From: Syntrophomonadaceae bacterium
GTDB taxonomy: Bacteria > Bacillota > Dethiobacteria > DTU022
Length of the DNA stretch: 64,000 bases
Assembly: GCA_003567725.1 (NCBI GenBank)
Contig: PWYU01000084.1
Span: 28,102-92,101 of the forward strand
Direction: 5' to 3'
Shown: positions 1-64,000 of the stretch, in pieces
Layout: each line of letters begins with the position of its first letter
How positions within the stretch are numbered: position 1 is the first letter of the stretch
Position numbers and translations under genes: made by a program
The notes under the pieces: generated by a model
What the model saw: only the letters and a program-made list of their open reading frames with translations
What the model was told of the DNA's origin: nothing
The model's database searches: none

Positions 1-40
1 AGCGAAGAAAAAAAAGCAAAACCGGTTTCTTTTAATTGTT

Positions 41-382
41 ATGGTCCTGATCCTGGGACTGGGCCTGGTGAGCCTGTTATATGGAGGCTTTGATGATAAA
101 GAAGCAGCAGGAGCTGATTCTGAGCTGATCGACAGGGAAAGGTCGGTAGTTTTTGTCGATGTTTTTGACCTTACCCATGCCTGGATTTACCTGAGCGATG
201 ATTTCGATGGCGAACAAACCAAGATCAAGGCAAACGGGACCCCCCTGGAATACCATCCAGAAGACCGGGTCTGGAGGTTAACCATGAGCGGCTACAGCGC
301 CGGGGATGAGTTAACTTTAGAAATAACAGCGGCCAGCCTGGATAAAGCCAGGGAAGAAACCATTGTCATCGAAAGTGAATAA
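41..382 (+). CDS. hypothetical protein with N-terminal hydrophobic segment; reading frame is open back to position 2, so the true start may lie upstream of the window
   Basis: ORF track. Frame upstream of the Met is stop-free to the window edge (AKKKKQNRFLLIV...), typical of a signal or anchor sequence. No recognisable family. Confidence 0.35.
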   Translation: MVLILGLGLVSLLYGGFDDKEAAGADSELIDRERSVVFVDVFDLTHAWIYLSDDFDGEQTKIKANGTPLEYHPEDRVWRLTMSGYSAGDELTLEITAASLDKAREETIVIESE

Positions 383-477
383 ACGTTTATGTGGCAGTTT
401 ACCTGAAAGGAGGTTAGCAGGCACCGGCTCTCAAGGTTTATTCTATAAAAAAAGATCATGTTGAAGGGAGAAAAAAA

Positions 478-1167
478 ATGCTTAGTCTTAAACGAACGGC
501 AGTAGTCCTGATGGTAACATTGATTTTACTCCTGGCTGTTTCAGCTGCTGTTTATGCCAGCACCGCCCCGGATAAAGTCTACTTCGAACGATCTGACGGT
601 AAAATTATTGTAGTTGATTATGAGGAAGCGCTTGCCTTGAAAGCAGCAAGCAAAACCGCGCTCTATGATGCTACCGTACAGGGTATCAGGGATGCTTTAA
701 AGGATTTTCGGGATGTCTGGGTTGAAGTTAAAATAAACGGTAATCCCGAGGTTCTCCACTACAGTGAAGCGGTAAAAGACGGTTTAACTTATGATGGGAT
801 GGTAAGCGATCCTAATGCGTACAAAGTTAGCGCTCCTCAACCGGACTGGGAAATGTATCTTGACGGAGTGGCAAATGTTAAGTTGCGGACTCCAACCCCG
901 CTTGATTTTCCTGATTGGCTGGAGGATGTAAATGTTTCCTGGCAGGAGCAATGGGGAATAACGGTGATTGATGTATTCATCGATGAAAATGAACTGCCTC
1001 TTAACTGGTATGAGCTTAAAGATATAGAAGAGGTAATGGTCCTGGGGGTTAGAGCAAAAGAAGATCCCGCAGAGAAAGGACGCTGGCGGGTAACTATTGA
1101 AGAAGAAATAACAGAACTACAACCAGGTGATGTAGTGATCAGGGTTAACGGAAAAACCTATAACTAA
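478..1167 (+). CDS. secreted hypothetical protein (N-terminal signal peptide)
   Basis: GAAGGGAG RBS 7 nt upstream of ATG. N-terminus MLSLKRTAVVLMVTLILLLAVSAAVYAS is signal-peptide-like. No family recognised. Confidence 0.5.
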   Translation: MLSLKRTAVVLMVTLILLLAVSAAVYASTAPDKVYFERSDGKIIVVDYEEALALKAASKTALYDATVQGIRDALKDFRDVWVEVKINGNPEVLHYSEAVKDGLTYDGMVSDPNAYKVSAPQPDWEMYLDGVANVKLRTPTPLDFPDWLEDVNVSWQEQWGITVIDVFIDENELPLNWYELKDIEEVMVLGVRAKEDPAEKGRWRVTIEEEITELQPGDVVIRVNGKTYN

Positions 1168-1220
1168 ACTGAACAATAATCGCAACTACTCAGCCTATTG
1201 TCTTTGTTGAATGATAAGCG

Positions 1221-1254
1221 GCGCCGCGGGGCATATAACCTCGCGGCCTTTTTT
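1221..1254 (+). terminator. rho-independent terminator-like hairpin (GCCGCGGGG...CCTCGCGGC followed by T6)
   Basis: Stem-loop followed by TTTTTT, seen directly in sequence downstream of the 478..1167 CDS. Confidence 0.5.
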
Positions 1255-1348
1255 GTCGTTAAATACAGGCTTTAGTTTTTATTTATATATAACTGCTAAC
1301 TGCCTGTCCTGCTTGAAGATTACTGCCCTTGCCGATCCTTTGGGCTGG

Positions 1349-1385
1349 AACTGTACCGGCTTAGCTTTAAGCCTTTCGCCCGCGC
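1349..1385 (+). repeat. 37-nt hairpin-containing element (GGCTTA-GCTT-TAAGCC core) repeated at 60298..60334
   Basis: 33/37 identity with the second copy. Both copies lie downstream of + strand genes. Confidence 0.4.
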
Positions 1386-1458
1386 TATTTACTTTATAAC
1401 CTGGCAGCTGCCGGTTAAGTGTGGATCTTATTAACCTGCCCGCGGTTAAAGCAGCCCT

Positions 1459-1872
1459 TTAGCTGCCTATGACGGTAACAAAAACGGTTCTTTGTGTGCG
1501 CGGACCGTCAAACTCGCAGAAGAAAATATTCTGCCAGGTCGAAAGCCCCATGCTGCCGTCGATTAATGGAATAGTTTCATTGGGTCCGACTAGCCCTGCT
1601 TTTAAGTGGGCATCGGCGTTTCCATCCTGGCGGTCATGTTCCCAGATCCCGCGGGGGATAGTTTTGGCCAGCAGGTTGACAACATCGTTTTGGACGCTGT
1701 CGTCCCAGCCTTCCTGGATCATTATTGCTGCTGTAGCCCCCTGGGCATAAATATTTACCAGGCCGTTTTGCATACCGCTTTCCCCGACGGCCTGTTTTAC
1801 CTGGCTGGTTATATCAAGCAGCATTTCCCTTTTTACGGTATTGAGGGTTAATACTGACCTCCTGCAGTCCAT
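1459..1872 (-). CDS. YjbQ/UPF0047 family protein (secondary thiamine-phosphate synthase-like)
   Basis: Motifs LLDITSQV, GLVNIYAQGATAAIMIQEGWDD and DGNADAHLKAGLVGPNETIPL match YjbQ-family conservation. Start placed at an internal Met consistent with the ~135 aa family length. Confidence 0.7.
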   Translation of the reverse strand: MDCRRSVLTLNTVKREMLLDITSQVKQAVGESGMQNGLVNIYAQGATAAIMIQEGWDDSVQNDVVNLLAKTIPRGIWEHDRQDGNADAHLKAGLVGPNETIPLIDGSMGLSTWQNIFFCEFDGPRTQRTVFVTVIGS

Positions 1873-1883
1873 TTTAACCCTCC

Positions 1884-2609
1884 TTAAGCGGGTTTGCCGA
1901 ATGAAGACATGTATATTACAAATTCCCATTCTCCATCAACGCCGATCACCTGGTTAGCCTCTTCATCAAAAAAGGCCCCAATTTGACAGGAACCGAGGCC
2001 GCAGGATACTGCCGCCAGGGCAGCATTTTGGGCGAGATGGCCAGCATCTAAATAAATATAGCGATAGGCGCGCTGTTCATATTTCCATTTAGAGCGTTCG
2101 ATCATAGCAGTCCACACCAGGTTGAAATCGGCATCGCGGAGCATCTTCTGGCCCAGCGCCGCCTGGGCCAGATCCAGGCCGAAAGCCCCCTCTTTAACTA
2201 AAGCCAGGGCATGATAGGGCACCTGGTAGTGGTAAATGCCGGGTTTGAAACCTTCTACTTTATTAATGGCGCAGTAGGTTTCAATGGGAAACAATCCTCC
2301 GGCTGAAGGAGCGGCTCTGAACTGGTGGTGAGCAGTGGATGAAGTAATGCCCTGGGTTGCCCAGAGAATTTGGGAGAGGTTTTTTTCTGCTGCTGCAGCG
2401 CTGCTGTAATTACGAACCGATCGCCTTTGCTGTAAAATCCCATAAAGGGGTTGTCCTCCTTTACGGTCAGGTTCAGAAAGTTTGAACAGCTCTGCATCGG
2501 GGTCCTTTTTGTATAGTGGTGGTTTGTTCTCCCAATCTAAACTTCTGCCTTTCAGGGTATGCCGGGAATATTTGCTGAGGCGTTGAAAATCATCGCCAAA
2601 GGTCATCAC
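1884..2609 (-). CDS. SagB-type dehydrogenase / nitroreductase-fold protein
   Basis: Nitroreductase-family C-terminal half with the N-terminal extension typical of SagB/ThcOx-type dehydrogenases (RRSVRNYS, LDAGHLAQN motifs). Confidence 0.55.
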   Translation of the reverse strand: MMTFGDDFQRLSKYSRHTLKGRSLDWENKPPLYKKDPDAELFKLSEPDRKGGQPLYGILQQRRSVRNYSSAAAAEKNLSQILWATQGITSSTAHHQFRAAPSAGGLFPIETYCAINKVEGFKPGIYHYQVPYHALALVKEGAFGLDLAQAALGQKMLRDADFNLVWTAMIERSKWKYEQRAYRYIYLDAGHLAQNAALAAVSCGLGSCQIGAFFDEEANQVIGVDGEWEFVIYMSSFGKPA

Positions 2610-2627
2610 AAAAAACCTCCTTCTGTT

Positions 2628-3782
2628 TTAGCAGGCTGCTTCCACGCGGTTACGGCCTTTACTTTTTGCGCTCGATAAAGCCCGGCTGGCTTTCTGGTAC
2701 ACACTGTCAGATGTAGCCTTTTGATCCTGGTTTATAGGGACAACCCCGCAGCTTGCTGTCATATGTAAATCTTCCATTTTGCCGGTGAAGGTGCAACCTT
2801 CTATAGCCTGCCGGATTTTTTCTGCTACCCTTAAGGCTCCTTCCAGTGAGGTGCCGGGCAAAATTATCATAAATTCTTCTCCGCTGAAACGAGCCGGTAT
2901 GTCAGTTTTTCGCAGCTGTCCTTTAATCACTCCGGCCATTAATTGAAGCACAATGTCTCCGTTGGGATGGCCATAAAAGTCATTTACTTCATTGAAATGA
3001 TCCAGATCCAGCAAGATCAGGCTGGATTCTTCCCCGGTTCGGTTGATGCGCTCAATTTCGCTTTCTAAATATTCAGTGATGCGCATCCGGTTATAAAGGC
3101 CGGTCATCATGTCGGTCCGGGCCATGTGATTAAGCTCTTCCTGCTGCTTTTGCAGTAGTTTATTCTGTCGTTTAAGCAGATTCTTCTGCAGGATGTTCAG
3201 GGCATTAATCCGCCACAGCATTAAAGACAGGCCCAGGCCGATGGCTGCGGCTGCAGCACCATCAAGGCGCAATGAGAGCAGTTCTTTGCTGTGCAGCTGG
3301 TTCAGGGGAAGGTTTAGATAAAGAGCAAGATAAGTTAAGCCGTAGATAAAAGCTGCAAACCCGGGTTTCATAATTATGACTGCAGCTGCAGCGATACTGG
3401 CAATTAAGTAGGGATTGATCCCGGCGATTAAAGGTTCATCGAGGACGTAAAGGGCAGCTCCGAATAACAGGTATGCTGCTGCCAGACCCGGAGCTAAATT
3501 ATGATAGATGAAAGTATCCCCGCTTTTATTTTTACGGAGATTAAGAGTAATTAACCCCATCAAAGCGATGATGATCAGTACGGCGCCATGGGCAAAAATA
3601 AGCCCTGCATACAACTGGTTAGTTAACCAGAAAAAAATGATATAACCGAGGTGGATGGGAATTAAGACCAAAGCAATAATTAAAACCCGCTGGTTATTAA
3701 GGCGGGCGATATCCGCAGCCGGCACCTGACCGGTTAAAAAAAACTGATTGTAAAGCTTCCCTATCCTGGTTTTAACAGACAA
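2628..3782 (-). CDS. membrane protein with C-terminal GGDEF domain carrying a variant active-site motif (SGEEF) and an intact RxxD I-site
   Basis: About six TM helices followed by a GGDEF fold (LYNRMRITEYL, DLDHFNEVND, RKTDIPARFSGEEF). Confidence 0.7.
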   Translation of the reverse strand: MSVKTRIGKLYNQFFLTGQVPAADIARLNNQRVLIIALVLIPIHLGYIIFFWLTNQLYAGLIFAHGAVLIIIALMGLITLNLRKNKSGDTFIYHNLAPGLAAAYLLFGAALYVLDEPLIAGINPYLIASIAAAAVIIMKPGFAAFIYGLTYLALYLNLPLNQLHSKELLSLRLDGAAAAAIGLGLSLMLWRINALNILQKNLLKRQNKLLQKQQEELNHMARTDMMTGLYNRMRITEYLESEIERINRTGEESSLILLDLDHFNEVNDFYGHPNGDIVLQLMAGVIKGQLRKTDIPARFSGEEFMIILPGTSLEGALRVAEKIRQAIEGCTFTGKMEDLHMTASCGVVPINQDQKATSDSVYQKASRALSSAKSKGRNRVEAAC

Positions 3783-4153
3783 TATTATTATCTCCGGATT
3801 CTGCGTTTTGTTGGATCAACAGCACTGTTAAGAGCGGCCAGCATGATCATTGGTTTTCAAGATGCCCCCTTTTAAACCTGGCTTAATTATGCTCAATTAT
3901 TCTCCATCTGCAGCTCTAATTCCTGCTGCAGATGTTTGATTGGCTTTAAACTTTTAAGTTTAAGAAAAATTTACCCCGGTAGTATGTTATAATTTTAATA
4001 ATTGCTTAGCCTGCTTAAGAAAACTGCACTTGCTGATGTTTGGGACCGGGCAGTACCAGACGACGCAGTTGAGTAGTTACTAATTTTAAGAAATGTCCTG
4101 CAGCTTCTATAAAAAATACGGGAATTTATGCTATCTTCAGTGAAAAATATCTC

Positions 4154-5080
4154 TTGATCAGGGGTGATAAATTGAAAACGGAATTAGGATTGCTTGATCT
4201 GATCAGCGTCACAGTAATGATGGATGATTATGCCGGTTATGACAGCGGCTTACTGTCACAGCACGGGGCTTCATACCTGCTTGAAGCCGGATACAAAGCT
4301 AATAAAAAAGCGGGACGAACTATTTTATTTGATACCGGCCAGTCCGCCGGACCGGTCTTGAACAATATGCATGCTTTGGGAAAAGATCCCCAGGCTTTAG
4401 ACCTGGTTTTCCTTTCGCACTGTCATTACGATCACACCGGGGGTCTGGTGGATATCCTGAAAGCAAGCAATCGCTGCCGATTGCCTGTTATCGCCCATCC
4501 TGCCATTTTTCGGCCGCATTATGCGCTTAAGCCATCACTGCGCCCGGTAGGTGTGGGGCCTGAAAACTCTCCTGAAGCGATCAAAGCAGCCGGTGGTGAA
4601 ATGATCCTAACCGCAGAACCGTTAACCCTGATGCCCGGAGTTATCAGCACGGGGGAAATAACAGAACGAACCCACTTTGAAGCCTCTCCTACCCTTTCTC
4701 TAAAGACCCTGGAAGATGGAAAACAAAATAGCGATCACATGTTAGATGACACCTCACTGGTCTTCATGATGCGGGAAGGCCTGGTTATTGTAACCGGCTG
4801 TTCGCATGCGGGAATAATCAGCATTATCGAAAAGGCCATTTCTTTGACCGGTATGAAAAAGGTGGCAGCCCTTATTGGCGGATTTCACCTGATTGACGCC
4901 GAAAATGACAGGATTGAAAAGACCATTGCCCGCCTGGAGGAACTGGAGGTAGAACTAATTTACACCGGTCACTGCAGCGGTTTGAAGGCTGAAGCCCTGC
5001 TTATGGAGAGGTTTAAAGATCGGTTTCATAAACTGCGTACCGGTATGGTCATCGAAATGCCATCCAGAAAAGAGGTATAA
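4154..5080 (+). CDS. MBL-fold metallo-hydrolase
   Basis: HCHYDHTGG (HxHxDH) metal-binding motif. A downstream His cluster is also present. Confidence 0.65.
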   Translation: MIRGDKLKTELGLLDLISVTVMMDDYAGYDSGLLSQHGASYLLEAGYKANKKAGRTILFDTGQSAGPVLNNMHALGKDPQALDLVFLSHCHYDHTGGLVDILKASNRCRLPVIAHPAIFRPHYALKPSLRPVGVGPENSPEAIKAAGGEMILTAEPLTLMPGVISTGEITERTHFEASPTLSLKTLEDGKQNSDHMLDDTSLVFMMREGLVIVTGCSHAGIISIIEKAISLTGMKKVAALIGGFHLIDAENDRIEKTIARLEELEVELIYTGHCSGLKAEALLMERFKDRFHKLRTGMVIEMPSRKEV

Positions 5081-5083
5081 AAG

Positions 5084-6361
5084 ATGCATCAGAACAGGCC
5101 CTATGATCTGGAATATATCAGGAATCAGTTCCCAGCCCTTGCCCTTTCGGTTAACAGCTATCCGGCGGCATTTTTTGATGGCCCCGGGGGCACTCAGGTG
5201 CCTCAAAGGGTCCTTGATGCCGTTAACGATTATCTAATTTATAGCAATGCTAATGCCGGTGGTAAATTCTTAACCAGCCACAATTCAGATCTTGTTATCA
5301 AAGAAGCCAGAAAAGCCCTGGCCGATTTTCTGGGAGCCCGTCCTGATGAGATTGCCTTCGGTCAGAACATGACCACCTTGAATTACCAGCTGGCCCTGGC
5401 CCTGACTCGCTGCCCCGGGCAGCGCCGGGAGATTGTGATCACCGAAATAGACCACGAAGCCAACCGGGGCCCCTGGCTGGCTTTAAAAGAGCGGGGCTAT
5501 AAAATCCGTGAGGTCAGGATGGATACGGAGACCTGCACCATTGATATGGATGATTATCGTAACAAGCTTTCTGGAGATACTTTTCTGGTAGCGCTCAATT
5601 ACGCTTCTAACGGTGTGGGCACCATTAACAGTGTGGAAGAAATGATCAGCCTGGCTCATCAGGCCGGGGCTATTACTGTGATTGATGCCGTCCACTATGC
5701 CTTGCACGGCCCGATTGATGTTAAAAAAATTGCTGCCGATTACCTGCTGTGTTCCGCTTATAAATTTTTTGGACCACACATCGGCATTATTTACGGCAAA
5801 AAGGCGCTTTTTTCTGAACTGCCTGCTTACCGGCTCAGAACCCAGTCCGGACTGGCCCCTAATTTGATTGAAACCGGAACCCTCAACCATGAGGGTATAG
5901 CCGGCGCTTCTGAAGCGGTGGAATTTATAGCCGATCTGGGCCGGCGCTTTGGCCCTTCTGATAGTGGTGACGGCCTTTCCGGGAGAAAGGATATGACTGA
6001 GCGGCGCCGCCATGTCTTGTCCGGAATGAAGGCGATGGAGCAGTACGAGCGGCCCCTGGCTGAAAAAATGCTCGATGAGCTTTCTTCAATACAGGGCGTC
6101 CGGGTGTACGGGCCTCCCCGGGATTACCCCCGTACTTCGACCATTTCTTTTACCATTGAAGGCAAAAGGGCAGACCGGGTAGCTTCAGAACTTGGTCAAA
6201 AAGGCCTTTTTGTCTGGGACGGCCATTTTTATGCCATTCGCCTGGTAGAAAAACTGGACCTTCAGGAAAGCGGCGGTCTGATCAGGGCAGGACTTTGCCC
6301 TTATAATACCGAACAAGAAGTGGACCGGCTGCTGGAAGAGATCAAGAGGCTAGCGAAATAA
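5084..6361 (+). CDS. aminotransferase class V / cysteine desulfurase-like PLP enzyme
   Basis: Class V fold motifs including the SAYKFFGP lysine region. Starts 3 nt after the MBL gene stop, suggesting an operon. Confidence 0.7.
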   Translation: MHQNRPYDLEYIRNQFPALALSVNSYPAAFFDGPGGTQVPQRVLDAVNDYLIYSNANAGGKFLTSHNSDLVIKEARKALADFLGARPDEIAFGQNMTTLNYQLALALTRCPGQRREIVITEIDHEANRGPWLALKERGYKIREVRMDTETCTIDMDDYRNKLSGDTFLVALNYASNGVGTINSVEEMISLAHQAGAITVIDAVHYALHGPIDVKKIAADYLLCSAYKFFGPHIGIIYGKKALFSELPAYRLRTQSGLAPNLIETGTLNHEGIAGASEAVEFIADLGRRFGPSDSGDGLSGRKDMTERRRHVLSGMKAMEQYERPLAEKMLDELSSIQGVRVYGPPRDYPRTSTISFTIEGKRADRVASELGQKGLFVWDGHFYAIRLVEKLDLQESGGLIRAGLCPYNTEQEVDRLLEEIKRLAK

Positions 6362-6686
6362 TAAATTTGAAAAAGACAGCGGCGTTTTAATTATATCCTC
6401 CGGCGGCCCCTGGTTCAGGCCGGGGCAGTTTTAGGTAGACCCGGCAGGTTTAGAGGAAAATTCAGGCGAGCAATCAAGGATGAAGTTTTGAAACTGCCGG
6501 TAAAAAGAGGCCTGAAGTGAGCTGACCGGGCAGCAAAGACAATAAAACTGTCCCCTGGCAAGGCGTTTTTTGAAATAGCCTGTCTTTCGCTGCAGGGCCG
6601 GCAAAGTTTTCATTTAGGGCCATTTAAGCAACGGCCCGGCAGGGGCTGTTCAGATACCATATTTTTATAAAGGAGCGGTTATTAAT

Positions 6687-7640
6687 TTGAAGATCAAGGA
6701 AATATATAATTTTGTATTAGAAAAGGGTATGGACAAGGATCCTCGCAAGCGTGAAGTTGTGGAAGAAGTACTGGCCAGGGAAAAGAAAAAATTCGAAGAA
6801 ATGAAAGAGGAAGATAAAAAGGATTATGACCGGGAAAAGTTAACCAATCCTTACAGCGACACGCGTATTTTATGCGGTGACCCGGAGGCCGGAGTAAAAA
6901 GGCTGATGGTCGGGGTTGATATCGAAGTTGGTGAAGTGCTGCTGGCCGATCGGCTGGCTGAAAAAGGACAGCCCATTGATTTAATCATAACTCATCATCC
7001 CGAAGGAAAAGCGCTTTCCATGCTGCATGATGTTATGCACATGCAGGAAGATATCCTGGCCCGCTATGGAGTGCCCATCAACATCGCCGAAGGGATTATG
7101 TCATCCAGGATCAGCGAGGTTAAACGCGGGCTGATGCCGATCAACCATAACCGGTCTATCGATGCGGCAAAGATTTTAGGGATCGCCATGATGAGCGCTC
7201 ATACGGTAGCCGATAACCAGGTTACGGCATTTCTGCAGGAGATGTTTGATCAGGAAGAACCGCGCACCCTGGGCGATATTCTTAAACTGTTAAAAGATAT
7301 CCCTGAATATGCCGAGGCGGCCAGGCATGGTTCCGGCCCGGACCTGGTCATTGGCAGTAAGGAACGCCGGGCCGGGAAGGTGCTGGTAGATATGACCGGC
7401 GGTACGGGCGGATCCGATAAAGCTTACGCCAAATTGTCCCAGGCGGGTATCGGTACTATTGTGGGTATGCATATTAGTGAGAAGAATCGTAAAGAAGCGG
7501 AAAAACATCATATCAACGTGGTCATAGCAGGCCATATCTCCAGCGATTCAGTCGGTATGAACCTGCTTCTTGACGAGCTTGAAAATAAAGGAATAGAGGT
7601 TATTCCTTGTTCCGGCATAATCCGGCATAACCGCCGGTAA
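6687..7640 (+). CDS. Nif3-like (DUF34) dinuclear metal centre protein with a charged N-terminal extension
   Basis: DLIITHHP motif and C-terminal GH..S..G block align with the YbgI/Nif3 family. TTG start with AAGGAG RBS. Confidence 0.5.
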   Translation: MKIKEIYNFVLEKGMDKDPRKREVVEEVLAREKKKFEEMKEEDKKDYDREKLTNPYSDTRILCGDPEAGVKRLMVGVDIEVGEVLLADRLAEKGQPIDLIITHHPEGKALSMLHDVMHMQEDILARYGVPINIAEGIMSSRISEVKRGLMPINHNRSIDAAKILGIAMMSAHTVADNQVTAFLQEMFDQEEPRTLGDILKLLKDIPEYAEAARHGSGPDLVIGSKERRAGKVLVDMTGGTGGSDKAYAKLSQAGIGTIVGMHISEKNRKEAEKHHINVVIAGHISSDSVGMNLLLDELENKGIEVIPCSGIIRHNRR

Positions 7641-8101
7641 CCGGTAGATTGAAAGAGTGTTAATCCGCCCGGCTGGTTTCCTTGCTTCACGGTTTCAGGC
7701 CCTTAATTCCGAAGGTCTGACTAAACCCGGCAGGAGTTTTGAAACTGCCTGGTTAACACCGGCCCAGGTTCTTTTCGGCATCAGGTATAGCTGTTTTCCA
7801 TTACCCTGGCAACCCTAAAATGAAAGCTCGGGTGAATAGGGTAGAAGCTTTATCCGTCGAGTTTTTTAAGAGGTGCGCCGGGGCTTCTGCTGGCCCTGGT
7901 TTTAGCTTACTAAAGGCAGCCAGGCGGAAAAACTGCAACTGCTGATCTGGAAAAGCTTAAAAAACCACCGTTGCAAATTGAGGGTTTACATGCACTTCCA
8001 TATCAGTAGTTACTGCAAAATAAGTCTATCAAAACCCCGCTATTATCGCCCTGGCTGGTCCAGATTTAAGCAGGCGCAGGACCGTAACGGCCTGCTACCG
8101 G

Positions 8102-10213
8102 TTATCGGGGATAGCAGCGTATCCTGGCATCGAGTGCAGCGGCTCCCCTGCCGGCGGCAAAAACCCGTAACGGGTTGATGTCAAGCTCTTCAATGCCGGG
8201 CTGATGGGCAAGCAGGTGGGATGTGCGCACTACCATGTCAAGAAAAGCCTCTGTGTCACCGGGGGCTTTTCCGCGCATACCTTTTAGTATTTTGGCCGCA
8301 TTTAATCCTTCAAGCCTTTTTCTCACACTCTCTTTAGTGGTGGGGCAGATCACGTTTGCAACATCCCTGAATGCCTCAATATAGACACCGCCCAGGCCGA
8401 AGAAGATAACAGGCCCGAAAGAGGGATCCTGACGGCCGCCGATAAACATATCGTAGCCCTCTTCGGCCATTTTTTGGATCCTCACCCCTGCAAAACGGGC
8501 GTTCTGGTTGTAGGCATAGAGATTTTTTTCGATAGTATCAAAGGCTTCCAGGACCTGCTGCCGATCCTTTAATCCAAGCAGGACCCCTCCGGCTTCAGAT
8601 TTATGGAGGGCATCGGGGGAAATGATCTTCATGACTACCGGAAACCCTAATTCTTCAGCCAGGGAGGCGGCTTCTTCAGCGTTTAATGCTTGAGCAGAGG
8701 GGGCGGCTTCCAGGCCGTAAGCGTTTAGAAGTTCCAGGGCTTCCTCGCCATAATCGCCCTTTTTATCTGCAAGCCACTTTGCAGCAGCTTTACGGTCCAT
8801 ACCTTCCGGTAGAGGATACCGGCCAGGTTTCTGACCTGATTTTTTATGCTGGTGGAAGTTCATTTGGATAGCCAGGGCTTTGATCATTTCTTCGGGGCTG
8901 TTGAAAATAGGGAATTCCACGCTGCGTTTACTCTGCTGGATTACCCGGGCAGGGCCGAAAAGGCAGACCCCCAGAGGCTTGGCGGCAGAAAGAATTGATC
9001 CCCAGGCTTCCTTGGACAGATCGCTTAAAAACATTCTTTGAAAAATATTGTCGCCCTGGGGCATCTGTGGGCGCTGGCTGATATAGATGGCACCGTCGAC
9101 CCGGTCGGAATGCATTACCGAATAAATTACATGGGCAGTTAGTTGCGGGTCATAGATATCGCCCATATCCAGGGGATTGGAAAACCTGATCACCCCGGCG
9201 CTGCTGAACTGCTGCAAACTATCGTAGAAATCCGTTCCCATATCGGCGAATTCAAACCCCGCTTTTTCGCAGAGATCTGCTCCTATAACAGAGAATCCGC
9301 CGGCCGGACTCATGATCATGATCCGCCGCCCTTTCATCGGGGGCAGCTGAAAAGCCTTGGTTACCGCAATAAAGTCGAGGAAATTAGCAATGCGGATTAT
9401 ACCCGCTTCTTCGAAAGCCGAATTGAGCACGCCGTCGTCACTGCTGAGCGCCGCAGTATGGCTCATAGCGGCTTTGCTGCCTGTTTCGGTAGTGCCGGCT
9501 TTGTAAACGATAACCGGCTTATCAATCTTGGCCGCAGCTTCAATAAATTCCCGGCCCCGGTTCAGGCTCTCCAGGTAAACGCAGATGATTTCAGTCTGCC
9601 GGTCCTGTCCTAAATACTGCAGGAAATCAACCTCGTCCAGATCTAACTTATTGCCAATACTGGCAAACTTGGCCAGCCCGATTCTTTCATCCTGGAGGTA
9701 ATTAAGCATGGTTAAGGCCAGGCCACCGCTCTGGGAAATAATAGACATATTGCCTTTCGGGGCTTTGTGTAGAGCTACGAAGGGAAGGCAGAGCCCGTTA
9801 TCGGTGTTGGCCACGGTGACGCTGTTAGGCCCGACAAAACGGATTCCGTACCTTTCGGCCAGGATTTTCAGCTGCTCTGAAAGGGTTTTGCCCTCATCGC
9901 TGTATTCAGAAAAACCGCCCGATGGGATGGCCATTCGTTTAATGCCAAACTGGCCGCAGCGTTCCATCATGCCTGGAATTAGTTTGGCCGGGGTCATACA
10001 ATAAGCCAGATCCGGGACTTCAGGCAGATCTTCAATGTTTTTGTAAATCCGGATACCATCTACATGGATATCTTCGCTTCTTTCATTAACTCCAAAAATT
10101 CTACCCCGGTAACCCCAGCGCAGGATATTTTCCAGGGTCAACCTGGGGATATTGCTCGCTTTTGAAGATAAGCCGATAATCACAACTGATTCCGGGTAAA
10201 AAATCTTGTGCAT
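8102..10213 (-). CDS. acetate--CoA ligase (ADP-forming), fused alpha/beta domains
   Basis: N-terminal CoA-binding domain (VVIIGLS), succinyl-CoA-synthetase-like and ATP-grasp domains, ~704 aa. Start set at MHKIFYP, which has a GAGGTGAGGA RBS. Confidence 0.75.
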   Translation of the reverse strand: MHKIFYPESVVIIGLSSKASNIPRLTLENILRWGYRGRIFGVNERSEDIHVDGIRIYKNIEDLPEVPDLAYCMTPAKLIPGMMERCGQFGIKRMAIPSGGFSEYSDEGKTLSEQLKILAERYGIRFVGPNSVTVANTDNGLCLPFVALHKAPKGNMSIISQSGGLALTMLNYLQDERIGLAKFASIGNKLDLDEVDFLQYLGQDRQTEIICVYLESLNRGREFIEAAAKIDKPVIVYKAGTTETGSKAAMSHTAALSSDDGVLNSAFEEAGIIRIANFLDFIAVTKAFQLPPMKGRRIMIMSPAGGFSVIGADLCEKAGFEFADMGTDFYDSLQQFSSAGVIRFSNPLDMGDIYDPQLTAHVIYSVMHSDRVDGAIYISQRPQMPQGDNIFQRMFLSDLSKEAWGSILSAAKPLGVCLFGPARVIQQSKRSVEFPIFNSPEEMIKALAIQMNFHQHKKSGQKPGRYPLPEGMDRKAAAKWLADKKGDYGEEALELLNAYGLEAAPSAQALNAEEAASLAEELGFPVVMKIISPDALHKSEAGGVLLGLKDRQQVLEAFDTIEKNLYAYNQNARFAGVRIQKMAEEGYDMFIGGRQDPSFGPVIFFGLGGVYIEAFRDVANVICPTTKESVRKRLEGLNAAKILKGMRGKAPGDTEAFLDMVVRTSHLLAHQPGIEELDINPLRVFAAGRGAAALDARIRCYPR

Positions 10214-10640
10214 GGTTATGTCCTCACCTCGCAGCAAAATTCTACCAAACATCCACTTCTGATTTTATCACAAGTTGCCGCTCCGGGCATGGTTATTTGT
10301 GATCCTTTCGGTAAGCTTTTTAAAATTTGATCGCAGGTGGAGAGGGGCTGCGGATCTTGCGGTGTGTTATAATCCATACTGTAAAGCATTACCAGTAAAA
10401 GAGTTAAAAATCATCCTTTTAGGATGATATAAAAATCGGCCTGATGGTCCGTTGCTTGAAAAACAGCCCTGTTAAGCTGAGATTATGGGAAGCGGGCCGC
10501 ATGGCAGGCATGATCGCCCGCGGCGATTACCGGGCCCGGGTAGAAGCCGGCCGGGGGCTAAATTAACTCCTGACAAAATAATTGTTAAAATGCTATAATC
10601 GATGTGATTTAAAACAGCTAAATGAGAGGTCACATAAAAA

Positions 10641-11243
10641 ATGAACAATAATGACAGCCCTGCTCCACGCGAACCGGCGATCCTGGTATGGATTAAGCAA
10701 ATCCTGCTGATCGTGGCGCTTACTTTTTTGATCAGCACTTTAATTATCCAAACCTACGATGTTAATGATGTTTCCATGCAGCCCACTTTTGATGCGCAGG
10801 GTAACAGGGTCCTGGTGTTTTTGACCCCTTATCTTTTCAACGCCGAACCCAACCATGGAGACATTGTAATAGTTGATAGCAGGGTGGACAGACAAAGAAC
10901 TGTTTGGGACAGAATTAACGAAAACCCCATTATTGCTATGGTCACAGGGCAGTATAACAGGCACCTCTGGATTAAACGGGTTATAGGCCGGCCTGGTGAT
11001 GAGCTGGAATACAGCGGTGGTTATGTTTACCGAAATGGGAACCGGCTGGAAGAAGGCTATACGGCGGGGCTTATGGTTGCTGGCTTCGAACCGGTGAAAG
11101 TGCCCGATGATCATATTTTCATTATGGGTGATAATCGAAACAGGAGCAGTGACAGCAGGCAGGTCGGCCCGGTACCGCTGCATAACGTCCAGGGCCGGGT
11201 GTTGATCAGGCTTTTCCCCCTGGATAAAATAAGCACTTTTTAG
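10641..11243 (+). CDS. lepB: signal peptidase I
   Basis: S26 motifs VSMQPTF (catalytic Ser) and GDNRNRSSDSR. N-terminal TM anchor. Confidence 0.8.
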   Translation: MNNNDSPAPREPAILVWIKQILLIVALTFLISTLIIQTYDVNDVSMQPTFDAQGNRVLVFLTPYLFNAEPNHGDIVIVDSRVDRQRTVWDRINENPIIAMVTGQYNRHLWIKRVIGRPGDELEYSGGYVYRNGNRLEEGYTAGLMVAGFEPVKVPDDHIFIMGDNRNRSSDSRQVGPVPLHNVQGRVLIRLFPLDKISTF

Positions 11244-11344
11244 AGATCTCAAGTCATACTGGTTTAGCTATGTTATTATCTTGTTCGATCAGGTATTTTA
11301 AGGGCCCCTGCTTATCTGGCCTGTGATCATGAACCGCTTCTTAA

Positions 11345-12676
11345 ATGTTTGCTAACATCTATAAGGCAGGTGCAGAAGTGGATAGAAAAGATCGTCATAA
11401 AAAAAGTTTTCCCTTTCTGAAAATCATCCTGGTTTTGCTGGTCTTTTTATTGGCTGCAGGGGCGCTGCTTGCGTATTTTCCAGCCCTGCTTTTTACTTCC
11501 GCTGCTGTCGCAACCGACGAAAGTCCTGGAAGCGGACTGGATTTAACCGGTGAAAATACTGTTAACATTGCCCTGCTTGGTTTTGATGGCCCGGTCTCCG
11601 CACAAGAAGAGCAAAACCTCTACCGGCCCGACATGATCCTTATCGCAGCCTTTAATTTTAGGGAGGGTACTGTTTCGCTGGTCAGTATTCCCCGCGATAG
11701 CTACGTTAAAATTCATGGCACCGATATTTATGATAAGATTAACCACTCCTTTATGTACGGTCATTACCGCGCTGCTGCAGGCCAGAATCGCTACCACAGC
11801 GGTATTGAAACTACTCTTAAGACCATTGTCGATTTTTTAGGCGGTGTACCTCTGCACGGTTATGCAGTAGTCGATATGAAGGGAGTAGAGTCAATAATCG
11901 ACCGCATCGGTGGGATATATTACGACGTAGAAACTGAAGTTAGAAGCGATTTTGGCCAGGGCAGGCTTTTGGTTGAAGAAGGGCACCAGCTTTTAGACGG
12001 CAAGAAGTTTATGTATTATGTCCGCAACAGGGCCGGATTCCAGGGAGGGGAAAGCGGCCGTACCGAGCGGCAGCGCAATATCATGGTTGCCCTCTTTGAA
12101 CGTTTTAAACAACCGGCTAATATCCCCCGTATTCCTGCTCTTTACCTGGCTTTTATGGAAAATGTTGATACAAATCTCAACTTACCCCGGCTTCTGGGCC
12201 TGGGCCTGTTTGGATTGCGGGTAAACTCGTCTGAAATTGAAACGGCAGTTTTCAGTGGGAGCGGTCAGCTGTCTTACCGTGATGGCCAAAATATCTGGTA
12301 CCTGGTTATTGATGAGGGAGAAAGAGTCAGGATTATTGAGAGGATTTTTGGTGTTACCGTGCAGCAAAGATCTCAGATTACCCTCCCCGGGCCGGTGGCA
12401 CCTGAACTGGAAGAGCCGGAACCGGAGCCCGAGCTTGAACCTGAACCGGAACCTGAAAAGGAGCCGGAACCGGAGCCGGATCCTGAAGCAGAACCAGACC
12501 CGGAACCTGATCCGGAACCTGATCCGGAACCTGATCCTGAACCAGAACCGGATCCTGAACCTGAAGAAGATCCTGATCCGGAAGAAGAAGCAGAAAATGA
12601 CACATCTGAGCAGGATCTGGAAGAAGATTCAGATCCCGATCAAGAAGGTGAACTAAAAGAGCCCGGGGATAATTAA
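11345..12676 (+). CDS. LytR-CpsA-Psr (LCP) family protein with a low-complexity Glu/Pro/Asp-rich C-terminal tail
   Basis: N-terminal TM anchor. LCP core motifs include [11 protein letters not shown]-terminal ~90 aa is (E/D)P dipeptide repeats. Confidence 0.7.
12400..12600 (+). repeat. tandem short-period DNA repeat (gaaccggaNcc-type units) encoding the EP/DP repeat tail
   Basis: Visible near-perfect repetition of ccggaacctgat units. It also produces artefactual GS-rich and KR-rich ORFs in other frames. Confidence 0.8.
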
Positions 12677-12911
12677 AGATTGGGGGAAGTGGCATAAAGC
12701 CTAAGGAATTTCTAAAGTGGATATGCTCCGCCTGCTTCCGGGAAATAACCTTATGCAAAGGGCATAACCCGGACAGTAAACCTAAATAATTATTCAGAGA
12801 GGAGATTCTCGTCCCGGTGGCGAAAAACATATTAACCAAAACCGGTCGAAAAAATTTGACAGGGTAACAAGCAAGTGCTAAACTTTTTACAGTCTGGCAC
12901 CCTTTAAGAGT

Positions 12912-12992
12912 AGTCCTGTGAGGCTGGCAAGGGGGCGACAGTTTAACTGCCTTTATCCGCCCGCTCTCCCACCGGCTTCGGGCGGTTTTTTA
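12912..12992 (+). promoter_or_regulatory. PyrR-binding loop (AGUCCUGUGAGGCUGGCAAGG) followed by an intrinsic terminator: pyr operon transcription attenuator
   Basis: Sequence matches the conserved PyrR binding-loop motif of Bacillus-type pyr leaders. The hairpin CCGCCCG...CGGGCGG plus a T-run (12957..12992) lies ~200 nt upstream of pyrR. Confidence 0.7.
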
Positions 12993-13077
12993 TGTGCCGG
13001 CTAACTAAACAGCCTGTACTGTTATGATCCAGTAAAGCCTGCTGAAGAAAGCTGAAGCTAAGCCGCTGCATTTTTAG

Positions 13078-13752
<675 letters not shown>

Positions 13753-13808
13753 TCATATACCTGAAAAAGTTGCCCAGGTGTTTATGGTAGGAGGAGGTAT
13801 GTAAATAG

Positions 13809-14741
13809 GTGCAGACTTTAAGGCGTAAAGATATGCTGGGATTGGAAGAGGTTTCTGCTGAAGAGATAAACCTGATCCTGGAAACTTCCCGCTCCATGCG
13901 GGAAATTATGCAGCGTAAAATCAAAAAAGTGCCAACCCTGCGAGGACGTTCTGTATTAAATCTTTTTTACGAACCCAGCACCAGGACCAAGGCCAGTTTT
14001 GAACTGGCCCAAAAATACATGAGTTCTGATTCGGTCAGTGTGACCGGCAGCTCTTCGAGCCTGGTCAAGGGGGAGACTTTAAAGGACACGGTCCGGAATG
14101 TTGAAATAATGGGTATTGAATGTGTTATTATGAGGCACCCGGCTTCCGGTTCTTCTCATTATTTAGCCCATAACGTGGAAGCTTCGGTTATTAATGCCGG
14201 CGATGGTATGCATGAACATCCCACGCAGGGCTTGCTGGACATGTTTACCATCTGGGAAAAAAAAGGCCGGCTGGAAAACTTGAAAGTAACTATTGTTGGC
14301 GATATCCGCCACAGCCGGGTGGCCCGTTCGAACCTGTGGGGTTTGCAAAAAATGGGTGCAGAGGTTGTAGTTTCCGGCCCTCCCACCTTAATGCCCCCCG
14401 ATCTGGATGCTTTTGGGGTTAAGTATTATCATGACTTAGAAGAAGCGGCAGAAGGCGCTGATGTAGTCATGGCTCTCAGGCTGCAAAAAGAGCGCCAGGA
14501 AAGCGGACTTTTCCCCAGTATGCGTGAATATGCGGAACTTTACGGGGTAACACCCCAGAAAATAACCAGGGCCAGGGAAGACCTTTTGATCATGCACCCC
14601 GGCCCTATGAACAGGGGCATTGAGATCAGCTCGGAGCTGGCCGACGGGCCGCATTCGGTGGTCCTGGAACAGGCCGCTTCGGGTGTTGCCGTCAGAATGG
14701 CGCTGCTTTATCTTTTGCTGGGAGGGACGAAAGAACAATGA
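13809..14741 (+). CDS. pyrB: aspartate carbamoyltransferase catalytic subunit
   Basis: STRTK carbamoyl-phosphate motif and HPTQ motif. GTG start after a GGAGGAGG RBS. Confidence 0.9.
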   Translation: MQTLRRKDMLGLEEVSAEEINLILETSRSMREIMQRKIKKVPTLRGRSVLNLFYEPSTRTKASFELAQKYMSSDSVSVTGSSSSLVKGETLKDTVRNVEIMGIECVIMRHPASGSSHYLAHNVEASVINAGDGMHEHPTQGLLDMFTIWEKKGRLENLKVTIVGDIRHSRVARSNLWGLQKMGAEVVVSGPPTLMPPDLDAFGVKYYHDLEEAAEGADVVMALRLQKERQESGLFPSMREYAELYGVTPQKITRAREDLLIMHPGPMNRGIEISSELADGPHSVVLEQAASGVAVRMALLYLLLGGTKEQ

Positions 14742-16057
14742 AACAGTTGATAATTAAAGGCGGGCGGGTCATTGATCCGGCCTGCAATTATGACCGGGCC
14801 GCCGATGTTTTGCTCAAGGACTCTCTGGTGGAAAAAATAGAACCCGGCCTTGAAGCGCCTGCCGACGCTGTAATAATCGAGGCTGAGGGTTTGATCGTAA
14901 CTCCCGGGCTGATTGATATCCATGTTCATTTGCGCGACCCCGGACAGGAATACAAAGAAGATATTCATTCTGGAACGCGGGCGGCTGCAGCCGGCGGCTT
15001 TACAGCACTGGCGGCCATGGCCAACACCGACCCGGTTGGAGACGATCCTGCCATGATCGGTTATATACGTAAAAAAGCAGCCGGGGCGGCAGCGCGGGTT
15101 TACCCTCTAGGCGCTTTGACCAAAGGCCTTGCGGGAAAGGAAATGGCCGAACTGGGCCGGATGAAGTTTGCCGGAGCAGCCGGTTTTTCAGACGATGGCA
15201 AGCCGGTTATGAATGGTATGCTGATGCGAAATGCCCTGCATTATGCTTCTGGAATCGGCGCGGTCGTCATTGCTCATGAAGAAGACCTGCATCTGGCAGC
15301 AGGAGGGATGATGCATGAAGGAACGGTTTCATCCATCCTCGGTCTGCGGGGCATTCCCTCGGTTGCGGAAGAAGCGATGATCAGCCGTGACCTGATGATT
15401 TTAAAAATAACCGGTGGGAGGCTGCATATTGCCCATGTTTCAACCGCCGGATCCGTAGATTTGCTGCGCCGGGCCAAAGCTGAAGGTCTAAATGTTACAG
15501 CCGAAGTTACGCCCCATCATCTTTTGCTAACCGATCGCCTGGTCAAAAATTCCGGTTATAATACCAGCACCAAGGTTAACCCCCCGCTGCGGACTGAACA
15601 TGACCGTCAGGCCCTGTGGAAAGGCCTGCTCGATGGGACCATCGATGCTATTGCTTCGGATCATGCCCCCCACCATACCGATGATAAGGATGTTGAGTAT
15701 GACTTTGCTCCCTGCGGGATAGCGGGCCTGGAAACTACACTGCCCCTGATGCTTGACGAGCTGGCCTCCGGCCGGATAAAAGGTTTTACCCTGCCTTTGC
15801 TTTTAGAAAAATTAAGCAGTGCTCCGGCCCGGATTCTCGATTTGCCCGGTGGAAGTTTAAAACAGGGCAGCCCGGCTGATGTGACCGTTATCGATCCGGA
15901 GCGCCAGTTCATAATCGAACCTGATAAATGGTATTCCAAATCGCGTAACACACCTTTTGCCGGCAAACGCGTGAAAGGCGCTCCGGTTTTTACTGTCGTA
16001 GGTGGAGAGATAACCATGAAAGAAGGTGTTGTTACTGAAAGAACAGCCCAGGGGTAA
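14738..16057 (+). CDS. pyrC: dihydroorotase
   Basis: DIHVHLRDPG metal-binding motif. 4-nt overlap with pyrB. Confidence 0.9.
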   Translation: MKQLIIKGGRVIDPACNYDRAADVLLKDSLVEKIEPGLEAPADAVIIEAEGLIVTPGLIDIHVHLRDPGQEYKEDIHSGTRAAAAGGFTALAAMANTDPVGDDPAMIGYIRKKAAGAAARVYPLGALTKGLAGKEMAELGRMKFAGAAGFSDDGKPVMNGMLMRNALHYASGIGAVVIAHEEDLHLAAGGMMHEGTVSSILGLRGIPSVAEEAMISRDLMILKITGGRLHIAHVSTAGSVDLLRRAKAEGLNVTAEVTPHHLLLTDRLVKNSGYNTSTKVNPPLRTEHDRQALWKGLLDGTIDAIASDHAPHHTDDKDVEYDFAPCGIAGLETTLPLMLDELASGRIKGFTLPLLLEKLSSAPARILDLPGGSLKQGSPADVTVIDPERQFIIEPDKWYSKSRNTPFAGKRVKGAPVFTVVGGEITMKEGVVTERTAQG

Positions 16058-16817
16058 GTGCCGACAGGAAAACTGTTCGGTTTTAGAGAACCGCTCCATG
16101 GGGCCTGGCTTTTGCCGGATTACCCTGGCTGCCCCGGATATTGCCTCCCTGGTTGAACCGGGGCAATTTGTCCAGGTTTTTATGCCGCCGGAGCATCCTC
16201 ATATGCTGCCGCGGCCTTTCAGTATATACAAAGCCGATGCCGAAAACGGTGTTCTAACTATCCTGGTTGAAATTAAAGGGAAGGGGTCTCGTTTGCTGGC
16301 AGACAGAGGCCCGGGCAGCTTTTTAAAACTGCTGGGGCCGCTGGGCAGAGGTTTTCCTCCGCCACCTCCCGGATCTATCCTCGTGGCTGGGGGAATGGGT
16401 ATTGCTCCCCTGGCTTTTCTGGCTGAATCTGTAAATAAACCCCGAACCTTGCTATACTGCGCCCGCACGGCCGATTTACTGGTCTGCCCCGGCGCCGATC
16501 TCGATTTACCGGGCTTGCAGATCATAAGGGCTACCGATGACGGGACGACGGGTATCAAGGGTACAGCTGCGGACCTGCTGTCAGGCCAAATCGAAGGAGC
16601 CCCTGCAGTTTTTGCCTGCGGCCCCCGGCCGATGCTGACTGCAGTAAAAGAGATCTGCCTGCGATGGGGAGTCAATGCCTGGCTGTCTCTGGAAGAACGG
16701 ATGGCCTGCGGTATAGGAGCCTGTGTGGGCTGTGTCGTTCTTACCATTGACGGATACAAGCGGGTATGCCGGGACGGGCCTGTATTTCCGGCAGAGGAGG
16801 TAATCCTCGATGGATGA
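16026..16817 (+). CDS. pyrK: dihydroorotate dehydrogenase electron-transfer subunit (FAD/NAD-binding, 2Fe-2S)
   Basis: C-terminal CGIGACVGC cluster motif and ferredoxin-reductase fold. GTG start overlapping the pyrC end. The exact start is uncertain; alternative ATG at 16098. Confidence 0.8.
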   Translation: MLLLKEQPRGKCRQENCSVLENRSMGPGFCRITLAAPDIASLVEPGQFVQVFMPPEHPHMLPRPFSIYKADAENGVLTILVEIKGKGSRLLADRGPGSFLKLLGPLGRGFPPPPPGSILVAGGMGIAPLAFLAESVNKPRTLLYCARTADLLVCPGADLDLPGLQIIRATDDGTTGIKGTAADLLSGQIEGAPAVFACGPRPMLTAVKEICLRWGVNAWLSLEERMACGIGACVGCVVLTIDGYKRVCRDGPVFPAEEVILDG

Positions 16818-17763
16818 AAAAAAAGATAAAAAAAGGCAGGAAAAAGAATTTGAACCGGATTTAAGCGTTGACCTGGCCGGAATTGTTCTAAAAAACCCTG
16901 TTTTGGCTGCTTCGGGGCCCTTTGGTTACGGGCACGAATATGGTGAATTGACCAACTTTAAAGACCTGGCCGGTATTATAGTCAAGGGTGTTTCCCTGGA
17001 ACCCTGGCCGGGCAATTCCCCTCCACGAATAAGTGAAACTCCTGCGGGCATGTTGAATGCGGTGGGTTTACAAAATCCGGGTTTGCGAAATTTTATAAAA
17101 GAAGATTTGCCCCGCCTGCGTAATTGCGGCCTGCGCCTCATTGTCAACGTGGTCGGATGTACCATGGATGAATACGCCGGAGTGGCTTGCGGGCTTGCGG
17201 GGGAAGTAGGGATTGACGGCCTGGAATTAAATATATCCTGCCCCAATATAAAAGCGGGGGGTATGGCTTTCGGCACCGACCCGGCGGCAACCCGGCAGGT
17301 GGTAGAAGCTGTCCGCCGCGAAACTAAACTGCCTTTATTGGTCAAGCTGTCACCTAATGTTGCTGATATTGGTATCATGGCCAGGGCCGCTGAAGAAGCA
17401 GGGGCAGATGGCATATCTTTAATAAATACCCTTTCCGGGATGTTGATCAATACTGCTGACAAAAAGCCCCTGCTGGGCAATACTTTTGGCGGCCTTTCCG
17501 GCCCTGCTATAATGCCTGTGGCCCTAAAAATGGTCTGGCAGGCTGCTGAAGCAGTAAAAATACCAGTCCTGGGGATGGGTGGAATAACTACGGCTGATGA
17601 CGCCCTGCAGTTTATTATGGCCGGGGCCCGGGCTGTAGCAATTGGAACAGGTTTGTTTTACAACCCGGAACTGGCCACGGTCATTAAAACCGGTCTTGAA
17701 AGATACTTAAAAAAAGAAGGCCTTCTAAACCTGGATCAGCTCGAAGGCATCGCCCGATCCTGA
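16810..17763 (+). CDS. pyrD: dihydroorotate dehydrogenase catalytic subunit (class 1B)
   Basis: Motifs LKNPVLAASGPFGYG, NISCPN and GGITTADDA. Confidence 0.9.
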   Translation: MDEKKDKKRQEKEFEPDLSVDLAGIVLKNPVLAASGPFGYGHEYGELTNFKDLAGIIVKGVSLEPWPGNSPPRISETPAGMLNAVGLQNPGLRNFIKEDLPRLRNCGLRLIVNVVGCTMDEYAGVACGLAGEVGIDGLELNISCPNIKAGGMAFGTDPAATRQVVEAVRRETKLPLLVKLSPNVADIGIMARAAEEAGADGISLINTLSGMLINTADKKPLLGNTFGGLSGPAIMPVALKMVWQAAEAVKIPVLGMGGITTADDALQFIMAGARAVAIGTGLFYNPELATVIKTGLERYLKKEGLLNLDQLEGIARS

Positions 17764-17844
17764 ACAGGGCTGGGGCGTTCAGCGGGAAAAAAGGCCCGCC
17801 GGGATAAAACTCAGAACCCCGTAACTTGGGCAGCGGTGCGGCGG

Positions 17845-17960
17845 GAGACTAAAGCATCAATGGGAACGGTTTGAGCGGCGCCATGGGGACCCTTTGAGCG
17901 TCCCGAAGCGCAGCGTAGGCCGAAGGGAAGACGATGGAACCGTCCCCGTGGCTTACAGAT
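17845..17960 (+). ncRNA. copy A of a three-copy structured leader element (hairpins GGGAC..GUCCC and GACGAUGGAACCGUC, then CCGUGGCUUA)
   Basis: Shares an ordered motif set with 35150..35240 and 36480..36560. Lies in the 235-nt pyrD-pyrF spacer. Confidence 0.4.
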
Positions 17961-17998
17961 TTAAGCCGCTCACTATATTATGAAGGGCAGGAGTTAAA

Positions 17999-18742
17999 AT
18001 GACAGCTAATAATGAGGCCAGAACCGGTTCAGCCAGGGAAAAAGATTTTTCTCCCGGCCAGTTGATTATTGCCCTTGATTATTCTGACCCCGGCCAGGCC
18101 CGGGAACTGGTTGAAAAGCTTAATCCCCTTGGGGTTGGTTTTAAAGTGGGACTGGAGCTATTTTTAGCCGGCGGCCCCCCCCTGGTCAAAGAACTGGCCC
18201 GGCGTTCTCCTGTTTTCCTTGATCTAAAATTCCACGATATTCCCAATACGGTGGCTGCTGCTGTTAAATCAGCGGCCTCTCTTGGGGTGTGGATGCTCAA
18301 TGTCCATGCTGCCGGGGGTAAAAAGATGCTAAAGGCCGCCCGGGAAGCCCTGCAAGATCAGAAGCATAAACCGATTCTTTTAGCCGTAACTGTGTTGACC
18401 AGCATGGATGACCAGGAAATGGCCGAAACCGGCTGCCCCGGTACGACCGGTGAGCGGGTGATCCGGCTGGCCCGCTTAAGCGCTGAATGCGGTTTGGACG
18501 GGGTGGTCTGTTCTCCCCTTGAAATTGATCTGGTTAAAAACCATGTTTCCGGAAATCTGCTCACCCTTACTCCAGGGATCAGGCCCGCCGGCGAAAATGC
18601 CGGCGATCAAGTCCGGATTGCTACCCCGGACAGGGTGATCGAGGCCGGCGGTGATTACCTGGTTGTTGGCAGGCCTGTTACCAGGGCTCCTGATCCTTAC
18701 AAAGCAGTGCAGAACATCTTTGCTGCTATGCAAATTGTTTGA
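17999..18742 (+). CDS. pyrF: orotidine 5'-phosphate decarboxylase
   Basis: IIALDYSD...GFKVGLELF and DLKFHDIPNT motifs. Confidence 0.85.
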   Translation: MTANNEARTGSAREKDFSPGQLIIALDYSDPGQARELVEKLNPLGVGFKVGLELFLAGGPPLVKELARRSPVFLDLKFHDIPNTVAAAVKSAASLGVWMLNVHAAGGKKMLKAAREALQDQKHKPILLAVTVLTSMDDQEMAETGCPGTTGERVIRLARLSAECGLDGVVCSPLEIDLVKNHVSGNLLTLTPGIRPAGENAGDQVRIATPDRVIEAGGDYLVVGRPVTRAPDPYKAVQNIFAAMQIV

Positions 18743-18761
18743 TCAAGTAAAGGAGGATATA

Positions 18762-19346
18762 ATGAAAGATAATCACAACCTTAACCGGTCAAACCTCTTT
18801 GAACTGCTAAAAGAGACCGGGGTTATTATGGACGGGCATTTCCTGCTTACCTCCGGAAGGCATAGCGCCCGTTTTCTGCAGTGTTCTCAACTGATGCAAT
18901 ATCCGGAGCATGCGGAAAAAGTGTGCCGCCTGGTGGCCGCACCCTTTACAGAGAAGCAGATCCATACCGTGATTGGACCTGCCATGGGCGGGGTAATTAT
19001 GGCTTATGAAACAGCCCGGGCCCTGGGGGCAAGGGCGCTCTTTGCCGAGCGTACAGAAGATGGGCTAATGGCCCTGCGGCGTGGTTTCCGGGTTGAAGCA
19101 GGCGAAAGGATCCTGGTGGTGGAAGATGCGGTTACTACGGGCGGTTCGGTCCGCAAGGTCCTTGATTTACTGGAAAAAGCCGGTGCAGAGATTGCGGGGG
19201 TTTCAATTATGATCGACCGGACAGCCGGCAAACTCAAATTTGATGTACCCGTGCACTCCCTTATTTCGATGGAGATTGAATCTTTTACCCCGCAAGAATG
19301 CCCCCTGTGCCGGGACGGTATCCCTCTTTACAGGCCGAAGGGTTAA
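18762..19346 (+). CDS. pyrE: orotate phosphoribosyltransferase
   Basis: PRPP-binding motif VVEDAVTTGGS. ATG at 18762 is preceded by an AAGGAGGA RBS; the upstream part of the track ORF overlaps pyrF and is not coding. Confidence 0.85.
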   Translation: MKDNHNLNRSNLFELLKETGVIMDGHFLLTSGRHSARFLQCSQLMQYPEHAEKVCRLVAAPFTEKQIHTVIGPAMGGVIMAYETARALGARALFAERTEDGLMALRRGFRVEAGERILVVEDAVTTGGSVRKVLDLLEKAGAEIAGVSIMIDRTAGKLKFDVPVHSLISMEIESFTPQECPLCRDGIPLYRPKG

Positions 19347-19472
19347 GCGGGGGAGGGGCAGCCTGCTTGCCAAGACTGATTGCCAGCGGCTTTCATATGG
19401 CAAGAACACTGTGCATTTGAGAGCATTACGTGACAGGAAAATTATTGACTAAACAAGGAGAGCGCTATCCTA

Positions 19473-21644
19473 ATGCAGGAACAAATCTATCAACGTTTAA
19501 GCAAAGAACTAAATATCCCACTTAAACAGGTGACCCAGACGGCCTCCCTGCTCGATGAAGGCAACACGGTGCCGTTTATTGCCCGTTACCGCAAAGAAGT
19601 GACCGGAGGATTAACTGATGAGCAGGTCCGCCTGCTTGAAAATAAGCTGGGCGGTTACCGTAACCTGGAACAGCGGCGAGAAGAAGTGTTCCGCCTGATC
19701 GAGGCCCAGGGAGCGCTTACCGAAGACATCAAAAAACAAATAAATAAAGCTGTTACTGTAACAGAGCTTGACGATCTTTACCGGCCGTTCCGGCCTAAAA
19801 AAAGAACCAGGGCCTCCATAGCCCGGGAAAAAGGACTTGAACCCCTGGCCGCGGCGATTTTAGAAGGTGCTGTCAAGCCGGATGAAGAAGCTGTAAAATA
19901 TATTGATCCCGAAAAAGACCTGGTTGATCAAGCGGCCGTTATCAAGGGTGCTTCTGACATTATTGCCGAAATCATATCTGATGATGCCGCTGTCCGGAAA
20001 GCCCTGCGCCATATTTACCGTAACAAAGGCAGTATTGCAGTGGAAAAAAGAGATGACGCTGCAATCACCACTTATAATGACTATGCCGACTACCAGGAAC
20101 CGCTGGCAAAAATAAAAGGGCACCGGGTTTTAGCTGTCAACAGGGGTGTTAAAGAAAAAGTGCTGGAACAAAAGGTCAACGTTCCGGAGGAAAAGGCTGT
20201 TGCTGTCATGTTTGACAGCTATAGCAATGAAAATCAAAACGAAGATTGCCGGGAAATCATAGCATCAGCTGCTACCGACAGTTACCGGCGTTTAATTCAC
20301 CCTTCCCTGGAAAGGGAGATGTGGCATGAGCTATTTGAAAAAGCGATGGAGGGCGCCCTGGTTGTCTTTAAGGAAAATTTAAAAAAAAGACTGCTGGTAC
20401 CTCCGATCCGCCACCGCAGGGTCCTGGGGTGGGATCCCGGTTACCGGACCGGCTGTAAACTGGCCTGTGTTTCTGAAACCGGCGAGCTTTTAGAAACAGC
20501 GGCTGTTTTCCCCACTGCGCCCCGCAATGACCGGAAAGGGGCAGCGGGGACAGTGCTGCATTTAATGAAAAAGCATCGCATCGATTGTATCGCCATAGGA
20601 AACGGGACTGCCTCCCGGGAAAGCGAAACTTATATAGCTGATCTGATCAAAGAACAGGATCTGACTTTAGAATATACCATCGTTAATGAAGCAGGAGCCA
20701 GTGTCTACTCGGCTTCTCCTGCCGCTAAAAAAGAATTTCCCGACCTGGATGTTGCTGAAAGAAGCGCTGTTTCCATTGCCAGGCGCCTTCAGGATCCCCT
20801 GGCCGAACTGGTTAAAATCGATCCAAAAGCGATCGGGGTAGGCCAGTATCAACATGATATGCCGGCTAAAGAGCTCGATTCAGCCCTGACCGGCACTGTG
20901 GAAAATTGTGTTAACAGGGTTGGGGTTGATTTAAACAGCGCCTCTGCAGCCCTGCTTTCCTATGTAGCCGGAATTAATATCTCGGTGGCCAATAAAATAG
21001 TGCTCAAGAGGAATGAAATTGGCACTTTCAATAACCGGACCCAGCTTTTTGAAGTGCCCGGGCTCGGCCCGAAGGTTTTTAAGCAGTGTGCCGGTTTCCT
21101 GCGCTTGCCTGACAGCGACAACTACTTAGAAAGAAGCGCGGTGCACCCCGAATCATATGAACTGGCTGGAAAGATTATGGTTGAGCTGGAAATAAAACCT
21201 GAAGGGCTGGGCGACCCCGGGGCAGTGCCACCCTTGTCCGGTGAAGACTTAAGGGCGCTGGCCTCCAGCCTTCAAGCGGGAGAGCCAACTGTAAAAGACA
21301 TCCTGGAAGAATTCCGCAAACCGGGCCGTGATCCCAGGGAAGATTTGCAACGGCCGGTTTTTCTCAAGTCGGTTACCGAACTTGATGATCTGGAACCGGG
21401 GATGACCCTGCAGGGTATAGTCCGCAACATCGTCGACTTTGGAGCCTTTGTCGATATTGGGGTTCATCAGGATGGGCTGGTCCATATTTCTGAAATATCC
21501 GAGCGTTATATTAAGCATCCTTTGGAAATCCTGCAAATTGAAGCGGTAGTGCCGGTGAAAATCCTTGCTATTGATCGAGAACGCGGCAGGATATCGCTAT
21601 CGATCAAAGAGGCGGAACGGGAAAAAAAGAATCAAGATGATTGA
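19473..21644 (+). CDS. tex: Tex-like RNA-binding transcription accessory protein
   Basis: IARYRKE motif, YqgF/HhH core and C-terminal S1 domain; 723 aa. Confidence 0.9.
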   Translation: MQEQIYQRLSKELNIPLKQVTQTASLLDEGNTVPFIARYRKEVTGGLTDEQVRLLENKLGGYRNLEQRREEVFRLIEAQGALTEDIKKQINKAVTVTELDDLYRPFRPKKRTRASIAREKGLEPLAAAILEGAVKPDEEAVKYIDPEKDLVDQAAVIKGASDIIAEIISDDAAVRKALRHIYRNKGSIAVEKRDDAAITTYNDYADYQEPLAKIKGHRVLAVNRGVKEKVLEQKVNVPEEKAVAVMFDSYSNENQNEDCREIIASAATDSYRRLIHPSLEREMWHELFEKAMEGALVVFKENLKKRLLVPPIRHRRVLGWDPGYRTGCKLACVSETGELLETAAVFPTAPRNDRKGAAGTVLHLMKKHRIDCIAIGNGTASRESETYIADLIKEQDLTLEYTIVNEAGASVYSASPAAKKEFPDLDVAERSAVSIARRLQDPLAELVKIDPKAIGVGQYQHDMPAKELDSALTGTVENCVNRVGVDLNSASAALLSYVAGINISVANKIVLKRNEIGTFNNRTQLFEVPGLGPKVFKQCAGFLRLPDSDNYLERSAVHPESYELAGKIMVELEIKPEGLGDPGAVPPLSGEDLRALASSLQAGEPTVKDILEEFRKPGRDPREDLQRPVFLKSVTELDDLEPGMTLQGIVRNIVDFGAFVDIGVHQDGLVHISEISERYIKHPLEILQIEAVVPVKILAIDRERGRISLSIKEAEREKKNQDD

Positions 21645-22337
21645 ATGAAAAGAAAACAGAGCATGAGCTTTTTCTTCAGGTGAAACAAAACGCTTTTGAC
21701 CCCTGCTTTTATCCCTGGTGAGCGAAGCGGCGCTAAAGGCGGGCCGGCCCCGGAAAGAAACTAGCCAGGGCATGTAAAAAAGGCCGTGAATAAGCGGTAT
21801 ACCGGTGAAAAGAAGATATTTTCTTCCCTGGGGCATCACTTCCCAGAAACCCTGCTTAAAACTGCGCCAGGCCCTGGAAAAATCCGGGCTGGGCATGTTT
21901 ACTGATATAAATCCTTCTTCATTCACTGCAACCAGCACTTCATCACTGTTTTCCAGGGCGGTTACCGGTTTGCCATCATAATCGGCCCAGATGTGGGTTA
22001 AAGAAACATGTTTCCGGTACGCAATATCCAGCTCCTCCATCAGGGAAGCAAAAAGCAGGAAGCGGGCTTTGCAGTCCCCGGCGCCCATGTTTAATGCTTC
22101 ATTTAATGTAGGAAAATACCAGGGCATACTGTGTACTTCCCAATCATAACTGTAGGGCAGCCTGGCATATACAAACTGCTCGATTTCCAGGGGTGTTTTA
22201 TCTTCCAGTTCCCGGGCATAGTCGCTAACCGCGGCTGGCGCAACCGGCGGATGATATAACCTGTACACACTAAACACTAAATGCAGGGGGTTGGGATACA
22301 TTATAACCAAAAACCACCCCATGAGCATTATGATCAT
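21597..22337 (-). CDS. transglutaminase-like cysteine peptidase domain protein (N-terminal TM)
   Basis: GAGDCKARFLLFASL Cys motif, then THIWADYDGK His/Asp block typical of transglutaminase-like cores. The 3' end overlaps the tex 3' end by 48 nt (convergent). Confidence 0.5.
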   Translation of the reverse strand: MIIMLMGWFLVIMYPNPLHLVFSVYRLYHPPVAPAAVSDYARELEDKTPLEIEQFVYARLPYSYDWEVHSMPWYFPTLNEALNMGAGDCKARFLLFASLMEELDIAYRKHVSLTHIWADYDGKPVTALENSDEVLVAVNEEGFISVNMPSPDFSRAWRSFKQGFWEVMPQGRKYLLFTGIPLIHGLFYMPWLVSFRGRPAFSAASLTRDKSRGQKRFVSPEEKAHALFSFHSIILILFFPFRLFDR

Positions 22338-22835
22338 GATCAGGTTTTTATTGGAAATCTGTTTATGCCGGTTCAGCAGGAGGTTCAGCTCCCTTCTTAC
22401 AGTTTATAAATTGGTCCTGTTCAGCCACTACCGGGCTGCTTTTGCGATAAACTCACCTTAAGCTCTCACCCGGCGGCCGGTTTCTTGCCGGACGGCCCGC
22501 TTCGGGCCTCGCTTCGCCGGCCAATTCCAGGCTTTCACTTAATGCTTGACCCGGGCTTTCATTACGGGTATGCCGGGTTAATTTAAAACAGGCTGATCTT
22601 CCATCATGAAAATGGTAAGAAAAGACAGTATACAGATAGAGATAATTACTTCCTTAAAAGTAATATAAGTGAAAAAAGTGAAAAATGCAATCCGCACCAG
22701 ATCGCTGTGGCTAACCAGGACTTAGTTAACCTTATCCTGGCTTTAAAATGCTTTTGTTTGTAATTGTGATCACTTTTATATACAATGGTGCCAGGGATTT
22801 TTAGCTGGAGAAGATAATTTCGAGGAGGCTGGATT

Positions 22836-24107
22836 ATGAAAGCAAAAGCCCTGACTGTTATAACTGGTGTCCTGCTTCTTACTGCCGCAGCAGCCTGGCT
22901 GTTAAGAGTGGAGTTTGCCTTTTTTAGTAATTTTTATCTCCTCTATCTCGGTTTGCTCCTGGCTTTGCTGGGGCTGACCTTTATTCTGCTGCAATTTATA
23001 TTAGCATCAAGGATAAAAATACTGGAGAGAGGGTTTGGCTTAGACCGGATGTTTAGCTGGCACCGCATTTTTGGTCGGGCCGGTTTGATTATGGTTACCT
23101 TGCATGCGGTGTTGATCGTGGCCTTTCGGTTAAGTTATTTTGGCCAGATCTTTTTTAATGTTTTTATATTTTTAGGAGTGCTGGCTTTGCTGGGTTTTAT
23201 GGTAACCGCCGGGTTGGCCTCGACTTACAAGAAGATCGGTCTGGCTTATGAAACCTGGCGCAACATTCACCTGGCTAACTATGTCCTTTTCCCTGTGGTC
23301 ATGGTTCATGCCTTTTATCACGGCCCACCGGGCTCCTTGCTCTACTACTATCTATATTTACTGGGCCTGCTTTTTTTGGCCGTTATAATCTATCGCCTGG
23401 TGAGGATTATTTCTATGCGCCGCAACCCTTATGAAGTGACTGAAGTCCGGCAGGAAGCAGATGATATCTGGAGCCTGTTTTTTAAAGGTCCCCGCCTGGA
23501 TTTTAAGCCGGGGCAGTTTATGTTTATCCAGCTTTTTAGGGATGGGCAGCTCTCATCTCCCCATCCTTTTACCATATCAGCCAGCCCTACAGCTGAAAAC
23601 CTCTCCATTACCCCCAAAAAATTGGGCGATTTTACGATGACCATCAAGGATACCAGGCCCGGTGACAGAGCCTATATTGATGCTCCGTACGGGGTGTTTA
23701 GCTTCCTTAACGTTGCACCCGGTGAACTGGTATTTATAGCCGGCGGTATTGGCATTACCCCTTTTATGAGCATGCTTCGCTACAGCTATGATCATAAGCT
23801 TGATCAAAAGGTAACTTTATTCTGGGCCAACCGCAGCGAAAAAAATCTCTGTTTTCAGGAAGAACTGGAAACCATGCAAAAAGAAATGCCCGGCCTGAAA
23901 GTAATCCCGGTCATGTCTGATCAACCTGACTGGAGCGGTGAAAAAGGCCATATCAAAGCCCCGGTGCTTATGAATTACCTGGAGTCCCTGGGCAATAAAG
24001 AATATTTTGTATGCGGCCCTCCGGCCATGAGCAGGGCTGTCATCAATGAACTCAAGCAATTAAATGTATCATCTTTAAAAATACACACTGAACTATTTGA
24101 GCTGTAA
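22836..24107 (+). CDS. ferric reductase-like transmembrane protein fused to an FAD/NAD-binding oxidoreductase domain (NOX/FRE-type)
   Basis: Six TM helices with conserved His pairs, the HPFTISASP FAD motif, and GGIGITPF NAD motif. Confidence 0.65.
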   Translation: MKAKALTVITGVLLLTAAAAWLLRVEFAFFSNFYLLYLGLLLALLGLTFILLQFILASRIKILERGFGLDRMFSWHRIFGRAGLIMVTLHAVLIVAFRLSYFGQIFFNVFIFLGVLALLGFMVTAGLASTYKKIGLAYETWRNIHLANYVLFPVVMVHAFYHGPPGSLLYYYLYLLGLLFLAVIIYRLVRIISMRRNPYEVTEVRQEADDIWSLFFKGPRLDFKPGQFMFIQLFRDGQLSSPHPFTISASPTAENLSITPKKLGDFTMTIKDTRPGDRAYIDAPYGVFSFLNVAPGELVFIAGGIGITPFMSMLRYSYDHKLDQKVTLFWANRSEKNLCFQEELETMQKEMPGLKVIPVMSDQPDWSGEKGHIKAPVLMNYLESLGNKEYFVCGPPAMSRAVINELKQLNVSSLKIHTELFEL

Positions 24108-24135
24108 TCATTAATCAGCTGGGAGGGACCGGATT

Positions 24136-25767
24136 TTGAGCGATTTGATTTTTCACAACGGCCGGGTGATTACCATGGAAGAAAGGCCGGCAGAAGCCGA
24201 AGCTGTGGCCGTTAGCGGCGATATAATAGCTGCAGTAGGAAAAAACGCCGATATTTTGAAACTGCAAAATGAAAAGACCAGCCTTATCGATTTGCAGGGC
24301 CGGACGCTGTTGCCGGGCTTCAACGACAGCCATATGCATCTGATTGGTCAGGCCATGACTTCGGAAAAAGCGGATTTACGCACCTGTTCCGGAGTTGATG
24401 AGATCGTAGATGCTGTAAGGGATTTTATCAAAGTTAACGAGGTTGATAAAGGGCACTGGGTTTTCGGTTGGGGTTGGGATCAAAGCCTGTTCAATGAAAA
24501 ACATTTCCCCACCCGTGATGATTTAGATCGGGCTTCTCTTGATCATCCCTTAGCGATTATGCGCACCTGCTGCCATGTTCTGGTGGCTAACACGGCCGCT
24601 TTGAAAGCGGCCGGGATCGATCGCAAAGCTGTTGAGGTCGAAGGTGGTAATATCAGGCTTGATCACCGGGGAGAACCTAACGGGATCCTGGAAGAAAGGG
24701 CTATGAACCTGGTAACAGATTTACAGCCTCCCATGGACAAGGATAAATTAAAAAGCCTGATCAAGATGGCTGCAAAAAAATTCCTGGCAGCCGGCCTGAC
24801 TTCTGTTCAGACTGATGACCTGGCCGGCGCCGGAGTAGAGTGGGCTCCTTTTCTAATTGATGTATACCAGGAGCTGGAAAAATGCGGCGAGCTGCCCCTG
24901 CGGGTTAATTTGCAGGTGCTTTTGCCTGAAATAACATTGCTGCGTTCTTTTCTTGATCAGGGTTACCGCACCGGGCAGGGCGGTGACTATTTTAAAATAG
25001 GGCCGCTCAAACTCTTGACAGATGGTTCGATCGGCGGCCGCACTGCTCTATTATCCAACCCTTATGAAGGCAGCCCTGGTGGCTGCGGGGTAGCGGTTCT
25101 GGAACGCGGAAAAGTTGAAGAACTGGTTAACCTGGCCACTGAAAATGGGATGCAATGCGCTGTGCATGCCATTGGTGATGCGGCGGTCAAGATGGTGCTT
25201 GAAATATATCAGGAGGCAGTCAGGCTCTATCCTCACCCCGATCCGCGCTTCCGGATCATTCATGTTTCCATGGCCAGTCCCAGGATCCTGGACCGCTTTG
25301 AAAAACAGGAAGTTATTGCTGATATTCAGCCCTCTTTCACTCCTTCTGATTATCTTCTGGTGGACAAGCATCTGGGGCCCAAACGGGCAGCCTGGACCTA
25401 TCGCTGGAAGGAGTTTGCTGATCGGGGGATAAAAATGGGCGGCGGTTCTGACTGCCCGGTGGAAAACTATGAACCCCTGGAAGGCATCCATGCCGCCGTG
25501 AACAGGCAGGATCGAAACGGTAATCCTCCGGGAGGTTGGTATCCCCAGCAATGCTTAAGCCTTGAGGAAACCCTTTACATATATACCATGGGTTCTGCTT
25601 ACTGCACTTATGAAGAAAATGAAAAAGGCAGCATTGTCCCGGGAAAGCTGGCCGATCTGGTTGTTCTTTCCGAAGATATTGTCAGCGCTGATCCGGCCCG
25701 GATCGCAGATTTAAAAGTTGATCTTACTGTGGTAGGCGGTGAAATTGCTTTCAGCAGGGTTTTATAA
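24136..25767 (+). CDS. amidohydrolase family protein (amidohydrolase-3 / YtcJ-like)
   Basis: GFNDSHMHL metal-binding motif. TTG start with GGGAGGGA RBS. Confidence 0.7.
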   Translation: MSDLIFHNGRVITMEERPAEAEAVAVSGDIIAAVGKNADILKLQNEKTSLIDLQGRTLLPGFNDSHMHLIGQAMTSEKADLRTCSGVDEIVDAVRDFIKVNEVDKGHWVFGWGWDQSLFNEKHFPTRDDLDRASLDHPLAIMRTCCHVLVANTAALKAAGIDRKAVEVEGGNIRLDHRGEPNGILEERAMNLVTDLQPPMDKDKLKSLIKMAAKKFLAAGLTSVQTDDLAGAGVEWAPFLIDVYQELEKCGELPLRVNLQVLLPEITLLRSFLDQGYRTGQGGDYFKIGPLKLLTDGSIGGRTALLSNPYEGSPGGCGVAVLERGKVEELVNLATENGMQCAVHAIGDAAVKMVLEIYQEAVRLYPHPDPRFRIIHVSMASPRILDRFEKQEVIADIQPSFTPSDYLLVDKHLGPKRAAWTYRWKEFADRGIKMGGGSDCPVENYEPLEGIHAAVNRQDRNGNPPGGWYPQQCLSLEETLYIYTMGSAYCTYEENEKGSIVPGKLADLVVLSEDIVSADPARIADLKVDLTVVGGEIAFSRVL

Positions 25768-26159
25768 ATGACGCTTTAATAACCCGAACAGGACTAATGG
25801 CCCCGGTTTTTTTGTTGACTGATTAGTGCTGCAAGGGCTGGCTCTTGTTTTATAATAACCGCCCTGGCGGGGAAGCCCTTTTGAAGCCTTTTCTGACGGC
25901 ATTTTGTTTTGCTGCGGTTACTATAGAATCTTTTCTGCCGGTGCTGCCGGACGGCCTGAAGTTAGCCGTCATACTTATTAAATATAATCATGTCTGCTCA
26001 GCCTGTGTCGTCTGGTATTGCTGAAGCAGGCTAAGCAGTTCATAATATCATGTAATGGCCTTATTTAAATTTTCTACCGGCCTGTGCGGTTTGTAAAATA
26101 TAACTGAAAAAGGGTGGATAACAATTACAAAAATATCAGCGCTTGGACGACCGATTGAA

Positions 26160-26957
26160 TTGAGCTGGGCCGCTAACCGGGTCATCGTATACCTGACCCT
26201 GGCCGTTTTTGCTGCTGTATTTCTATATCAGCTGGTTTTAACAGTTCCTTTCATTGAGGCGCTGGGGGTTGCCGGTTCTACCGCCCTGGCTGTTTTTCTG
26301 ACCTGGGCAATGAGCCGGGAAATAGATCCAGCCCATGACTGGTCTGCTTTTGCAGGCCTGCCTTTTACGCTGGCTGCTGCTTTGCTTTACGGTTCTCCTA
26401 CTCTGATCACCCTGTTCTTTTTATTGCTTTTTAGCCGGATGATAAATGGAACAACCGGCCGCCGGGCCACCTTATTTGACGCTGTTATGCTGAGCGCACT
26501 GGCAGTAATACTTTTTACAAATAGCGTCTTCATTGGCCTGCCTCTGCTTGCGCTTGGCTTTGGCTTTGAGGCAATAACTGTCCCGGGCAATCGTGACAAA
26601 GCCTATTTTTCTGTTCTGTCCATAATTATTTTTATAATGATGCTAATCTTTTTTTATCCGGACCATTATTATGTTCCCGGCTACAATCTTTATACCGGAA
26701 CTGCTGCCCTGATAATGATAATCTTAACCATTATTTTGATTGCCGGGACAAAAGAAAGCCGGGTCAAAGCAGATCACGGTAATAAAAAGCTTGAAAACAG
26801 CCGCATCCTGCTGACCCAGGCGGCGGCAGCCTTTTTTATCATTACAGAACTTTTTTTCAAAGGCAACATCGCCCTGGTTATGCTTTATCCGGTCCTGTTT
26901 GCCTACCTGGGGACTGCTGTTTACAATCTGGTAAGGAGGCCTGATCGTGGTGGATAA
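26160..26957 (+). CDS. polytopic membrane protein of unknown family, translationally coupled to the decarboxylase
   Basis: Seven or eight hydrophobic helices. TTG start. Overlaps the next gene by 11 nt. Confidence 0.45.
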   Translation: MSWAANRVIVYLTLAVFAAVFLYQLVLTVPFIEALGVAGSTALAVFLTWAMSREIDPAHDWSAFAGLPFTLAAALLYGSPTLITLFFLLLFSRMINGTTGRRATLFDAVMLSALAVILFTNSVFIGLPLLALGFGFEAITVPGNRDKAYFSVLSIIIFIMMLIFFYPDHYYVPGYNLYTGTAALIMIILTIILIAGTKESRVKADHGNKKLENSRILLTQAAAAFFIITELFFKGNIALVMLYPVLFAYLGTAVYNLVRRPDRGG

Positions 26958-28356
26958 AGAATCATTTCGCCGGCACGGATATCAATTTATTGACTGGTTG
27001 GCTGATTATTTTGAAGAAGTGGAGAAATATCCGGTTCGCTCTACCCTCAAACCGGGTGAGGTCAAGGATGCCCTGCCGGGTGGGCCGCCTTTGCAGGGTG
27101 AATCAATGGATATAATTTTCGATGATTTTCAGAAGATTATCGTGCCCGGGATTACCCACTGGCAGCATCCGGGCTGGTTTGCCTATTTTCCAGCCAACAA
27201 CAGCCCGGCTTCGGTCCTGGCCGAACTATTAACCGCCGGGATTGGAGCCCAGTGCATGATCTGGCAAACCTCTCCGGCCGCTACCGAGCTTGAAGAAGTA
27301 GTCATGCGCTGGCTGGCCCAGATGATTGGTCTGCCCGAGTCAATGAGCGGGGTAATTCAGGATACTGCTTCTACGGCCACCCTGTGTGCCCTGCTAACAG
27401 CCCGGGAAAAAGCTACCAGTTATGAAGCCAACCGTACCGGGCTGCGCCGGCCTCTCTGTGTTTATACTTCCGAGGAAGGCCATTCCAGCATCGATAAAGA
27501 TGTTAAAATCGCCGGTTATGGCACCGATTACCTGCGCCACATTCCTACTGACCGCAATTTTGCCATGATCCCGTCAGAACTGGAAAAGGCCATTGAAAAA
27601 GACCGGGCACAGGGGCTGGAGCCAGCCTGTGTAATCGGCACTATCGGGACCACTTCATCAACGGCCGTGGATCCCTTGAGCGAGATTGGTTCTATCTGCC
27701 GCCGTCACGGACTCTTTTTTCATGTAGATGCCGCTTACGGCGGGACGGCCGCTTTACTGGAAGAGAATAAAGATCTGCTGGCCGGTGCTGAGGACTTTGA
27801 TTCCTTTGTTTTCAATCCTCACAAGTGGATGCTCACCAATTTTGACTGCTCTGCCTATTTTGTAAAAGATGAAGAAGCGCTGACCCGTACTTTCGAGATC
27901 CATCCCGAGTACCTGAAAACCGGTTTAGATGCGGAAGTTAAAAATTACAGGGACTGGGGGATTCAGCTGGGAAGACGTTTTCGGGCTTTAAAGCTGTGGT
28001 TTGTTATTCGCAGTTACGGGGTTGAAGGTTTACGTGATCTTGTCCGGGAGCACCTGCGCCTGGCCGGCCTGTTCAAAAAACTGGTGGATGAAGATGAACG
28101 GTTTGAAGTGATGGCCCCGGTCCGCTTCAGCCTGGTTTGCTTCCGCTATAAAAAGCCCGGAGCCTCAGAACAAGAGCTGGCCCGGTTGAATGCAGCGCTG
28201 CTGGAAAAAATAAACCGCAGCGGCCGGGTTTTTTTAACCCATACTTCACTGAAAGGCAGCTATACTATCAGAATGGCCATTGGCCAGAGAACTACAACAG
28301 AAAAGCATGTCCGTCAGGCCTGGGACCTGATTTCTAAAAGCGCTGCTGAACTTTAG
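26947..28356 (+). CDS. aromatic-L-amino-acid decarboxylase (group II PLP-dependent decarboxylase)
   Basis: FNPHKWMLTNFDCSAYFVKD (PLP-lysine region) and global similarity to DDC/TyrDC family proteins. GTG start after an AGGAGG RBS. Confidence 0.8.
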   Translation: MVDKESFRRHGYQFIDWLADYFEEVEKYPVRSTLKPGEVKDALPGGPPLQGESMDIIFDDFQKIIVPGITHWQHPGWFAYFPANNSPASVLAELLTAGIGAQCMIWQTSPAATELEEVVMRWLAQMIGLPESMSGVIQDTASTATLCALLTAREKATSYEANRTGLRRPLCVYTSEEGHSSIDKDVKIAGYGTDYLRHIPTDRNFAMIPSELEKAIEKDRAQGLEPACVIGTIGTTSSTAVDPLSEIGSICRRHGLFFHVDAAYGGTAALLEENKDLLAGAEDFDSFVFNPHKWMLTNFDCSAYFVKDEEALTRTFEIHPEYLKTGLDAEVKNYRDWGIQLGRRFRALKLWFVIRSYGVEGLRDLVREHLRLAGLFKKLVDEDERFEVMAPVRFSLVCFRYKKPGASEQELARLNAALLEKINRSGRVFLTHTSLKGSYTIRMAIGQRTTTEKHVRQAWDLISKSAAEL

Positions 28357-28566
28357 ATCTTTAATTGATATAATCTGAATATATAAACTTCGGTTTTAGG
28401 CTGGCCGGCCGGCCAGGGTATGATATAATAGCTTTAACCGACCGACCGGTCAGCCGGTTTTTTGCGGCATTTGCCGGCCGGGTTTGGAAAATAAGAAAAA
28501 GTTTGCAGCTTAAGCCTGTCATCAATCAATCCTTTAGGCCTGCTGCTCTTTTAGGAGATAGCTAGC

Positions 28567-31500
28567 ATGAATTTGGCGAAAATGGCTGTTAAACGGCCTG
28601 TTGCTACCGGCGCTATTCTGGTTTTAATCCTCGTTATCGGGCTGGTCAGCCTCAGTCAAAGCCCCCTCGATCTTTTGCCCGACATTGAGGCTCCCGTCCT
28701 GGCTGTGATTACAGCGTTGCCCGGCAGTTCTCCCCAGGAATCTTTAGAGCTGGTGACCCGCCCGATTGAGGAGAGTGTTTCTACTGTAGGCGGGGTAACC
28801 GGTATAAATTCCATTTCCCGGGAAAATACGTCCCTGGTTATCGTGCTTTTCGACTGGGGCGCTGATGTGAAAAATTTGCGCGAAGATATCAGGATGCGCA
28901 TGGATCTGGTTGATCTGCCCGATGATGCCAGCCGCCCGATGATTCTTGAATTTGATCCCACCCTGATGCCCATCATGCAGATTTCAGCCAGCGGCGCTGA
29001 TGATCCGGCCCGCCTGACCGCCTGGCTTCAAGAAACAGCCGCTCCCAGGCTGGAATCCATCCGCGGTGTGGCCGAAGTACAGATCCAGGGCGGCGTGGAA
29101 GAGGATATTTTCGTCCGGGCTAACCCTAAAGAAATGGCCGAGTATGAAATATCCTTTGGCCAGATTGCCAGCGTATTAAGAACAAGTTTGATGGATCTGC
29201 CGGCCGGGATTGTCGATCTGGAATACCGCCAGGTCCGGCTTCGCTTCCTGGGACGTTATGCAGAACCGGAACTGCTTTCCGATTTGATTGTAGGTTTTAA
29301 AGTTGATCAAGAAGAGTTGGACCGGTTAATCGGTGAGGAAATTGAACTCGATCTAAACCGCCTGATTGAGGCTCAGGATTTTGGTTTTGCGGGCAGTGGT
29401 TCAGGTGGTATGGGCAGCCTGCCGGTTCGGGAGTTATACTGGGATGATATTTTTGACTTTAACTCAGCTGTAGTTGTCGGAGAAAGTATAATATTACCAA
29501 TAACAGATCGGGTTGCCGGTAGGGAAGATCTGGATCTTGAAAGGAGCATGCGCCTCTTTACAGTTAATCCGGAGATAACCCTTCAGGCTGAAAGCAATTA
29601 CCTGAATCTTTCTTTATCTTCACTGGGCCTGATGCCTGTTTCTGTTGATGAGGCCCCAAATGACAGCAGCTTTCCGGTCAAACTGGAGCAATTATGGCTC
29701 ATAGAATATGCCTCCTGGGATCAGGATCAGGTCATTGTTCCCCTTGACCCTGCGGCGTTGCAGGAAAATAATATTTCTTCTGCGGGACTGACCAGGTTAG
29801 CTGAACGTCATCCCCTGATAACGCAGGCAGCACCCGGCTACATTTTAATTAGCTTTCATCAAAACTGGCCTGAAATACGCGAAGAGCCGCTAATATCCAT
29901 TCCAGACCTGCAGGGTTTGCTCTCTGATTTGGAAAGTGGAGCCAGGCAGGGTTTAAATGAAGCTTCCGGCGGCCTGGAAGATTTAATGATTGAACTGACC
30001 ACAACGATGCTGGGCGGGAATACCGGCGGAAGCAGCACCGGAGCCAACCCTTTTTCTGGGGTGGATCTGGGTGATGATATCCCTGTTGATCCGGTTACTC
30101 TGGGCATGGTTGCTGAAATTGAAAAAACGCAGTATGAACCCTCCTCTTTTTCTCGCTATAACATGCAGCCAAGCATCGGCCTTTCCATTCAAAAAGAAGG
30201 GGATGCCAATACCGTAACCGTAGCTCGTCAGGTCAGGGAGGTATTAGATGAGCTCTCTGAAGAGAGTATTGGCACTTTTTCTCAGATCAGCTTTGATACT
30301 ATTTTCGACCAGGCTGAAGAAATCGAGTTTGCCCTGGCCGATTTAGCCCGCTCACTGCTTGGCGGAGCGGTCCTGGCTATTGTTGTGCTGCTTTTGTTCT
30401 TGAAAAACTGGCGTACCACCATGTTTATCGGCCTGAGCATTCCTTCAGCAATTATCGCCACTTTTACCCTGCTTTATTTTACCGATATAACCATCAACCT
30501 GATGACCTTGGGCGGGCTGGCCCTGGCGGCCGGGATGCTGGTTGATAATGCCATTGTTGTGAGCGAAAATATTTACCGGCAGTACCAGCTGGGTGAAAAT
30601 CCCAATGATGCAGCCATTAAAGGGGCCCGGGAAGTAGCCGGTGCGATCACCGCTTCCACCCTGACCACAATCAGTGTTTTCTTTCCCGTAGTATTTCTCT
30701 CCGGCCTGGCCGGACAGCTGTTCTGGGAGTTTGCCCTCACTGTTGGTTGTGCTATCCTGGCTTCATTATTTATGGCCCTTACGGTTATACCTCTGTTGGC
30801 ATCCCGCACCTTGCAGCGCAGGCACGAACAGGGATCAAAGCTTTCCAGCCTGCCCCGGCTCCCTTCCTACCGCCGGGCTCTAAAGTTTACCCTCCATCGG
30901 CCCTGGCTTGTGCTTCTCATTACAGTTATCTTCGTAGCAGGTGGCGCGCTCGGTTTTACCACCCTGGGGACAGAACTTTTCCCCAGCCCGGAGGAATCGT
31001 CTTTTACCGTAAATATTAGCCTGCCGCCGGGGTCTACCCTGGAGACAACCGATGCCTATGTGTCTGAAATTGAATCAATATTAGAAGACCAGCCAGATGT
31101 AGCTAATTATTCAGTGCGGACCGGCGGATCGGGGTTTATGGGTATGAGAGGCGGAGGAGGAGCTTCAAATGAAGCCCGGATCAGGGTTGATCTGGATCCC
31201 GCTGCCCTGGGCGAAATTGATCGTGTCATAGAAGAAGTCAGGTCCCGGGCTGACCGGTTACCCTATGAAGCAGTTAATACTTATTCCAGCCAGTCTGTGC
31301 TTGATACTGCCGGTTTTGAGGCCCGCCTTGAGCTGGTTGTCAGCGGTGATAACCTGGAGGAGGTTACCAGGATAACCGGCCAGGCGGCGGATATATTAGC
31401 CGAACATCCCCGCTTCAGCGATGTTCAGTCCTCGCTGGAAGAAAACCGGCCCGAGGTGCATATTCGTCTGGATCACAGCGAAGCCCTGCAGAAAGGGGTG

Positions 31501-32553
31501 ACTTTATCCCAGGTAGCCAGTGCTGTTCGGGAGTCTTTGGAAGGGATTCCGGTCAGCAGGATTGAAACCGCAGAGGGGATCATGGAAATTGTCCTCGGGT
31601 ATGAAAAACAGGAAATCAATACCCTTGAAGATTTAAGTGAAGTCGGGTTTTATACTGCCGGTGGGGAATTTGTGCGGATCAGCGAAGTGGCCGAACTGGA
31701 AGAAGCTTTTGGGCCCAGAAGCATTCCCCGGGAGAACCGGAGGATCGTCGGCCAGATTGAAGCCAGTTATGGAGATCTTGACCTGGGCACGGCAGCCGAG
31801 GAAGCCTTTGCCGCCCTGGAGCAGATTGCCCTGCCTGACGGCTATACCATTAACACTGCCGGCAGCGTCGTGGTAATGGACGAAGTGCTGGATGAGCTGG
31901 CGCTGATCCTGATTGTTGCCATGGTCCTGGTTTACCTGGTTATGGCCGCCCAGTTTGAATCTCTTTTGCATCCCTTTATTATCATTTTAACTTTACCTAT
32001 GGCTTATGCCGGATCGGTGCTGGCCTTAATGATCACCGGTAACAATATCAGCGTACCGGCGCTGATCGGCTTGATCGTCTTATCGGGTATCCTGGTTAAT
32101 GATGGAATTATCATGGTCGATTATATCAACCAGCAGAGAAGGCTCTATGGGCTGGAGCTAAACCGGGCCATACTGGAAGGGGCGGCCGCCAGACTGCGTC
32201 CAATTATGATGACCACAGCTACCACCGCCCTTGGTCTTTTCCCCCTGGCTTTAGGAATTGGTGAAGGAGCTGAACTGCAGGCCCCGATGGCCATAACCAT
32301 AATTGGAGGACAGTTCACGGGAACCCTTCTTTTACTGCTGGCCGTTCCTGCTATCTATAAAATGGTAACCAGGGAACACCCTGATCAGGGTGCAGCTAAA
32401 GCCGCCCTTGCTTACACCAGCCCTGCCGGGGATGATAGGGGTAAACCCCTGATGAAAATGGTTTTACGAATGGTTATTGTGTTAATCCTGGCCGCCCTTA
32501 TTCTCATACTGTTCAATGTAACCGGCCAGGAAACTTTTATGGTAATTCGGTAA
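28567..32553 (+). CDS. RND (AcrB/HAE-type) efflux permease, unusually long (1328 aa), with a ~300-aa insertion in the first periplasmic loop
   Basis: N-terminal RND signature (MNLAKMAVKRPVATGAILVLILVIGL...DLLPDIEAPVL) and 12-TM pseudo-repeat architecture. No adaptor or OMF gene is adjacent. Confidence 0.8.
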   Translation: MNLAKMAVKRPVATGAILVLILVIGLVSLSQSPLDLLPDIEAPVLAVITALPGSSPQESLELVTRPIEESVSTVGGVTGINSISRENTSLVIVLFDWGADVKNLREDIRMRMDLVDLPDDASRPMILEFDPTLMPIMQISASGADDPARLTAWLQETAAPRLESIRGVAEVQIQGGVEEDIFVRANPKEMAEYEISFGQIASVLRTSLMDLPAGIVDLEYRQVRLRFLGRYAEPELLSDLIVGFKVDQEELDRLIGEEIELDLNRLIEAQDFGFAGSGSGGMGSLPVRELYWDDIFDFNSAVVVGESIILPITDRVAGREDLDLERSMRLFTVNPEITLQAESNYLNLSLSSLGLMPVSVDEAPNDSSFPVKLEQLWLIEYASWDQDQVIVPLDPAALQENNISSAGLTRLAERHPLITQAAPGYILISFHQNWPEIREEPLISIPDLQGLLSDLESGARQGLNEASGGLEDLMIELTTTMLGGNTGGSSTGANPFSGVDLGDDIPVDPVTLGMVAEIEKTQYEPSSFSRYNMQPSIGLSIQKEGDANTVTVARQVREVLDELSEESIGTFSQISFDTIFDQAEEIEFALADLARSLLGGAVLAIVVLLLFLKNWRTTMFIGLSIPSAIIATFTLLYFTDITINLMTLGGLALAAGMLVDNAIVVSENIYRQYQLGENPNDAAIKGAREVAGAITASTLTTISVFFPVVFLSGLAGQLFWEFALTVGCAILASLFMALTVIPLLASRTLQRRHEQGSKLSSLPRLPSYRRALKFTLHRPWLVLLITVIFVAGGALGFTTLGTELFPSPEESSFTVNISLPPGSTLETTDAYVSEIESILEDQPDVANYSVRTGGSGFMGMRGGGGASNEARIRVDLDPAALGEIDRVIEEVRSRADRLPYEAVNTYSSQSVLDTAGFEARLELVVSGDNLEEVTRITGQAADILAEHPRFSDVQSSLEENRPEVHIRLDHSEALQKGVTLSQVASAVRESLEGIPVSRIETAEGIMEIVLGYEKQEINTLEDLSEVGFYTAGGEFVRISEVAELEEAFGPRSIPRENRRIVGQIEASYGDLDLGTAAEEAFAALEQIALPDGYTINTAGSVVVMDEVLDELALILIVAMVLVYLVMAAQFESLLHPFIIILTLPMAYAGSVLALMITGNNISVPALIGLIVLSGILVNDGIIMVDYINQQRRLYGLELNRAILEGAAARLRPIMMTTATTALGLFPLALGIGEGAELQAPMAITIIGGQFTGTLLLLLAVPAIYKMVTREHPDQGAAKAALAYTSPAGDDRGKPLMKMVLRMVIVLILAALILILFNVTGQETFMVIR

Positions 32554-32555
32554 GC

Positions 32556-32584
32556 GCCCCCTATTTTTAGAAGGGGGCATTTTG
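32556..32584 (+). terminator. intrinsic terminator after the RND gene (GCCCCCT...AGGGGGC, then ATTTT)
   Basis: Perfect 7-bp GC stem directly after the stop codon. Confidence 0.5.
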
Positions 32585-32698
32585 AAATCCAACTTTTTAT
32601 AGCACCGGTTTGTCCGGGTTAGGGTCAGTAAATCCGGTTTATTATTGTGGCTTTTAAGGAGCATTATGTTTAAGAGGACTGAAAGGAGCATTTAAACC

Positions 32699-33322
32699 AT
32701 GGCCCCGGTTAAGAACAATAAAAATCAGAACAGTAGCAAGCGCGACCAGATTCTCCATGCGGCTGTTGACAAGTTTTTGGAAAAAGATTTTTACCAGGTG
32801 ACGGTTACTGAAATAGCCGAGCTGGCCGGTGTGGGTAAAGGAACGGTCTATGAATATTTCTCCAGTAAAGAAGAGCTTTTCAAAGAAAGCTTTTCTTACT
32901 GTGCCGGCATTTACCTGCAGACCTTTAAGATAAATTTTGCCGAGCTGGCTTCAGCCAGGATTACTATGGAAGATATTTTAGTCACCCATCTGAATTTGAT
33001 CAAGGAAAACCGCAACAAGCTGCATCTGCTGTTCAATGAACGGCCGCAGAACCTTAAAGAGCTGCAAGCATGGATTCTTGAACAGCGCCGGGAACTGCTT
33101 AATGAACTAACCGGCTTGATCAGTGAAGGGATCAGGCTTGGCGAAGTGCGATCCGATTTAAACGTTGACATGGCCGCCCGCCTGTTCCTGGCATTGAATC
33201 AACAGGTCATTGGAGAAATGGTGCTGCTCGATAATATTGCAGTGGAAGAAGCGCAGTTAAAAGAACTGCTTGATCTGTACTGGAACGGTATCGGTAAATC
33301 AGCGCTGTGGCAGGGCCATTAA
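32699..33322 (+). CDS. TetR/AcrR family transcriptional regulator
   Basis: HTH motif VTVTEIAELAGVGKGTVYEYF. Confidence 0.8.
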   Translation: MAPVKNNKNQNSSKRDQILHAAVDKFLEKDFYQVTVTEIAELAGVGKGTVYEYFSSKEELFKESFSYCAGIYLQTFKINFAELASARITMEDILVTHLNLIKENRNKLHLLFNERPQNLKELQAWILEQRRELLNELTGLISEGIRLGEVRSDLNVDMAARLFLALNQQVIGEMVLLDNIAVEEAQLKELLDLYWNGIGKSALWQGH

Positions 33323-33355
33323 AGGGGGACCGGCTTTATAGCCCGCATCCCCCTT
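33322..33355. terminator. bidirectional terminator between the convergent TetR and flavodiiron genes (AAGGGGGA...TCCCCCTT)
   Basis: 8-bp inverted repeat with nested GGCT/AGCC hairpin; flanking A and T runs. Confidence 0.45.
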
Positions 33356-33396
33356 AAGTATGCAATATTATAAAATTAATGGTTACTCTTCAGTCA

Positions 33397-34611
33397 CTAC
33401 CGGGTTGTTGATGGAACTGCCAGGGCTGTGCCAATTTCCTGCCCGTAAGCTTTGGCGGCGGCAACTGCTTCTTCGTCCGGATTCCAGAGCATCCTCAGCC
33501 CCTGGTCATTGATCAGTTCAAAGCCCGCTTCATCCAGCAGCCCGTTGATCAATTTGACCGATTCACCGCTCCAGCCGTAACAGCCAAAAGCACAACCTTT
33601 TTTCTGCTGGAAATTAAGGCCTTTGGCTATTTCCATAAATGAGGCAATTGAGTGCAAAATACCTTTGTTAATGGTGGGCGACCCTACCACTATGCCTTTA
33701 GATTTGAAGGTTTCTGTAACTATATCGTTAATATCGGACCGGGCGGCATTATAAAGCTTAATAGTGATTTCAGGGTTGCTTTGCCTGATGCCCTTAGCAA
33801 TCGCTTCAGCGGCCCTTCTGGTGCCGTTCCACATGGTATCGTATATAATCGTAACCTGGTTTTCCTGGTATGCGTCTGCCCATTCCATGTATTTATTAAC
33901 AATCTGCAGGGGATCCTGACGCCAGATAATTCCGTGGCTGGGACAGATCATCTCCACCGGCAGTTCTAAGCCTACAACCTCCTTGATTTTTGCGGTAACC
34001 AGTTTGCTGAAAGGAGTGAGGATATTGGCGTAATATTTGATAGCCTCCCGGTACAGTTCCTCCTGGTCCACCAGGTCGTTGTACATATGCTCAGAGGCAT
34101 AATGCTGACCGAAAGCATCGTTGGGAAAGAGAATATTGTCTCCGGTGAGGTAGCAAAACATGCTATCGGGCCAGTGCAGCATTTTTGCCTCCACAAAAAT
34201 CAGCTCTCTGTCCCCAAGGTTTAACTTGTCTCCAGTTTTAACTGGCTGGAAATTCCAATCCTGGTGGTACTGGCCCCGCAGCGATTTGACAGCAGCCTTG
34301 CTGCAGTAGACCGGTGTTCCCGGTATTTCTCTAAGTAATTCACTTAATGCTCCGCTGTGATCAATTTCGCCGTGATTGGCCACAATGTAGTCGATTTCTT
34401 TTAAATCGATTTCTTTTTTGAGGTTGTTAACAAACTCTTCTGCAAAAGGCTTCCATACAGTATCGATGAGGGCTGTTTTTTCACTGCCCCTGATTAAATA
34501 GGAATTATAGCTGGTGCCTTTATGAGTGCTAAGCTCTTCGCCGTGAAATTTACGCAGCTCCCAATCAATTTTTCCAACATAGGTGATGTTATCTTTAATT
34601 TTAAATGACAT
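33397..34611 (-). CDS. flavodiiron protein (FprA-type O2/NO reductase: MBL-like diiron domain plus flavodoxin domain)
   Basis: Diiron motif HGEIDHSGAL (HxExDH) and C-terminal flavodoxin-like domain. Start chosen at MSFKIKDN, which has a GGAGG RBS. Confidence 0.8.
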   Translation of the reverse strand: MSFKIKDNITYVGKIDWELRKFHGEELSTHKGTSYNSYLIRGSEKTALIDTVWKPFAEEFVNNLKKEIDLKEIDYIVANHGEIDHSGALSELLREIPGTPVYCSKAAVKSLRGQYHQDWNFQPVKTGDKLNLGDRELIFVEAKMLHWPDSMFCYLTGDNILFPNDAFGQHYASEHMYNDLVDQEELYREAIKYYANILTPFSKLVTAKIKEVVGLELPVEMICPSHGIIWRQDPLQIVNKYMEWADAYQENQVTIIYDTMWNGTRRAAEAIAKGIRQSNPEITIKLYNAARSDINDIVTETFKSKGIVVGSPTINKGILHSIASFMEIAKGLNFQQKKGCAFGCYGWSGESVKLINGLLDEAGFELINDQGLRMLWNPDEEAVAAAKAYGQEIGTALAVPSTTR

Positions 34612-34673
34612 TGATAAAACCTCCATAATAATATTTTTTCCGGGGAATAATCATTACCACTAAACTATATCCT

Positions 34674-35000
34674 TTATGATCGAATCATGACCAGCATCAT
34701 TTTAAATCTTTCATTGGCCTTAAGGGCGTGCGGCACATCGGCTGGCATAATGATCATTTCTCCTTCCTTTACCTGATGTGACTGGCCGGTAATAATTATT
34801 TCAGCGGTTCCATCGAGAATGCAAACCATGGCATCAAAGGGAGCGGTATGTTCGCTCAAACCCTGGTCCTGGTCAAAAGCAAAGAGGGTAACATTGCCGG
34901 TCTCCTTTTTAAATATTTCCTTACTAACGATGGCACCATCCTGGTATTCAGTGAGGCTTTTTAAGTTTAAAGTCTGTGCCGTTAGTTTATTCTCACTCAT
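34674..35000 (-). CDS. cupin domain protein
   Basis: Single cupin barrel with a conserved HxH....E....H-like spacing (LSEHTAPFD...PADVPHAL). Confidence 0.55.
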   Translation of the reverse strand: MSENKLTAQTLNLKSLTEYQDGAIVSKEIFKKETGNVTLFAFDQDQGLSEHTAPFDAMVCILDGTAEIIITGQSHQVKEGEMIIMPADVPHALKANERFKMMLVMIRS

Positions 35001-35149
35001 TTTAATACCCTCCCGGGATCCTTAATTTATAACCATATCAGTTAAGTATATTTTAACACATTGTTCGCAGCCGGACAACCATTATTTGAGCTGCTTTGGT
35101 TATTCAAAGCTTGTATTAACTGATCTGTAAGTGCAGGTCAGCCTTCCAA

Positions 35150-35240
35150 TTTGTAACGGGGACGGTTCGAACGTCCCTTAAAGCATAGCTTTAAGACCGG
35201 AGGGGAGACGGTGGAACCGTCCCCTGTGGCTTAGAGCATC
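35150..35240 (+). ncRNA. copy B of the three-copy structured leader element (hairpins GGGACG-GUUCGAA-CGUCCC; CUUAAAGC-AUA-GCUUUAAG; GACGG-UGGAA-CCGUC)
   Basis: Three consecutive perfect hairpins, then CCUGUGGCUUAG. Lies ~130 nt upstream of sppA on the same strand. Confidence 0.4.
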
Positions 35241-35371
35241 AAGTAAATATTATGAGAAGACAGGGCCGGCATGACGACGAGTGAATCTGGTTTCAACCGG
35301 CAGGCAGGAAATCATTATTCGCTGTCAAAGTTAAAGCAGATGAACTCAATCATAAGTAGGAGTGGTTAGCA

Positions 35372-36304
35372 GTGAAGAAGAAAAAAATAATTATAATTTC
35401 TTTGGTAGCCCTGGCGGTGGTGGTAGTTTTAGCTTTGCCATTCATTAACGGCACAGATAGCCGGATAGAGCGAAATGCAAGGGCTGAAGACTGGATTGCT
35501 GTCATCACCCTGCAGGGAGCGATTCAGGAAGGAATGAGCGGCTTCTTTGCCGGGGGAATATCGCCGGATTATGTTTACCATCAGCTCCAGCGCGTTTTAA
35601 ATGAACCCCGGGTTGAAGGGGTGGTATTAAGGGTAGAAAGTCCCGGTGGATCAATAGCTGCTTCTCAGGAAATAGCGGCCATGGTGAGGAACTTTGAAAA
35701 ACCGATCGTGGTTTCCATGGCTGATATGGTTGCCTCTGGAGGCTACTATATCTCCGCTCCGGCCCAGGGCATAGTAGCCCAGCCCGGAACATTGACCGGC
35801 TCAATTGGAGTGATCAGCAGTTTAATGAACACGGAAGAGCTTTATGAAAAGCTGGGCATCGAGGTTGAAACGATCAAGTCCGGAAAGCATAAAGATATGT
35901 TCAGCCGCGCGTTAACTGATGAAGAAAGGCAGCTGATGCAGGATATCTCCGATCAGGCTTACGATCAGTTTGTCATGGAGGTGGCGCAAGGCCGCAGCAT
36001 GGAGGTTCAGCAAGTGAAAGAACTGGCTACCGGTGAACTTTTCCTCGGCAGCCAGGCTAAAGAGCTCGGCCTGGTTGACCGCCTGGGAGGAATAGATGAA
36101 GCCATTGAATACCTGGCGGAATTAAACGATCTGGATAATCCGGTTCGCTACGAATTTCCGGCCCCGCCTGTGTGGACTCAGCTGTTTGATTATGGCTACA
36201 GCGCTCTGGCTTCGCTGGAAAGGGCTTTTATTAACCCGGAGATTATTTTGCTGGAAAAACTAAAGGAAGGGGTGCCTCCTGATATTCGTTACCAGGTTAG
36301 ATAA
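35372..36304 (+). CDS. sppA: signal peptide peptidase SppA (S49 family, 36K type)
   Basis: S49 fold with catalytic Ser region ADMVASGGYYIS and N-terminal TM. GTG start after an AGGAGTGG RBS. Confidence 0.75.
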   Translation: MKKKKIIIISLVALAVVVVLALPFINGTDSRIERNARAEDWIAVITLQGAIQEGMSGFFAGGISPDYVYHQLQRVLNEPRVEGVVLRVESPGGSIAASQEIAAMVRNFEKPIVVSMADMVASGGYYISAPAQGIVAQPGTLTGSIGVISSLMNTEELYEKLGIEVETIKSGKHKDMFSRALTDEERQLMQDISDQAYDQFVMEVAQGRSMEVQQVKELATGELFLGSQAKELGLVDRLGGIDEAIEYLAELNDLDNPVRYEFPAPPVWTQLFDYGYSALASLERAFINPEIILLEKLKEGVPPDIRYQVR

Positions 36305-36335
36305 GCCCGGCCAGGAGTGCGAGCCGGTTTTTTTA
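36305..36335 (+). terminator. weak intrinsic terminator after sppA (CCGGC...GCCGG then T7)
   Basis: Short stem followed by TTTTTTT. Confidence 0.35.
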
Positions 36336-36479
36336 CCGGCTGGAAGCATGATTGTTAAAAAAGGGCGACTGTCCTGGCGATCTGCGAGCACTGTTTTCGC
36401 CTCAGGCAGTTTCAGCAACAACCCGGCAGTGGCTGTAAGGATTTAAAAAGCCTTGTTTTATGGGCTTAAGCGTTTGATG

Positions 36480-36560
36480 CTTTGCTTTCGTTAAAACGTC
36501 TCTTAAAGCATAGCTTTAAGGCCGAAGGAAAGACGGTGGAACTGTTCGTGCGGCTTAGTT
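36480..36560 (+). ncRNA. copy C of the three-copy structured leader element
   Basis: Identical 8-bp hairpin CUUAAAGC-AUA-GCUUUAAG. The third hairpin is retained through G-U wobbles (GACGG...CUGUU), an RNA-level covariation. Confidence 0.4.
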
Positions 36561-36583
36561 TTGATCAAAGGAGGAAACGGCTA

Positions 36584-37198
36584 ATGGAAGAAAGAACGGG
36601 AGATAAGTTAATAGAGTGGCTTTACGGGGTCCTGGCCAGGCCGGTAGACACCCTGAATGAAATAGCCCGGGAGAAACCGGTAGGGCTGGCCTTTTTAGTT
36701 TATCTGGTGGTAGCAATCCTGGTTATGGCCGCCAACATTTTCGGTGGAGAGGGCCTTGCTCCTCTGGAGGAGTTAATGTTTGAAATAGGAATAGCCATTC
36801 CCTTATCGGTAATTATGGTCGGCGGGCTTTTATTCGCCCTGGTTTCTATATTCGTTATTGCCGGGTTTCTTCACCTGCTGGCCCGCTTGTTTGGCGGCAA
36901 AGGGGGCTACTGGAATTTTTTCAGCGCCTATGCTTTTGCTGATTTTCCCATGATTATCACTGTCCCGTTCACCCTAATCGCTGTTTTTGCCGGTGTGATC
37001 GGTTCTATTTTGGATGGTGTAATTACCTTTGGCGCTTCTATTTGGACAATCGTGCTGCAGGTTATCGCTTTAAGGGAAAGCTACGGCCTTTCCACCTGGG
37101 CCAGTATTGGCGCTTATGTGATCCAGCTTATCATTATCATTGTTATCCCGCTTGCTATTGCTATCGCATTTGTGGCAGTGCTGTTTCTCGGGATTTAA
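36584..37198 (+). CDS. Yip1-domain membrane protein
   Basis: Five TM segments with a Yip1-like N-terminal region. ATG at 36584 follows an AAAGGAGGA RBS; the longer track ORF would run through leader element C. Confidence 0.5.
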   Translation: MEERTGDKLIEWLYGVLARPVDTLNEIAREKPVGLAFLVYLVVAILVMAANIFGGEGLAPLEELMFEIGIAIPLSVIMVGGLLFALVSIFVIAGFLHLLARLFGGKGGYWNFFSAYAFADFPMIITVPFTLIAVFAGVIGSILDGVITFGASIWTIVLQVIALRESYGLSTWASIGAYVIQLIIIIVIPLAIAIAFVAVLFLGI

Positions 37199-37219
37199 TC
37201 AGGCCGCTTTCAGTTATTT

Positions 37220-37477
37220 TTACAACTCGTCATCGGGCAGCAGCAGATCATCAAGGGCTTTTAATTCTTCCACTACCCAGTTAAAACCGCCCTCGAGGCT
37301 GGCCCGGTGTGCTGCCGGAGCGGCTTCAGACATAACCTGGTTAATTATCTCACGCACATTTTTCTCATCGCCGCGGTAACGGGCTTTTCGCGCTTCCACC
37401 AGGGCGCGGTGGATTTTCTTTTTTAGAGCTTCCTTTTCACCTGAGCGAAAAGGCGGTATCCTGTCATCGGTAGTCAT
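37220..37477 (-). CDS. small hypothetical protein (85 aa, charged, helical)
   Basis: Strong AGGAAAGGAG RBS upstream of ATG. No family recognised. Confidence 0.4.
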   Translation of the reverse strand: MTTDDRIPPFRSGEKEALKKKIHRALVEARKARYRGDEKNVREIINQVMSEAAPAAHRASLEGGFNWVVEELKALDDLLLPDDEL

Positions 37478-37802
37478 CTTAAAAGCTCCTTTCCTGTACT
37501 CATTTTATCAATGTTGATTGTTATTAACAATGACCCGCAGCCTGGCCATTAAAAGCCGGATTATTCTTACAGGCTGAACGATCGCTATTTCTAAATTTTA
37601 AAAATTAGGGGATAATAAGGGTAAGGTTGAAATTTTAAAAACATAAAATATTTGGAGGGGGGAAAGGTTAATCGGTTGGAGAGACGGAAATGACGGGGAT
37701 TATGACGATCTTGATCGGCAAATAAAAGAAGAGATAAACCGCAAATACGCGGAAGGCGATTTAGAATCAGATCTTGCTGCCCGTTCCCAAAAAAGGCGGT
37801 TT

Positions 37803-38501
37803 ATGCTGGGAACTACTGCCTTGATCCTGGCTGTGCTCTTTATATTCACTGTAACCGCCCGCTGGTTATACGTATTTGCCGGCCCGGCTTTTACCTTCCT
37901 GCAGGAATCCTGGGCCCTGGCAGATGATCCGGTAGTCCAGGAAGCAAGAAAATCCGTGGTCCAGGTTTATATCGATTCAGCAGCCGGCCCGCGTGGCGGG
38001 CAGCGGCGGGGCAGCGGTTTTAATATCGATTCAGAAGGTTTGATTGTGACGAACCGTCACCTGGTGGAAGGGGCTTCACTGCTCAGGGTCTCTTTTCCGG
38101 AACGGGGTGTCTATGTGGCAAAGAGTTGGGAAATATCCCCTTATGTTGATCTGGCCGTAATAGAAATCGAGGCTGAAGATTTACCGGTAGTACCCCTTGG
38201 CAGCAGGCCGGGAGTGCAGGGCCAGGATCTGCTGGTTATCGGAAATCCCCTCCAGTTTGCCCGCATTGCCAATAAGGGGGAGCTGGTTGGTTTTTCGGAA
38301 AACCCGGGCCGGGAGATCCCCTACCTGGTAATCAGGGCTGCTATTTATCCCGGCAGCAGCGGTAGCCCGCTCTTCAATGAACGGGGCGAAGTGGTGGGAG
38401 TGGTTTTCGCTACCCTGCGCAATGGCGATCCTTCAGAAGTTAAAGGGCTTGCTGTGGATGTGCGGGAGGTTAAAGAGCTGCTTGAAGAACTAAAGCAGTG
38501 A
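37803..38501 (+). CDS. trypsin-like (S1 family) serine protease without PDZ domain
   Basis: Catalytic His (VTNRHLV), Asp, and Ser motif GSSGSPLF. N-terminal TM/signal. Confidence 0.6.
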   Translation: MLGTTALILAVLFIFTVTARWLYVFAGPAFTFLQESWALADDPVVQEARKSVVQVYIDSAAGPRGGQRRGSGFNIDSEGLIVTNRHLVEGASLLRVSFPERGVYVAKSWEISPYVDLAVIEIEAEDLPVVPLGSRPGVQGQDLLVIGNPLQFARIANKGELVGFSENPGREIPYLVIRAAIYPGSSGSPLFNERGEVVGVVFATLRNGDPSEVKGLAVDVREVKELLEELKQ

Positions 38502-38513
38502 GAGGTTCAAGTA

Positions 38514-39695
38514 TTAATGGGCTTCCACTTTAATATCGTCTGTCCGACTTGAATCCTCTATAGCCCGGTCCAGGTCGGCGTGCCCCAGGCCTAAAGCCCT
38601 GCCGATGATGATAATATTATCTGAGTTTATTTCTCCTGGTTCATAATCCGCTTTTTTCACCGGCAGCGGTATTTCCCCTGCCGCTGTATTTTTCATCAGC
38701 GACCGGTAACCGGAGATCAGGCTGTGTTTGCATGTATTGAGGCAAAAGTTTGCTTTCAGGGCTTTGGTTTTGCCATTTTGATTATTTTGACCGGGCTCAT
38801 AAGTCACCGCTTTGCCCTTTCCTGATTCTTTGGCCCAATAAAGGGCATGGTCGGCATGCTGAATCAGTTCCTTGAGATCCCGGCTCCTGTCCGGATAGGA
38901 CGATGCGCCAATTGACAGGGTCGGCTTAACGCCGTTTTTAATTTTTCCGGGCAGTTTTCGGCCGGTATAGTTTTGAGCCAGGCGTTTGGCCAGCAGCACT
39001 GCTTCATGAGCGCTGGTGTCCGGCAGGATAATTACAAACTCATCTCCCCCGTAGCGGCAGACTATATCATGAATCCGCACCATTTTTTTAAGAAACTGGG
39101 CTGTATCCTTTAGAACCCGGTCTCCAAGCAAATGCCCGTTCTGGTCATTGAATGTTTTAAAATTATCCAGGTCGATAAAGAGCAGGGCCACAGGGCTGCC
39201 GTTTCTCTTGGAACGGGCAATTTCTTCGGTTAAGCGCTGCTGGAAATAGCGGTGGTTGTATATTTCGGTCAGGCAGTCCATGTTTGAAATCCATTCTAAG
39301 TTTTGCCGGTGCGCTTCTTCCTTCCCTTTAAAAAAAGCGATGATCAGTGAACCAAGGCTGGAATAGACCAGCATGGAAATAATTGCCATAACAGCGCCGT
39401 TTCCGGTTGCCGACCAGTGATTATAGAGCAGGGCTGCAGCTGTAAAGTTTGCTGTCAGGGCAATAACCAGTCCGGAATAATTGTACAGAAAGGTTATGAT
39501 AATAGCGATAATAGCCACCGCGGGCAATAAGAATAACCTGGTTGCAGATGGCAAAGCCCATCCCGCCATAACAGTTAGAATCAAAATAAACAGGGCTGCC
39601 CCGGCCAGGTAGAAGCAGGTTTTGTTCATCAACGAATCCAACCCGGTTAAAAAGACGGCTCTTTTAAAGCCCATACTGATCTTTGCCATTATCAA
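38514..39695 (-). CDS. membrane-anchored diguanylate cyclase (canonical GGDEF, intact I-site) with ~110-aa C-terminal extension
   Basis: RIHDIVCRYGGDEF, preceded by multi-TM sensor region. Confidence 0.75.
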   Translation of the reverse strand: MIMAKISMGFKRAVFLTGLDSLMNKTCFYLAGAALFILILTVMAGWALPSATRLFLLPAVAIIAIIITFLYNYSGLVIALTANFTAAALLYNHWSATGNGAVMAIISMLVYSSLGSLIIAFFKGKEEAHRQNLEWISNMDCLTEIYNHRYFQQRLTEEIARSKRNGSPVALLFIDLDNFKTFNDQNGHLLGDRVLKDTAQFLKKMVRIHDIVCRYGGDEFVIILPDTSAHEAVLLAKRLAQNYTGRKLPGKIKNGVKPTLSIGASSYPDRSRDLKELIQHADHALYWAKESGKGKAVTYEPGQNNQNGKTKALKANFCLNTCKHSLISGYRSLMKNTAAGEIPLPVKKADYEPGEINSDNIIIIGRALGLGHADLDRAIEDSSRTDDIKVEAH

Positions 39696-39821
39696 TAACC
39701 TCTGCTTTCTTTAAGACTGGAGTGTTAAACTCGTGTTGTAGGAATGTTTTCTTATTATCGCTTTGCAGTTATTATCGGCAGGAAAAAGCTTTAATTAACA
39801 GGCAAAGGGCGGGTTATTCAT

Positions 39822-39855
39822 AAAAAGCCCGGAAGAATTCTTTTCCGGGCTTTTT
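39822..39855. terminator. bidirectional intrinsic terminator (AAAAAGCCCGGAA-GAATTC-TTCCGGGCTTTTT)
   Basis: Perfect 10-bp stem flanked by A5 and T5 runs, 19 nt downstream of the RnfD-like gene's 3' end. Confidence 0.6.
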
Positions 39856-39873
39856 AAAGTGTTTGTAAAAAAT

Positions 39874-40731
39874 TCAGGCTGCCTTTGGTTTTGGTTTGGG
39901 CCTGGTATAGTGGTTAATGATAGGCACAAAGAGGTTCATTCCGATGATGGCAAAGGTGGTTCCTTCCGGCAGCCATCCCCAGAGGCGCATTGCCATAATG
40001 ATCAATCCTACCCCGAAGCCGAAGATGTAGCGGCCGGGCTGGGTCTTCGGTGACGAAGAAGGATCCGTGGCCATGAAAAAAGCGCCGATTAAAAGGCTTC
40101 CCGATAGCAGGTGAAACAGGACATCTTGTCCGGTCAAAATGCAGATCAGGACCACTGCAGAAAGGCAGCTCAGGGGAATACGCCAGTTGGCGTAGCGCTT
40201 ATAAATTAACCAGCCACCACCGAGCAGAAGCAGCAGGGCTGAAGTTTCTCCCAGGCTGCCCGGGATTGTCCCTAAAAACAGGTCCTGCAGAGGGGTTAAG
40301 GTTCCTTCACTGCGTGCTATTTGCAGCGGAGTTGCTGTGGCAACCCCATCAAAAGGGGTAAGCCAGGGGGCCATAGTGCCGGGGAAAGCGTAAATAATGA
40401 AGATCCGGCCGAATAAAGCCGGGTTAAAGATATTTTTGCCGTAACCTCCAAACAGCTGCTTGCCCACGACTATTCCAAAAACTGCTCCGGACGCCACTAC
40501 GTAAAGAGGCAGGGAAGGGGAAACTGTCAGGGCCAGGAGCAGCCCGGTAACTACGGCACTTAAGTCTTTGATTTTTAAAGGTTTTTTTGTAAAATATTGA
40601 TATAGAGCTTCCGAGGATACTGCGGCAGATATACTGATAGTAATAAGCAAAGCGGCGTTCAGGCCGTATGAATAGATGGCAAAAATCGTTATAGGTATCA
40701 GGGCTAGAAGCATTCCTTTCATCATTTTCAT
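39874..40731 (-). CDS. RnfD/NqrB-family membrane protein (orphan, compact 285 aa)
   Basis: Strong matches to the RnfD conserved blocks GKQLFGGYGKNIFNPAL, GAFFMATDPSSSP and NLFVPIINHYTRPKP. No other rnf/nqr genes are nearby. Confidence 0.7.
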   Translation of the reverse strand: MKMMKGMLLALIPITIFAIYSYGLNAALLITISISAAVSSEALYQYFTKKPLKIKDLSAVVTGLLLALTVSPSLPLYVVASGAVFGIVVGKQLFGGYGKNIFNPALFGRIFIIYAFPGTMAPWLTPFDGVATATPLQIARSEGTLTPLQDLFLGTIPGSLGETSALLLLLGGGWLIYKRYANWRIPLSCLSAVVLICILTGQDVLFHLLSGSLLIGAFFMATDPSSSPKTQPGRYIFGFGVGLIIMAMRLWGWLPEGTTFAIIGMNLFVPIINHYTRPKPKPKAA

Positions 40732-40873
40732 AACTATTCCTCCTTATTTATATAAATATTATAGAACAAATAGGATATTCTATCAAACTGGTGCGGCAGG
40801 AATTAAAGTTCTTTTGCAGAACAATTATTTCATAGAGAAACAGCATTGCAAGTTTTTAAAGGAGGAGACCACC

Positions 40874-41413
40874 ATTTCTGGCTACAAAAAACTGGAAGAA
40901 ATCTTTGAAAACCACAATTATAAAGATTACCGCTGGATTAATGCCTCCCAAATAATGGTTGCCAACTGGGTGCGTTTTAAATGTATTTTTGGCTGCGTCA
41001 GCTATGGCAAGAAAGGTTCCTGCCCGCCCCAGGTCCCGTCAGTAGAAGAATGCCGCGCTTTTTTTGGCGAATATGATCAGGCTGTGATCTTTCACATTGC
41101 TAAAATAGTGGAAAAACCCGAAGACCGGGTCGCCTGGAGCAGGGAAGTTAGTAAAGAGCTGCTTAAGGTGGAACGGGAAGTATTCTGGGCCGGTTATCAT
41201 AAGGCTTTTATGCTTTTTATGGATGAATGCCGCCTCTGTAACGGCTGTACCGGCACAAGGGAAGCCTGTGTAAATAAAGAAGATTCGCGTCCCGGGCCCG
41301 AGTCGCTTGCCGTTGATGTTTTTTTAACTGTGCGCAGTGTAGGCTACCCGATTGAAGTCCTTTCTGGTTATGACCAGGAAATGAACCGTTACGCTTTCCT
41401 GCTGGTTGAATAA
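40874..41413 (+). CDS. DUF2284-like cysteine-rich predicted metal-binding protein; start codon uncertain (non-ATG)
   Basis: RVRLKC..GC..YGK...CPP and later C..C.GC clusters match the DUF2284 pattern. AAAGGAGGAG RBS at 40857 but no ATG/GTG/TTG within normal spacing; ATT at 40874 is assumed. The long track ORF overlaps the opposite-strand RnfD-like gene. Confidence 0.45.
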   Translation: MSGYKKLEEIFENHNYKDYRWINASQIMVANWVRFKCIFGCVSYGKKGSCPPQVPSVEECRAFFGEYDQAVIFHIAKIVEKPEDRVAWSREVSKELLKVEREVFWAGYHKAFMLFMDECRLCNGCTGTREACVNKEDSRPGPESLAVDVFLTVRSVGYPIEVLSGYDQEMNRYAFLLVE

Positions 41414-41419
41414 ATCATT

Positions 41420-41458
41420 AAAAAGTCCTTCCCCGGCCAGTAAGCAGGGAAGGACTTA
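41420..41458. terminator. bidirectional terminator between the convergent DUF2284 and ferritin genes (AGTCCTTCCC...GGGAAGGACT)
   Basis: 10-bp perfect inverted repeat with flanking A and T runs. Confidence 0.55.
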
Positions 41459-41486
41459 TAGCTTTAAACTAAAACATCAGGCTCGT

Positions 41487-42002
41487 TTAAGCACCCTCAG
41501 GTGTAAAGCTTCTGGCGGCCAGTTCACGGTCCAGCATGAGGATACCGTGCCCGGTTTCACCGACTCGCTTCAGCTGGTTTAGAAGTTTGCCCATAGTGGC
41601 CTCTTCTTCCACCTGCTCATCAACAAACCACTGCAGGTAGCTAATGCTGGGGTAGTGATTTTCTTCCTGTGCTATAGCCATCAGCTCGTTAATCAGGCTG
41701 CTTACCAGCTTTTCATGTTCTAAGGCCAGGGTAAAGATCTCTTCGGCCGATTTGAAGTCCCGCTTGGGATCTTTAAAACCGGTAATAACTGCTTCTTCAC
41801 CCTGATCATAGATAAAGTTAAAAAACTTCATAGCATGATAACGCTCTTCTTCGGCCTGCACCTCAAAAAAATTGGCGAAACCGTCCAGGTCTTCCTTTTT
41901 AAAATAGGCGGCCATAGCCAGGTAATAGTGGGCGGAAAAAAATTCATGGGTGATTTGTTCATTCAGTTTGGATAATAATTTTTCTGAAAGCATATCGATC
42001 AT
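41487..42002 (-). CDS. ftn: bacterial non-heme ferritin
   Basis: Ferroxidase-centre ligand pattern (E..H, E..E..H, QWFV.EQ.EEE) typical of Ftn. Confidence 0.8.
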   Translation of the reverse strand: MIDMLSEKLLSKLNEQITHEFFSAHYYLAMAAYFKKEDLDGFANFFEVQAEEERYHAMKFFNFIYDQGEEAVITGFKDPKRDFKSAEEIFTLALEHEKLVSSLINELMAIAQEENHYPSISYLQWFVDEQVEEEATMGKLLNQLKRVGETGHGILMLDRELAARSFTPEGA

Positions 42003-42067
42003 CTCCTTTTACCTTATTATAACATATCCAGCCAGTATTACTACTAATCTAATCGCTTAACCGGAAA

Positions 42068-42235
42068 TTAAGAACCCCAAAACCCGGGCAGTTTTTTAAC
42101 CACGGCAGTGGCAACAATATGCCCCGCCATCATGCTAACAATCACTAAAAAAATATTCTCAGTGTAATAAGCAGTCAAAGCTATGGCCGCGGTCATTATG
42201 CCAATATACACAATAGAGTGCACCCAATCAGGCAT
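42068..42235 (-). CDS. possible small hydrophobic protein (55 aa; MPDWVHSIVYIGIMTAAIALTAYY...), below the ORF-track size cutoff
   Basis: Own translation of the minus strand: two predicted TM helices. No RBS checked; low support. Confidence 0.2.
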   Translation of the reverse strand: MPDWVHSIVYIGIMTAAIALTAYYTENIFLVIVSMMAGHIVATAVVKKLPGFWGS

Positions 42236-42251
42236 CCATCACTCATCCCCC

Positions 42252-42655
42252 TCCCGGGACACGGGGACAGGTCCCTTGTCCCAGCTTATGTAAACCCGCA
42301 CTGCCAATCATCTTCCGAATTAGATGGCAGCAGGTCTTTTTTAACAATTTAAGAATATAGAGCTCTATTCATTTGTTCCGTTAACTCTATTATAACCTTC
42401 ATTAACGGACCGGATGAATTATTATGGCGGTCAGAAGAAAAGATGGAGTAACGGAGTTCAACCCTGGCCCCCAATACATTCTAACCGGAGGAGATGCATT
42501 GATTGTAATGGGGCATGAAGAGCAGATTAATAAACTGCGTTTCCTTACCGCCGGAGATGAATCTGGGACACGGGGACAGGTCCCTTGTCCCAGATTCATC
42601 TATAGCTAAAAGTTTACATAACCTGGGACAAGGGACCTGTCCCCGTGTCCCAGGT
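42252..42655. mobile_element. MITE-like element: ~43-bp terminal inverted repeats (GGGACACGGGGACAGGTCCCTTGTCCCAG-YTTATGTAAAC) at 42252..42295 and 42612..42655, with a third internal hairpin copy at 42556..42600
   Basis: Copy 3 plus its flank is the exact reverse complement (2 mismatches) of copy 1 plus its flank. Each unit is itself a nested hairpin. Confidence 0.35.
42424..42560 (+). pseudogene. remnant of a TrkA-C (RCK_C) domain: C-terminal half only
   Basis: Translation KDGVTEFNPGPQYILTGGDALIVMGHEEQINKL resembles RCK_C beta-strand/turn consensus. No N-terminal partner and no plausible start context. Confidence 0.3.
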
Positions 42656-42677
42656 TTGGGTCAGCCTCCTACCCGAT

Positions 42678-45356
42678 TTATACTTTTTCCAGGTTAATGG
42701 CGCAAACTTTTAATTCCGGGATGTTTGCTACCGGGTCCAGCTCGGAGTTGGTGAGCTGATTGGCACACGTTTCAGCAAAATGGAAAGTCATAAACACAAT
42801 GCCTTCCTTTAAGTCCGAAACAGGTTTGACTTCAGCTTCGACTTCACCCCGCCTGGAGGTCAGGCGCACCTTATCGTTTTCATTCAAACCCATGCGTTCT
42901 GCGTCTTCCTTGCTGATCAGAGCTTTTTCTACATTGTAAAGATCACTTAACCCATCTGAACGCCGGGTCATGGTCCCGGTATGGTAATGATAAAGTGATC
43001 TGCCGGTGGTGAGAATGAATGGGTAGTCCTGATCGGGAGTTTCAGCCGGGGGCTTATAATCTACCGGCTTAAACTGGGCTTTGCCGCTGCCTGTCAGGAA
43101 TTTTTCTTCATATAGGATCGGTGTGCCCGGGTGGTTTTCGTCCGGGCAGGGCCAGCATATACCGCCTTCTTCGAGCCTTTCGTAGGTGATACCTTTCCAT
43201 TTTGGGCTAAGTTCTGCAACTTCCTGCATAACTTCGCCAGGTTTTTTGAATTCGAATCCTTTCAAGCCTAATTTAAGGCCCAATTTGCAGAGAATTTCAA
43301 AGTCGCTCCTGGCTTCACCCGGAGGATTGATCGCCTTACGGCCCCGCTGGATCCGCCGCTCAGTGTTGACAAATGTGCCGTCTTTTTCGGCGAAAGAAGC
43401 TGCCGGCAGCACGACATCGGCGTAATCTGCAGTTTCTGTGAAGAAAAGATCCTGAACAACAACCAGCTCCAATTTTTCAAGGGCATCCTTGATTTTGCAG
43501 ATGTCTGGTTCACTGACAACGGGGTTTTCACCCATGATATAAACGCCTTTAATTTTATCTTCCAGCGCAGCTTTAAACATCTTGGTCATGGGCATACCCG
43601 GCTTATCGGGGATCTTAGCGCCGTAAGCTTCAGAGAATTTCTGGTTTGCTTCCGGCGAACTTACCGGTTGATAACCGGGGAAGACGTTGGGCAGTGCGCC
43701 CATATCGCAGGCCCCCTGCACGTTATTCTGGCCGCGCAGCGGATTGACGCCGCCGCCTCTTTTACCCATGTTTCCGGTTAAGGTAGCCAGCCCGGCCAGG
43801 GCTAAGACATTGTCCGTGCCGCTGGTGTGCTGGGTGATGCCCATGGTATAAAGAATGGCAGCCGGGTCGCTTCCAGCGTAAATTCTGGCCGCCTGGGTGA
43901 TCTTTTCCGCCGGAACCCCGGTAATATCGGCCATTTCGTTCAAATCGATAGCACGGATTTTTTCGGCATATTCCTCGAACCCTTCGGTCCGGTTTTTGAT
44001 GAATTCAGCATCGTAAAGCTCCTCATCGATAATTACCCTGGCCATGCCCTGCAGCAGGGCGGCGTTGGTTCCCGGTTTAAGCTGGAGGAATACATCTGCT
44101 TTCTCCGCAATCTTGATCCGCCTGGGATCGGCTACGATCAATTTGGCGCCGTTTTTAACGGCCCGTCTGATCCGGTAGCCAATAACGGGGTGAGTTTCAG
44201 TGGTATTGGAACCGATAATGAAAAAGGCTTTCGCTTCATCAGCGATGTCATCAATACTGTTGGTCATCGCGCCACTGCCAAATGTTGTAGCCAGACCGGC
44301 TACAGTCGGCGCGTGTCAGAGACGGGCGCAGTGATCGACGTTGTTTGTGCCAAGAGCCCGGAAGATCTTTTGAAATAGATAATTTTCTTCATTGGAGCAC
44401 CGGGCAGAGCTGATGGCACCTAGGGCGTCGGCGCCGTGTTTTGCTTTGATATCATGCATTTTGTCAGCAATGAAATCTAAAGCTTCATCCCAGGTAGCTT
44501 CTACAAATATGCCATCTTTTTTGATTTTCGGTTTTTTAAGGCGTTCCGGGTGGTTAATAAAATCAAATCCAAAGCGTCCCTTCACGCATAGATCACCGCG
44601 GTTTACCGGGTTGTCACGGTTTCCGTCCACTTTGATTACACGGTCACCGCGCACCCCTATCTTGACCCCGCAGCCTACTCCGCAGTAGGTGCACACGCTT
44701 TCCACCTCGCGCTCTACTAAGGCTGGTTTGGCCAGGTAGAGGGCACCGGTCGGACAGCGCACCAGGCATTCGCCGCAGGATTCACACTTTGAATCTTTAA
44801 GCGGCTTGTCTCCTAAAACAGAAACCCTGGTGTGGAAACCGCGGAAGGCAAAATCAATGGCCGCGACCCCGTTAATCTCTTCGCAGGTGCGAATGCAGAT
44901 TCCGCATAAAATACAGCGTGTAAAATCGCGGTGGAAAAAAGGATTACTGTCATCTGGTTTGACCGCTTCTACCGAGCGGCGAATTTTGCGCATCCGGTCC
45001 TGGTTAATCCCCACAAAAGCGCTCACTTCCTGCAACCTGCAGCTATTGTTCCGCGAACAGCCCTGGCAGTCCTTGTTATGGCTGGCCAGGATCAGCTCCA
45101 CGTTGGTCAAACGGACTTTACGCACTTCCTCCGTATCAGTCTTGACTATCATACCGTCTTTTACCGGGGCCCGGCAGGCGGTAACAATCTTGCCGTCAGC
45201 ATCGACCATACAAATCCGGCAGCCGCCGAAAGTGGGAAGATCAGGGTGATGGCAGAGGGGGGGGATATAGATGCCCGCTTGTTCCGCTGCTTCAAATACG
45301 GTTATTCCCTTTTCGACTTCAATATCTAAACCGTTAATTGTTATTTTTAGCATCAT
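42678..45356 (-). CDS. fdhA: formate dehydrogenase alpha subunit, selenocysteine-containing (NuoG-like 2Fe-2S/4Fe-4S N-terminus plus Mo-bisPGD catalytic domain); in-frame UGA at 44316..44318
   Basis: The two track ORFs 44316..45356 and 42678..44267 are contiguous in frame across a TGA: ...[31 protein letters not shown]..., which aligns with the E. coli FdhF Sec140 region CARV-U-HGPSVAGL...GNGAMSN. Confidence 0.8.
44270..44318 (-). promoter_or_regulatory. bacterial SECIS element: UGA, 11-nt spacer, then hairpin UGUAGCC-GGUCU-GGCUACA
   Basis: Minus-strand mRNA immediately 3' of the UGA forms a 7-bp stem with a GGUC-containing apical loop at the canonical 11-nt spacing. Confidence 0.55.
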
Positions 45357-47267
45357 TTAACCTTCCTTTCCACTAGCCGCAGCAGCCAGATTTTCTTTTC
45401 CAGTCAGGCGCACCACCGCGCTGAAGCGCTCGGGGCATTCCTGGAAGCAGATGCCACACTTGGTGCATTTGTTCTGATCAATCGTATGCGGCACTTTCTT
45501 TTCGCCGCTAATCGCCTCGACCGGGCAAGCCTTACGACAGCGCCCGCAGGCGGTACATTTTTCTTCATCAATATGAAACACGATCAGGTTCTTGCAAACC
45601 AGCGCCGGGCAGGCATGATCCTTGATATGGGCTTCATACTCGTCTCTAAAGTACTGGATGGTGCTCAAAACCGGGTTGGGCGCTGTCTGGCCCAGCCCAC
45701 AGATGGAACCCTTAATAATTGAATCGCCCATCTCGAGCAGATACTCAATATCACCTTCCCGGCCCCGGCCTTCGCAGATATCATTTAAGATTTCGAGCAT
45801 TTGCTGGGTACCCTGGCGGCAGGGGACACACTGGCCGCAGGATTCTTCGAAGGTAAAGTCAAGGAAGTAGCGGGCCACGTCGACCATGCAGGTAGATTCA
45901 TCGATGACGACCATACCGCCTGAGCCCATCATTGAGCCGGCTTTGACCAGGGTATCGAAATCGACTGCCAGGTGCAGTTTATCCTCTGGCAGGCAACCGC
46001 CGGAGGGACCGCCGGTCTGAACAGCTTTGAACTTTTTATCGTCCAAAATGCCTCCGCCAATTTCATATATTATTTTCTTTAACTCAATACCCATGGGCAC
46101 TTCGATCAATCCGCTGCGGTTGATCTTGCCGGTCAGGGCAAAAACGGCCGTGCCGGGGCTGCCTTCTGTGCCGATACTCTTAAACCAGTCGGCTCCTTTG
46201 CTCAAAACCTGGGGCACCACGGAAAAGGTTTTCACATTATTCAAAAGAGTGGGCTTGCCCCACAGGCCTTCCTCAGTTGTCCTGGGACGCGGCAGGGGCT
46301 TGGGCCAGCCGCGGTTACCTTCGATGGACATAACCAGGGCCGTCGATTCTCCGCAGACAAAAGCGCCTGCGCCTTGAAATATTTCCAGGTCAAAATTAAA
46401 ACCAGTGCCGAGGATATCATCGCCGAGCAGATTTTTTTCTTTGGCCTGAGCAATGGCTTTACGCAGCCGTTTAATAGCTAAAGGATATTCTGCGCGCACG
46501 TAAAAATAGCCTTTTGAAGAACCGATGGTATAACCGGCAATGGTCATGCCCTCGATTACCGAATGGGGATCTCCTTCTAAGACCGAACGGTCCATGAAAG
46601 CCCCGGGGTCGCCCTCGTCAGCATTACAGATTACGTACTTTTGATCGGCCTGGGGTTTTAAGCAAGATTCCCACTTGCGCCCGGCCGGAAAACCAGCGCC
46701 CCCGCGCCCGCGCAGGCCGGAGTCTTTAAGGACACTGATTATATCCTCCTGCTTCATTTCCAGGGCTTCGGCCAATCCTTTGTAGCCGCCGTGGGCAATG
46801 TATTCATTAATATTTTCGGGGTCGATTATACCGCAATTTTTTAAGATTACACGCTGCTGGTTTTTAAAAACATCTCCGGTATCGATCCGCTCCACATCTG
46901 CGGGTCCGCCTTCGCCGAAATAGCCGAGGGCTAAATCGGGCCGGTGGTCGTCTTTAACGAGATAGCTATCCACTATTTCTTCGGCTGTTTCAGGAGTTAC
47001 TCCATGGTAGGAAATACGCGGTTGGCCCGGCTTGATCACATCTAAAAGGACTTCGGCAAAACACATTCCGATACAACCTACTTCTTTGATCTCGGCCTTG
47101 ATGTTTTCTTTTTCCAATTTATCGGTGATAGTTTGAACTACTGACTGGGCTCCGGTGGCATTGCCGCAGGTGGCGCAGCCAACATAAATCTGTGGGATGT
47201 CGCTTTTTTGCTCTTTCTCCAGGTTTTCCAGGGCTTCTTTTTCGATTACATCAAACTTTTGGATCAC
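45357..47267 (-). CDS. NuoF/HndC-like FMN- and NAD(P)H-binding subunit with N-terminal thioredoxin-like 2Fe-2S domain and C-terminal 2x[4Fe-4S] ferredoxin domain (formate dehydrogenase beta / diaphorase subunit)
   Basis: NuoF motifs (RGRGGAGFPAGRKWE, FMN/NADH fold, C-terminal CxxCxxC 4Fe-4S). N-terminal CATCG...CIGMC 2Fe-2S. Two CxxCxxCxxxCP ferredoxin motifs. Confidence 0.8.
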   Translation of the reverse strand: MIQKFDVIEKEALENLEKEQKSDIPQIYVGCATCGNATGAQSVVQTITDKLEKENIKAEIKEVGCIGMCFAEVLLDVIKPGQPRISYHGVTPETAEEIVDSYLVKDDHRPDLALGYFGEGGPADVERIDTGDVFKNQQRVILKNCGIIDPENINEYIAHGGYKGLAEALEMKQEDIISVLKDSGLRGRGGAGFPAGRKWESCLKPQADQKYVICNADEGDPGAFMDRSVLEGDPHSVIEGMTIAGYTIGSSKGYFYVRAEYPLAIKRLRKAIAQAKEKNLLGDDILGTGFNFDLEIFQGAGAFVCGESTALVMSIEGNRGWPKPLPRPRTTEEGLWGKPTLLNNVKTFSVVPQVLSKGADWFKSIGTEGSPGTAVFALTGKINRSGLIEVPMGIELKKIIYEIGGGILDDKKFKAVQTGGPSGGCLPEDKLHLAVDFDTLVKAGSMMGSGGMVVIDESTCMVDVARYFLDFTFEESCGQCVPCRQGTQQMLEILNDICEGRGREGDIEYLLEMGDSIIKGSICGLGQTAPNPVLSTIQYFRDEYEAHIKDHACPALVCKNLIVFHIDEEKCTACGRCRKACPVEAISGEKKVPHTIDQNKCTKCGICFQECPERFSAVVRLTGKENLAAAASGKEG

Positions 47268-47709
47268 TTTTTTCTAGAACCTCCTTTGCCTGTTTCGGAA
47301 CAAGACGCCCGAAAACATCGTCATCAACCATAACCACGGGGGCCAGCGCACAGGAGCCGACGCAGTTTACCCGTTCCAGGCTGAACTTGTAATCCGGTGT
47401 GTTTTCACCGGCCTTGATCCCCATTTCACGTTCTAAGGCATCCATAACCTGCATGCCGCCCCGGACGTGGCATGCCGTTCCCAGGCACACTTTCACCGAT
47501 CGATCGCCGCGCCGGCTGAAATAGAACTGGGAATAAAAAGTGGCAGTACCATAAACTTTGCTTTCCGGTATGCCGATATGGTCGGCAATATCCCGGATTG
47601 CTTCTTCCGGCAGGTAACCGATTTCGTTCTGAACCGCTTGTAGCATGGGGATTACTTCGTTGGGTTTACCTTCAAAACCTGATAAAACTTTTTTGGTTTG
47701 TTCCTGCAA
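47251..47709 (-). CDS. NuoE/HndA-like thioredoxin-fold 2Fe-2S subunit
   Basis: Cys pattern C..C....C...C (CLGTACHVRGG...CVGSCALAP) typical of NuoE 24-kDa subunits. Overlaps the nuoF-like start by 17 nt. Confidence 0.8.
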   Translation of the reverse strand: MQEQTKKVLSGFEGKPNEVIPMLQAVQNEIGYLPEEAIRDIADHIGIPESKVYGTATFYSQFYFSRRGDRSVKVCLGTACHVRGGMQVMDALEREMGIKAGENTPDYKFSLERVNCVGSCALAPVVMVDDDVFGRLVPKQAKEVLEKSDPKV

Positions 47710-48041
47710 ATTCTTCCCTCCATTCCGTTGTCTTAAGGTTTTCCTGCAAAGTATAGCAGATGTTAAATATCCTTACTTATATCCGCACTTATTTTCTCGA
47801 TGGAGTCTGTAAATTCCTGCCCGCAGCAATAAGAGTAAAAATTCAAACAAACGCCTCCAATGGTGGTTCGCTTGCTTTACGCTCCTGAGAACCTTAAATT
47901 GCGGGGCCGGTCCTAAAGTTAAAAAGTGACAACCAGAATCTGGCCGCTAAAGCACAAATTTGCCCCGCTGCGCCGTCCTCAGCGCCTTTAATGCTGAACT
48001 GGATCAATGGTGGAATTAGCGGAGTCAAGCATTATTTCACC

Positions 48042-49259
48042 TTACATGAAAAACAAAAAAGTTAGGGGAACGAACATTTTGATGGCTAAAAGGCGGCAGA
48101 GATGAACCATGGAGATTTTAAAGGGATCAAGATCGTGCTTAATGGCTAAAGCGGTCATGACGGAAAAACCGCCCGGGGCGGCTGCCAGGAAGCTGGTGGG
48201 AAAATCCCAATCAGTAATGCGGTATATTACCCCGGCTATAGCGAAAGAACTGATAAACATCACTGTAGTTGCGATCAAAATTGGCAGCAGGAATTCAATT
48301 TTTACCATGGTGTGAATTGTTTCAGGGGTAATATTTCCGGCCAGGGTTACGCCGATTGCTACTAAAAGGAAACTTACAAATTGTTTTGACAACTTTATTA
48401 GAGGGATTCCTGTAATTGATGCAGCAGCAATAAAGAAGGTTGAACCGATCATTAAGCCTGCCGGGATCCCGATCAACAAAAAAACAAATCCTCCCGCAGT
48501 TGCAATTGCGATAGTAGTTAACCCTTTTACCCAGGAGTACTTTACCGAAACCAGCAAGTTAGCTAATTGGGGGCGGCTCAAGATGGTGATAATCGATCTG
48601 TAATGTAGGCCCCAAAAGTTTTGATTCCTGCTTTTTGGGCGGGCGCTGCCTGGTTCAGGAGCTTTCTTTTGACCGGCGTTCCCAGGCTTATTAGCGCCCA
48701 TCAGTTTGGCACCGGTGTGAGCGGGTGGTCCGGCTAAGGTATTGTTGTTGTTCTCTCTATTCTTGATCCATCCGACAATGGCCGGAAAAAGCATGATTGA
48801 GCCGAGCATTCTCAGCATTTGCATAAAAATGACCACCTCAGCGCTGGCCCCTGAAGCGACAGCCAGCACAGATATTTCCGGTAAGCCGCCCATGCTGGCG
48901 GAAAGAAGTGCTGTTTGGAAATCCATAACCGAAAAACGGTTTAAGAAAAAGCCGATAAAAAGGATCATGGAAAGCGCCCAGATTACAACCACCAGGGCCG
49001 AAGCAGCCATCGGTTTTAGGTTTCGAACTGAATTTTTATCCAGCATGGAGCCAATAAAAATTCCGATAGTGATCTGGGCAACGGGAAAAAGATAATTGGG
49101 AGCATCAGGCAGATCCACATGCAAGGCCCGTAATGCCCCTATTAAAAAGATGGGGCCGATTATTTCCGGCGCCGGGAAACGGAGCCTGGCGAGTAAAAAC
49201 CACCCCACCAGTCCTAATCCAAGTAGAAAAGCCAGGTTTTGCAGGCTTTCAAATGACAT
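48042..49259 (-). CDS. AbrB-family duplicated-domain membrane protein (putative transporter)
   Basis: Two homologous ~6-TM halves separated by a hydrophilic Gly/Pro/Lys-rich linker, a pattern typical of the AbrB duplication family. Confidence 0.5.
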   Translation of the reverse strand: MSFESLQNLAFLLGLGLVGWFLLARLRFPAPEIIGPIFLIGALRALHVDLPDAPNYLFPVAQITIGIFIGSMLDKNSVRNLKPMAASALVVVIWALSMILFIGFFLNRFSVMDFQTALLSASMGGLPEISVLAVASGASAEVVIFMQMLRMLGSIMLFPAIVGWIKNRENNNNTLAGPPAHTGAKLMGANKPGNAGQKKAPEPGSARPKSRNQNFWGLHYRSIITILSRPQLANLLVSVKYSWVKGLTTIAIATAGGFVFLLIGIPAGLMIGSTFFIAAASITGIPLIKLSKQFVSFLLVAIGVTLAGNITPETIHTMVKIEFLLPILIATTVMFISSFAIAGVIYRITDWDFPTSFLAAAPGGFSVMTALAIKHDLDPFKISMVHLCRLLAIKMFVPLTFLFFM

Positions 49260-49704
49260 GACCCTATTATATCATTAAGTGCGGGCCATGTGTTTCGGTA
49301 AATAATTGCGGTTAGATGGCATAAAAACCGCAAACCTCGATAACCTCTGCTTTAGGTCTGCTCAAGCTACTTTGTAACTTAATCCTGCTGCATTGATCCT
49401 TATTAAACTGCAGCTGAGGGATTATTTAAATACCTCTTCAGGCCCCCGCACCCCGGTGAACGAAACCACCCGCCGGGATCTTTTATGATGAGCTTTAACA
49501 AGGATCAGGAAACCTCTTACTATTGATCGCACCGGCCTATCCGGGGTAGGAGTTTTAGAAGGAGAAGTAAGCTGCCAATCCTTTGAAACAGTATTAAAGG
49601 AAAAACTAGACGGCCTTACGCGCCTGCTCAAAGTGAACAGCTTATGATATAATAAAAAAAGTACGGCTTTAACCGGCCGGCAGAGAGAGAGGCTTTAGCT
49701 TTAG

Positions 49705-50382
49705 ATGTTTCCACTGCGCGATACAATCACCTATCATGGCGCAATTATTGCAACTATCGGCCTGATTGCTTTGAACACCCTGGCCTTTTTTTATCAACTT
49801 TCTTTTGGCCCCCAACTTATGCAGCCTTTATTTTACAACTTCGGCTTTGTTCCTTACGCTTTTTTTGAAAATCCAACCGGTGAATTCTGGACTATTTTTT
49901 CCAGCATGTTTTTGCATGGTTCATTTGGTCATCTGATCAGCAATATGTGGTTTATCTGGGTTTTCGGCCCCGCTGTCGAAGGCCGGCTGGGATTCAGGCG
50001 CTTCATTTTACTGTTTCTGCTGTCCGGAGTGGCCGCCGCCCTCACTCAAGGGTTCTTTATGTCCGACAGCACTATTCCCATGGTCGGCGCTTCAGGCGGT
50101 GTATCTGGCATTTTGGGAGCTTACCTGGTTTTGTTTCCGCGGGCCCGTATCCTAACCATCATCCCGCCCTTTATATTCTTTTTCTTTTGGCTTCCGGCTT
50201 CCATTTACCTGGGTTACTGGATTATTATCCAGTTTGTTTACGCGCTTTCCGGCCAGCCCGGAGTAGCCTGGTGGGCCCATATCGGGGGATTCGCCCTTGG
50301 TGCGATTTTAATTTTCTTTATGCGGCCCAGGCGGATTTATAAGGCTGATCCTTTCTGGGAATGCTGGCGTGATTACTGTTAA
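49705..50382 (+). CDS. rhomboid family intramembrane serine protease
   Basis: GASGGVSG (GxSG) catalytic Ser helix and downstream HIGGFALG catalytic His helix. Confidence 0.75.
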   Translation: MFPLRDTITYHGAIIATIGLIALNTLAFFYQLSFGPQLMQPLFYNFGFVPYAFFENPTGEFWTIFSSMFLHGSFGHLISNMWFIWVFGPAVEGRLGFRRFILLFLLSGVAAALTQGFFMSDSTIPMVGASGGVSGILGAYLVLFPRARILTIIPPFIFFFFWLPASIYLGYWIIIQFVYALSGQPGVAWWAHIGGFALGAILIFFMRPRRIYKADPFWECWRDYC

Positions 50383-50424
50383 TGATTATTTTAGTGAAGG
50401 TATAGAATTAGGAGGTCACAGAAA

Positions 50425-51258
50425 ATGGAAAATATTTCTCAACTGTTTTGGATCTTTATTATCATCACCGCCCTTACACCGTACCTGCAGCAGCAGATGC
50501 TTCGCTCGGCCCGCACGCGCAAAATGTCTGATCTGGAGCGCAGCCGGGGCAGCCGGGTTATCACCCTGATTCATCGCCAGGAGGCTTTGAATATTTTAGG
50601 AGTGCCTTTAACGCGCTACATCAATATCGAAGACTCAGAGCAGGTGCTGACCGCTATCCGTATGACCGACAAAAATGTGCCCATTGATTTGATTTTGCAC
50701 ACCCCGGGCGGGCTGGTCCTCGCTTCGGAACAGATCGCAGAAGCCCTCCTGCGCCATCCGGGCAAGGTGACTGTTTTTGTCCCTCACTACGCCATGTCAG
50801 GTGGAACCCTGGTAGCGCTTTCTGCCGATGAACTGGTCATGGATCAAAACGCCGTTCTCGGGCCGCTTGATCCCCAGCTGGGCCAGTGTCCGGCAGCTTC
50901 TCTGGTTAAAGTGTTGGAAGCCAAAGAAGCGAAAGATATTGATGATCAGACCTACATCCTGGCCGATGTGGCCACTAAAGCTTTGCGCCAGATCAAGGTA
51001 ACCGTTAAAAACCTTTTAATTAAGCATATGGATGATGAAGCTGCCGAAAAAACGGCCGCTAAGCTTACCCAGGGGACCTGGACTCACGATTATCCCATTG
51101 ACGTTAATGAAATGGCCGGCATGGGGATTACAGTAAATACGGATATGCCTGCCGATATCTATGCCTTGATGAGTATGTTTCCCCAGCCGCGCACTGCCAG
51201 GCCCAGTGTGGAGTATAATCCCGGGCCGGTTTATCCTTCTGCTCCGAAAGAAAAATAG
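50425..51258 (+). CDS. membrane-anchored ClpP/crotonase-fold serine protease (SDH / S49-related family)
   Basis: N-terminal TM, ILHTPGG and AMSGGTLVALSAD blocks resembling the ClpP-fold SDH (serine dehydrogenase proteinase) family. The assignment is approximate. Confidence 0.45.
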   Translation: MENISQLFWIFIIITALTPYLQQQMLRSARTRKMSDLERSRGSRVITLIHRQEALNILGVPLTRYINIEDSEQVLTAIRMTDKNVPIDLILHTPGGLVLASEQIAEALLRHPGKVTVFVPHYAMSGGTLVALSADELVMDQNAVLGPLDPQLGQCPAASLVKVLEAKEAKDIDDQTYILADVATKALRQIKVTVKNLLIKHMDDEAAEKTAAKLTQGTWTHDYPIDVNEMAGMGITVNTDMPADIYALMSMFPQPRTARPSVEYNPGPVYPSAPKEK

Positions 51259-51328
51259 TTTTAAAAGCAAATATTGTCAGAGCAGCTTTGCTGTGTTAAA
51301 TTAACTGGCGGGAGGTATTAAGCTGGCC

Positions 51329-52972
51329 ATGACTGAACGTATTGATCTATCAAAGCTTGAAAAGAAACTGATCATCCGTCAAATGGAAGAAAAAGATATT
51401 GACGAAGTGGTAGAGCTTTCTAAAATCTGCTTTCCCAATATGGATCCCTGGACTGCCGGGCAGCTTAAAAGCCATACGGAAATATTCCCGGAAGGGCAAT
51501 TCTGTGTAGAATATGACGGCCGCATTATCGGGGCCTCTTCCAGCCTGATTATTGATTTTAACGAATACGAAGACCGGCATACCTTTGATGAAATCACCGA
51601 CGATGGTTACATAACCAATCACGATCCAGAAGGTAAAAACCTATACGGTATAGCAATTATGGTTCATCCTGATTTCCGCCGCCTGCACATCGGCTCCCGG
51701 ATTTATGAAGCACGCAAAAACCTGGCCCGACAGCTCAATTTAGAGAGCTTTTTGGTAGGAGGGCGCATTCCCCACTACCATAAATATGCCGGCCAGATGT
51801 CTGCTAACGAATATGTCCAGCAGGTGATTCAGCAGAAAAGCTATGATCCCGTTTTAAGTTTTCAACTGCTCAGCGGCTTCAAACTTAAATGGGTCAATCC
51901 CAATTATTTAGATGATGATCAGGCTTCTCGTAAATATGCCGTCCTTTTGGAGTGGAACAATGTAGATTACATGCCCAGCTCCAAGCGGCTGTACCTGCGG
52001 GCTTTCCCGGTGCGGATCTGCACTGTGCAGTACATGCTCAAAAGAATCGAGTCTTTCGATGATTTTGCCAGCCAGTGTGAATACTTTGTCGATGTAGCCG
52101 CCCTTGATGATTCTGACTTTGTAGTATTCCCCGAAACTTTCACTATCCAGCTGCTTTCATTCCTGGATGAAACTGTCCCCAGCAGGCAGGTCCGGCGCCT
52201 GGCCGATTTTACAGAAGACTATATCAAGCTTTTTAGCATGCTGGCCGTTAAGCACAATGTAAATATTATTGGCGGATCGCACTTTGTGGAAGAAGAGCAG
52301 CTTCTTTACAATGTCAGCTATGTTTTTCGGCGCGACGGCACTATTGACAGGCAGTACAAGCTCCACATTACCCCTGATGAGCGAAAATGGTGGGCCGTTC
52401 AGCCCGGACAGGAATTAAAAGTTTTTGATACCGATTGCGGAAAAATTGCCATTTTGATCTGCTATGACATCCAGTTTCCCGAGCTGGCCCGCATGGCCGT
52501 AGATAAAGGAGCGCGCATTCTATTCACTCCATTTTGTACAGATGACCGCCAGGGGTACCTTCGGGTGCGGTACTGTTCTCAGGCCAGGGCGATTGAAAAT
52601 CAGGTCTATACCGTTATCTCCGGTACTACAGGGAACCTGACCCATGTTCCGCGCAGCGACACCATGTATGCCCGGTCGGGCATCTTTTCCCCATCGGACT
52701 TTTCCTTCTCCCGGGATGGAATTGTTGGCGAATGCAGCGCAAATATTGAAACTGTTGTCATCGGTGAGGTGGATCTGGAAATTCTGCGCCGTAACCGGAT
52801 TAACGGCACGGTTACCCATCTAAAAGATCGCCGCAGGGATTTGTACAGGGTCTTTGAGGGGACAGCTATTCCCCAAAAAAGATATGGTGAGATTCCTGCC
52901 CCCAGGTCCAGTGAATTCAACGATAGTTCTTCCAGCGACGAACCCGGCCCTGCAGATACGTTAAAAAAATAA
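51329..52972 (+). CDS. bifunctional GNAT N-acyltransferase / carbon-nitrogen hydrolase (nitrilase superfamily) fusion protein
   Basis: N-terminal GNAT fold (IRQMEEKDIDEVVEL...). C-terminal CN-hydrolase with catalytic triad context (E in FPE, K, and ILICYD Cys). Confidence 0.65.
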   Translation: MTERIDLSKLEKKLIIRQMEEKDIDEVVELSKICFPNMDPWTAGQLKSHTEIFPEGQFCVEYDGRIIGASSSLIIDFNEYEDRHTFDEITDDGYITNHDPEGKNLYGIAIMVHPDFRRLHIGSRIYEARKNLARQLNLESFLVGGRIPHYHKYAGQMSANEYVQQVIQQKSYDPVLSFQLLSGFKLKWVNPNYLDDDQASRKYAVLLEWNNVDYMPSSKRLYLRAFPVRICTVQYMLKRIESFDDFASQCEYFVDVAALDDSDFVVFPETFTIQLLSFLDETVPSRQVRRLADFTEDYIKLFSMLAVKHNVNIIGGSHFVEEEQLLYNVSYVFRRDGTIDRQYKLHITPDERKWWAVQPGQELKVFDTDCGKIAILICYDIQFPELARMAVDKGARILFTPFCTDDRQGYLRVRYCSQARAIENQVYTVISGTTGNLTHVPRSDTMYARSGIFSPSDFSFSRDGIVGECSANIETVVIGEVDLEILRRNRINGTVTHLKDRRRDLYRVFEGTAIPQKRYGEIPAPRSSEFNDSSSSDEPGPADTLKK

Positions 52973-53094
52973 GTTGCCGGATTGAACCGGGCTTTTTTAC
53001 CTGGCTTTCAGCCCGGTCCTGATGGTCAGTGGTATTGGCCATGGCGGCCCTGTAACGGCAGCTGTCATCAAGATCGAAGTTTAATTGCTGCCCT

Positions 53095-53352
53095 TTATTT
53101 CCGGGGCCTGTAATACAGGCAGGGCAGGCCGGAAGATTGGTAAACTACCCCGGCGGGGGAAAACCTGGTCTTAAACTCCAAAGCCCGGCAGCCCCGGGGG
53201 AAGTTTTTATCCCAGGTAATATAGTAATGGCGGCACTTTAAGCAGTTGATGGTTATTTTCCTGGCTTGCTTATTTTTCAAAACCGCTCCGCCTTTTAAAA
53301 AGATTATTATACCCGGTTCCTGGTGGCCAAACCGCTCCAGGCTTCTCTTCAC
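53095..53352 (-). CDS. small Cys-containing hypothetical protein (85 aa)
   Basis: ORF track only. C-x2-C...C spacing (CLKCRHYY...GCRALEF). Immediately downstream of the PAS-GGDEF-HD-GYP gene on the same strand. Confidence 0.3.
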   Translation of the reverse strand: MKRSLERFGHQEPGIIIFLKGGAVLKNKQARKITINCLKCRHYYITWDKNFPRGCRALEFKTRFSPAGVVYQSSGLPCLYYRPRK

Positions 53353-53576
53353 CTGAATTTCCAGGCCTGCGCTTTATACTCGTTTCAGTTCTCTTCAGCA
53401 GATTTTACTGTATCGTGACAGCAAAGGCCGTGTCGTTAAGGATATTTTTAAAACCGTAATGCCGGCGAGACGGTTCTCTTGGTTTTTTGCCGGATTTTCT
53501 TTTTGCCAGGGTCATAATCGAACTGTTTTCGCAGGCGCTGCCGGCCTGCTTACTTTTCGCTTTAGCGCCGGTTTGA

Positions 53577-56285
53577 TCAAAAAACTTCAAAAAAATGTTC
53601 CAGCAGCTCTGGATCGAGCCTGGTCCCAGCCTGGGTTTTTAACCGGGCAGCAATTTCCGGCCCTGTTTTTTCCTCCTGGCTTTTTGCTCCATGAATAAGA
53701 TCCTGGTAAGCTTCTGCAATGGCCAGGATGCGGCACTCCACCGGTATATCTCTGCCTTTCAGGCCGGAAGGGTAGCCCGAACCGTCCCAGTTTTCATGAT
53801 GGCATAAAATCAGCTCTGCTATCTCAGATAATTCAGGTGAGGCCTGGGCCAGGCGGTAACCTCTTTCAGTATGCTGGCGGATTCTTTCTTTTTCCGGTTC
53901 GCTTAATTGATCTGCCGGCTTATTTAATAATGCCTCTTTAATGGTGACCATGCCGAGTTCACGGACCTGGGCTAAAAGCAGCAAATTGGAAATCTTTTTT
54001 TCATCACGTGAGATTTTACGGCCCAATTTTAAGCAAAGTTCCTGCAGCTTATCATTGTCGGCTTTCAGGTGGCAATCCCTTTCATAAAGGGTTGCCAGAA
54101 GAAATCTGATTATATTCTCCTTGGCATTGCTGCTGTGTTTGAGCTTGTTTTTATACATTAAATCATCGGCGGCCTGGTAGGTCTCTTCCAGGGTTTGACT
54201 GCCGTTTTCGTTGACGGCCAGGCCCAGGGAAATACTCAAGAACAGGCCGGTACTATTTTCGTTATATTCTGCTAAGCGGTTTTCAATTCGCTTGAGCAGC
54301 GCCTCTCCATCTTTGCGGTTGGTTTTAGGAAGGATAAGCACAAATTCATCTCCACCTACCCGGGCTAAGATATCGGCGCTGCGCAAAGAGCTCTTTAAAA
54401 AAGCGGCGCTCCTCTGCAGGTAAAGGTCACCTTCATAATGGCCGATGGCGTCATTGACAAGTTTTAAACCGTCTAAATCGGCTGAAATAATGGCAATGGG
54501 ATAATTGCGTGAATTTTCAAGGCGTTTAAGTTCGTTTACAAAATAATGGCGGTTGTATAAGCCGGTTAGTTGATCATAAAAGCTCAGGCGCCTGATTCGT
54601 TCTTCAGACTGGTGCCTGATCAAGGCATTACTGATCAGTTCAGCGACTACATTCAAGAGGGTAATCTGGTTATCCAGCCAGAATTTTTTTTCTTTAACAG
54701 CATCGAAGCCCAAAAACCCGAAGAGACGGCCGTTTTTTCTAATCGGCACGCATAGAAGAGATTTTATATCCTGATCTTGAAACACTCGTTTTTCTTTTGC
54801 TGCCTCAACAGGAAGATTATCAACATCCGGAATATGGACATAATCATCATGCTTGATTTTTTCCGCCCACCAGGGTAAGGCTTCAAGGTGATGATTCTGG
54901 TTGTTATCTTTTTGAGGGGTGATCCCTGCTGCGCACCATTCATGGGTATTACTCATCAGTTTTCTATCTTCTGAAAAGCGGAACAGGTAGCTGCGATCTA
55001 CTGCAAAAAAAGCGCCGGTTGCCTGCAGGGCATAGTTAATGCCTCTATCCAGGTTTTCAGGAGGCAGGCTGATGAAAAATGAGGAAAGGTTTGAAATCAA
55101 AGTTTCAAAGGCAAATCTTTCATGAGCAATTTTTTCTGCTGCTTTGCGCTCTGTGATATCTCGGGAAATACCGAATATGCCGGTAGGTTCGTCTTCCTGG
55201 TTGCGTAAAAAATGCATTTTTATTTCGGTCCAGATCTTACTGCCGTTTTTGCAATAATGCTCTATTTCCAGTTCTTGAACTCTGTTCCAGGCGTTTTTTT
55301 CATTTTGTTCCAAAGAGACTGCTTTCTGAAAAAGCATTATGGCTTTGTCAAGTGATGCCGGGGTAAGGGTGGTGCTGATATTTTCGCCAATTAATTCTTC
55401 AGGGCTGAATCCAAGCAATTTTTTGACCGAGGGGCTGATGTGGGTATAGGTTAAGTTCATATCACAGGTCCAGACTATATCACTGACGTTTTCAGACAGC
55501 AGGCGGTATTTTTCTTCACTTTTTCTTAAATCCTGTTCCTGTTTTTTCTGGTCCGTCACATCTCTCAGCTGTTCAATAATATGCATTATATTGCCGTTTT
55601 GATCTAAAATCGGGTTGCTGTGGCAGTCTAAATAGAGATCCATTTCGGGGACATATATTTCTACCCTTTCTATTTGCTTGGTTTGCAAGGCCTTCCTGGT
55701 GGCGCACTTTTCGCACTCCCGGTCCCTTCCGATTAATTCGTAACATTTCCTGTTTTTAACCTGCTCCGGACCTAAACCCAGTAAGTTGTAACCGGCCTGG
55801 TTGTAACGCTCAACCGTGTAATCGGGGTACTGGAGCGCTAAAACATCGGGGATAGCATTAAAAATACCTTCGAGCAGCCTGTTTTGGCTGGCCAGCGCTT
55901 CTTCTGTTTCCCTTTGAGCGGTAATATCCCTTACCCACTCTATTATATATTTTACCTCATTATTTTGATCAAGAATGGGAATAACCCTTTGATCAAGCAA
56001 GGTACCATCCTGCAAGCGGGCTTCCTGCTGGAAAGGCTCTTTGGTTTTAAAAACTTCTACCGCCCGGCACTCAGGGCAGATTTGATCAAAGCCCCTGTAG
56101 GTCCGGTAGCATTTGGTTCCAGGCAACCTTTTATCTTCTGCGACGTCCCCAAATCCCTTCCAGTTGCTGTAGATGATCTTCATATCAGGATCCTGGATGG
56201 ATATCAGATCCGGGATCAAATCCAGCAGTTTATCTGAAGACTGCAGTAAAGTTTTAATCAAGCTTTTTTCCGGCTTGCTGTTCAT
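53577..56285 (-). CDS. multidomain c-di-GMP signalling protein: Cys-motif PAS x2, PAS, GAF, GGDEF (RVGGDEF, I-site RSAD), then HD-GYP with HD replaced by RE
   Basis: GGDEF and HHENWDGSGYP motifs are present. The position aligned to HDIGK in the paralog reads VRELGM. Confidence 0.8.
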   Translation of the reverse strand: MNSKPEKSLIKTLLQSSDKLLDLIPDLISIQDPDMKIIYSNWKGFGDVAEDKRLPGTKCYRTYRGFDQICPECRAVEVFKTKEPFQQEARLQDGTLLDQRVIPILDQNNEVKYIIEWVRDITAQRETEEALASQNRLLEGIFNAIPDVLALQYPDYTVERYNQAGYNLLGLGPEQVKNRKCYELIGRDRECEKCATRKALQTKQIERVEIYVPEMDLYLDCHSNPILDQNGNIMHIIEQLRDVTDQKKQEQDLRKSEEKYRLLSENVSDIVWTCDMNLTYTHISPSVKKLLGFSPEELIGENISTTLTPASLDKAIMLFQKAVSLEQNEKNAWNRVQELEIEHYCKNGSKIWTEIKMHFLRNQEDEPTGIFGISRDITERKAAEKIAHERFAFETLISNLSSFFISLPPENLDRGINYALQATGAFFAVDRSYLFRFSEDRKLMSNTHEWCAAGITPQKDNNQNHHLEALPWWAEKIKHDDYVHIPDVDNLPVEAAKEKRVFQDQDIKSLLCVPIRKNGRLFGFLGFDAVKEKKFWLDNQITLLNVVAELISNALIRHQSEERIRRLSFYDQLTGLYNRHYFVNELKRLENSRNYPIAIISADLDGLKLVNDAIGHYEGDLYLQRSAAFLKSSLRSADILARVGGDEFVLILPKTNRKDGEALLKRIENRLAEYNENSTGLFLSISLGLAVNENGSQTLEETYQAADDLMYKNKLKHSSNAKENIIRFLLATLYERDCHLKADNDKLQELCLKLGRKISRDEKKISNLLLLAQVRELGMVTIKEALLNKPADQLSEPEKERIRQHTERGYRLAQASPELSEIAELILCHHENWDGSGYPSGLKGRDIPVECRILAIAEAYQDLIHGAKSQEEKTGPEIAARLKTQAGTRLDPELLEHFFEVF

Positions 56286-56665
56286 ATCTGGCCACCTTAT
56301 CTGTCAAAAAAATCCTGCCGGTCTGGGAGCAGTAAATTAATGTATAAAATTTCCATACTGTTGTCTAAAGCATTATCCTTCTATTGCAAACCCGGCCAGT
56401 TCTCCAAAAATTTATAAATATAGCCCGCATTATTTATGTTAAGAGAAAAATTTACTCCTTATACAAATAGCAGGATTAGGTCAAACAGTCAAGTCTTAAA
56501 GGCCCGGTATCCTGTAAGGTTTTTAAAACAGGGTTAAGGCACGAGTTTTTTTAAATAATATTTGTTAAAATGCCGTCCGGCCTTTAAGATCAAGGGAGCT
56601 GTTTCTTCCGGTTATGCAGGGCCTGACAGGCTTCAACAATTTTTTAAAAAAGCTTCACCCTTAAG

Positions 56666-58879
56666 TTAGAGCCACTCATCTATAACGGGCAAAAACAGTT
56701 CGATCAGCTCTGGATCAAACTGGGTTCCGGAGCAGCTCATGAACTCCGCTTTAATATCACTTTTACTCATGGCCCTTTTGTAAGGCCGGCCGTTGGTCAT
56801 TACTTCAAAAGAATCGGCAATGGCGGTGATGCGGGAAAGCAGGGGAATGTCCCATTCCTTCAATCCTTGCGGGTAGCCCTTGCCGTCCCAGCGTTCATGA
56901 TGGGCCAGAATGTCTTCTGCTACATGTTTAAAATCATCGCTGGCCCAGGCGATGCGAAAGCCAATTTCGGGATGAGTCTTGATTACAGCCCACTCCTGTT
57001 CAGTTAGAGGGCCATTTTTGGTTAAAATCTGCTCGGAAATATTGATTTTCCCAATATCATGCAGAGTAATGAGCAGTTTCAGGCGGCTTTGCTCGGCATC
57101 GGTCAGTTTTAGTTTATGGCCGATTATTTGGCCTACGGCCTGCATGCGCCTGGTATGGGCCTCGGTTTCAAAACTTTTTTCAGCCAGGGTTGTTAACAGG
57201 GTCTGCAAAACGGTGTTTTTCGCGCTGCGGCTCTCTGTCAATTTTCTCCTGTTCAGATTGTTTTCTGCTTCCCGCAGGGTATCAAAAAGAACCCCTGCAG
57301 CTTCTCTTTGCTCCGCCAGTCCCAGGGTTAAAGATAAAGGAACCTCTTCCTTAAACTGTTCTGAACAGGCCTGATCAATGCTTTTGCAAACTTTACTGGC
57401 CTCTTGAAGGCTTGTTTGCGGCATCAAGATTATAAATTCATCGCCGCCCCAGCGGGCAAGGATATCATTTTCCCGGCAGCACTGTTTTAAAATTAAAGCT
57501 GCAGTTTTTAACAATTCATCACCAAAATTGCTGCCGTAAGAATCGTTAATGAGCTTTAAACCGTTTAAATCAGCGATGATAATGCTGATGGGATACTGGT
57601 TTAGCAGGGCGGTATCATTGATTAATTCTTCGAAGTAGTAGCGGTTGTAGAGGCTGGTAAGGCTGTCATGGCGGCTTAAGTGCAGCAGTTCCTGCTCGGT
57701 TTTTTTATGTTCAGTTATGTCGATATGGGTGCCTACGGTAATGTCGGTTAAGCTCCCGTCAGGTTTTTTTAAAGTCTGCCCGCGAGACCAGATCCATACC
57801 CAGTGGCCGTCTTTATGCAGCATTCTGAAAGAATTCTCATACAACCCCGGAGAACCGCTGGTGAGGTAATCTTTAAAACGTTTTGCAGCCTTCTCATTGT
57901 CGCCCTGGTGCATCAGGTCGTTCCAGGTCACTTTAAGATTGGGCCGGCCGTCCATAATGTAATCAGATTGCTTTCGACCCAGCATCTTAAAATATTCCGG
58001 GCTGCACCACAGGTAGCCGGTCTTTCTGTTGTATTCCCAGGCACCGGTATTTGAGACCGTGATAATTGATTTGTAGCGTTCCCAGCTTTCCTTTAAAACA
58101 TCCTCGGTTTCTTTTTGCCTGGTTATATCCTGGGTTATGGCCAGTAAGGAAGTAACCTTGCCATCAGTTCCGTTTCGCTCCGGTATTATCCTGGTAGATA
58201 AGAGCCTGCGGCCTTCTGGTAAAGATAGGAAGCCTTCATGGAGCTGTTCCTTCCCGCTGTTTAAGGATTGCTTTAAAAACTCATGACGGGCTTTGAGCTG
58301 CTCTTTAAGCTCAGGGGTGGGGCTGTTATCTGCCAGGTCCAGAAAAGATTTGCCTTTAAGTTGGTCAAAGGGAATACCAAACAGGCGCTCTAAGGCTTTG
58401 TTAATATAAAGATGTTTAAGCCTGCTGTTAAAACGAGCGATTAACAGGGGCAGGTTATCCATAATTGCAGCAAGTTCGGCTTCAGGGTTTACGTCCGTAC
58501 AGGCTTCTTTTTGCTTTGCCATATCATGCAGGTAAAGGGTGATAAGATCTGGTTCATGGACGTAAGCCGCAATTTCATACCAGCAGTGGGTTGATTGGTT
58601 GTATTTGACCATCCGGGTGTTTTCACCTACATTTTTTAACTGGCTGTATATGCTGAACCATTCAATTTGCAAGCCTTGAGTGATAAAAGGACAGTCTCTA
58701 ACCGATTTACCGACAAGATCTGCTTCAGAAAGCCCGCTGATATTTTCAAAAGCAGGGTTTACATATACAAAAATATAGTCAACGGGATTACCGCTGTCAC
58801 CACGCACCACCATCTGCTGAGCAAAAGCTTTTTCCGAATGAGTATGTAATTGTTTTTGCTGTTTATCTCGGCCGGGCAT
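56666..58879 (-). CDS. PAS x3-GGDEF-HD-GYP bifunctional c-di-GMP cyclase/phosphodiesterase (all catalytic motifs intact)
   Basis: RWGGDEF with REND I-site; HDIGK; HHERWDGKGYP. Confidence 0.8.
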   Translation of the reverse strand: MPGRDKQQKQLHTHSEKAFAQQMVVRGDSGNPVDYIFVYVNPAFENISGLSEADLVGKSVRDCPFITQGLQIEWFSIYSQLKNVGENTRMVKYNQSTHCWYEIAAYVHEPDLITLYLHDMAKQKEACTDVNPEAELAAIMDNLPLLIARFNSRLKHLYINKALERLFGIPFDQLKGKSFLDLADNSPTPELKEQLKARHEFLKQSLNSGKEQLHEGFLSLPEGRRLLSTRIIPERNGTDGKVTSLLAITQDITRQKETEDVLKESWERYKSIITVSNTGAWEYNRKTGYLWCSPEYFKMLGRKQSDYIMDGRPNLKVTWNDLMHQGDNEKAAKRFKDYLTSGSPGLYENSFRMLHKDGHWVWIWSRGQTLKKPDGSLTDITVGTHIDITEHKKTEQELLHLSRHDSLTSLYNRYYFEELINDTALLNQYPISIIIADLNGLKLINDSYGSNFGDELLKTAALILKQCCRENDILARWGGDEFIILMPQTSLQEASKVCKSIDQACSEQFKEEVPLSLTLGLAEQREAAGVLFDTLREAENNLNRRKLTESRSAKNTVLQTLLTTLAEKSFETEAHTRRMQAVGQIIGHKLKLTDAEQSRLKLLITLHDIGKINISEQILTKNGPLTEQEWAVIKTHPEIGFRIAWASDDFKHVAEDILAHHERWDGKGYPQGLKEWDIPLLSRITAIADSFEVMTNGRPYKRAMSKSDIKAEFMSCSGTQFDPELIELFLPVIDEWL

Positions 58880-59221
58880 TTAAAATATCCTCTCGCTTAC
58901 AGGTTTGCTGATAGATTCCTGGAGTTATCTTTGTCCTTTAAGCCGAAATTGCTCAAATTTGTTATTTATAATTACTACAAAAACACCTTAATTCCTGCCA
59001 GCTTATAGCTGTTCTTTTAAAATTGCTTTTTATAAAAATATTTAAAACATGATAAAATAATCAAAATCAGCCCTGCTGGGGATCTATTTTGGAATGAATT
59101 GTGCTAATATTAAAATATCTAATTGCTTGCTGTTTTATGCCGCCCTGTAAGATTGATCTGTTTTGAAATTTTAGTTTTGCCTGTTCCTTTCTTATCTTTT
59201 ATTTACAAGGAGGTTTAATTT

Positions 59222-60205
59222 ATGGACAGTACTTTACAAGTGGAACTTAAGTGTTCACGGCCCGAAGTAGAGGGGTTTCAGGATTACTTTGAAAAGGCAA
59301 TGTACCCCTCTTTAATGGAAATGGAAGAAAACCGGGTGGAAGCCCAAAAAAAATCTAATAGAAACGCATTATTAGCCCTTATTCCCCTTCTTCTGGCTAT
59401 TGCCGCTTTTTTTGCCCTGGGCTTTAGCATCCGGGAAGATGCTTTAGCTTTCTTTTCTGTTGGAGCTTTATACATCATTGTGGCCTGTATTTTTATAGCC
59501 AGGCCCATGCGCAAAGTGGGAACAGATATTAAAACTTTTCTGATGGATAGCATCTGCTCTTTTTTGAAAGTAGATTACAGCGCTACCGATAAAGACTTTC
59601 CTTTCAAGGTCTTTAAAGATGCAGGCCTGCTGCCGGGGCATGATGACAGAGCTTTAAAAGATCATGTCTATGGCATTTATAAAAAAATCGCTTTTAATTT
59701 AGTTGAATGTCACCTTTTTAAAACCCAAACCCATGGCAGCAGTGATAGCACCAGTACCAGCTCAGAAACAGTTTATCACGGCATCTTGATAACCATTGAT
59801 TACCCTGATCCCATTACGGGAAAAACCCTGATCAGCGGTGACTCCGGCATGTTCAGGAACTTCTTTAAAGGCCTTTTTCACGGTCAAAAGATCGAACTGG
59901 GGCATTCGGGCCTTGACGATCATTATTTGATCCATACTTCCGACGAAGAAGAAGCCCGAAAGCTGCTCTCCCCGCGCCGGGTTGAAAAGATCATGGCCCT
60001 GGTAGAGCACATCGGTCCCTGTGCCCTGGAAATGGCTTTTATGGACGGCTACCTCCTGCTGTCCGTCAGGATTGATCACAGCCATTTTGCAGTAACCTCC
60101 CATAACCCGGCCACCTGTACCCGGACTGTGGGCTATATTGTCCAGGAAATATGCATTATCTTTGATCTCATCGATATCCTAGGTTTTGAAGAAAAAACGG
60201 CCTGA
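59222..60205 (+). CDS. hypothetical membrane protein (two N-terminal TM helices plus large C-terminal domain; DUF3137-like architecture)
   Basis: ORF follows an AT-rich promoter-like spacer and an AAGGAGG RBS. The family assignment is from remembered architecture only. Confidence 0.45.
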   Translation: MDSTLQVELKCSRPEVEGFQDYFEKAMYPSLMEMEENRVEAQKKSNRNALLALIPLLLAIAAFFALGFSIREDALAFFSVGALYIIVACIFIARPMRKVGTDIKTFLMDSICSFLKVDYSATDKDFPFKVFKDAGLLPGHDDRALKDHVYGIYKKIAFNLVECHLFKTQTHGSSDSTSTSSETVYHGILITIDYPDPITGKTLISGDSGMFRNFFKGLFHGQKIELGHSGLDDHYLIHTSDEEEARKLLSPRRVEKIMALVEHIGPCALEMAFMDGYLLLSVRIDHSHFAVTSHNPATCTRTVGYIVQEICIIFDLIDILGFEEKTA

Positions 60206-60297
60206 GGCGCTTTTATGGTTTAACCCTGTACCCTTTATAGCCAGTAGGCCAAAAGTGAAAAAGTCACGAATACTTGTTGCCGCTGTAACTGCACCGG

Positions 60298-60334
60298 TTT
60301 AGCTTTAAGCTTTTCGCCCGGGCCTGCCCTTTTG
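60298..60334 (+). repeat. second copy of the 37-nt hairpin element seen at 1349..1385 (stem GGUUUA/UAAGCU with compensatory changes)
   Basis: AACTGCACCGGTTTAGCTTTAAGCTTTTCGCCCGGGC versus AACTGTACCGGCTTAGCTTTAAGCCTTTCGCCCGCGC. Confidence 0.4.
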
Positions 60335-60483
60335 GTAAGCTCATCTTAAGCTCTTTTCCGGTGGCCGGCTTCCTGACAACAAGACCGTTTTAGGTTTCGC
60401 TTTACCGGTGTCTTAAGGCCTTTATTTATGCTCGCTTCAGTAATCTTCAAGCAGGCTTTCAGCACCAACAGGCGAAGCAGGTG

Positions 60484-61214
60484 ATGGAAGCGGTCCATGA
60501 AATGCAATTGCAAACAGAAGAAGTGCTTCTCATACTGCCTGGCGAAAACGACGGTTTTTGAAGTAAACCGCTTGATTGAAGCTTTAAATGCTGCAGGAAT
60601 TGATTTTTTCGGAGGTATTTTTCCCGGTATTATATATGATGAAGCGAGATATGACAGTGGAATGATTCTGACTACATAAAGCGCTCCGGCCAAACCCTGC
60701 ATCATCAAGGGATTTTACTTCAGTAGATGAGATTATCCCTGCCATAGAAGATTTACGGGCAGCTGAACAGCTACCGGGATGGTTGTTAAATCTTATTGCG
60801 CCTGGGTGAGCTGGGCATTCTCAAGCTTTATTATCACGATCAAAAAAAGCTTAAACGACCTGGAAGCGATCCATTATGAAGACAGAGCCGCCGTTGCACA
60901 AAGCCTATGCCCGCTACATGATCAATGGAATTTTAAACCAGGAGTTCAGGATAACCCGTCCTGATAATGAGATAAAGTGGGTCTGGGCCCGTTCATTTCC
61001 CGTTAAGGACGATGCCGGCGAGACGATCAGTCATACCGGAATAGTGGTCGATGTTACCGCACGCAAAGAAACGGAGCTGGAGCTGGAACTATCCAGGGAA
61101 AAAGCCGAAGAGGCCAACCGGGCTAAAAGGCAATTTATGGCTAATATGTCTCACGAAATAAGGACTCCTTTCAGCGGTATTTTAAATCTGGCAGGATTAA
61201 ATGCCGGCGGATAG
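60484..61214 (+). pseudogene. decayed sensor histidine kinase (FIST-like N-terminal fragment, PAS/PAC, HisKA H-box MSHEIRTP): at least two frameshifts and truncation before the ATPase domain
   Basis: Three adjacent track ORFs in different frames (60497..60679, 60779..60964, 60876..61214) together read as one PAS-HisKA protein. The last ends 15 aa after the H-box. Confidence 0.5.
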
Positions 61215-61350
61215 AATATACTATCTAGGTAGTTACTGACGTTTAATAGTGTGCTGGCCTTAAATACTGGCTTCTAAGGAACGGTATTAACGCTTCAAAT
61301 CTTTACTTAAACGACAGCATGAATCGGCATTAATAAATAAGGAGTTTTTT

Positions 61351-61716
61351 ATGGGCCGGGAAGAAGAAAAAGAACAATTGATCATCGACAAACTGCCGGA
61401 AGGTTTCGAGCCCCTGGGTAAAGCCTGGAAAATGAACCCGAACAGGCTGCGCGCCATCGAGAGAGGCAGACTGGTGCGCTTCAATAATCTTTATGAAGCT
61501 GCAATGGGTGCCATCAACAAGGTTGCCGCTTCAGCCATTCAGAGTGTTTTCGACCTTGGCGATATCATTTATTTTATGCCCCGCAATAGGCCGCTTAAGA
61601 ACCTTGAGGTCATCGAACTTTATGCGGCCCGGGTTGGTTCCCTGCTGGCCAGGCTTGAAGCGGAAAAAGAAGCTGAAGTAAGCCGGGATCAGGCGCAGTA
61701 TAAGCGCTGCCATTAA
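61351..61716 (+). CDS. hypothetical protein (121 aa)
   Basis: Strong AAGGAG RBS 8 nt upstream. No family recognised. Confidence 0.45.
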   Translation: MGREEEKEQLIIDKLPEGFEPLGKAWKMNPNRLRAIERGRLVRFNNLYEAAMGAINKVAASAIQSVFDLGDIIYFMPRNRPLKNLEVIELYAARVGSLLARLEAEKEAEVSRDQAQYKRCH

Positions 61717-61738
61717 AAAAAACAAACCCTGGAGTATA

Positions 61739-61897
61739 GAATACCGCATTCTTGCCATCGCTAAAGCTTATTTGGATTTAACTAAAGAGGGCCTTCACCG
61801 CCGGGCCCCGGATCATCACCAGGCCCTTGCCGAGATCAAAAAAGAGGCCGGTACCCGCTTTGACCCGGCTTTAACGGAAACTTTCAGCGAACTCTAA
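61739..61897 (+). pseudogene. orphan C-terminal tail of an HD-GYP domain (EYRILAIAKAYLDLTKEG...FDPALTETFSEL), no upstream domain
   Basis: Translation in a frame different from 61351..61716 aligns with the C-terminus of the 53577..56285 protein (ILAIAEAYQDL...LDPELLEHF). Confidence 0.4.
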
Positions 61898-61981
61898 AAG
61901 CTTCCGGTGAAAGGTAGTTTGCTTTCAAGGTTTGCTTAACCGCTCATGGAGCGGTAAAATATAAAAACGAGGTGTTATAAA

Positions 61982-62287
61982 ATGAAAAAAGAAATTCCTG
62001 AGTTTATCAAAGCCTATGATAACCGTGACAACCCTCTCTATGAAGCAGTTGTTAAAGTTTCTGAGACTGCTTTTGCCGGAGATGCATTGGATCACAAGAC
62101 AAAACTGCTCATTGCCCTGGCGCTTGATGCTGTGCTGGGCTCAGATCACGGCGTTGCTTCTCTGGCCAGGCAGATCCGGTCGGTCGGCGGTACTGATGCA
62201 GAAATAAACGACGCTCTCCGGGTGGCTTACTATGTGGCCGGTATGAACACTCTGGTTTGCGGAAATGCCGCTTTTGAAGGCGAGTAA
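61982..62287 (+). CDS. carboxymuconolactone decarboxylase (AhpD-like) family protein
   Basis: Size and helical pattern (KTKLLIALALDAVLG..H) resemble the CMD family. GAGGTG RBS. Moderate support only. Confidence 0.4.
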   Translation: MKKEIPEFIKAYDNRDNPLYEAVVKVSETAFAGDALDHKTKLLIALALDAVLGSDHGVASLARQIRSVGGTDAEINDALRVAYYVAGMNTLVCGNAAFEGE

Positions 62288-62592
62288 ATGATAAGCGGCG
62301 CCGCAGAAAAAATTTTCTTTTACCCCTTAATCAACTTCAGCCCCTGCCGATAACAGCTATAAGAGTTAATATAGCTGTTATATCACCGGAAAGGAGCATC
62401 TGGGCTATCAGCGTAATCAGCAAAGTATATCTCTTTAATGCCTACCGCAAGCAAAAAGGTGAATCAGTCGGCTCCGGTCAAAAGCCCGGTTCTGCCGAAG
62501 AACGCCCGCCTGCCAGTTCTAACCGGCCCAAGGTTGAAAAATTTAGCACCGCTGAAAAAACCTCTGCCCGCATTTTTGAGCTGAGCCGTTAC

Positions 62593-62853
62593 ATGAATGA
62601 TGGTGGAGGTTCGTCTGAGCTGATTAAAGTCGCTAAAGACGCTCTCGATGAAATCGACTCCGTTCTCCAGGAAATGCGCTCTTTATCCGAGCATGCGGCC
62701 GGTGATAAGATGACTCCTTTTGAGCGATCAATGGCCCAGAATTCGATTGACGGTTACATCGCTGAAATCGATCGCATTGCCACTGAAGCAGAATTAAAAG
62801 CGGCCCGCCTGCAAAATGCTTCCCGCCCCGGCCCCCGTGAACCGTTGCATTAA
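62593..62853 (+). CDS. flagellin N-terminal (D1 helix)-like fragment, probably a gene remnant
   Basis: ALDEIDSVLQEMRSLSEHAAGDKMTPFERSMAQNSIDGYIAEIDRIATEAE parallels the flagellin ALNEINDILQRMRELAVQAANGTNS..DRDSIQAEIDQLTEEIDRIANQTEFNG. No RBS, and no N-terminal D0 or C-terminal segments. Confidence 0.3.
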   Translation: MNDGGGSSELIKVAKDALDEIDSVLQEMRSLSEHAAGDKMTPFERSMAQNSIDGYIAEIDRIATEAELKAARLQNASRPGPREPLH

Positions 62854-63128
62854 AGCAGTTACCCGGGGCGTGCTTTTTCTAAAGAATTGATTACTTCATT
62901 ACTCAAAGCTTCCAGTTTGCCACGCATTAATATATTTTTAGCCCAGGCAAAGAATAGTTCGAATTCATCCGACTCTAATTTGTAAACGTGAACTCCTACT
63001 TAATCATGACGGGTTCTTCTTGAAAAAAAGTTGCCAACAACCCCGCTTCCTTGGCAATCAAGCATATCATTGCATATTCATACCATAACTGTTAAAGAGT
63101 AAGAAAACCGAAGCTCTAAGCGGACAGC

Positions 63129-63884
63129 TTATGGCGCTGTTTTTAAGGCTATTGGCTCCAGGATTGGGTTTCCTTCCCCGTCAAATCCAACCAACTTTTC
63201 GTAATCGGCCACCCCTTGCTCAGGTAGGGCTGTGGAGTGGTAGATGGCTTTGGCTATATCATTTCCCGCCTTAAAATACTGGGTGCTGTATTCAGAGAGT
63301 GCAATAAATTTGTTACCGGAGCGGATAGCATGGATATAGGCTGTGTAATCAAGAGCATTTAAATAATCATATAATTGGTTACCGCTTTGTTCAAAAAGAA
63401 CACTACCGTACTTGGTGATACAGACCTCCATCTGTGCTACCCCTGCGTTCAAGATTAATTTTTCTACCCTGGCTTCGTCTAGTACATGTACAGGAACTGT
63501 TTTGGTATGGCACAAGTAGTTTCCGGCTTCTACAGTGACCTCGATCATAGCTATTCCTTCTCCTTTTGCTTTGATCACTGCAGATGTATTATTATGGCCG
63601 GTTTCTATAGTAACAACATTTTCATCGGAGCTGATGAATTTTACCTTATAGTCTTGATCAGGTTCCATTACCTTTGCAGCAAGCCTTTTTCCCTCACCCA
63701 GATTCATTTCCAGTTCGGCTGGAGTGACCGAAAAACTAACCGGTTTAGTTTCTCCTGCCAAGGCCGTATAAAGATAAGGGATATTAACTTCTTCCAGAAG
63801 TTCAATCTTATTCTCCTTAACAATACCCCATAATGTATGAAGCTTCTTAAGCACCTCTTTGGTAGGCTGAATTAACTCTATCAA
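63129..63884 (-). CDS. hypothetical protein with a bacterial Ig-like (Big_2) domain
   Basis: Residues ~45-120 (VSFSVTPAELEMNLGEGKRLAAKV...KFISSDENVVTI...GIAMIEVTV) fit the Big_2 pattern. The C-terminal half is unknown. Confidence 0.45.
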   Translation of the reverse strand: MIELIQPTKEVLKKLHTLWGIVKENKIELLEEVNIPYLYTALAGETKPVSFSVTPAELEMNLGEGKRLAAKVMEPDQDYKVKFISSDENVVTIETGHNNTSAVIKAKGEGIAMIEVTVEAGNYLCHTKTVPVHVLDEARVEKLILNAGVAQMEVCITKYGSVLFEQSGNQLYDYLNALDYTAYIHAIRSGNKFIALSEYSTQYFKAGNDIAKAIYHSTALPEQGVADYEKLVGFDGEGNPILEPIALKTAP

Positions 63885-64000
63885 TTACGATTATAGCATA
63901 TTTAAAACTGGCCTGCCCTCCTTATGGGATAAAACCCTTTTATATTATCAACGCCAGGGATGATATGAGCTATATTGATATCCCTGACGCCATGACGCGG

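Follow-up and report, generated by a model that had tools for sequence, protein, structure and literature searches.

The sequence analysed here, a window of 64,000 nucleotides, raises the question of what three similar elements, all on the + strand, represent in the leaders of pyrF, sppA and a Yip1 gene. The original prediction took them for copies of a three-hairpin regulatory RNA tied to these genes, and several of its observations proved accurate. A covariance model built from relatives matches the + strand of the window at 17870-17961 (copy A; 79.9 bits, E 4e-16), 35143-35239 (copy B; 64.3 bits, E 1.5e-12) and 36469-36563 (copy C; 39.6 bits, E 6e-07), as foreseen, and its scan finds no further full copies in the window. 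The gene calls were also right, the expected domains being DHO_dh for pyrD (16810-17763), OMPdecase for pyrF (17999-18742), Peptidase_S49 for sppA (35372-36304) and Yip1 for the Yip1 gene (36584-37198). Every copy lies upstream of a start codon, at distances from the element end of ~41 nt (A), ~137 nt (B) and ~26 nt (C). Chance is excluded as the source of this repeat set: GACGGTGGAACCGTC, with up to three mismatches, returned seven matches against 0.83 expected, and CTTAAAGCATAGCTTTAAG four against 0.07.

The three copies differ in preservation. The best preserved is copy B, where the model match places the core at 35153..35230 (+), with helix P1 formed by 35153-35168 and 35213-35230, P2 by 35172-35175 and 35207-35210, a lineage variant of P3 (CCTTAAAGC-ATA-GCTTTAAG) at 35176-35196 and the joining segment CCGGAGGGGA at 35197-35206, all on the + strand. 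Its single-sequence fold has a z of -4.72 against shuffles, its orthologue in the relative L233 scores 74.3 bits, and alignment with this relative reveals at 35116..35127 (+) a decayed left terminal inverted repeat (TTAACTGATCTG), of the type whose ends match ISDge4, where L233 reads GTAACTGCTCAG. The core module of copy A, delimited at 17880..17952 (+) by model match, alignment and reading of the sequence, comprises a damaged P1 5' arm (17880-17895, with GGGGACCCTTT in place of GGGGACGGTTC), P2 (CGTC at 17899-17902 with GACG at 17930-17933), the P3 hairpin (17903-17919), the joining purines CCGAAGGGAA (17920-17929) and the P1 3' arm (17936-17952); the right boundary of the copy may fall anywhere in 17952-17969. 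It is preceded on the same strand by a partial duplicate of the 5' arm (ATGGGAACGGTTTGAGCG, 17860..17877), and arm duplications of this kind recur in the family members L024, L037, L041 and L096. Copy C is partial (36490..36558, +, by model match and alignment): P2, the joining purines and a P3 equal to that of copy B are all there, but the 3' arm (GGAACTGTTCGTGCGGC) carries mutations and the 5' arm is missing. The hairpin I ascribed to all three copies lacks its 5' arm in C, which starts at ~36490, and the shared hairpin II is identical in B and C only, copy A bearing the family-standard CCGAAGCGCAGCGTAGG.

The fold that covariation supports has a three-way junction at the tip of a single long hairpin and does not consist of three separate hairpins. 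On the sense strand, a helix of 16-17 bp leads to a small helix and then to the junction, from which emerge one short hairpin and another of very variable length, the segment from P3 to GGGAAGACG ranging from 6 nt up to an 80-nt hairpin. This long-range fold is 95.8% paired, with one covarying pair (AU 28, CG 28, UA 8), and 98.0% paired in an independently anchored metagenome set (AU 44, UA 15, CG 8); RNAalifold predicts the same fold. The three-hairpin fold is inferior to it and contradicted by covariation, for the top pair of hairpin III as originally drawn is closed in only 3 of 75 family members, and one pair of hairpin I is broken in 33 of 72 sequences, its base covarying with another partner. 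As GACG/CGUC segments are repeated, that fold may exist as a kinetic alternative. The core interior (GGGGACGGTTCGAGCGTC ... GGGAAGACGATGGAACCGTCCCC) is better conserved than the arms, and conservation extends to an unpaired GGGAA and to G/A-rich internal loops.

The suggestion that G-U pairs point to this strand is borne out across the family, with 95 G-U against 16 A-C cells. In paired columns C>T exceeds G>A by 61 to 18, and by 44 to 17 in a second set, G>A being common in unpaired columns. Between co-directional genes, 59 elements lie in sense and 15 in antisense (p 2.6e-07), and among 142 antisense readings 77 have a U-rich window after P1, versus 19 among 142 sense ones. Since the core is strand-specific, as judged from its G-U and sense excesses, it is probably co-transcribed and constrained as RNA. 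The orientation bias could stem in part from replication direction: the GC skew of the sense strand is positive at 72 of 106 and 28 of 47 loci, and where gene majority and skew conflict its orientation agrees with the genes 15 times and with the skew 8 times, a difference that is not significant. The element is real, structured and strand-biased, and the further homologues and covariation that the original prediction proposed to look for both exist. Copies in both orientations, which it had named as a sign of a DNA repeat, exist as well, albeit with the excess of sense copies just described, and on its own terms the element is therefore a dispersed DNA repeat that bears signs of constraint at the RNA level.

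Orthologous sites in relatives also speak for a dispersed repeat. Site A is empty in the relatives compared there, whose PyrF is 83% and 72% identical. In a 92% relative, site B carries a copy whose P3 differs and whose left end is intact; in 85% relatives this site is empty. Site C is empty in all relatives compared, those at 92% and 85% included, with no model match in L233-L235. Relatives with 83-85% identical proteins have no core at A, B or C, and since close relatives lack it, site B of the 92% relative excepted, the window copies arrived, or were reshaped, recently. Presence/absence polymorphism of this sort at the three sites is what is expected of a MITE; the conservation at orthologous positions expected of a riboswitch was not found at sites A, B and C, with A compared in the relatives with 83% and 72% identical PyrF.

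What amounts to three copies within the window belongs to a family with hundreds of members. Its ~95-nt core is present at 200 or more sites, spread over Desulfotomaculia, Syntrophomonadia, Dethiobacteria and Clostridia in both genome and metagenome data. A 24-nt degenerate pattern for its 3' half recovers at least 108 genome loci across many Bacillota, among them the isolates Desulfoscipio geothermicus DSM 3669 and Geosporobacter ferrireducens IRF9; a 5'-half pattern recovers at least 120 metagenome contigs. Complete genomes with the element include CP017269, that of G. ferrireducens IRF9, and CP121688, that of Clostridiaceae bacterium 35-E11. BLAST searches gave no match in plasmid and phage collections and one match in IMG/VR. 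Copies per genome are many and often sit at contig ends: one genome bin (PWGO01) has at least 15 contigs with the element, and 43 of the matches listed are interrupted by contig ends. With crude ORF calls standing for genes, as in all the context statistics given here, 103 of 114 copies are intergenic. The element may be upstream, downstream or antisense of genes, and the neighbours compared (pyrD/pyrF, cupin/SppA and SppA/Yip1, as well as acyl-CoA dehydrogenase, PhzF and isocitrate dehydrogenase in L080) are functionally unrelated and reveal no association with one gene family or pathway. The notion of a leader tied to particular genes does not survive these unrelated flanks and the absence of the core from orthologous sites.

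The anatomy of full-length elements is that of a small transposon. They are non-coding, span 141-148 bp and combine the conserved core with arms specific to each lineage and with terminal inverted repeats, in many dispersed copies per genome, as is characteristic of MITEs. Two shells surround the same core. The first ends in GTAACTRCTCAG / CTGAGYAGTTAC; of 20 such elements, 15 are flanked by perfect 8-bp target duplications and two more by repeats agreeing at 7 of the 8 bp. The second ends in YRCTACAGCG / CGCTGTAGYR, with YTAN flanks that are identical over 4 nt in 6 of 17 cases and match at 3 of 4 in another 8. Terminal inverted repeats and target-site duplications are therefore present at the level of the family. 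ISDge4, of the ISBst12 group within the IS66 family, has the ends GTGACTACTCAGCA / GTAACTGCTCAGCA and an 8-bp direct repeat (PMC12898284), and IS66-family inverted repeats begin with GTAA and are accompanied by 8-bp direct repeats (PMC11946415). The GTAACTRCTCAG shell shares these ends and this duplication, but it lacks a transposase gene and measures ~145 bp, as opposed to ~1.5 kb in the ISBst12 group. The second shell, with its own ends and YTAN flanks, falls outside the ISBst12/IS66 pattern. No pair of matching ends 350-4000 bp apart, as an autonomous insertion sequence would have, was found in the fetched loci; for the first shell, we infer the mobilising transposase from the published ISDge4 ends.

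In the window, no copy is bounded by terminal repeats on both sides or flanked by a target duplication, and A and C show no terminal repeat at all; their place in the family rests on the core and on the decayed left end of copy B. The window contains more than these three copies. A left shell arm that belongs to this element lineage but has no core (GCAACTACTCAG...GTCTTTGTTGAATGATAAGCGGCGCCGCGGGG) lies at 1182..1256 (+), according to its alignment with L080 2722-2945; its stem, with a 7-nt loop followed by T6, coincides with a terminator-like hairpin that a terminator scan places at 1223-1247, directly after an ORF at 478-1167. In synteny comparison L080 is a different locus, although it has the P3 variant of the window. 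Repeat families D7 and I2, together with alignment, point to a possible degraded fragment of the 3' arm (CTGGAACTGTACCGGCTTAGCTTTAAGCC) at 1338..1385 (+), and possible fragments resembling it occur at 60276-60323 (+) and 13045-13109 (-); these resemblances are weak and below model detection.

In our reading this is a MITE family not described before, whose structured core is conserved to an unusual degree, and it is probable that the window sequences are the ~95-nt inner module of this mobile family of anaerobic Bacillota, damaged in A, fairly intact in B and truncated in C. They do not constitute a regulatory RNA dedicated to pyrF, sppA or the Yip1 gene. The first shell would depend for its movement on an ISBst12-group DDE transposase acting in trans. 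Once inserted, the element would be transcribed together with the adjacent genes and would be tolerated chiefly where its orientation yields an RNA hairpin without a U-tail. In the opposite orientation the hairpin would be followed by a U-rich tract, at which transcription would tend to stop. The transcripts of pyrF, sppA and the Yip1 gene would probably gain a stable hairpin, which could be used as a processing or stability site, and no control dependent on a ligand or signal.

A riboswitch-like, three-hairpin leader RNA controlling pyrF, sppA and the Yip1 gene is a reading that the window by itself invites, given three + strand copies 26-137 nt ahead of start codons and the strong fold of copy B. 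It could also appeal to Rfam 15, where, as the original prediction had anticipated, no family covers the element: apart from one sub-threshold match described below, neither gathering nor E-value modes gave a match over it in the window, in the three copies or in 15 typical loci, and nothing appeared up to an E of 10 over one typical full-length element. Yet close relatives lack it in their orthologous leaders, hundreds of copies accompany unrelated genes, some of them antisense or on the 3' side, and terminal repeats and target duplications are present. Copy C, moreover, misses a third of the element, covariation contradicts the three-hairpin fold, and no platform sequestering the start site was found, nor, on the + strand, any terminator-like site at the three copies or beyond them. 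Control by such a leader is accordingly the least probable of the readings considered, and extremely so. It is hardly more credible that the hairpin acts as single-stranded DNA, in the manner of REP/REPIN or IS200/IS605 elements moved by HUH enzymes or of a single-strand origin, with the bias reflecting replication direction. DNA hairpins do tolerate G-T wobbles, the skew of the sense strand is positive, the CTAC/GTAG present in both shell ends is reminiscent of REP heads, and stem arms are often duplicated symmetrically. On the other hand, perfect 8-bp duplications and inverted ends denote DDE-type transposition, whereas HUH enzymes make no such duplications; the ends match an IS66-family element, plasmid collections, where single-strand origins live, gave no match, and conflicts between skew and genes slightly, if not significantly, favour the genes.

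An RNA function of the core deserves more weight, though we still regard it as doubtful. Under this explanation the core is a functional module in its own right, for example one for protein binding, RNase processing or antitermination, that is under purifying selection and rides on MITE shells, and the window copies would give pyrF, sppA and the Yip1 gene a real effect in cis. The core is near-invariant across several classes while shell arms differ, it is common to two shells with different ends, its unpaired GGGAA and G/A-rich loops are kept, its pairing is selected on the sense strand with a 4:1 orientation in favour of sense, and one stem, though variable in length, occupies a fixed position, a trait of many structured RNAs. 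Ordinary MITEs conserve their ends, and a purely selfish element does not explain a better-kept interior common to two shells. One may tentatively envisage a selected single-stranded module, most likely RNA, taken up by at least two unrelated transposon shells and spread across Bacillota classes. Such a module would be built from a long helix, an internal loop rich in G and A, a three-way junction in which GGUUCGAGCGUC and GGGAAGACGAUGGAAC are invariant, and one stem of free length. Against such a function, the core has no gene-class association and its copies come and go among close relatives; in the lineage of the window, ordinary Watson-Crick pairs take the place of the purine loop of P3, L080 1316-1487 has a different sequence for the entire P3/J region, and the horizontal spread of a young mobile element would also produce near identity across classes.

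Other readings of the sequence were discarded. A group-II-D1D4-4 match at 17780-17913, overlapping the 5' part of copy A, reaches 19 bits against a threshold of 49 and was treated as chance. ARAGORN calls no tRNA in the window or in eight loci, and the T-loop-like GGUUCGAG has its loop register off by one; a four-arm alternative pairing can be drawn, involving only invariant bases. A small ORF, with AAGGGAAGACG-AUG as ribosome site and start, was dismissed as coincidence, the encoded peptides differing between shells beyond the MEPSP that corresponds to the P1 arm. A frame of 22 codons in copy A ends in a UGA that overlaps the AUG of pyrF, and copy C has a GUG in frame with Yip1. The GNAGS pentamer repeats of the element could, speculatively, be likened to a TRAP- or Hfq-like binding array.

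Recognition of this MITE family removes a tempting riboswitch candidate from annotation and explains breaks at the element in metagenome-assembled genomes (MAGs) of soda-lake, serpentinite and subsurface Bacillota, and the covariance model, with the end and duplication signatures, allows its members to be masked or tracked. The family offers a clear case of ISBst12/IS66-type MITEs in Bacillota. In literature searches, the core strings appeared in no paper, nor did ISBst12 together with MITE, and queries for MITEs in Clostridia, Desulfotomaculum, Syntrophomonas and Pelotomaculum, or for the terminal-repeat strings, returned nothing relevant. More generally, the family raises the question of why the interior of a MITE should outlast its arms, serve two shells and pair on the transcribed strand. 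Should the core have an RNA function, transposition would be distributing a module for regulation or processing. As a mobile RNA element, the core would then endow host operons, at each site of insertion, with a processing site, a stability element or a one-way terminator.

The element can finally be set against known systems. Like riboswitches, it lies in 5' leaders here in the window, folds specifically on one strand, and has covarying pairs and a stem whose length varies; it departs from them in being multi-copy and mobile and in having no fixed gene association, orthologous conservation or expression platform. REP, BIME and REPIN sequences, which are mobilised by RAYT, are likewise short intergenic palindromes rich in GC that show an orientation bias and are transcribed along with neighbouring genes, but REP elements have neither such terminal inverted repeats nor target duplications, and here 8-bp duplications are the rule. 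A further parallel is with the MITEs transcribed as hairpins, such as Correia/NEMIS in Neisseria, ERIC/IRU in enterobacteria, RUP and BOX in pneumococcus and bcr1 in Bacillus cereus. These are non-coding elements of 100-200 bp with terminal inverted repeats, target duplications and a long imperfect hairpin, found in many intergenic copies, often inside operons, and polymorphic for insertion between relatives. The family described here resembles them in size, ends, duplications, dispersion, hairpin and polymorphism, and has no sequence similarity to them. Unlike them, it spans several Bacillota classes and has an interior that surpasses the arms in conservation and is common to two shells with different ends and duplications.

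The leader repeats A, B and C of the window are members of a mobile repeat family, and the ordered set of motifs attributed to them by the original prediction is recovered by reading, by alignment and by a covariance model. Copies A (between pyrD and pyrF), B (before sppA, encoding a family S49 peptidase) and C (before a gene for a Yip1-domain protein), whose neighbouring genes had all been named correctly, have in common on the + strand the block ...ACGTC-C..AAGC.TAGC..AG.CCG.AGG..AGACG.TGGAAC.GT....G.GGCTTA. Two short pieces of this block match 7 and 4 times in the window, against 0.83 and 0.07 matches expected in shuffled sequence, and the repeat finder places the three copies in a single family (D3 and D4). 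The covariance model, built from relatives, scores copy A (17870-17961, +) at 79.9 bits (E 4e-16), copy B (35143-35239, +) at 64.3 bits (E 1.5e-12) and copy C (36469-36563, +) at 39.6 bits (E 6e-07), and reveals no further full copy in the 64 kb. At a finer level the copies differ from the initial description: the 5' arm of the proposed hairpin I is missing from copy C, and hairpin II is indeed the same in B and C, but copy A has a different one. Copy C reproduces exactly the unusual P3 of copy B, pointing to either partial copying or gene conversion in this lineage. Folded as single sequences, copy B is markedly stable (-44.3 kcal/mol, z = -4.72) and copies A and C are weak (z = -1.53 and -0.60); a scan of the window found no terminator-like site 3' of any of the three.

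The repeat family is real and apparently undescribed. As had been anticipated, it matches no known RNA family: Rfam 15 gives no match to the element at gathering thresholds over the whole window, and nothing meaningful over it around the copies with E up to 10, the sole overlapping match being group II intron D1-D4 (17780-17913), which overlaps the 5' portion of copy A and scores 19 bits where the threshold is 49. Fifteen loci that carry typical members, and one full-length element, likewise gave no Rfam match to the element. ARAGORN makes no tRNA call, IMG/VR contains one match, the plasmid and phage collections searched contain none, and the sequence was not found in the searched literature. 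Some of the fetched loci contain T-box leaders and a pan motif (L015 7360-7619, L030 3647-3916, L004 402-499), and in L015 the element lies between the T-box leader and downstream sequence.

Scanning the species-representative genomes with a degenerate 24-nt pattern for the 3' half (CCGNAGGNNAGACGNTGGAACNGT) matched at least 108 stretches, the hosts among the matches listed including Desulfoscipio geothermicus DSM 3669, Pelotomaculum, Desulfocucumis, several Syntrophomonadaceae, Dethiobacter, Geosporobacter ferrireducens IRF9 and Clostridiaceae bacterium 35-E11. The element is found on at least 15 contigs of genome bin PWGO01, and many matches lie at the very ends of contigs, as expected from a repeat that breaks assemblies. 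Since this pattern fixes the 3' half by construction, metagenome contigs were rescanned with the 5' half only (GGGGACGGTTCGAGCGTCNCC), matching at least 120 contigs, with 43 matches cut by contig ends among those listed. The 3' half GGGAAGACGATGGAACYGTCCCC hardly varies in this independent sample; the conservation of both halves is thus free of ascertainment bias.

The wealth of additional copies allowed the proposed fold to be compared with a long-range alternative on 75 non-redundant cores (alignment A2). In the latter, GCCAUGGGGACGGUUC pairs with GAACCGUCCCCGUGGC (P1) and, beyond a small internal loop, CGUC pairs with GACG (P2), followed by P3 (NCC...GGN', with a GNA-type tip). This fold is 95.8% paired (28-52% in slid controls), its first P3 pair covaries (AU 28, CG 28, UA 8), and RNAalifold predicts it independently. 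The three hairpins of the original prediction reach 88% without excess covariation: one of their pairs is broken in 33 of 72 sequences because a varying base is forced opposite an invariant G, and the top pair of hairpin III is present in only 3. In the 5'-anchored metagenome set, an alignment fitted to the model, the long-range fold is 98.0% paired, with AU 44, UA 15 and CG 8 at the first P3 pair. Since the GACG and CGUC segments are repeated, hairpins I and III may form as an alternative conformer; their bases are invariant and so carry no comparative signal either way. Within the long-range fold, the stretch from P3 to the invariant GGGAAGACG varies in length, consisting of CCGAAG, CCACCA, CCGATA or a small extra hairpin, and elsewhere of a 40-80 nt hairpin GGGGACATTCC...GGTGTGTCCCC.

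The suggestion of a new riboswitch-like regulator is not sustained, for the repeat is a multi-copy transposable element and its neighbour genes have no functional theme in common. When copies from one genome are compared with each other, their boundaries reveal two shell types, both with a total length of 141-148 bp. Shell 1 has the ends GTAACTRCTCAG ... CTGAGYAGTTAC; of the 20 elements with both ends, 15 lie between perfect 8-bp direct repeats and 2 more between repeats that match at 7 of 8 positions. Shell 2 has the ends YRCTACAGCG ... CGCTGTAGYR and YTAN flanks, identical over 4 nt in 6 of 17 elements and matching at 3 of 4 in 8. The inverted repeats of the IS66 family begin with GTAA, and its members generate direct repeats of 8 bp (PMC11946415); for ISDge4, of its ISBst12 group, the ends are GTGACTACTCAGCA / GTAACTGCTCAGCA and the direct repeat has 8 bp (PMC12898284), the same picture as shell 1. 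No full-length insertion sequence with shell ends occurs in the fetched loci, and many copies, A and C among them, lack recognisable ends. In Geosporobacter ferrireducens (L066 4690-4900), a core-only copy lies between 16-nt direct repeats CTAAATAAAAAGAAAG that fit the target duplication of neither shell.

The window copies are recent and unstable, as judged from site A in L236-L238 and sites B and C in L233-L235. In L233 (92% identical Yip1 protein), site B holds a core of 74.3 bits whose P3 is of the standard form (GAAGCGCAGCGAAGG), and the left end there is intact, GTAACTGCTCAG, but has decayed to TTAACTGATCTG in the window; site C has no core and a conserved flanking spacer. Both sites lack the core in L234 and L235 (Yip1 85%), where the C spacer is about 90 nt shorter. 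At site A, the pyrD-pyrF spacer of 235 nt in the window measures 160, 90 and 52 nt, without a core, in L236, L237 and L238 (PyrF 83%, 72% and 72%). The window's P3 variant recurs in a related Syntrophomonadaceae contig (L080), where the element flanks a PhzF-family gene between acyl-CoA dehydrogenase and isocitrate dehydrogenase. The same contig contains a full-length element (1316-1487) with YRCTACAGCG ends and CTAA flanks that keeps the arms and P1 and has the P3/joining region swapped for unrelated sequence.

Both shells enclose the same core, with homology reaching slightly past P1 (WAGCGRAGMC) and an interior more conserved than the arms. Stems are often lengthened by simultaneous duplication of both arms, for example (GGAGCCATGG)n ... 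(CCCATGGCGTA)n in L024, L037, L041 and L096, and the inserted GGGGACATTCC hairpin behaves likewise. At 1182-1256 the window contains a shell left arm of the same lineage without a core, whose stem (1223-1247) and T6 form a terminator-like hairpin directly 3' of ORF 478-1167; the core thus occupies the position of the loop of such a hairpin. The conserved shared interior, the paired arm duplication and this coreless arm leave some room for a core that is a functional module and not mere filler, a reading which we nevertheless consider unlikely.

The layout [a][a] core [a'][a'], in arrays of up to at least 5 units, extends to L135 and L190 (examples lie in L041 around 202-282 and in L096 at 7077-7488), and some core-only copies (L058, L064, L088, L009) are bordered by heptamer arrays (GTTAGCG / CGACTAAC). 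Short window repeats CTGGAACTGTACCGGCTTAGCTTTAAGCC at 1338-1385 (+), 60276-60323 (+) and 13045-13109 (-) align to the 3' arm and GGCTTAG tail of A-C, and may be further degraded fragments, one on the opposite strand. A second palindromic repeat, GGGACACGGGGACAGGTCCCTTGTCCCAG, has three copies (42253-42295, 42560-42596, 42620-42656), one inverted, so that two of them, separated by 23 nt, make up an inverted pair of 37 nt; the arm CACGGGGACAGGTC is similar to that of P1 in the main element, and model R1, matching only the stem, scores the repeat at 39 bits on one strand and 38 bits on the other. Several metagenome copies have a similar GGGGACA...TGTCCCC hairpin inserted within the core. The tandem 12/18-nt repeat (GAACCGGAGCCx) at 12400-12603 lies within an ORF and encodes a Pro/Glu/Asp-rich low-complexity stretch. 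In copy A, AAGGGAAGACG-ATG starts a 22-codon frame (17934-18002) whose TGA overlaps the pyrF ATG (ATGA), and the equivalent GTG of copy C (36536) shares the frame of the Yip1 ORF; the frame differs between shells, and both are therefore probably coincidence.

The two strands of the element are not equivalent, as they would be in a symmetric DNA palindrome. The sense strand previously argued for from G-U wobbles is supported in the paired columns, where 95 G-U cells face 16 A-C cells and C>T outnumbers G>A by 61 to 18 (A2) and 44 to 17 (A6, a second alignment set) with C and G sites equally many, although these cells are non-independent events and the effect size is uncertain. G>A is common in unpaired columns. 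Hence, substitutions are tolerated if they leave a wobble pair in the sense strand, and not if they could pair only in the other. With each insertion site counted once and genes taken from crude ORF calls, 103 of 114 copies lie between genes and the downstream gene shares the element's strand in 102 cases against 35; neither the stop-proximal nor the start-proximal flank is preferred (medians 75 and 80 nt). The single orientation of the window copies does not extend to the family, both orientations occurring between co-directional genes (59 sense, 15 antisense, p 2.6e-07). Most Bacillota genes follow the direction of replication, which might in principle underlie the bias; where local GC skew and gene majority conflict, the element agrees with the genes 15 times and with the skew 8 times, a non-significant difference. 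One simple reason would be termination: the shell arm that precedes P1 on its 5' side is rich in A, giving a U-rich window (at least 5 of 8) within 30 nt after the hairpin in the antisense transcript of 77 of 142 copies and in the sense transcript of 19. Antisense insertions in operons would thus tend to terminate transcription and be lost.

The family is useful for annotation and assembly, and raises the specific question of a conserved, strand-constrained core in a MITE family. Copies A, B and C are lineage-specific, and each is in sense orientation within a presumably transcribed spacer; they are probably co-transcribed with pyrF, sppA and the Yip1 gene, and A and B are predicted to form a stable hairpin in the pyrF and sppA transcripts. 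By analogy with Correia, ERIC and REP elements, a double-strand RNase site or altered mRNA stability would be expected at the three genes, rather than signal-dependent control. The repeat family belongs to a known kind, that of MITEs transcribed as hairpins.

Follow-up and report, generated by a model that had tools for sequence, protein, structure and literature searches.

RnfD/NqrB is considered an obligate part of the Rnf and Nqr pumps. What, then, is the role of an RnfD-like gene that is encoded on its own? The question is raised by a 285-aa reading frame on the reverse strand (positions 39874-40731) of the window, the 64-kb stretch that is all of this genome covered by our analysis. A sequence-only reading of the same DNA had reported this gene together with a DUF2284 gene and a ferritin gene, and all three open reading frames were found at the coordinates that it gave. 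The RnfD-like protein matches Pfam PF03116 (NQR2_RnfD_RnfE) with an E-value of 4.8e-99 and 331.9 bits (cut-off 27.7), and this sole Pfam domain spans residues 2-280 of the 285. It also passes the NCBIfam rnfD model TIGR01946 (258.7 bits, cut-off 207), whereas the nqrB models TIGR01937 (157.8 bits, cut-off 349.9) and NF003756 (184.3 bits, cut-off 414) are not reached, the match covering NqrB residues from about 150 onwards only. NqrB of Na+-NQR (Vibrio cholerae, 7XK3 chain B) is alike in fold and in its riboflavin site and covalent FMN on threonine, for both of which the RnfD-like protein has predicted counterparts, and is about 30% identical over the C-terminal 220 residues; it differs in that its quinone site is formed by amphipathic helices at the N-terminus and that about 50 residues are inserted on the extracellular side.

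The gene has its own expression signals. A strong ribosome-binding site read from the sequence (AAGGAGG, 40739-40745, reverse strand) precedes the ATG by 7 nt, and five codons upstream there is a TAA in frame (40744-40746, reverse strand), so the start is unambiguous and no upstream extension is possible. Further upstream, a sigma-70-type site that is promoter-like purely by consensus match (TTGATA-17-TATAAT, 40786-40758, reverse strand; 11/12 positions) has its -35 and extended -10 regions kept in an 83% relative (locus L003). An inverted repeat in the promoter of the window (ATAGAA-N11-TTCTAT) was considered as a shared operator and rejected, as that relative does not conserve it. The strong bidirectional terminator proposed by the sequence-only reading is borne out by a hairpin with a 14-16 bp stem and A/T runs on both sides (39821-39856), 18 nt past the stop codon, with a predicted RNA folding energy of -21.3 kcal/mol (z = -4.9; 0/200 shuffles equally stable). 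The gene beyond it, encoding a membrane GGDEF diguanylate cyclase (38514-39695, reverse strand; PF00990, E 3e-48), lies 3' of the RnfD-like gene as a separate transcription unit. The two genes are neighbours in close relatives alone (L001, L003-L005), and both are missing in loci L093-L096.

The RnfD-like protein aligns end-to-end with the solved RnfDs of Clostridium tetanomorphum (7ZC6 chain D) and A. woodii (9ERI chain D), sharing 41-43% identity across the entire membrane domain (43% to 7ZC6_D). Its AlphaFold2 model (pLDDT 88, pTM 0.86) matches solved RnfDs in Foldseek (TM 0.93 to 7zc6_D, 0.92 to 9eri_D and 0.92 to 8ahx_D), and as modelled the protein keeps the complete 10-helix inverted-repeat RnfD fold, with a five-helix linker that is a few residues shorter than in canonical RnfD. 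The earlier description of the protein as compact was thus a slight overstatement: the 285 residues amount to a full-length RnfD minus its N-terminal arm and a few loop residues.

The flavinylation motif is likewise retained. In the segment D128-G-V-A-T-A-T134-P-L136 (40324-40350, reverse strand), T134 aligns with T153 of the C. tetanomorphum sequence LDGVTTAT153PL, the residue that carries FMN in the solved complex (PMC9588780). The sequence-only reading had proposed conservation of this threonine as a check, and it is present in the window protein and in 232/232 members of its clade; T134 is predicted to be the residue to which FMN is covalently bound. Other aligned pairs are R109/R130, E162/E185, D223/D248 and T258/S284 (RnfD-like/C. 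tetanomorphum), whose counterparts in C. tetanomorphum lie around the FMN and at the putative ion site (PMC9588780). Columns with at least 90% conservation among canonical RnfDs are all conserved in the clade too, and the residues of the FMN pocket are shared. About ten canonical-conserved positions are nonetheless switched in the clade, for example proline to S71, tryptophan to Y77 and glycine to S212.

The most pronounced difference from canonical RnfD is at the N-terminus. In the solved Rnf complex, a cytoplasmic N-terminal arm of RnfD (about 20 residues) reaches into RnfC, where it is buried, and anchors RnfC to the membrane (PMC9588780). Such arms, carrying an SSPHxxS-type motif, were seen in our control set of 80 canonical RnfDs, in which a median of 22 residues precedes the first transmembrane helix. 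In the clade the median is 2, the alignment to the canonical HMM begins at HMM position 27, and every member is without the arm. For the window protein, the in-frame stop and the placement of the strong ribosome-binding site rule out a misassigned start codon as the cause of the short N-terminus, so that the missing arm is real rather than a gene-calling artefact. This clade-specific loss of the RnfC-anchoring arm speaks for a role apart from the canonical complex. On the other side of the balance, the C-terminal tail, a further contact with RnfC in C. tetanomorphum, is retained at a length similar to the canonical one.

The clade to which the protein belongs is a single tight cluster of at least 232 sequences, spread across several classes of Bacillota and including Dethiobacter alkaliphilus and Proteiniclasticum ruminis. 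One representative at 50% identity scores 363 bits, and a gap of 100 bits then separates it from all other sequences; canonical RnfDs are 40-53% identical among the matches listed. Full-length relatives number in the hundreds (60-99% identity), and comparison with the L003 gene (81-83% identical) gave a dN/dS of about 0.04 (pN 0.113; pS 0.735, saturated), which indicates purifying selection.

Canonical rnfD genes are expected to lie in an rnf operon. This was seen for 75 of the 80 canonical loci, taken from a scan of genome contigs, which have at least two more rnf genes adjacent; in four of the other five, rnfC is present and the contig ends within the locus. In contrast, no rnf, FMN_bind or ApbE gene was found near the RnfD-like gene in ten different orphan neighbourhoods (flanks up to 10 kb, with one side shorter at contig ends). 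HMMs built from canonical rnfCDGEAB operons and Pfam scans of about 45 reading frames (Rnf-Nqr, FMN_bind, ApbE) likewise detected no other rnf/nqr, ApbE or FMN_bind gene in the 64-kb window. A weak 55-bit RnfC match was traced to a NuoF-like gene (45357-47267) through the Complex1_51K domain common to both. The sequence-only view of a true RnfD homologue, with no rnfC/G/E/A/B or nqr gene in the window, thus holds, and the gene is under selection and stands alone. Since the neighbourhoods vary by lineage, they give no consistent hint of an electron donor or acceptor.

RnfD/NqrB-type domains outside full Rnf and Nqr complexes have been proposed before. A two-subunit Nqr/Rnf-like system, suggested bioinformatically as a one-way transmembrane electron carrier (Meheust et al. 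2021, PMC8238504; Huang et al. 2024, PMC10979944), has an NqrF-type NAD-binding domain (PF00175) fused to the C-terminus of the membrane domain, is encoded with an RnfG-like gene alongside, and has lost the flavinylation threonine (PMC10979944). The RnfD-like protein, in contrast, is unfused, has no FMN_bind gene beside it and keeps the threonine. The earlier remark that RnfD/NqrB has no known function outside the complex therefore needs this proposed system as a qualifier. A possible published orphan, in 'Ca. Syntrophonatronum acetioxidans', was rejected: its main text names RnfC, RnfD and RnfG only, and the supplement places RnfD beside RnfG and RnfC beside RnfG (PMC6295475), as fragments of canonical operons on short contigs. 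Our literature searches turned up no account of an RnfD that stands alone and lacks the arm.

The reading that we favour, tentatively and at somewhat less than an even chance, is that the gene encodes a functional RnfD paralogue of a distinct Bacillota clade, acting as an RnfC-independent, flavinylated transmembrane electron-transfer module. ApbE would attach FMN covalently to T134 on the outer face of the membrane, and riboflavin would be bound on the inner face, by analogy with RnfD/NqrB. The protein would then form a two-flavin electron conduit across the membrane, independent of RnfC, between a cytoplasmic redox partner that is not RnfC and a flavoprotein or acceptor on the extracytoplasmic side. 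This agrees with the suggestion of the sequence-only reading that an orphan RnfD could be a separate flavin-dependent module, in that the threonine is kept and the RnfC arm is lost, although its coupling to DUF2284 and ferritin is contradicted by synteny (see below). A stronger version, which we consider possible but doubtful, is that RnfD alone, whether monomeric or homo-oligomeric, suffices as a two-flavin wire (covalent FMN outside, riboflavin inside) that would serve extracytosolic or extracellular electron transfer in Gram-positive anaerobes without Rnf, quinones or cytochromes. RnfD is so far known as a stable and active protein only together with RnfA/E/G.

The same consideration bears on another explanation, in which the protein is an alternative D subunit of an RnfA/E/G(/B) core encoded elsewhere, forming a complex without RnfC in which ferredoxin-derived electrons would reach some acceptor that is not NAD+. 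RnfD is not known to function by itself, and all universal RnfD residues are conserved here, as is the five-helix linker that contacts RnfG. Related soda-lake Bacillota, such as 'Ca. Contubernalis alkaliaceticus', do have canonical Rnf (PMC10608574). However, the ten orphan neighbourhoods contain no rnfA/E/G/B gene, the switched positions set the clade apart from canonical RnfD, and the distribution of one tight cluster over several Bacillota classes suggests a self-contained function that moves as a single gene. An alternative D subunit is thus conceivable, with a minor but appreciable share of the probability.

Less likely still, and improbable in our view, is a channel or transporter for Na+/H+ or flavin, in which any bound flavin would be structural or regulatory. 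The fold is distantly related to those of the urea, Amt and Rh transporters (Foldseek ranks 16-45; PMC12174285), with which it shares a 5+5-helix inverted repeat at TM ~0.45-0.5, and the conserved D223 aligns with the proposed Na+ site D248. These transporters, however, have no flavin cofactors, are trimeric with an open solute channel, and show no significant sequence similarity to the RnfD-like protein. The invariant threonine and conserved FMN surroundings argue instead for a retained redox cofactor. Some members do have flavin-related genes close by (in L091, two for FMN_red; in L087, nitroreductases and an FMN-riboswitch-controlled ECF transporter), but these are common genes that are inconsistently present, and the L087 riboswitch serves an ECF transporter 4.7 kb from the orphan. 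An Rfam search at the gathering threshold detected no riboswitch or leader 5' of the orphan gene in the window and six related loci.

The divergent neighbour raises the further idea that the RnfD-like protein, DUF2284 and ferritin form an iron- or metal-linked membrane redox unit. The DUF2284 gene (179 aa, 40874-41413, forward strand) passes the profile check called for earlier with PF10050 (E 5e-43, 147 bits, cut-off 25). It was suspected of a non-canonical start, and the alignments point the same way: an ATT codon at 40874, 6 nt past AAAGGAGGAG, aligns exactly with the methionine of 179-aa DUF2284 homologues, and in the 83% relative the region 5' of the conserved residues contains stop codons and no ATG, GTG or TTG. 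ATT at 40874 is therefore the most likely start. Eight cysteines are invariant among 16 DUF2284 sequences, and together with a nitroreductase-like fold these make it probably a redox protein; no sequence relative was found in the PDB. The ferritin gene (171 aa, 41487-42002, reverse strand; PF00210, E 3.6e-41) is convergent with DUF2284, as had been described.

In the window and in a 99% relative, the RnfD-like and DUF2284 genes are divergent and share a 142-bp control region, consistent with a common unit. In the 83% relative, however, a three-gene cluster of the xanthine-dehydrogenase type (a Mo-enzyme) separates them. Loci L093-L096 share the flanking synteny but have no RnfD, and there DUF2284 follows the xanthine-dehydrogenase-type cluster at a distance of 16 nt. 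Ferritin stays beside DUF2284 in L003 and L093-L096, whether the RnfD-like gene is present or not. Seven more distant orphan loci have neither DUF2284 nor ferritin nearby, and a distant DUF2284 locus has no RnfD. The pairing, for which co-occurrence across genomes had been put forward as a check, is thus confined to close relatives and reflects local synteny. On this comparison we reject the two genes as a functional pair; it also largely refutes the three-gene unit, which we regard as very unlikely.

A functionless remnant of a decaying or truncated rnf operon, which the sequence-only reading had raised and for which the sole rnf gene in 64 kb and the shorter length might speak, is scarcely credible given the dN/dS of about 0.04 against saturated synonymous sites, the hundreds of full-length relatives in a clade of at least 232 sequences, the intact promoter, ribosome-binding site and terminator, and the confidently predicted full fold.

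Thus, for this clade, the flavin sites appear to be kept, the RnfC anchor is lost and the gene is always encoded alone, which amounts to a natural dissection experiment. Whether RnfD/NqrB itself serves as an ion channel or as an electron relay is debated (PMC12174285), and the clade would allow isolated tests of RnfD flavin-to-flavin electron transfer and ion conduction. Annotation pipelines label the clade genes as 'RnfABCDGE type electron transport complex subunit D', so that an Rnf complex may be wrongly inferred in metabolic reconstructions. If the two-flavin wire proves true, the clade would represent a minimal flavin-only electron conduit. More broadly, these proteins could reveal a small new route by which alkaliphilic and fermentative Bacillota carry out extracytosolic electron transfer.

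The gene at 39874-40731(-) encodes a 285-aa protein that matches PF03116 (NQR2_RnfD_RnfE) over its full length (E 4.8e-99) and falls in the NCBIfam rnfD subfamily (258.7 bits, above the cut-off of 207), while its nqrB and rsxD equivalog scores are far under their cut-offs. The ATG is preceded at 7 nt by AAGGAGG, and five codons upstream an in-frame TAA closes the reading frame, so its start cannot shift upstream. A near-consensus promoter-like site (TTGATA-17-TATAAT) was found 27 nt upstream of the ATG, and 18 nt past the stop codon comes a hairpin of 14-16 bp with A and T runs on either side (-21.3 kcal/mol, z = -4.9; equal or better folds in 0/200 shuffles), which upholds the strong bidirectional terminator of its own that the sequence-only reading had given this gene. 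Site and hairpin together therefore indicate a monocistronic gene.

Profile HMMs of the Rnf subunits (C, D, G, E, A, B) were derived from a Pfam-verified canonical Clostridium tyrobutyricum operon and its relatives. In the 64-kb window they matched only the RnfD-like gene and, as a 55-bit 'RnfC', the NuoF-like subunit of a formate-dehydrogenase cluster; the latter was rejected, since the Complex1_51K domain is common to both. Pfam scans of ~45 window ORFs detected no Rnf-Nqr, FMN_bind or ApbE domain, and the two approaches agree with the earlier claim that the window holds no further rnf or nqr gene.

The gene also stands alone beyond the window. Ten different neighbourhoods of its clade, a tight Bacillota group of stand-alone RnfD homologues, were compared (flanks up to 10 kb, contig permitting), and in every one the vicinity of the orphan RnfD is free of rnf, FMN_bind and ApbE genes. 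Neighbours vary from lineage to lineage: a 99% relative (L001) shares the window's synteny, in 83% relatives (L003-L005) a xanthine-dehydrogenase-type cluster separates RnfD from DUF2284, the neighbours are unrelated in Dethiobacter alkaliphilus (L002) and L086, an ABC transporter lies downstream in L088/L089/L090, and in Proteiniclasticum ruminis (L098) RnfD is near the contig start with a convergent gene downstream. As a control, at least 80 RnfD loci of 40-53% identity were taken from a scan of genome contigs; among the matches listed, at least two additional rnf genes adjoin RnfD in 75/80, and four of the remaining five have rnfC and run into the contig end. The fifth (L006) carries a partial, also orphan-like RnfD gene.

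L006 (15-803), from a Spirochaetaceae soda-lake MAG, is the closest match outside the clade among the matches listed (53% identity). Its RnfD gene runs off the start of the contig, leaving the N-terminus out of view, and is followed by no rnf genes; possibly this is an orphan from beyond Bacillota. Some clade loci have flavin-related neighbours. Two FMN_red genes (L091/L092) lie upstream of RnfD, in L091 (8272-9934) with one bPH_5 gene, all directly upstream on the same strand, and in L087 (5207-5325, 10904-13708) nitroreductase genes flank RnfD on both sides, with an FMN-riboswitch-controlled ECF transporter 4.7 kb off. These associations are inconsistent across loci and may be due to chance. 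One lineage (L088, 9482-9853) has the gene for RNase P RNA (292 bits) ~150 nt upstream of RnfD.

Full-length relatives of the protein number in the hundreds (277-300 aa, 60-99% identity), with sources including Dethiobacteria, D. alkaliphilus, Peptococcaceae, Eubacteriaceae, Erysipelotrichaceae/Erysipelothrix and P. ruminis. Against L003 (81% identical protein), pN is 0.113 and pS 0.735 (synonymous sites saturated), giving a dN/dS of ~0.04; these relatives and this ratio rule out a gene remnant. HMMER was run exhaustively against 1.84 billion representatives at 50% identity; there the group is represented solely by P0241 (363 bits, 1-274 aligned to 1-274), separated by a 100-bit gap from every other RnfD-family protein, nearly all of which are offset N-terminally by ~20 residues or more. 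Annotation pipelines name the clade proteins as ordinary RnfD. The gene is a paralogue of RnfD that stands alone, is under selection and appears to carry its own expression signals.

Residues 3-279 align to the solved RnfDs 7ZC6_D and 9ERI_D. The segment D128-G-V-A-T-A-T134-P-L aligns with LDGVTTAT153PL of C. tetanomorphum RnfD, in which T153 carries covalent FMN (PMC9588780). The FMN-attachment Thr, flagged earlier for checking by alignment, is thus present as T134, and it is kept in 232/232 clade sequences. R109, E162, D223 and T258 pair with R130, E185, D248 and S284, which PMC9588780 assigns to the surroundings of the FMN or to the putative Na+ site, and all columns conserved to 90% or more in canonical RnfD are conserved in the clade too. 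The AF2 model (pLDDT 88, pTM 0.86) superposes on 7zc6_D, 9eri_D and 8ahx_D with TM 0.92-0.93. The predicted fold and the flavin-site residues are both intact.

It is the N-terminus that differs consistently. A median of 2 residues precedes the first helix in the clade, compared with 22, including an SSPHxxS-type motif, in canonical RnfDs, and the clade's alignment to the canonical RnfD HMM starts at position 27. Vitt et al. described the 20 N-terminal RnfD residues as 'completely buried inside RnfC', accounting for RnfC in the membrane fraction (PMC9588780). The clade has specifically lost this RnfC-docking element. About 10 more positions are clade-specifically switched (e.g. P to S71, W to Y77, G to S212, V to T258).

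The sequence-only reading had also noted a divergent DUF2284 gene (40874-41413(+), E 5e-43) and the ferritin gene convergent with it. A functional pairing of these with RnfD is not borne out: the intervening cluster in the 83% relative comprises three Mo-enzyme genes, and loci L093-L096, whose flanks match the window (S49 peptidase, Yip1, trypsin-like protease / ferritin, NuoE/F, formate dehydrogenase), have DUF2284 16 nt after the Mo-enzyme genes and lack both the RnfD-like and GGDEF genes. From this joint absence, RnfD plus GGDEF behaves as an insertion or deletion relative to the L093-L096 arrangement. What stays constant alongside DUF2284 is ferritin and the Mo-enzyme cluster. The suspicion of a non-canonical DUF2284 start finds support. 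ATT 40874, 6 nt after AAAGGAGGAG, aligns exactly with the Met of many 179-aa homologues and appears to be the start; in the 83% relative, the stretch upstream of the conserved N-terminal residues contains stop codons but none of ATG, GTG or TTG, and gene callers cut the product back to 147 aa. Members of the family share 8 invariant Cys and a predicted nitroreductase-like fold.

Elsewhere in the window, a 346-aa and a 529-aa ORF (42678-45356(-)) make up a single selenocysteine-containing formate dehydrogenase alpha subunit (TGA at 44316-44318, junction VDHCARL-TGA-HAPTVAGL), likewise split by gene callers in L001, with NuoF-like (636 aa) and NuoE-like (152 aa) genes upstream (45357-47709(-)). 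A 423-aa protein (22836-24107(+)) of NOX/FRE-like architecture (ferric-reductase-type transmembrane domain, FAD_binding_8, NAD_binding_1) is a candidate second transmembrane electron-transfer protein. Four GGDEF-domain proteins are encoded (2628-3782, 38514-39695, 53577-56285 and 56666-58879, all (-)), two with PAS/GAF sensor and HD-GYP-type HD_5 domains; one gene is directly downstream of the RnfD-like gene, an adjacency seen in close relatives only. The pyrimidine cluster at 13129-19346(+) looks ordinary (PyrR-like, aspartate carbamoyltransferase, dihydroorotase, dihydroorotate dehydrogenase B pair, OMP decarboxylase, orotate phosphoribosyltransferase).

Within canonical Rnf, RnfD's FMN and riboflavin are ~8 Å apart and link the extracytoplasmic RnfG FMN to RnfC (PMC12174285); RnfD is therefore a transmembrane wire in principle. 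We tentatively favor, with some doubt, an RnfC-independent transmembrane electron relay, in which ApbE would still flavinylate the protein, riboflavin would still be bound, and electrons would pass between membrane faces without RnfC, to or from other partners. The main rival, which we consider unlikely, is that the protein takes RnfD's place within an RnfA/E/G core whose genes lie elsewhere, yielding a complex that lacks RnfC. The invariant flavinylation site makes a role as channel or transporter less likely.

Among described exceptions to the rule that RnfD acts only as part of Rnf, the Nqr/Rnf-like system comes closest (PMC8238504, PMC10979944); in it an RnfD-like domain is fused to an NqrF NAD-binding domain, an RnfG-like gene is adjacent and the flavinylation Thr is lost; all three features are absent here. 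Full-text literature searches turned up no account of an arm-less RnfD that stands alone. The mechanism is inferred, but the bioinformatic signal is clean and such a protein makes the intrinsic function of RnfD testable.

Follow-up and report, generated by a model that had tools for sequence, protein, structure and literature searches.

A repeat-bearing spacer downstream of fdhA

The feature under study lies in a 64-kb stretch of DNA (the whole of it is called the window here) between fdhA, which encodes the alpha subunit of a formate dehydrogenase, and a small conserved ORF for a putative membrane protein (Table 1). In the direction of minus-strand transcription the order is a NuoF-like gene, fdhA, the repeat feature, the 55-aa ORF and a ferritin gene. 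The exact ferritin sequence of the window has no entry on record, as a different start was chosen by the gene caller. An in-frame TGA (44316-44318, motif HCARL*HAPTV) interrupts fdhA and is probably read through as selenocysteine. The repeats reach close to the genes on both sides. From the 3' end of fdhA at 42678 it is 21 nt to the extended stem of copy 3, and the Shine-Dalgarno sequence (ribosome-binding site) of the 55-aa gene directly abuts copy 1.

Table 1 Features of the fdhA downstream region, with positions in the window
Feature	Position	Strand	Basis
Conserved membrane ORF of 55 aa, preceding ferritin	42068..42235	-	present in syntenic relatives; sequence
REP-like copy 1 (singlet)	42256..42282	+	exact 27-nt core; extended inverted-repeat arm 42253-42295
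Tail of copy 1, AGCTTATGTAAAC (13 nt)	42283..42295	+	matches the copy 3 3' flank at 12 of 13 nt
AT-rich non-coding remainder of the inserted segment	42296..42405		alignment of the window with the relative L060
TrkA_C (RCK_C) pseudogene remnant	42406..42564	+	PF02080; homology to stand-alone TrkA_C proteins
REP-like copy 2, left member of a tail-to-tail doublet	42565..42591	+	exact core; extended palindrome 42555-42601
Doublet spacer between copies 2 and 3 (33 nt)	42592..42624		ends on the right in GTTTACATAACCT, the copy 3 tail
REP-like copy 3, right member of the doublet	42625..42651	-	exact core; extended stem 42620-42656
fdhA, formate dehydrogenase alpha subunit	42678..45356	-	Pfam domains; orthologues P0003-P0122

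Three exact copies of an identical 27-nt core, GGGACACGGGGACAGGTCCCTTGTCCC, are present in the window, where dinucleotide shuffles give an expectation of 0.00. A degenerate pattern allowing up to three mismatches retrieved no further copy from the same 64 kb. Folding bore out the nested hairpin that an earlier, sequence-only reading had proposed for each unit, in which a bulge separates an outer stem of 6 bp from an inner one of 4-5 bp. The inverted copies described in that reading proved real as well, with slightly corrected coordinates, as the repeat search returned 43-nt arms (42253-42295 and 42612-42654) that are 95% complementary and enclose 316 nt. Likewise, the third copy does sit in an extended hairpin. 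The palindrome 42555-42601 has 20-nt arms (95%), within which GATGAATCTGGGACA and TGTCCCAGATTCATC pair perfectly over 15 nt. With its 9-bp extension copy 2 folds at -35 kcal/mol (z = -7.5), and copies 2 and 3 folded together form a stem of about 36 bp at -75 kcal/mol (z ~ -12).

Two traits of the window copies are peculiar to this locus when they are compared with the repeat family described below. The extra stem extensions, 9 bp in copy 2 and 5 bp in copy 3, are not a family feature, and the 13-nt 3' tail common to copies 1 and 3, AG[C/G]TTATGTAAAC, is local and lies outside the family consensus. This common tail may reflect a local inverted duplication. A CRISPR-like array was rejected, because the three copies are unevenly spaced (309 and 60 nt) and do not share one orientation, one being inverted. 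A tRNA scan gave no hit.

The interior carries the remains of a TrkA_C gene

The sequence-only reading had placed a C-terminal TrkA_C fragment inside the repeats, and this assignment holds. The ORF at 42424-42609 matches the Pfam family TrkA_C (PF02080) with only 22.3 bits (E = 1.3e-4), as against a gathering score of 27, and over profile positions 32-67 of 71, i.e. the last half of the domain. Beyond this weak score, homology to stand-alone TrkA_C proteins supports the identification. This homology begins at the residues RTG and crosses an in-frame TGA (42415-42417) upstream of the ATG of the ORF; the closest stand-alone protein, P0124 (74 aa, 57% identity), reads RTGLIVIAV where the remnant reads RTG*IIMAV. 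The remnant does not contain a complete TrkA_C domain above the gathering score in an intact frame. A search of 1.8 billion representative proteins yielded no close full-length parent of the fragment (best identity 57%), and the window has no TrkA_C paralogue.

The 61-aa ORF itself starts at an internal ATG that is preceded by stop codons. At its other end it reads through into copy 2, because a 20-nt deletion, recognised by alignment of the window with the related contig L060, took away the original stop. The interior, which contains an in-frame stop and lacks its 5' part, is the tail of a pseudogene, and the 61-aa protein P0001, annotated in three metagenome-assembled genomes (MAGs), is an artefact that runs into copy 2.

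Relatives record the gain and decay of the segment

Syntenic loci of relatives were retrieved via FdhA orthologues. Five lineages with FdhA sequences that are 82-89% identical (L056/57, L058/59, L085, L086 and L087/88) have fdhA followed by the ferritin and DUF2284 genes. Gene calling gives the 55-aa ORF in four of these lineages; in L086 it is uncalled yet readable in the spacer. Neither repeat units nor the TrkA_C fragment were found in the post-fdhA spacer of any of the five lineages. Up to the called 55-aa gene this spacer measures 75-296 nt in the relatives, as against 442 nt in the window. Four of the five lineages carry a canonical terminator hairpin, GTTG(C/T)C...GGCAAC followed by a T-run, with the stem variant GTTGTCA...TGACAAC in L086; no terminator hairpin of this type was seen in L085. 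Since units and fragment are absent from all five syntenic lineages, the 442-nt spacer of the window is a lineage-specific replacement. The comparison of these sequences shows that the segment is an acquisition that was gained once and took the place of the terminator-bearing spacer of the relatives.

Two further sequences are more closely related. L060, whose fdhA is 92.4% identical to that of the window, has both the TrkA_C fragment and the doublet. Its ORF retains its own TAA (KEIPG*), which lies within the 20 nt lost from the window. It also has about 200 nt more upstream, and the junction of this second window deletion is near position 42403. Copy 2 of L060 shows a 1-nt deletion and copy 3 three substitutions; the contig stops short of the expected position of copy 1. 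The inserted segment is decaying by deletions, and its decay has gone further in the window than in L060.

The second sequence, L090, has an fdhA that is 97.9% identical to that of L060. Its fdhA stop is separated from the 55-aa gene only by AACAAACCT-GGGACACGGGGACAGGTCCCCGTGTCCC-AGGAGGGG..., and the spacer is about 370 nt shorter than that of the window. GGGACACGGGGACAGGTCCCCGTGTCCC consists of the 5' part of copy 3 and the 3' part of copy 1, joined in the shared GTCCC. This hybrid is a perfect 13+2+13 palindrome and as such unique among all units seen. A perfect palindrome is the expected product of joining two inverted asymmetric units, which supports a deletion. In addition, a neighbour-joining tree has the topology (window,(L060,L090)), so that by parsimony L090 would be the deletion product; the direction, deletion as opposed to insertion, is thus taken from a tree of three taxa. 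An assembly collapse does not account for L090, because its junction k-mers are absent from the long allele. On these alignments the units act as hot spots of recombination or slippage, at which L090 lost everything between copies 3 and 1. The insertion or deletion scar that the sequence-only reading had considered as one option is thereby substantiated: the segment is absent from five syntenic relatives, has decayed beyond its state in L060 in the window, and is deleted in L090. The same reading had called for a comparison of the orthologous locus, and presence/absence polymorphism is indeed seen, but the supposedly empty site of L090 keeps a hybrid unit and is not clean.

The structure of the window is identical in three MAG assemblies, among them GCA_007135065.1 (contig SLJP01000025.1). 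Moreover, a JGI contig from soda-lake sediment (SL_3KL_010_SED; L065) is 100% identical over its 1240 nt and ends at copy 2, which points to a soda-lake origin. An assembly artefact was therefore rejected: three MAGs, and L065 as far as it reaches, have the same structure, and the k-mers of L090 are novel.

These data also bear on two functional readings of the segment. According to the first, the 61-aa ORF would be a functional small TrkA_C-like gene and the repeats its regulatory or terminator elements. In favour of this, two lineages keep the frame open (83% amino-acid identity), and stand-alone TrkA_C proteins of about 70 aa do exist. However, the ORF covers no more than the second half of the domain and its homology crosses the upstream in-frame stop, the C-terminus differs between the lineages owing to the 20-nt deletion and consists of translated repeat in the window, the differences between the window and L060 amount by hand count to about seven non-synonymous versus six synonymous, and the ORF is wholly deleted in L090. 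A functional gene is thus very unlikely. According to the second, the 316-bp segment would be phase-variable, inverting between its 43-bp repeats and switching fdhA or the 55-aa/ferritin genes. Although repeat length and segment size would fit known invertons, a single orientation occurs in every spanning assembly (the three MAGs and the Logan contig L060), with L065 in agreement up to copy 2; the window lacks an invertase or recombinase; no convincing promoter was found inside the 316-bp segment; and the interior is a pseudogene. We consider such a switch extremely improbable.

The units belong to a repeat family that is widespread in Bacillota

A scan for the exact core with one genome per species yielded 52 chromosomal loci (8 kb each), none of which is syntenic with the window. 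They span very diverse Bacillota, with many Bacillaceae among them: Syntrophomonas and other Syntrophomonadaceae, Fredinandcohnia, Mesobacillus, Bacillus spp. and Virgibacillus, and also Aquibacillus, Salinibacillus, Tigheibacillus, Pelosinus, Ruminiclostridium and MAGs of Clostridiaceae. No copies were detected in collections of plasmids, phages and viral contigs. The family consensus comprises about 29 nt, T-GGGACA-NN-GGGACAGGT-NNNNN-GTCCC-A. Conservation is confined to positions -1 to +28, i.e. beyond the core just a T at -1 and an A at +28 are retained. The GGGACAGGT centre and the outer GGGACA...GTCCC are nearly invariant and the 3' side of the inner stem is variable; compensatory covariation in the stems of the family alignment is weak.

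A fuzzy search identified about 175 units within the 52 loci. In Bacillaceae their density is 4.1 per 8-kb locus, with about 12 in one Mesobacillus locus, all of these loci having been chosen for carrying a copy. The genome of the window is low-copy: its 64 kb contain three units, and the loci of its relatives, about 65 kb in all, contain none, so that the term REP in its high-copy sense fits other genomes rather than this one. About 92% of the units in the 52 loci are intergenic, in convergent, divergent and co-directional spacers alike, and their strand relative to the genes is unbiased (45:34). The arrangement of neighbouring units is strict. All 44 inverted pairs not more than 80 nt apart are tail-to-tail and none is head-to-head; tandem pairs within the same distance number 12. 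The spacers of the family doublets range from 4 to 51 nt with a mode of 14 nt. Copies 2 and 3 of the window share the tail-to-tail geometry, with a spacer of 33 nt.

In two Syntrophomonadaceae genomes with an orthologous region of 1.4 kb that is 88% identical, four units are identical at 108 of 108 nt and the doublet spacers differ. Something holds the units uniform, be it selection, conversion or recent re-insertion.

We could not trace a protein partner of the units. All-versus-all clustering of the ORFs from the 52 loci brought up no protein family that recurs beside units across genera, only synteny of close relatives, and neither a RAYT nor another Y1 transposase was found beside units among the window ORFs or, by clustering and inspection, in the 8-kb loci. 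On inspection, the ORFs enclosed by inverted units all resemble common housekeeping genes, and a segment of L002 that has double units at both ends contains no long ORF. As a side effect, the units are a recurrent source of spurious ORF calls, with peptides such as GHGDRSLVP and GQGTCPRVP.

The repeat family appears to be undescribed, as it has no match in Rfam and no sequence match in the literature searched. With Rfam 15, the window and 18 unit-rich loci gave no match at the gathering score, the sub-threshold matches being generic miRNA hairpins. Searching the literature for the unit sequence (GGGACAGGTCCC; GGGACACGGGGACAGG) returned an unrelated primer match only, and nothing was found on RAYT/REPIN in Firmicutes or on REP in Syntrophomonas. 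A survey of REPs that carry a GTAG/CGTC tag does not list the family (PMC3733652), and no such tag, on which the classification of most REPs has relied, is present at the ends of the units, the flank consensus being just one T and one A.

The positions of the units invite the reading that the hairpins are terminators or attenuators of fdhA and of the former TrkA_C gene that were duplicated locally. Stable GC-rich stems do stand directly 3' of two convergent genes, family units in co-directional spacers lie a median of 54 nt from the upstream stop as against 120 nt from the downstream start, and some family copies have T-runs after them. In the window, however, there is no U-tract 3' of any of the three stems and a terminator consensus scan calls none, which also speaks against the earlier suggestion that one copy terminates fdhA. 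Furthermore, units occur in divergent (5'-5') spacers as well and in both orientations, and an identical 27-mer across bacterial classes would be unexpected for terminators that arose independently. Overall, the terminator reading is quite unlikely. A role of the hairpin as a 3'-end structure in the fdhA RNA is conceivable; in this case the hairpin or the doublet in the transcript might protect or pause the 3' end rather than terminate transcription.

Interpretation of the locus

Taken together, the 404-bp feature is probably a cluster of three REP-like units of about 29 nt round a dead TrkA_C gene, and as a whole an insertion scar that is specific to the lineage and decaying. The standard tail-to-tail (REPIN-like) doublet of the family, here copies 2 and 3, sits where fdhA and the dead TrkA_C gene converge with their 3' ends. 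Copy 1, an inverted singlet, lies beyond the remnant.

The sequence-only reading had described a MITE-like element with 43-bp termini. On such a view a non-autonomous element of about 400 bp would have been mobilised in trans by an insertion sequence (IS) and have captured the TrkA_C fragment. Bacterial MITEs such as RUP, Correia/NEMIS, bcr1 and ERIC indeed resemble the feature in their inverted termini, their length of about 400 bp, and their intergenic and non-coding nature, and both the complementarity of the 43-bp arms and the presence/absence polymorphism among relatives would suit such an element. Yet this reading does not hold. The flanks, ...CATCCCCCT on one side and TTTGGGTCAG on the other, contain no direct repeat that could be a target-site duplication. 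A count of the 43-bp unit had been proposed as a check; these termini, which consist of the REP-like unit and its tail (TGTCCCAGNTTATGTAAAC), were found only at this locus (contig L065) among 241 million metagenome records that include the organism's own habitat, and the window has no second whole copy of the element. The suggested search for a cognate enzyme turned up no transposase, recombinase or invertase among the 50 ORFs of the window, nor a parent IS with matching ends there. Finally, the breakpoint in L090 falls within the units, inside the supposed termini and not at their outer ends, and leaves a hybrid unit instead of a clean empty site. Because only about 29 nt are repeated across genomes and the flanks are unconserved, the feature is REP-like rather than MITE-like, and a MITE is highly improbable.

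The family shares much with the REP, BIME and REPIN sequences mobilised by RAYTs in Pseudomonas and E. coli. Both consist of imperfect palindromes of 27-29 nt that are asymmetric through a bulge, both are overwhelmingly intergenic and chromosomal, and both mark hot spots of rearrangement. Both occur singly, as inverted doublets whose short spacers vary, and in small tandem arrays; in some genomes the Bacillota loci carry up to about 12 copies per 8 kb. REP families are usually species- or genus-specific, whereas here an identical 27-mer crosses bacterial classes. Other differences are that the Bacillota doublets are tail-to-tail only, that the 5' loop half GGGACAGGT is more conserved than its stem partner, that no RAYT was found near the units in the window and the 8-kb loci, and that the family is low-copy in the window's own genome. 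Unlike tagged REPs, the Bacillota units lack GTAG/CGTC (PMC3733652). By analogy, the units might spread in the manner of REPs and REPINs, with the help of an enzyme that acts in trans on the single strand and recognises its folded form.

For the loss in L090, the cluster of REP-like units suggests a course that dispenses with a dedicated enzyme. The 43-nt arms would form a stem-loop, whereby the direct repeats (GTCCC) inside the inverted copies meet at the base of the stem. Slippage or misalignment across this stem-loop could then delete the segment and leave one hybrid palindrome. Tn5 and Tn10 undergo precise and near-precise excision independently of transposase by replication slippage across a hairpin. 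In L090, too, the segment between inverted repeats is lost with a junction at a short direct repeat (GTCCC), but here the direct repeats lie inside quasi-palindromic arms, with the result that a new perfect palindrome is generated and the target is not restored.

Alternatively, the units could be sites for a recombinase directed by hairpins or single strands, with the TrkA_C segment as a cassette comparable to attC or Xer-dif modules. As in integron attC and Xer-dif modules, imperfect hairpin sites flank a promoterless insert of gene size. Such sites would account for the L090 junction at the centre of the unit, which regenerates a complete symmetric unit, for the strict geometry of the doublets, and for the strong conservation of the unit sequence across classes and between orthologous loci. 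The tail TTATGTAAAC(T) moreover appears to resemble the XerD arm (half-site) of Bacillus subtilis dif. This dif/XerD reading of the tail was rejected: the 10-mer has only two sites in the window, near-matches are at chance level, and the adjoining sequence on its left is not dif-like and forms no full 28-bp site. In contrast to attC and dif modules, the sites are inverted and not direct, so that a conventional system would give inversion rather than excision; neither an integrase nor a Xer gene or other recombinase is nearby in the window, and no protein family recurs beside units across genera; and the family units lie between housekeeping genes and not in cassette arrays. Since the 5-nt GTCCC microhomology suffices for replication slippage and the hybrid form was seen only once, we regard recombinase sites as unlikely.

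A bolder version of the REP-like cluster would have an undescribed REPIN-like family of Bacillota, conserved across bacterial classes, with tail-to-tail doublets only and with neither a GTAG/CGTC tag nor a known RAYT. Its units would be actively kept identical and would recombine at their centres, and the footprint in L090 would in that case stem from a hairpin-directed excision by a widely conserved enzyme rather than from passive slippage. At present we hold this to be rather unlikely.

For the locus itself the result is mostly corrective: an apparent transposon turns out to be a decaying insertion scar, and a 61-aa "gene" a pseudogene tail plus repeat. The locus appears to be an ordinary kind of object, a REP-like cluster with a pseudogene scar, and the family unusually widespread. 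The repeats remodel the spacer between fdhA and the genes downstream, where the ancestral terminator has been lost, and the comparison with L090 provides a clean natural case of a deletion between inverted quasi-palindromes. Nearly everything known about REP biology comes from work on Proteobacteria. A widespread family of Bacillota with rigid doublets and no obvious RAYT would help to study how such repeats spread and are maintained in Gram-positive bacteria.

The fdhA locus and its neighbourhood

The fdhA reading frame on the minus strand is interrupted by an in-frame TGA within the motif HCARL-TGA-HAPTVAGL. Formate dehydrogenases canonically have selenocysteine at this position, and the TGA is a putative selenocysteine codon. 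In all relatives, gene callers split fdhA into two ORFs of 346 and 529 aa. Directly past the fdhA stop, the window's spacer carries 17 nt (CGGGTAGGAGGCTGACC) that are absent from the relatives' loci L060 and L090, a further small indel within this spacer. The 55-aa two-helix membrane ORF, beginning MPDWVHSIVYIG, had no Pfam match. It is conserved in every syntenic relative, lying between fdhA and the ferritin gene either as a called ORF or as one that can be read from the DNA. Elsewhere in the window lies an apparent fragment of a truncated sensor kinase: a 112-aa ORF that has only the last part of a PAS domain and positions 1-24 of HisKA.

Copies 1 and 3 of the REP-like unit share the tail TTATGTAAAC(T), which appears identical to the arm that XerD binds in the dif site of Bacillus subtilis; a full 28-bp dif-like site is not present at these tails in the window. 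At the matching intergenic position, relatives (L056, L086 and L087) have another hairpin, GTTGTCAGG...CCTGGCAAC, with a T-run behind it; in L086 this hairpin takes the form of two inverted copies of GTTGTCAGGGGGACGGGGTTGTTGACAAC about 100 nt apart. This hairpin is a second palindromic repeat type in the clade of the window, unrelated to the REP-like unit.

Coordinates of features in the window and in other loci
Feature	Locus	Positions	Strand
55-aa membrane ORF	window	42068-42235	minus
Tail of copy 1	window	42286-42296	
Tail of copy 3	window	42611-42621	
Spacer past fdhA stop	window	42657-42677	
fdhA in-frame TGA	window	44316-44318	minus
112-aa ORF	window	60876-61214	plus
Second hairpin type	L086	3173-3619	
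Second hairpin type	L056	6591-6770	
Second hairpin type	L087	2470-2878	
Doublet bracketed by gene-end copies	L004	4300-4470	
Locus compared with L004	L031	1780-1900	reverse
5'-module expansion	L002	5555-5640	
5'-module expansion	L035	1790-1850	
5'-module expansion	L037	400-460	
Masked N runs	L030	~5217-5313; from ~5376	

Units in other Bacillota

In the Bacillaceae loci of Fredinandcohnia and related Bacillus (L007, L009, L013, L019 and L033), a doublet, i.e. two units tail-to-tail, lies in nearly every spacer between housekeeping genes, with the conserved inner spacer AGGAAAAAAATGGT. At these loci, the genes called by ORF finders routinely reach into the units, which gives N-termini such as MVGHGTCPSVP and MGHGDRSLVP. 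Masked N runs directly adjoin a doublet in a Syntrophomonas MAG (L030), so masking may conceal some of the collection's copies.

In L004, two diverged copies (~30 nt) of the 3' end of the neighbouring gene stand on either side of the doublet (CAGATGCGGGGAACGTGCTCGCCTTCCA / CAGATACGGGGAACGTGTTCACCTTCCA), whereas the orthologous L031 locus has its doublet about 20 nt beyond the stop and lacks the duplicated gene end. When the two are compared, the duplication may be a trace of insertion or movement of the doublet. In L002, L035 and L037, the 5' module GGGACACGGGT/C is repeated in partial tandem expansions directly upstream of complete units, a pattern suggestive of slippage within the unit's two direct GGGACA repeats.

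Follow-up and report, generated by a model that had tools for sequence, protein, structure and literature searches.

Does the TGA that separates two neighboring open reading frames (ORFs) of a formate dehydrogenase locus terminate a gene, or does it encode selenocysteine (Sec) within a single gene? The question arises in a 64-kb stretch of DNA (the window, in what follows) from an uncultured soda-lake Syntrophomonadaceae bacterium. The ORF listing contains 44316..45356 (minus strand, 346 aa) and 42678..44267 (minus strand, 529 aa), and translation of 42678..45356 yields one frame of 892 codons, in which the TGA at 44316..44318 is the sole internal stop.

42678..45356, minus strand: fdhA, formate dehydrogenase alpha subunit (one frame; TIGR01591, Pfam and full-length structure alignments)
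44316..44318, minus strand: in-frame UGA, predicted Sec codon, residue 347, Mo or W ligand (alignment with FdhF U140 and the FdsA Cys; conservation of the TGA)

A single fdhA gene

A sequence-only reading of this DNA had proposed that the two ORFs are one gene, split at 44316..44318, and that annotation pipelines would break it there. The single 892-codon frame, together with the homology across the junction, bears out the first of these claims; the coordinates and sequence of the split point match exactly; and the gene calls on record in four public assemblies indeed consist of products of 346 aa and 529 aa. The window differs from the deposited assemblies by about 0.1%. In a six-frame scan for pairs of long ORFs joined by a TGA, the fdhA pair was the only one that lacked another explanation. 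Two other junctions were rejected, namely, 17981..17983 (plus strand), where the pyrF model begins 3' of the TGA, and 16199..16201 (minus strand), which lies antisense to pyrC and pyrK. Global reassignment of UGA was rejected as well, given that TGA is the stop codon of 11 of the 40 other genes in the window.

The joined protein scores 866.1 bits against TIGR01591 over residues 221-888 (equivalog cut-off, 666.25), and the Pfam Molybdopterin domain forms one stretch, residues 272-692, that runs across residue 347. The domains identified are the N-terminal NuoG-like 2Fe-2S and 4Fe-4S domains, Molybdop_Fe4S4, the molybdopterin domain and the MGD-binding domain. Alignment of the joined translation with reference proteins, the check initially suggested for this gene, extended end-to-end (residues 4-888) on the FdsA/FdhA structures 6tg9_A and 9wxb_B, with E about 1e-222.

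The context of the UGA had been described as colinear with the Sec140 region of Escherichia coli FdhF, and the alignment is exact: U347 corresponds to U140, H348 to H141 and R541 to R333, whereas C222, C225, C229 and C257 are the four 4Fe-4S cysteines, and the conserved Lys is also present in the alignment with FdhF and FdsA. The catalytic roles of Sec140, His141 and Arg333 are those known from the FdhF structure. In R. capsulatus FdsA, the same position is occupied by the Mo-ligand Cys, within the motif CARVCHSPT.

Upstream of fdhA, there are two genes for putative partner subunits.

45357..47267, minus strand: NuoF/HydB-like flavoprotein subunit, 636 aa (TIGR01959 nuoF_fam, E = 8e-140)
47251..47709, minus strand: NuoE-like 2Fe-2S subunit, 152 aa (NF005722, 151.6 bits vs a cut-off of 141)

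The stop codon of the NuoF/HydB-like gene abuts the start codon of fdhA, and the NuoE-like gene overlaps the start of the NuoF-like gene by 17 nt. The arrangement is widely conserved, with the NuoF-like gene adjoining fdhA in 75 of 76 related loci and the NuoE-like gene kept upstream in 65 of the 76. Among solved structures, the NuoF/HydB-like protein is closest to the HydB subunit of an electron-bifurcating hydrogenase (8a6t_B, E = 3e-220). The adjacent NuoE- and NuoF-like genes and the NuoG-like N-terminus of FdhA correspond to the NuoEF-linked (FdsGBA/HydBC-type) architecture. In a scan of 42000..48100 for promoters and terminators, candidate sites were no more numerous than in shuffled sequences.

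A hairpin downstream of the UGA

On the mRNA, the UGA is followed by an 11-nt spacer and a hairpin in the coding region.

44305..44315, minus strand: spacer CACGCGCCGAC, 11 nt, codons His-Ala-Pro-Th, between the UGA and the SECIS upper hairpin (sequence)
44286..44304, minus strand: SECIS upper stem-loop, UGUAGCC-GGUCU-GGCUACA (folds, orthologue comparison)
44277..44310, minus strand: extended SECIS, with a possible lower stem pairing GCCGA (44306..44310) with UUGGC (44277..44281) (minimum-free-energy and centroid folds)

The arms occupy 44304..44298 (UGUAGCC) and 44292..44286 (GGCUACA), with the GGUCU loop at 44297..44293, so that the hairpin spans +15 to +33 from the U of the UGA, and the two loop G residues lie 19 and 20 nt past the UGA. 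The conserved core consists of the inner 6 bp (44287..44303) and the loop (44293..44297). Both the 7-bp hairpin itself and its start exactly 11 nt after the UGA are as first described. When folded, as had been recommended, the hairpin forms in both the minimum-free-energy and the centroid structures and is stable across contexts of 63 to 400 nt: the four apical pairs have a probability of at least 0.97 in all contexts tried, and the remaining three stem pairs, 0.8-0.96 in most of them.

Taken as a single sequence, the hairpin is only modestly above chance because the conserved peptide VAGLAT fixes four of the six core pairs. Given this peptide and the codon usage of the window, a 6-bp stem would arise with a probability of 0.17, one that also has a GGUCU loop with 0.028, and a 7-bp stem with this loop with 0.0055; the z-score of the 71-nt fold (-1.0) is not significant. 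The lower stem is weakly supported: of its five pairs, three do not vary, as they involve bases of Pro and Gly codons, and the remaining two fail to pair in 19 of 31 sequences.

It is the comparative evidence that makes the case for the predicted hairpin strong. Across 31 UGA and 31 Cys orthologues, which are distinct sequences but not phylogenetically independent, the 6-bp stem with the GGUCU loop in fixed register was found in 28 of the former and 3 of the latter (Fisher p = 9e-11, with kinship among the orthologues ignored). The UGA and Cys forms are interleaved, and three Cys forms keep a perfect fossil hairpin. Among the UGA orthologues, pair 18-30 is GC in 17 sequences, AU in 13 and CG in one, and is never unpaired, whereas pair 21-27 is CG in 30 and UA in one. 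Thus, there is covariation at two synonymous-site pairs, with a score and a paired fraction above those of all 500 shuffles and all slid registers, and compensatory synonymous changes maintain the hairpin only where the UGA is present. Columns G22, G23 and U24 are invariant in all 31 UGA orthologues, and the seventh base pair, present in 11 of the 31, is not conserved.

These features can be set against published descriptions of bacterial SECIS elements: a stem-loop that lies within the coding sequence directly 3' of the UGA (PMC1088965); a stem of 6-8 bp whose small apical loop carries a conserved G about 20 nt past the UGA (PMC4605307); and, for E. coli fdhF, an 11-nt distance between the UGA and the upper stem-loop, as given in a passage of PMC8659212 that cites Liu et al. 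1998. The hairpin of the window agrees with these in its location, 6-7 bp stem, GGUCU loop, G position and 11-nt spacing, and shows covariation besides.

The agreement with the Rfam model is less complete.

44263..44321, minus strand: match to Rfam RF01989 (SECIS_3), 46.8 bits vs a gathering threshold of 63, E = 6.8e-10 in a search of 301 nt

The full model (positions 1-59) aligns to this segment, covering the UGA and the downstream sequence ...GCGAUGAC, with the lower-stem pairs and two pairs below the bulge non-canonical in the window. At the gathering threshold, the Rfam scan gave no match in the window, so that the element falls outside RF01989 by this measure, and SECIS_3 appeared only in a permissive local scan; the threshold was reached by none of seven UGA-bearing relatives. 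A Cys-type control, the relative L016, nevertheless scored 30.4 bits. The model partly reads coding conservation, and therefore we do not rest the case on Rfam.

Conservation and selection around the UGA

Four independent assemblies of the same species, which are 99.9% identical, all carry the TGA unchanged, and none of the 15 nearest species-level genomes (59-88% protein identity) has lost it. Over the wider set of relatives, it is conserved in L001-L015 and L017-L020, whereas L016 (66% identity) has TGT, that is, Cys, at this position. A cysteine codon in close relatives, together with a genome devoid of selABCD, had been named initially as the sign of a true pseudogene; Cys occurs in L016 and in the full-length database homologues, but TGA is kept in all 15 closer or similar genomes, so that this sign is not seen.

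On both sides of the TGA, dN/dS is 0.04-0.1 (0.04-0.07 downstream), with pS of 0.6-0.7, near saturation, and the relatives show no frameshifts or extra stops downstream. Conservation extends to the 16 codons that separate the TGA from the next ATG, with 0-3 non-synonymous changes per pair and reduced synonymous change (pS 0.21-0.55). Both halves of fdhA are thus under strong purifying selection.

Genes for selenocysteine insertion

Neither the 64-kb window nor the flanking DNA retrieved for close relatives contained a selA, selB, selD or tRNA-Sec gene. Searches with tblastn, using E. coli SelA, SelB and SelD as queries, and with ARAGORN gave nothing relevant in the window and 84 loci (L001-L084); the one SelB-like match came from an unrelated Anaerolineales locus. 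Nor were sel genes present in about 5 kb beyond the start of the window (contig SLJP01000025.1). By analogy with established bacterial Sec insertion, we infer that selA, selB, selC and selD are encoded elsewhere in the genome, and on the same grounds SelB binding and actual Sec incorporation would be expected.

Proposed mechanism and alternative explanations

We hold it to be very probable that 42678..45356 (minus strand) is a single fdhA gene for a NuoEF-linked formate dehydrogenase subunit, in which UGA347 is decoded as Sec via the downstream hairpin; judging from the sequence comparisons, the internal UGA almost certainly encodes selenocysteine. The product would be the catalytic subunit of a cytoplasmic formate dehydrogenase, NAD(H)-linked and possibly also ferredoxin-linked, co-transcribed with the NuoE-like and NuoF/HydB-like subunits. 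At UGA347, SelB carrying Sec-tRNA(Sec) would bind the apical GGUCU loop of the hairpin 11 nt downstream and deliver selenocysteine to the ribosomal A site in place of termination. Sec347 would then be the residue that ligates the Mo or W center, beside His348 and Arg541.

The locus would instead be a pseudogene if an ancestral Cys-type fdhA had been inactivated by a nonsense mutation to TGA. This reading could draw on the Cys present at this site in all 116 full-length, motif-matching database homologues (of 123 sequences retrieved), on the TGT of L016 and on the lack of visible sel genes within the window. The protein database, however, is biased to Cys forms because gene callers split the UGA forms, and an inactivated gene is hard to reconcile with a TGA retained across 15 genomes with near-saturated synonymous sites, with the low downstream dN/dS in a frame free of frameshifts and further stops, or with compensatory synonymous changes that keep the hairpin only together with the UGA; we regard a pseudogene as extremely unlikely. 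It is just as improbable, in our assessment, that the UGA ends a 346-aa Fe-S protein and that a separate 529-aa molybdopterin protein starts at the AUG at 44267. Public gene calls give exactly these two products, and there is an ATG 16 codons past the TGA. Yet the 16 codons that would go untranslated, including that of the catalytic His348, evolve as coding sequence; the metal-ligand position would be absent from such an enzyme; one Pfam domain would be cut in two; and no homologue is split here among the solved structures and database matches.

Read-through without Sec is a different matter, for it leaves the single gene intact: Cys or Trp would be inserted by a near-cognate or mis-charged tRNA, and the hairpin would merely slow termination. 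Sec insertion is itself a prediction, and the search of the window for sel genes was negative, both of which are compatible with such read-through. We consider it very unlikely all the same, given that the hairpin has the particular loop sequence and spacing of SelB-dependent elements, that GGUC falls in the same codons as in E. coli fdhF, that the UGA lies at the one position where formate dehydrogenases carry Sec, and that in the Cys relatives the codon is TGY and the hairpin has mostly disappeared.

Implications for annotation and physiology

A Sec-encoding UGA with a SECIS element in fdhA is a textbook mechanism, and the present locus is an ordinary case of a well-known kind that leaves the knowledge of decoding unchanged. 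Its value is for annotation: the 346-aa and 529-aa calls in four assemblies hide a complete and probably selenium-dependent formate dehydrogenase. Syntrophic oxidation of fatty acids and acetate in soda lakes is believed to be driven by the host group (PMC6295475). Once the recoding is recognized, metabolic reconstructions regain a key enzyme of formate/CO2 conversion, and a need for selenium is implied. More tentatively, and with the odds somewhat against it, the soda-lake Syntrophomonadaceae and their Dethiobacter relatives might share a clade-wide fdhA SECIS that lacks the bulge, has a 5-nt loop and scores below the Rfam threshold, with their formate dehydrogenases split in gene calls. Should this be general in the clade, a dependence on selenium would have gone unnoticed in the formate-based syntrophy of haloalkaline sediments; this would amount to a gap in annotation and ecology, with no new mechanism.

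Comparison with known systems

Among bacterial selenoproteins, FdhA is the most widespread, and the Clostridia listed as rich in selenoproteins include Syntrophomonas wolfei (PMC1794560). The same Sec/Cys pattern, with Sec-to-Cys conversions in FdhA, was described by Zhang et al. 2006 (PMC1794560); our observations are qualitatively the same and concern a group, the soda-lake Syntrophomonadaceae, that was not covered there.

A close parallel to the recoding site is E. coli fdhF (NC_000913.3). In both genes, 11 nt separate the UGA from the upper stem-loop, the loop GGUC derives from the same Gly-Leu codons (GGU CUG), and the UGA occupies the homologous active-site position, with the His and Arg conserved. 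The E. coli element, however, is 17 nt long, its loop has 4 nt and its 5' arm contains an unpaired U (U17), whereas the window has a continuous stem of 6-7 bp and a 5-nt GGUCU loop; the stem is continuous, without a bulged U, in all 31 UGA orthologues as well. Calling the fdhF-like geometry "canonical", as in the sequence-only reading, was thus slightly generous: the 11-nt spacing and the GGUC in the loop stand, and the bulged U and the loop size do not. Moorella-type SECIS hairpins also lack the bulge, which is accordingly a feature of E. coli rather than a defining one. The proteins are 41% identical over 674 aligned residues, and FdhA of the window has a NuoG-like N-terminal extension of roughly 215 residues that is absent from E. 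coli FdhF, with NuoE/NuoF partners where FdhF is part of the formate-hydrogen lyase.

In its subunit composition, the system resembles R. capsulatus FdsGBA (6tg9) and the electron-bifurcating enzymes of the HydABC type (8a6t), with a NuoE-like subunit, a NuoF-like subunit and an FdhA with a NuoG-like N-terminus, although FdsA has Cys where FdhA of the window has the UGA. Because its NuoF-like subunit matches HydB (E = 3e-220) far better than FdsB (E = 4e-103), the enzyme may use ferredoxin besides NAD(H).

A single formate dehydrogenase gene interrupted by TGA

Two minus-strand ORFs in the window's ORF listing, 44316..45356 (346 aa) and 42678..44267 (529 aa), share a frame; translated as a unit, 42678..45356(-) has 892 codons and one internal stop, in agreement with the proposal of the sequence-only reading that the two ORFs are one gene joined by an in-frame UGA. 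The features at the junction are the following:

44318..44316 (-), in-frame stop, TGA
11 nt directly after the TGA (-), spacer, CACGCGCCGAC
44304..44286 (-), hairpin UGUAGCC / GGUCU / GGCUACA (mRNA sequence)

TGA is the ordinary stop in 11 of the 40 family-supported genes of the window, so the genetic code is not reassigned.

In searches with the joined protein, where Cys was put in place of the stop, residues 4-888 aligned with 9wxb_B and 6tg9_A, alpha subunits of NAD-dependent formate dehydrogenases (E about 1e-222), and the NCBIfam equivalog TIGR01591 (formate dehydrogenase subunit alpha) was matched with 866 bits against a cut-off of 666. The Pfam Molybdopterin domain forms a single unbroken stretch, from 272 to 692, and the TGA therefore cuts one single domain. 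Alignment to these references and, directly, to E. coli FdhF (from NC_000913.3), a check suggested in the sequence-only reading, places the UGA (residue 347) on the Cys in the CARVCHSPT motif of 9wxb_B and 6tg9_A and on Sec140 of FdhF. His348, Arg541 and Lys259 correspond to His141, Arg333 and Lys44 of FdhF, and all four cysteines of the 4Fe-4S cluster are kept; these residues and residue 347 would have the catalytic roles of their counterparts in the FdhF structure.

Conservation of the TGA and selection on both parts

A database protein with exactly the sequence of the 529-aa fragment is encoded on contigs of the NCBI metagenome-assembled genomes GCA_007135065.1 and GCA_003563265.1 and of two ENA assemblies, and the window is 99.88% identical to these contigs. 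All four carry the TGA and, as had been anticipated for automated pipelines, their recorded gene calls split the gene into 346 aa and 529 aa. When species-representative genomes were scanned, 80 loci were obtained, of which the closest, with 71-88% protein identity, all come from soda-lake sediment bins that bear the label Syntrophomonadaceae bacterium; the next-nearest (59-67%) are from Clostridia and Dethiobacter MAGs, and more distant ones are mostly from Chloroflexota. In the sediments of Kulunda Steppe soda lakes, Syntrophomonadaceae of this kind occur in abundance, and a role as syntrophic oxidisers has been discussed for them (PMC6295475).

Among the related loci L005-L020, the TGA is present in L005-L015 and L017-L020, that is, in 15 distinct genomes, the sole exception being L016 (66% identity), which has TGT. 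Sequencing error is ruled out by the occurrence of the TGA in these genomes and in four independent assemblies. Altogether, the 62 distinct orthologue sequences comprise 31 with TGA (UGA forms) and 31 with TGC or TGT (Cys forms). The site is Cys in all 116 full-length protein-database homologues that matched the motif search (123 sequences retrieved), a set that is biased because gene callers split the UGA forms.

Pairwise comparison of the window with L005-L014 by the Nei-Gojobori method gives 0.57-0.76 synonymous differences per site, which is near saturation. The dN/dS ratio lies at 0.04-0.11 across the 346 N-terminal codons and at 0.04-0.07 across the 529 C-terminal ones. From the TGA to the next ATG, a stretch of 16 codons, there are 0-3 non-synonymous changes per pair, with synonymous divergence lowered to 0.21-0.55, as expected if RNA structure imposed an additional constraint.

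The hairpin downstream of the UGA

The claimed 11-nt gap followed by UGUAGCC-GGUCU-GGCUACA is indeed found, and folding confirms it: in a 71-nt piece, the hairpin appears in both the minimum-free-energy and the centroid folds, together with a short lower stem, GCCGA/UUGGC, and partition-function folds in six contexts of 63 to 400 nt give the four apical pairs a probability of at least 0.97 and the other three pairs 0.8-0.96 in most contexts. The z-score of the 71-nt fold is -1.0. The hairpin lies within codons for the conserved peptide T-V-A-G-L-A-T, which fixes four of the six core pairs, these being first or second codon positions. When every synonymous coding was enumerated and weighted by the window's own codon usage, the chance probability was 0.17 for a 6-bp stem, 0.028 for this stem with the GGUCU loop and 0.0055 for a 7-bp stem with the loop; in a single sequence, the hairpin exceeds chance only modestly.

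We consider the comparative evidence from the 31 UGA-type sequences, aligned without gaps, decisive for a hairpin beyond chance. Counting from the U of UGA, the loop bases G22, G23 and U24 never vary, and C25 hardly does. The two free pairs, both at synonymous third positions, are 18-30, which is always Watson-Crick (G-C 17, A-U 13, C-G 1, unpaired 0), and 21-27 (C-G 30, U-A 1); neither the covariation score nor the paired fraction was reached in any of 500 column shuffles or in any slid register. The 6-bp stem with the GGUCU loop occurs in 28 of 31 UGA forms versus 3 of 31 Cys forms (Fisher p = 9e-11, without correction for shared ancestry), and the Gly, Leu, Val and Ala codons of Cys forms mostly differ from those of the hairpin. 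These three Cys forms, in which stem and loop are still perfect (Cys codons at L029:11024, L059:1389 and L070:2354; 60 nt after each), apparently contain fossil SECIS elements from recent Sec-to-Cys conversions, akin to the remnant SECIS structures reported for FdhA after such conversions (PMC1794560). The 7-bp stem claimed initially is present in the window, but its seventh pair (15-33) forms in only 11 of the 31 sequences, and most of the lower stem is built from bases of Pro and Gly codons that do not vary, which leaves neither of them well supported.

Nature of the probable recoding event

Were the TGA a nonsense mutation in a pseudogene, it would hardly have remained unchanged through near-saturated divergence with purifying selection still acting on the downstream part; a gene-killing mutation is thus contradicted. 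If the enzyme were genuinely split into two separate products, the codons for the catalytic His and for the metal-ligand position would go untranslated, yet they evolve like coding sequence. Insertion of an amino acid other than Sec during read-through is unlikely because the loop and spacing are of the SelB type and the hairpin decays wherever Cys codons replace UGA. Homology, TGA conservation and the hairpin comparison all agree with the original interpretation, and the fdhA TGA is very probably a standard bacterial selenocysteine recoding site.

No tRNA genes and no ORFs matching the SelA, SelB or SelD families were found in the window. A search of the window and the 84 related loci L001-L084 for sel genes (tblastn with E. 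coli proteins, and ARAGORN) gave only one SelB-like match, in an unrelated Anaerolineales locus, and about 5 kb recovered beyond the window start contained no sel genes. No bacterial selenoprotein is more widespread than FdhA, which occurs in 89% of Sec-using bacteria, and 10 selenoproteins are listed for Syntrophomonas wolfei (PMC1794560), so that the Sec trait would be expected in Syntrophomonadaceae. A recoding site in the commonest bacterial selenoprotein family, here in an uncultured lineage, will not surprise a specialist; its use lies in annotation, given that recorded gene calls split fdhA in this lineage, and in inferring a selenium requirement for soda-lake syntrophs.

Genomic neighborhood

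The fdhA gene is the third and last of three tightly packed minus-strand genes, preceded by:

47251..47709 (-), NuoE-like gene, first of three, 17-nt overlap with the next gene
45357..47267 (-), NuoF-like gene (636 aa), second of three, stop abutting the fdhA start

The NuoF-like protein matches HydB of an electron-bifurcating hydrogenase (8a6t_B, E = 3e-220) much more closely than it does FdsB (6tg9_B, E = 4e-103), which suggests that the enzyme may link formate/CO2 to NAD(H), either alone or together with ferredoxin.

Immediately upstream, on the same strand, is an AbrB-duplication membrane protein (48042..49259 (-)), which could be a transporter linked to the fdh operon; its position is kept in L006, L007, L009-L011 and L013, with only 48-62% identity in relatives versus 81-92% for the nuoE- and nuoF-like genes. 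The 675-nt gap between the ferritin gene and fdhA (42003..42677) holds a 61-aa ORF (42424..42609 (+)), at whose place the public assemblies also have a 61-aa gene call, for which no Pfam match is recorded; by eye, it resembles a TrkA-C domain fragment and is possibly a gene remnant. Two genes downstream of fdhA, a DUF2284 protein (40676..41413 (+)), a Cys form without in-frame TGA, matches only the selenoprotein families MbdU and ArsM_DUF2284_UU in NCBIfam, with scores that fall far short of the cut-off and alignments confined to the C-terminal domain. An RnfD/NqrB-like membrane subunit (39874..40731 (-); TIGR01946, 259 bits) stands alone, with other rnf/nqr genes absent nearby, in a position syntenic in several soda-lake relatives. 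In the Dethiobacter/Firmicutes relatives L020 and L051, T-box leaders above the Rfam gathering score (L020:16956-17231 and L051:17185-17409) follow the fdh operon at a distance of a few kb.

Elsewhere, the window contains a complete pyrimidine biosynthesis cluster with overlapping gene ends, pyrR-pyrB-pyrC-pyrK-pyrD-pyrF-pyrE (13129..19346 (+)), and an AcrB/RND-type transporter (28567..32553 (+)) of 1328 aa, about 300 residues above the usual, with Pfam ACR_tran in two stretches. Two adjacent large signalling proteins, 53577..56285 (-), which also has GAF, and 56666..58879 (-), combine PAS, GGDEF and HD-GYP-type (HD_5) domains; with two more GGDEF proteins (2628..3782 and 38514..39695), this four-protein c-di-GMP set is unusually dense for 64 kb.

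Comparison with known SECIS elements

The Rfam model SECIS_3 aligns over its full length to 44263..44321(-) with 46.8 bits (E = 6.8e-10, 301-nt search), below its gathering score of 63, such that a gathering-level scan of the window gave no match; none of seven UGA-type relatives reached this threshold either. The Cys-type L016 (TGT), which lacks the hairpin, still scores 30.4 bits (L016:1692-1748, E = 4e-5). The model largely reads conserved fdhA coding sequence, and we therefore count the match neither as independent proof nor as family membership.

Bacterial SECIS elements in general have a 6-8 bp stem and a loop G about 20 nt past the UGA (PMC4605307), a description that fits the window, where the two G residues of the loop follow the UGA at 19 and 20 nt. 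In E. coli fdhF, the sequence is UGA-CACGGCCCAUC-GGUUGCAGGUCUGCACC, that is, 11 nt and then a 17-nt upper stem-loop, the spacing and minimal element given in PMC8659212 with reference to Liu et al. 1998. The assertion that the window has the geometry of this minimal element holds for the 11-nt spacing and for the GGUC in equivalent Gly-Leu codons, but not for the stem, which lacks the unpaired U, or for the loop, which has 5 nt. In these two respects, a bulge-less stem and a 5-nt loop, we take the window's hairpin to resemble the Moorella thermoacetica fdhA SECIS of the SelB co-crystal structures.
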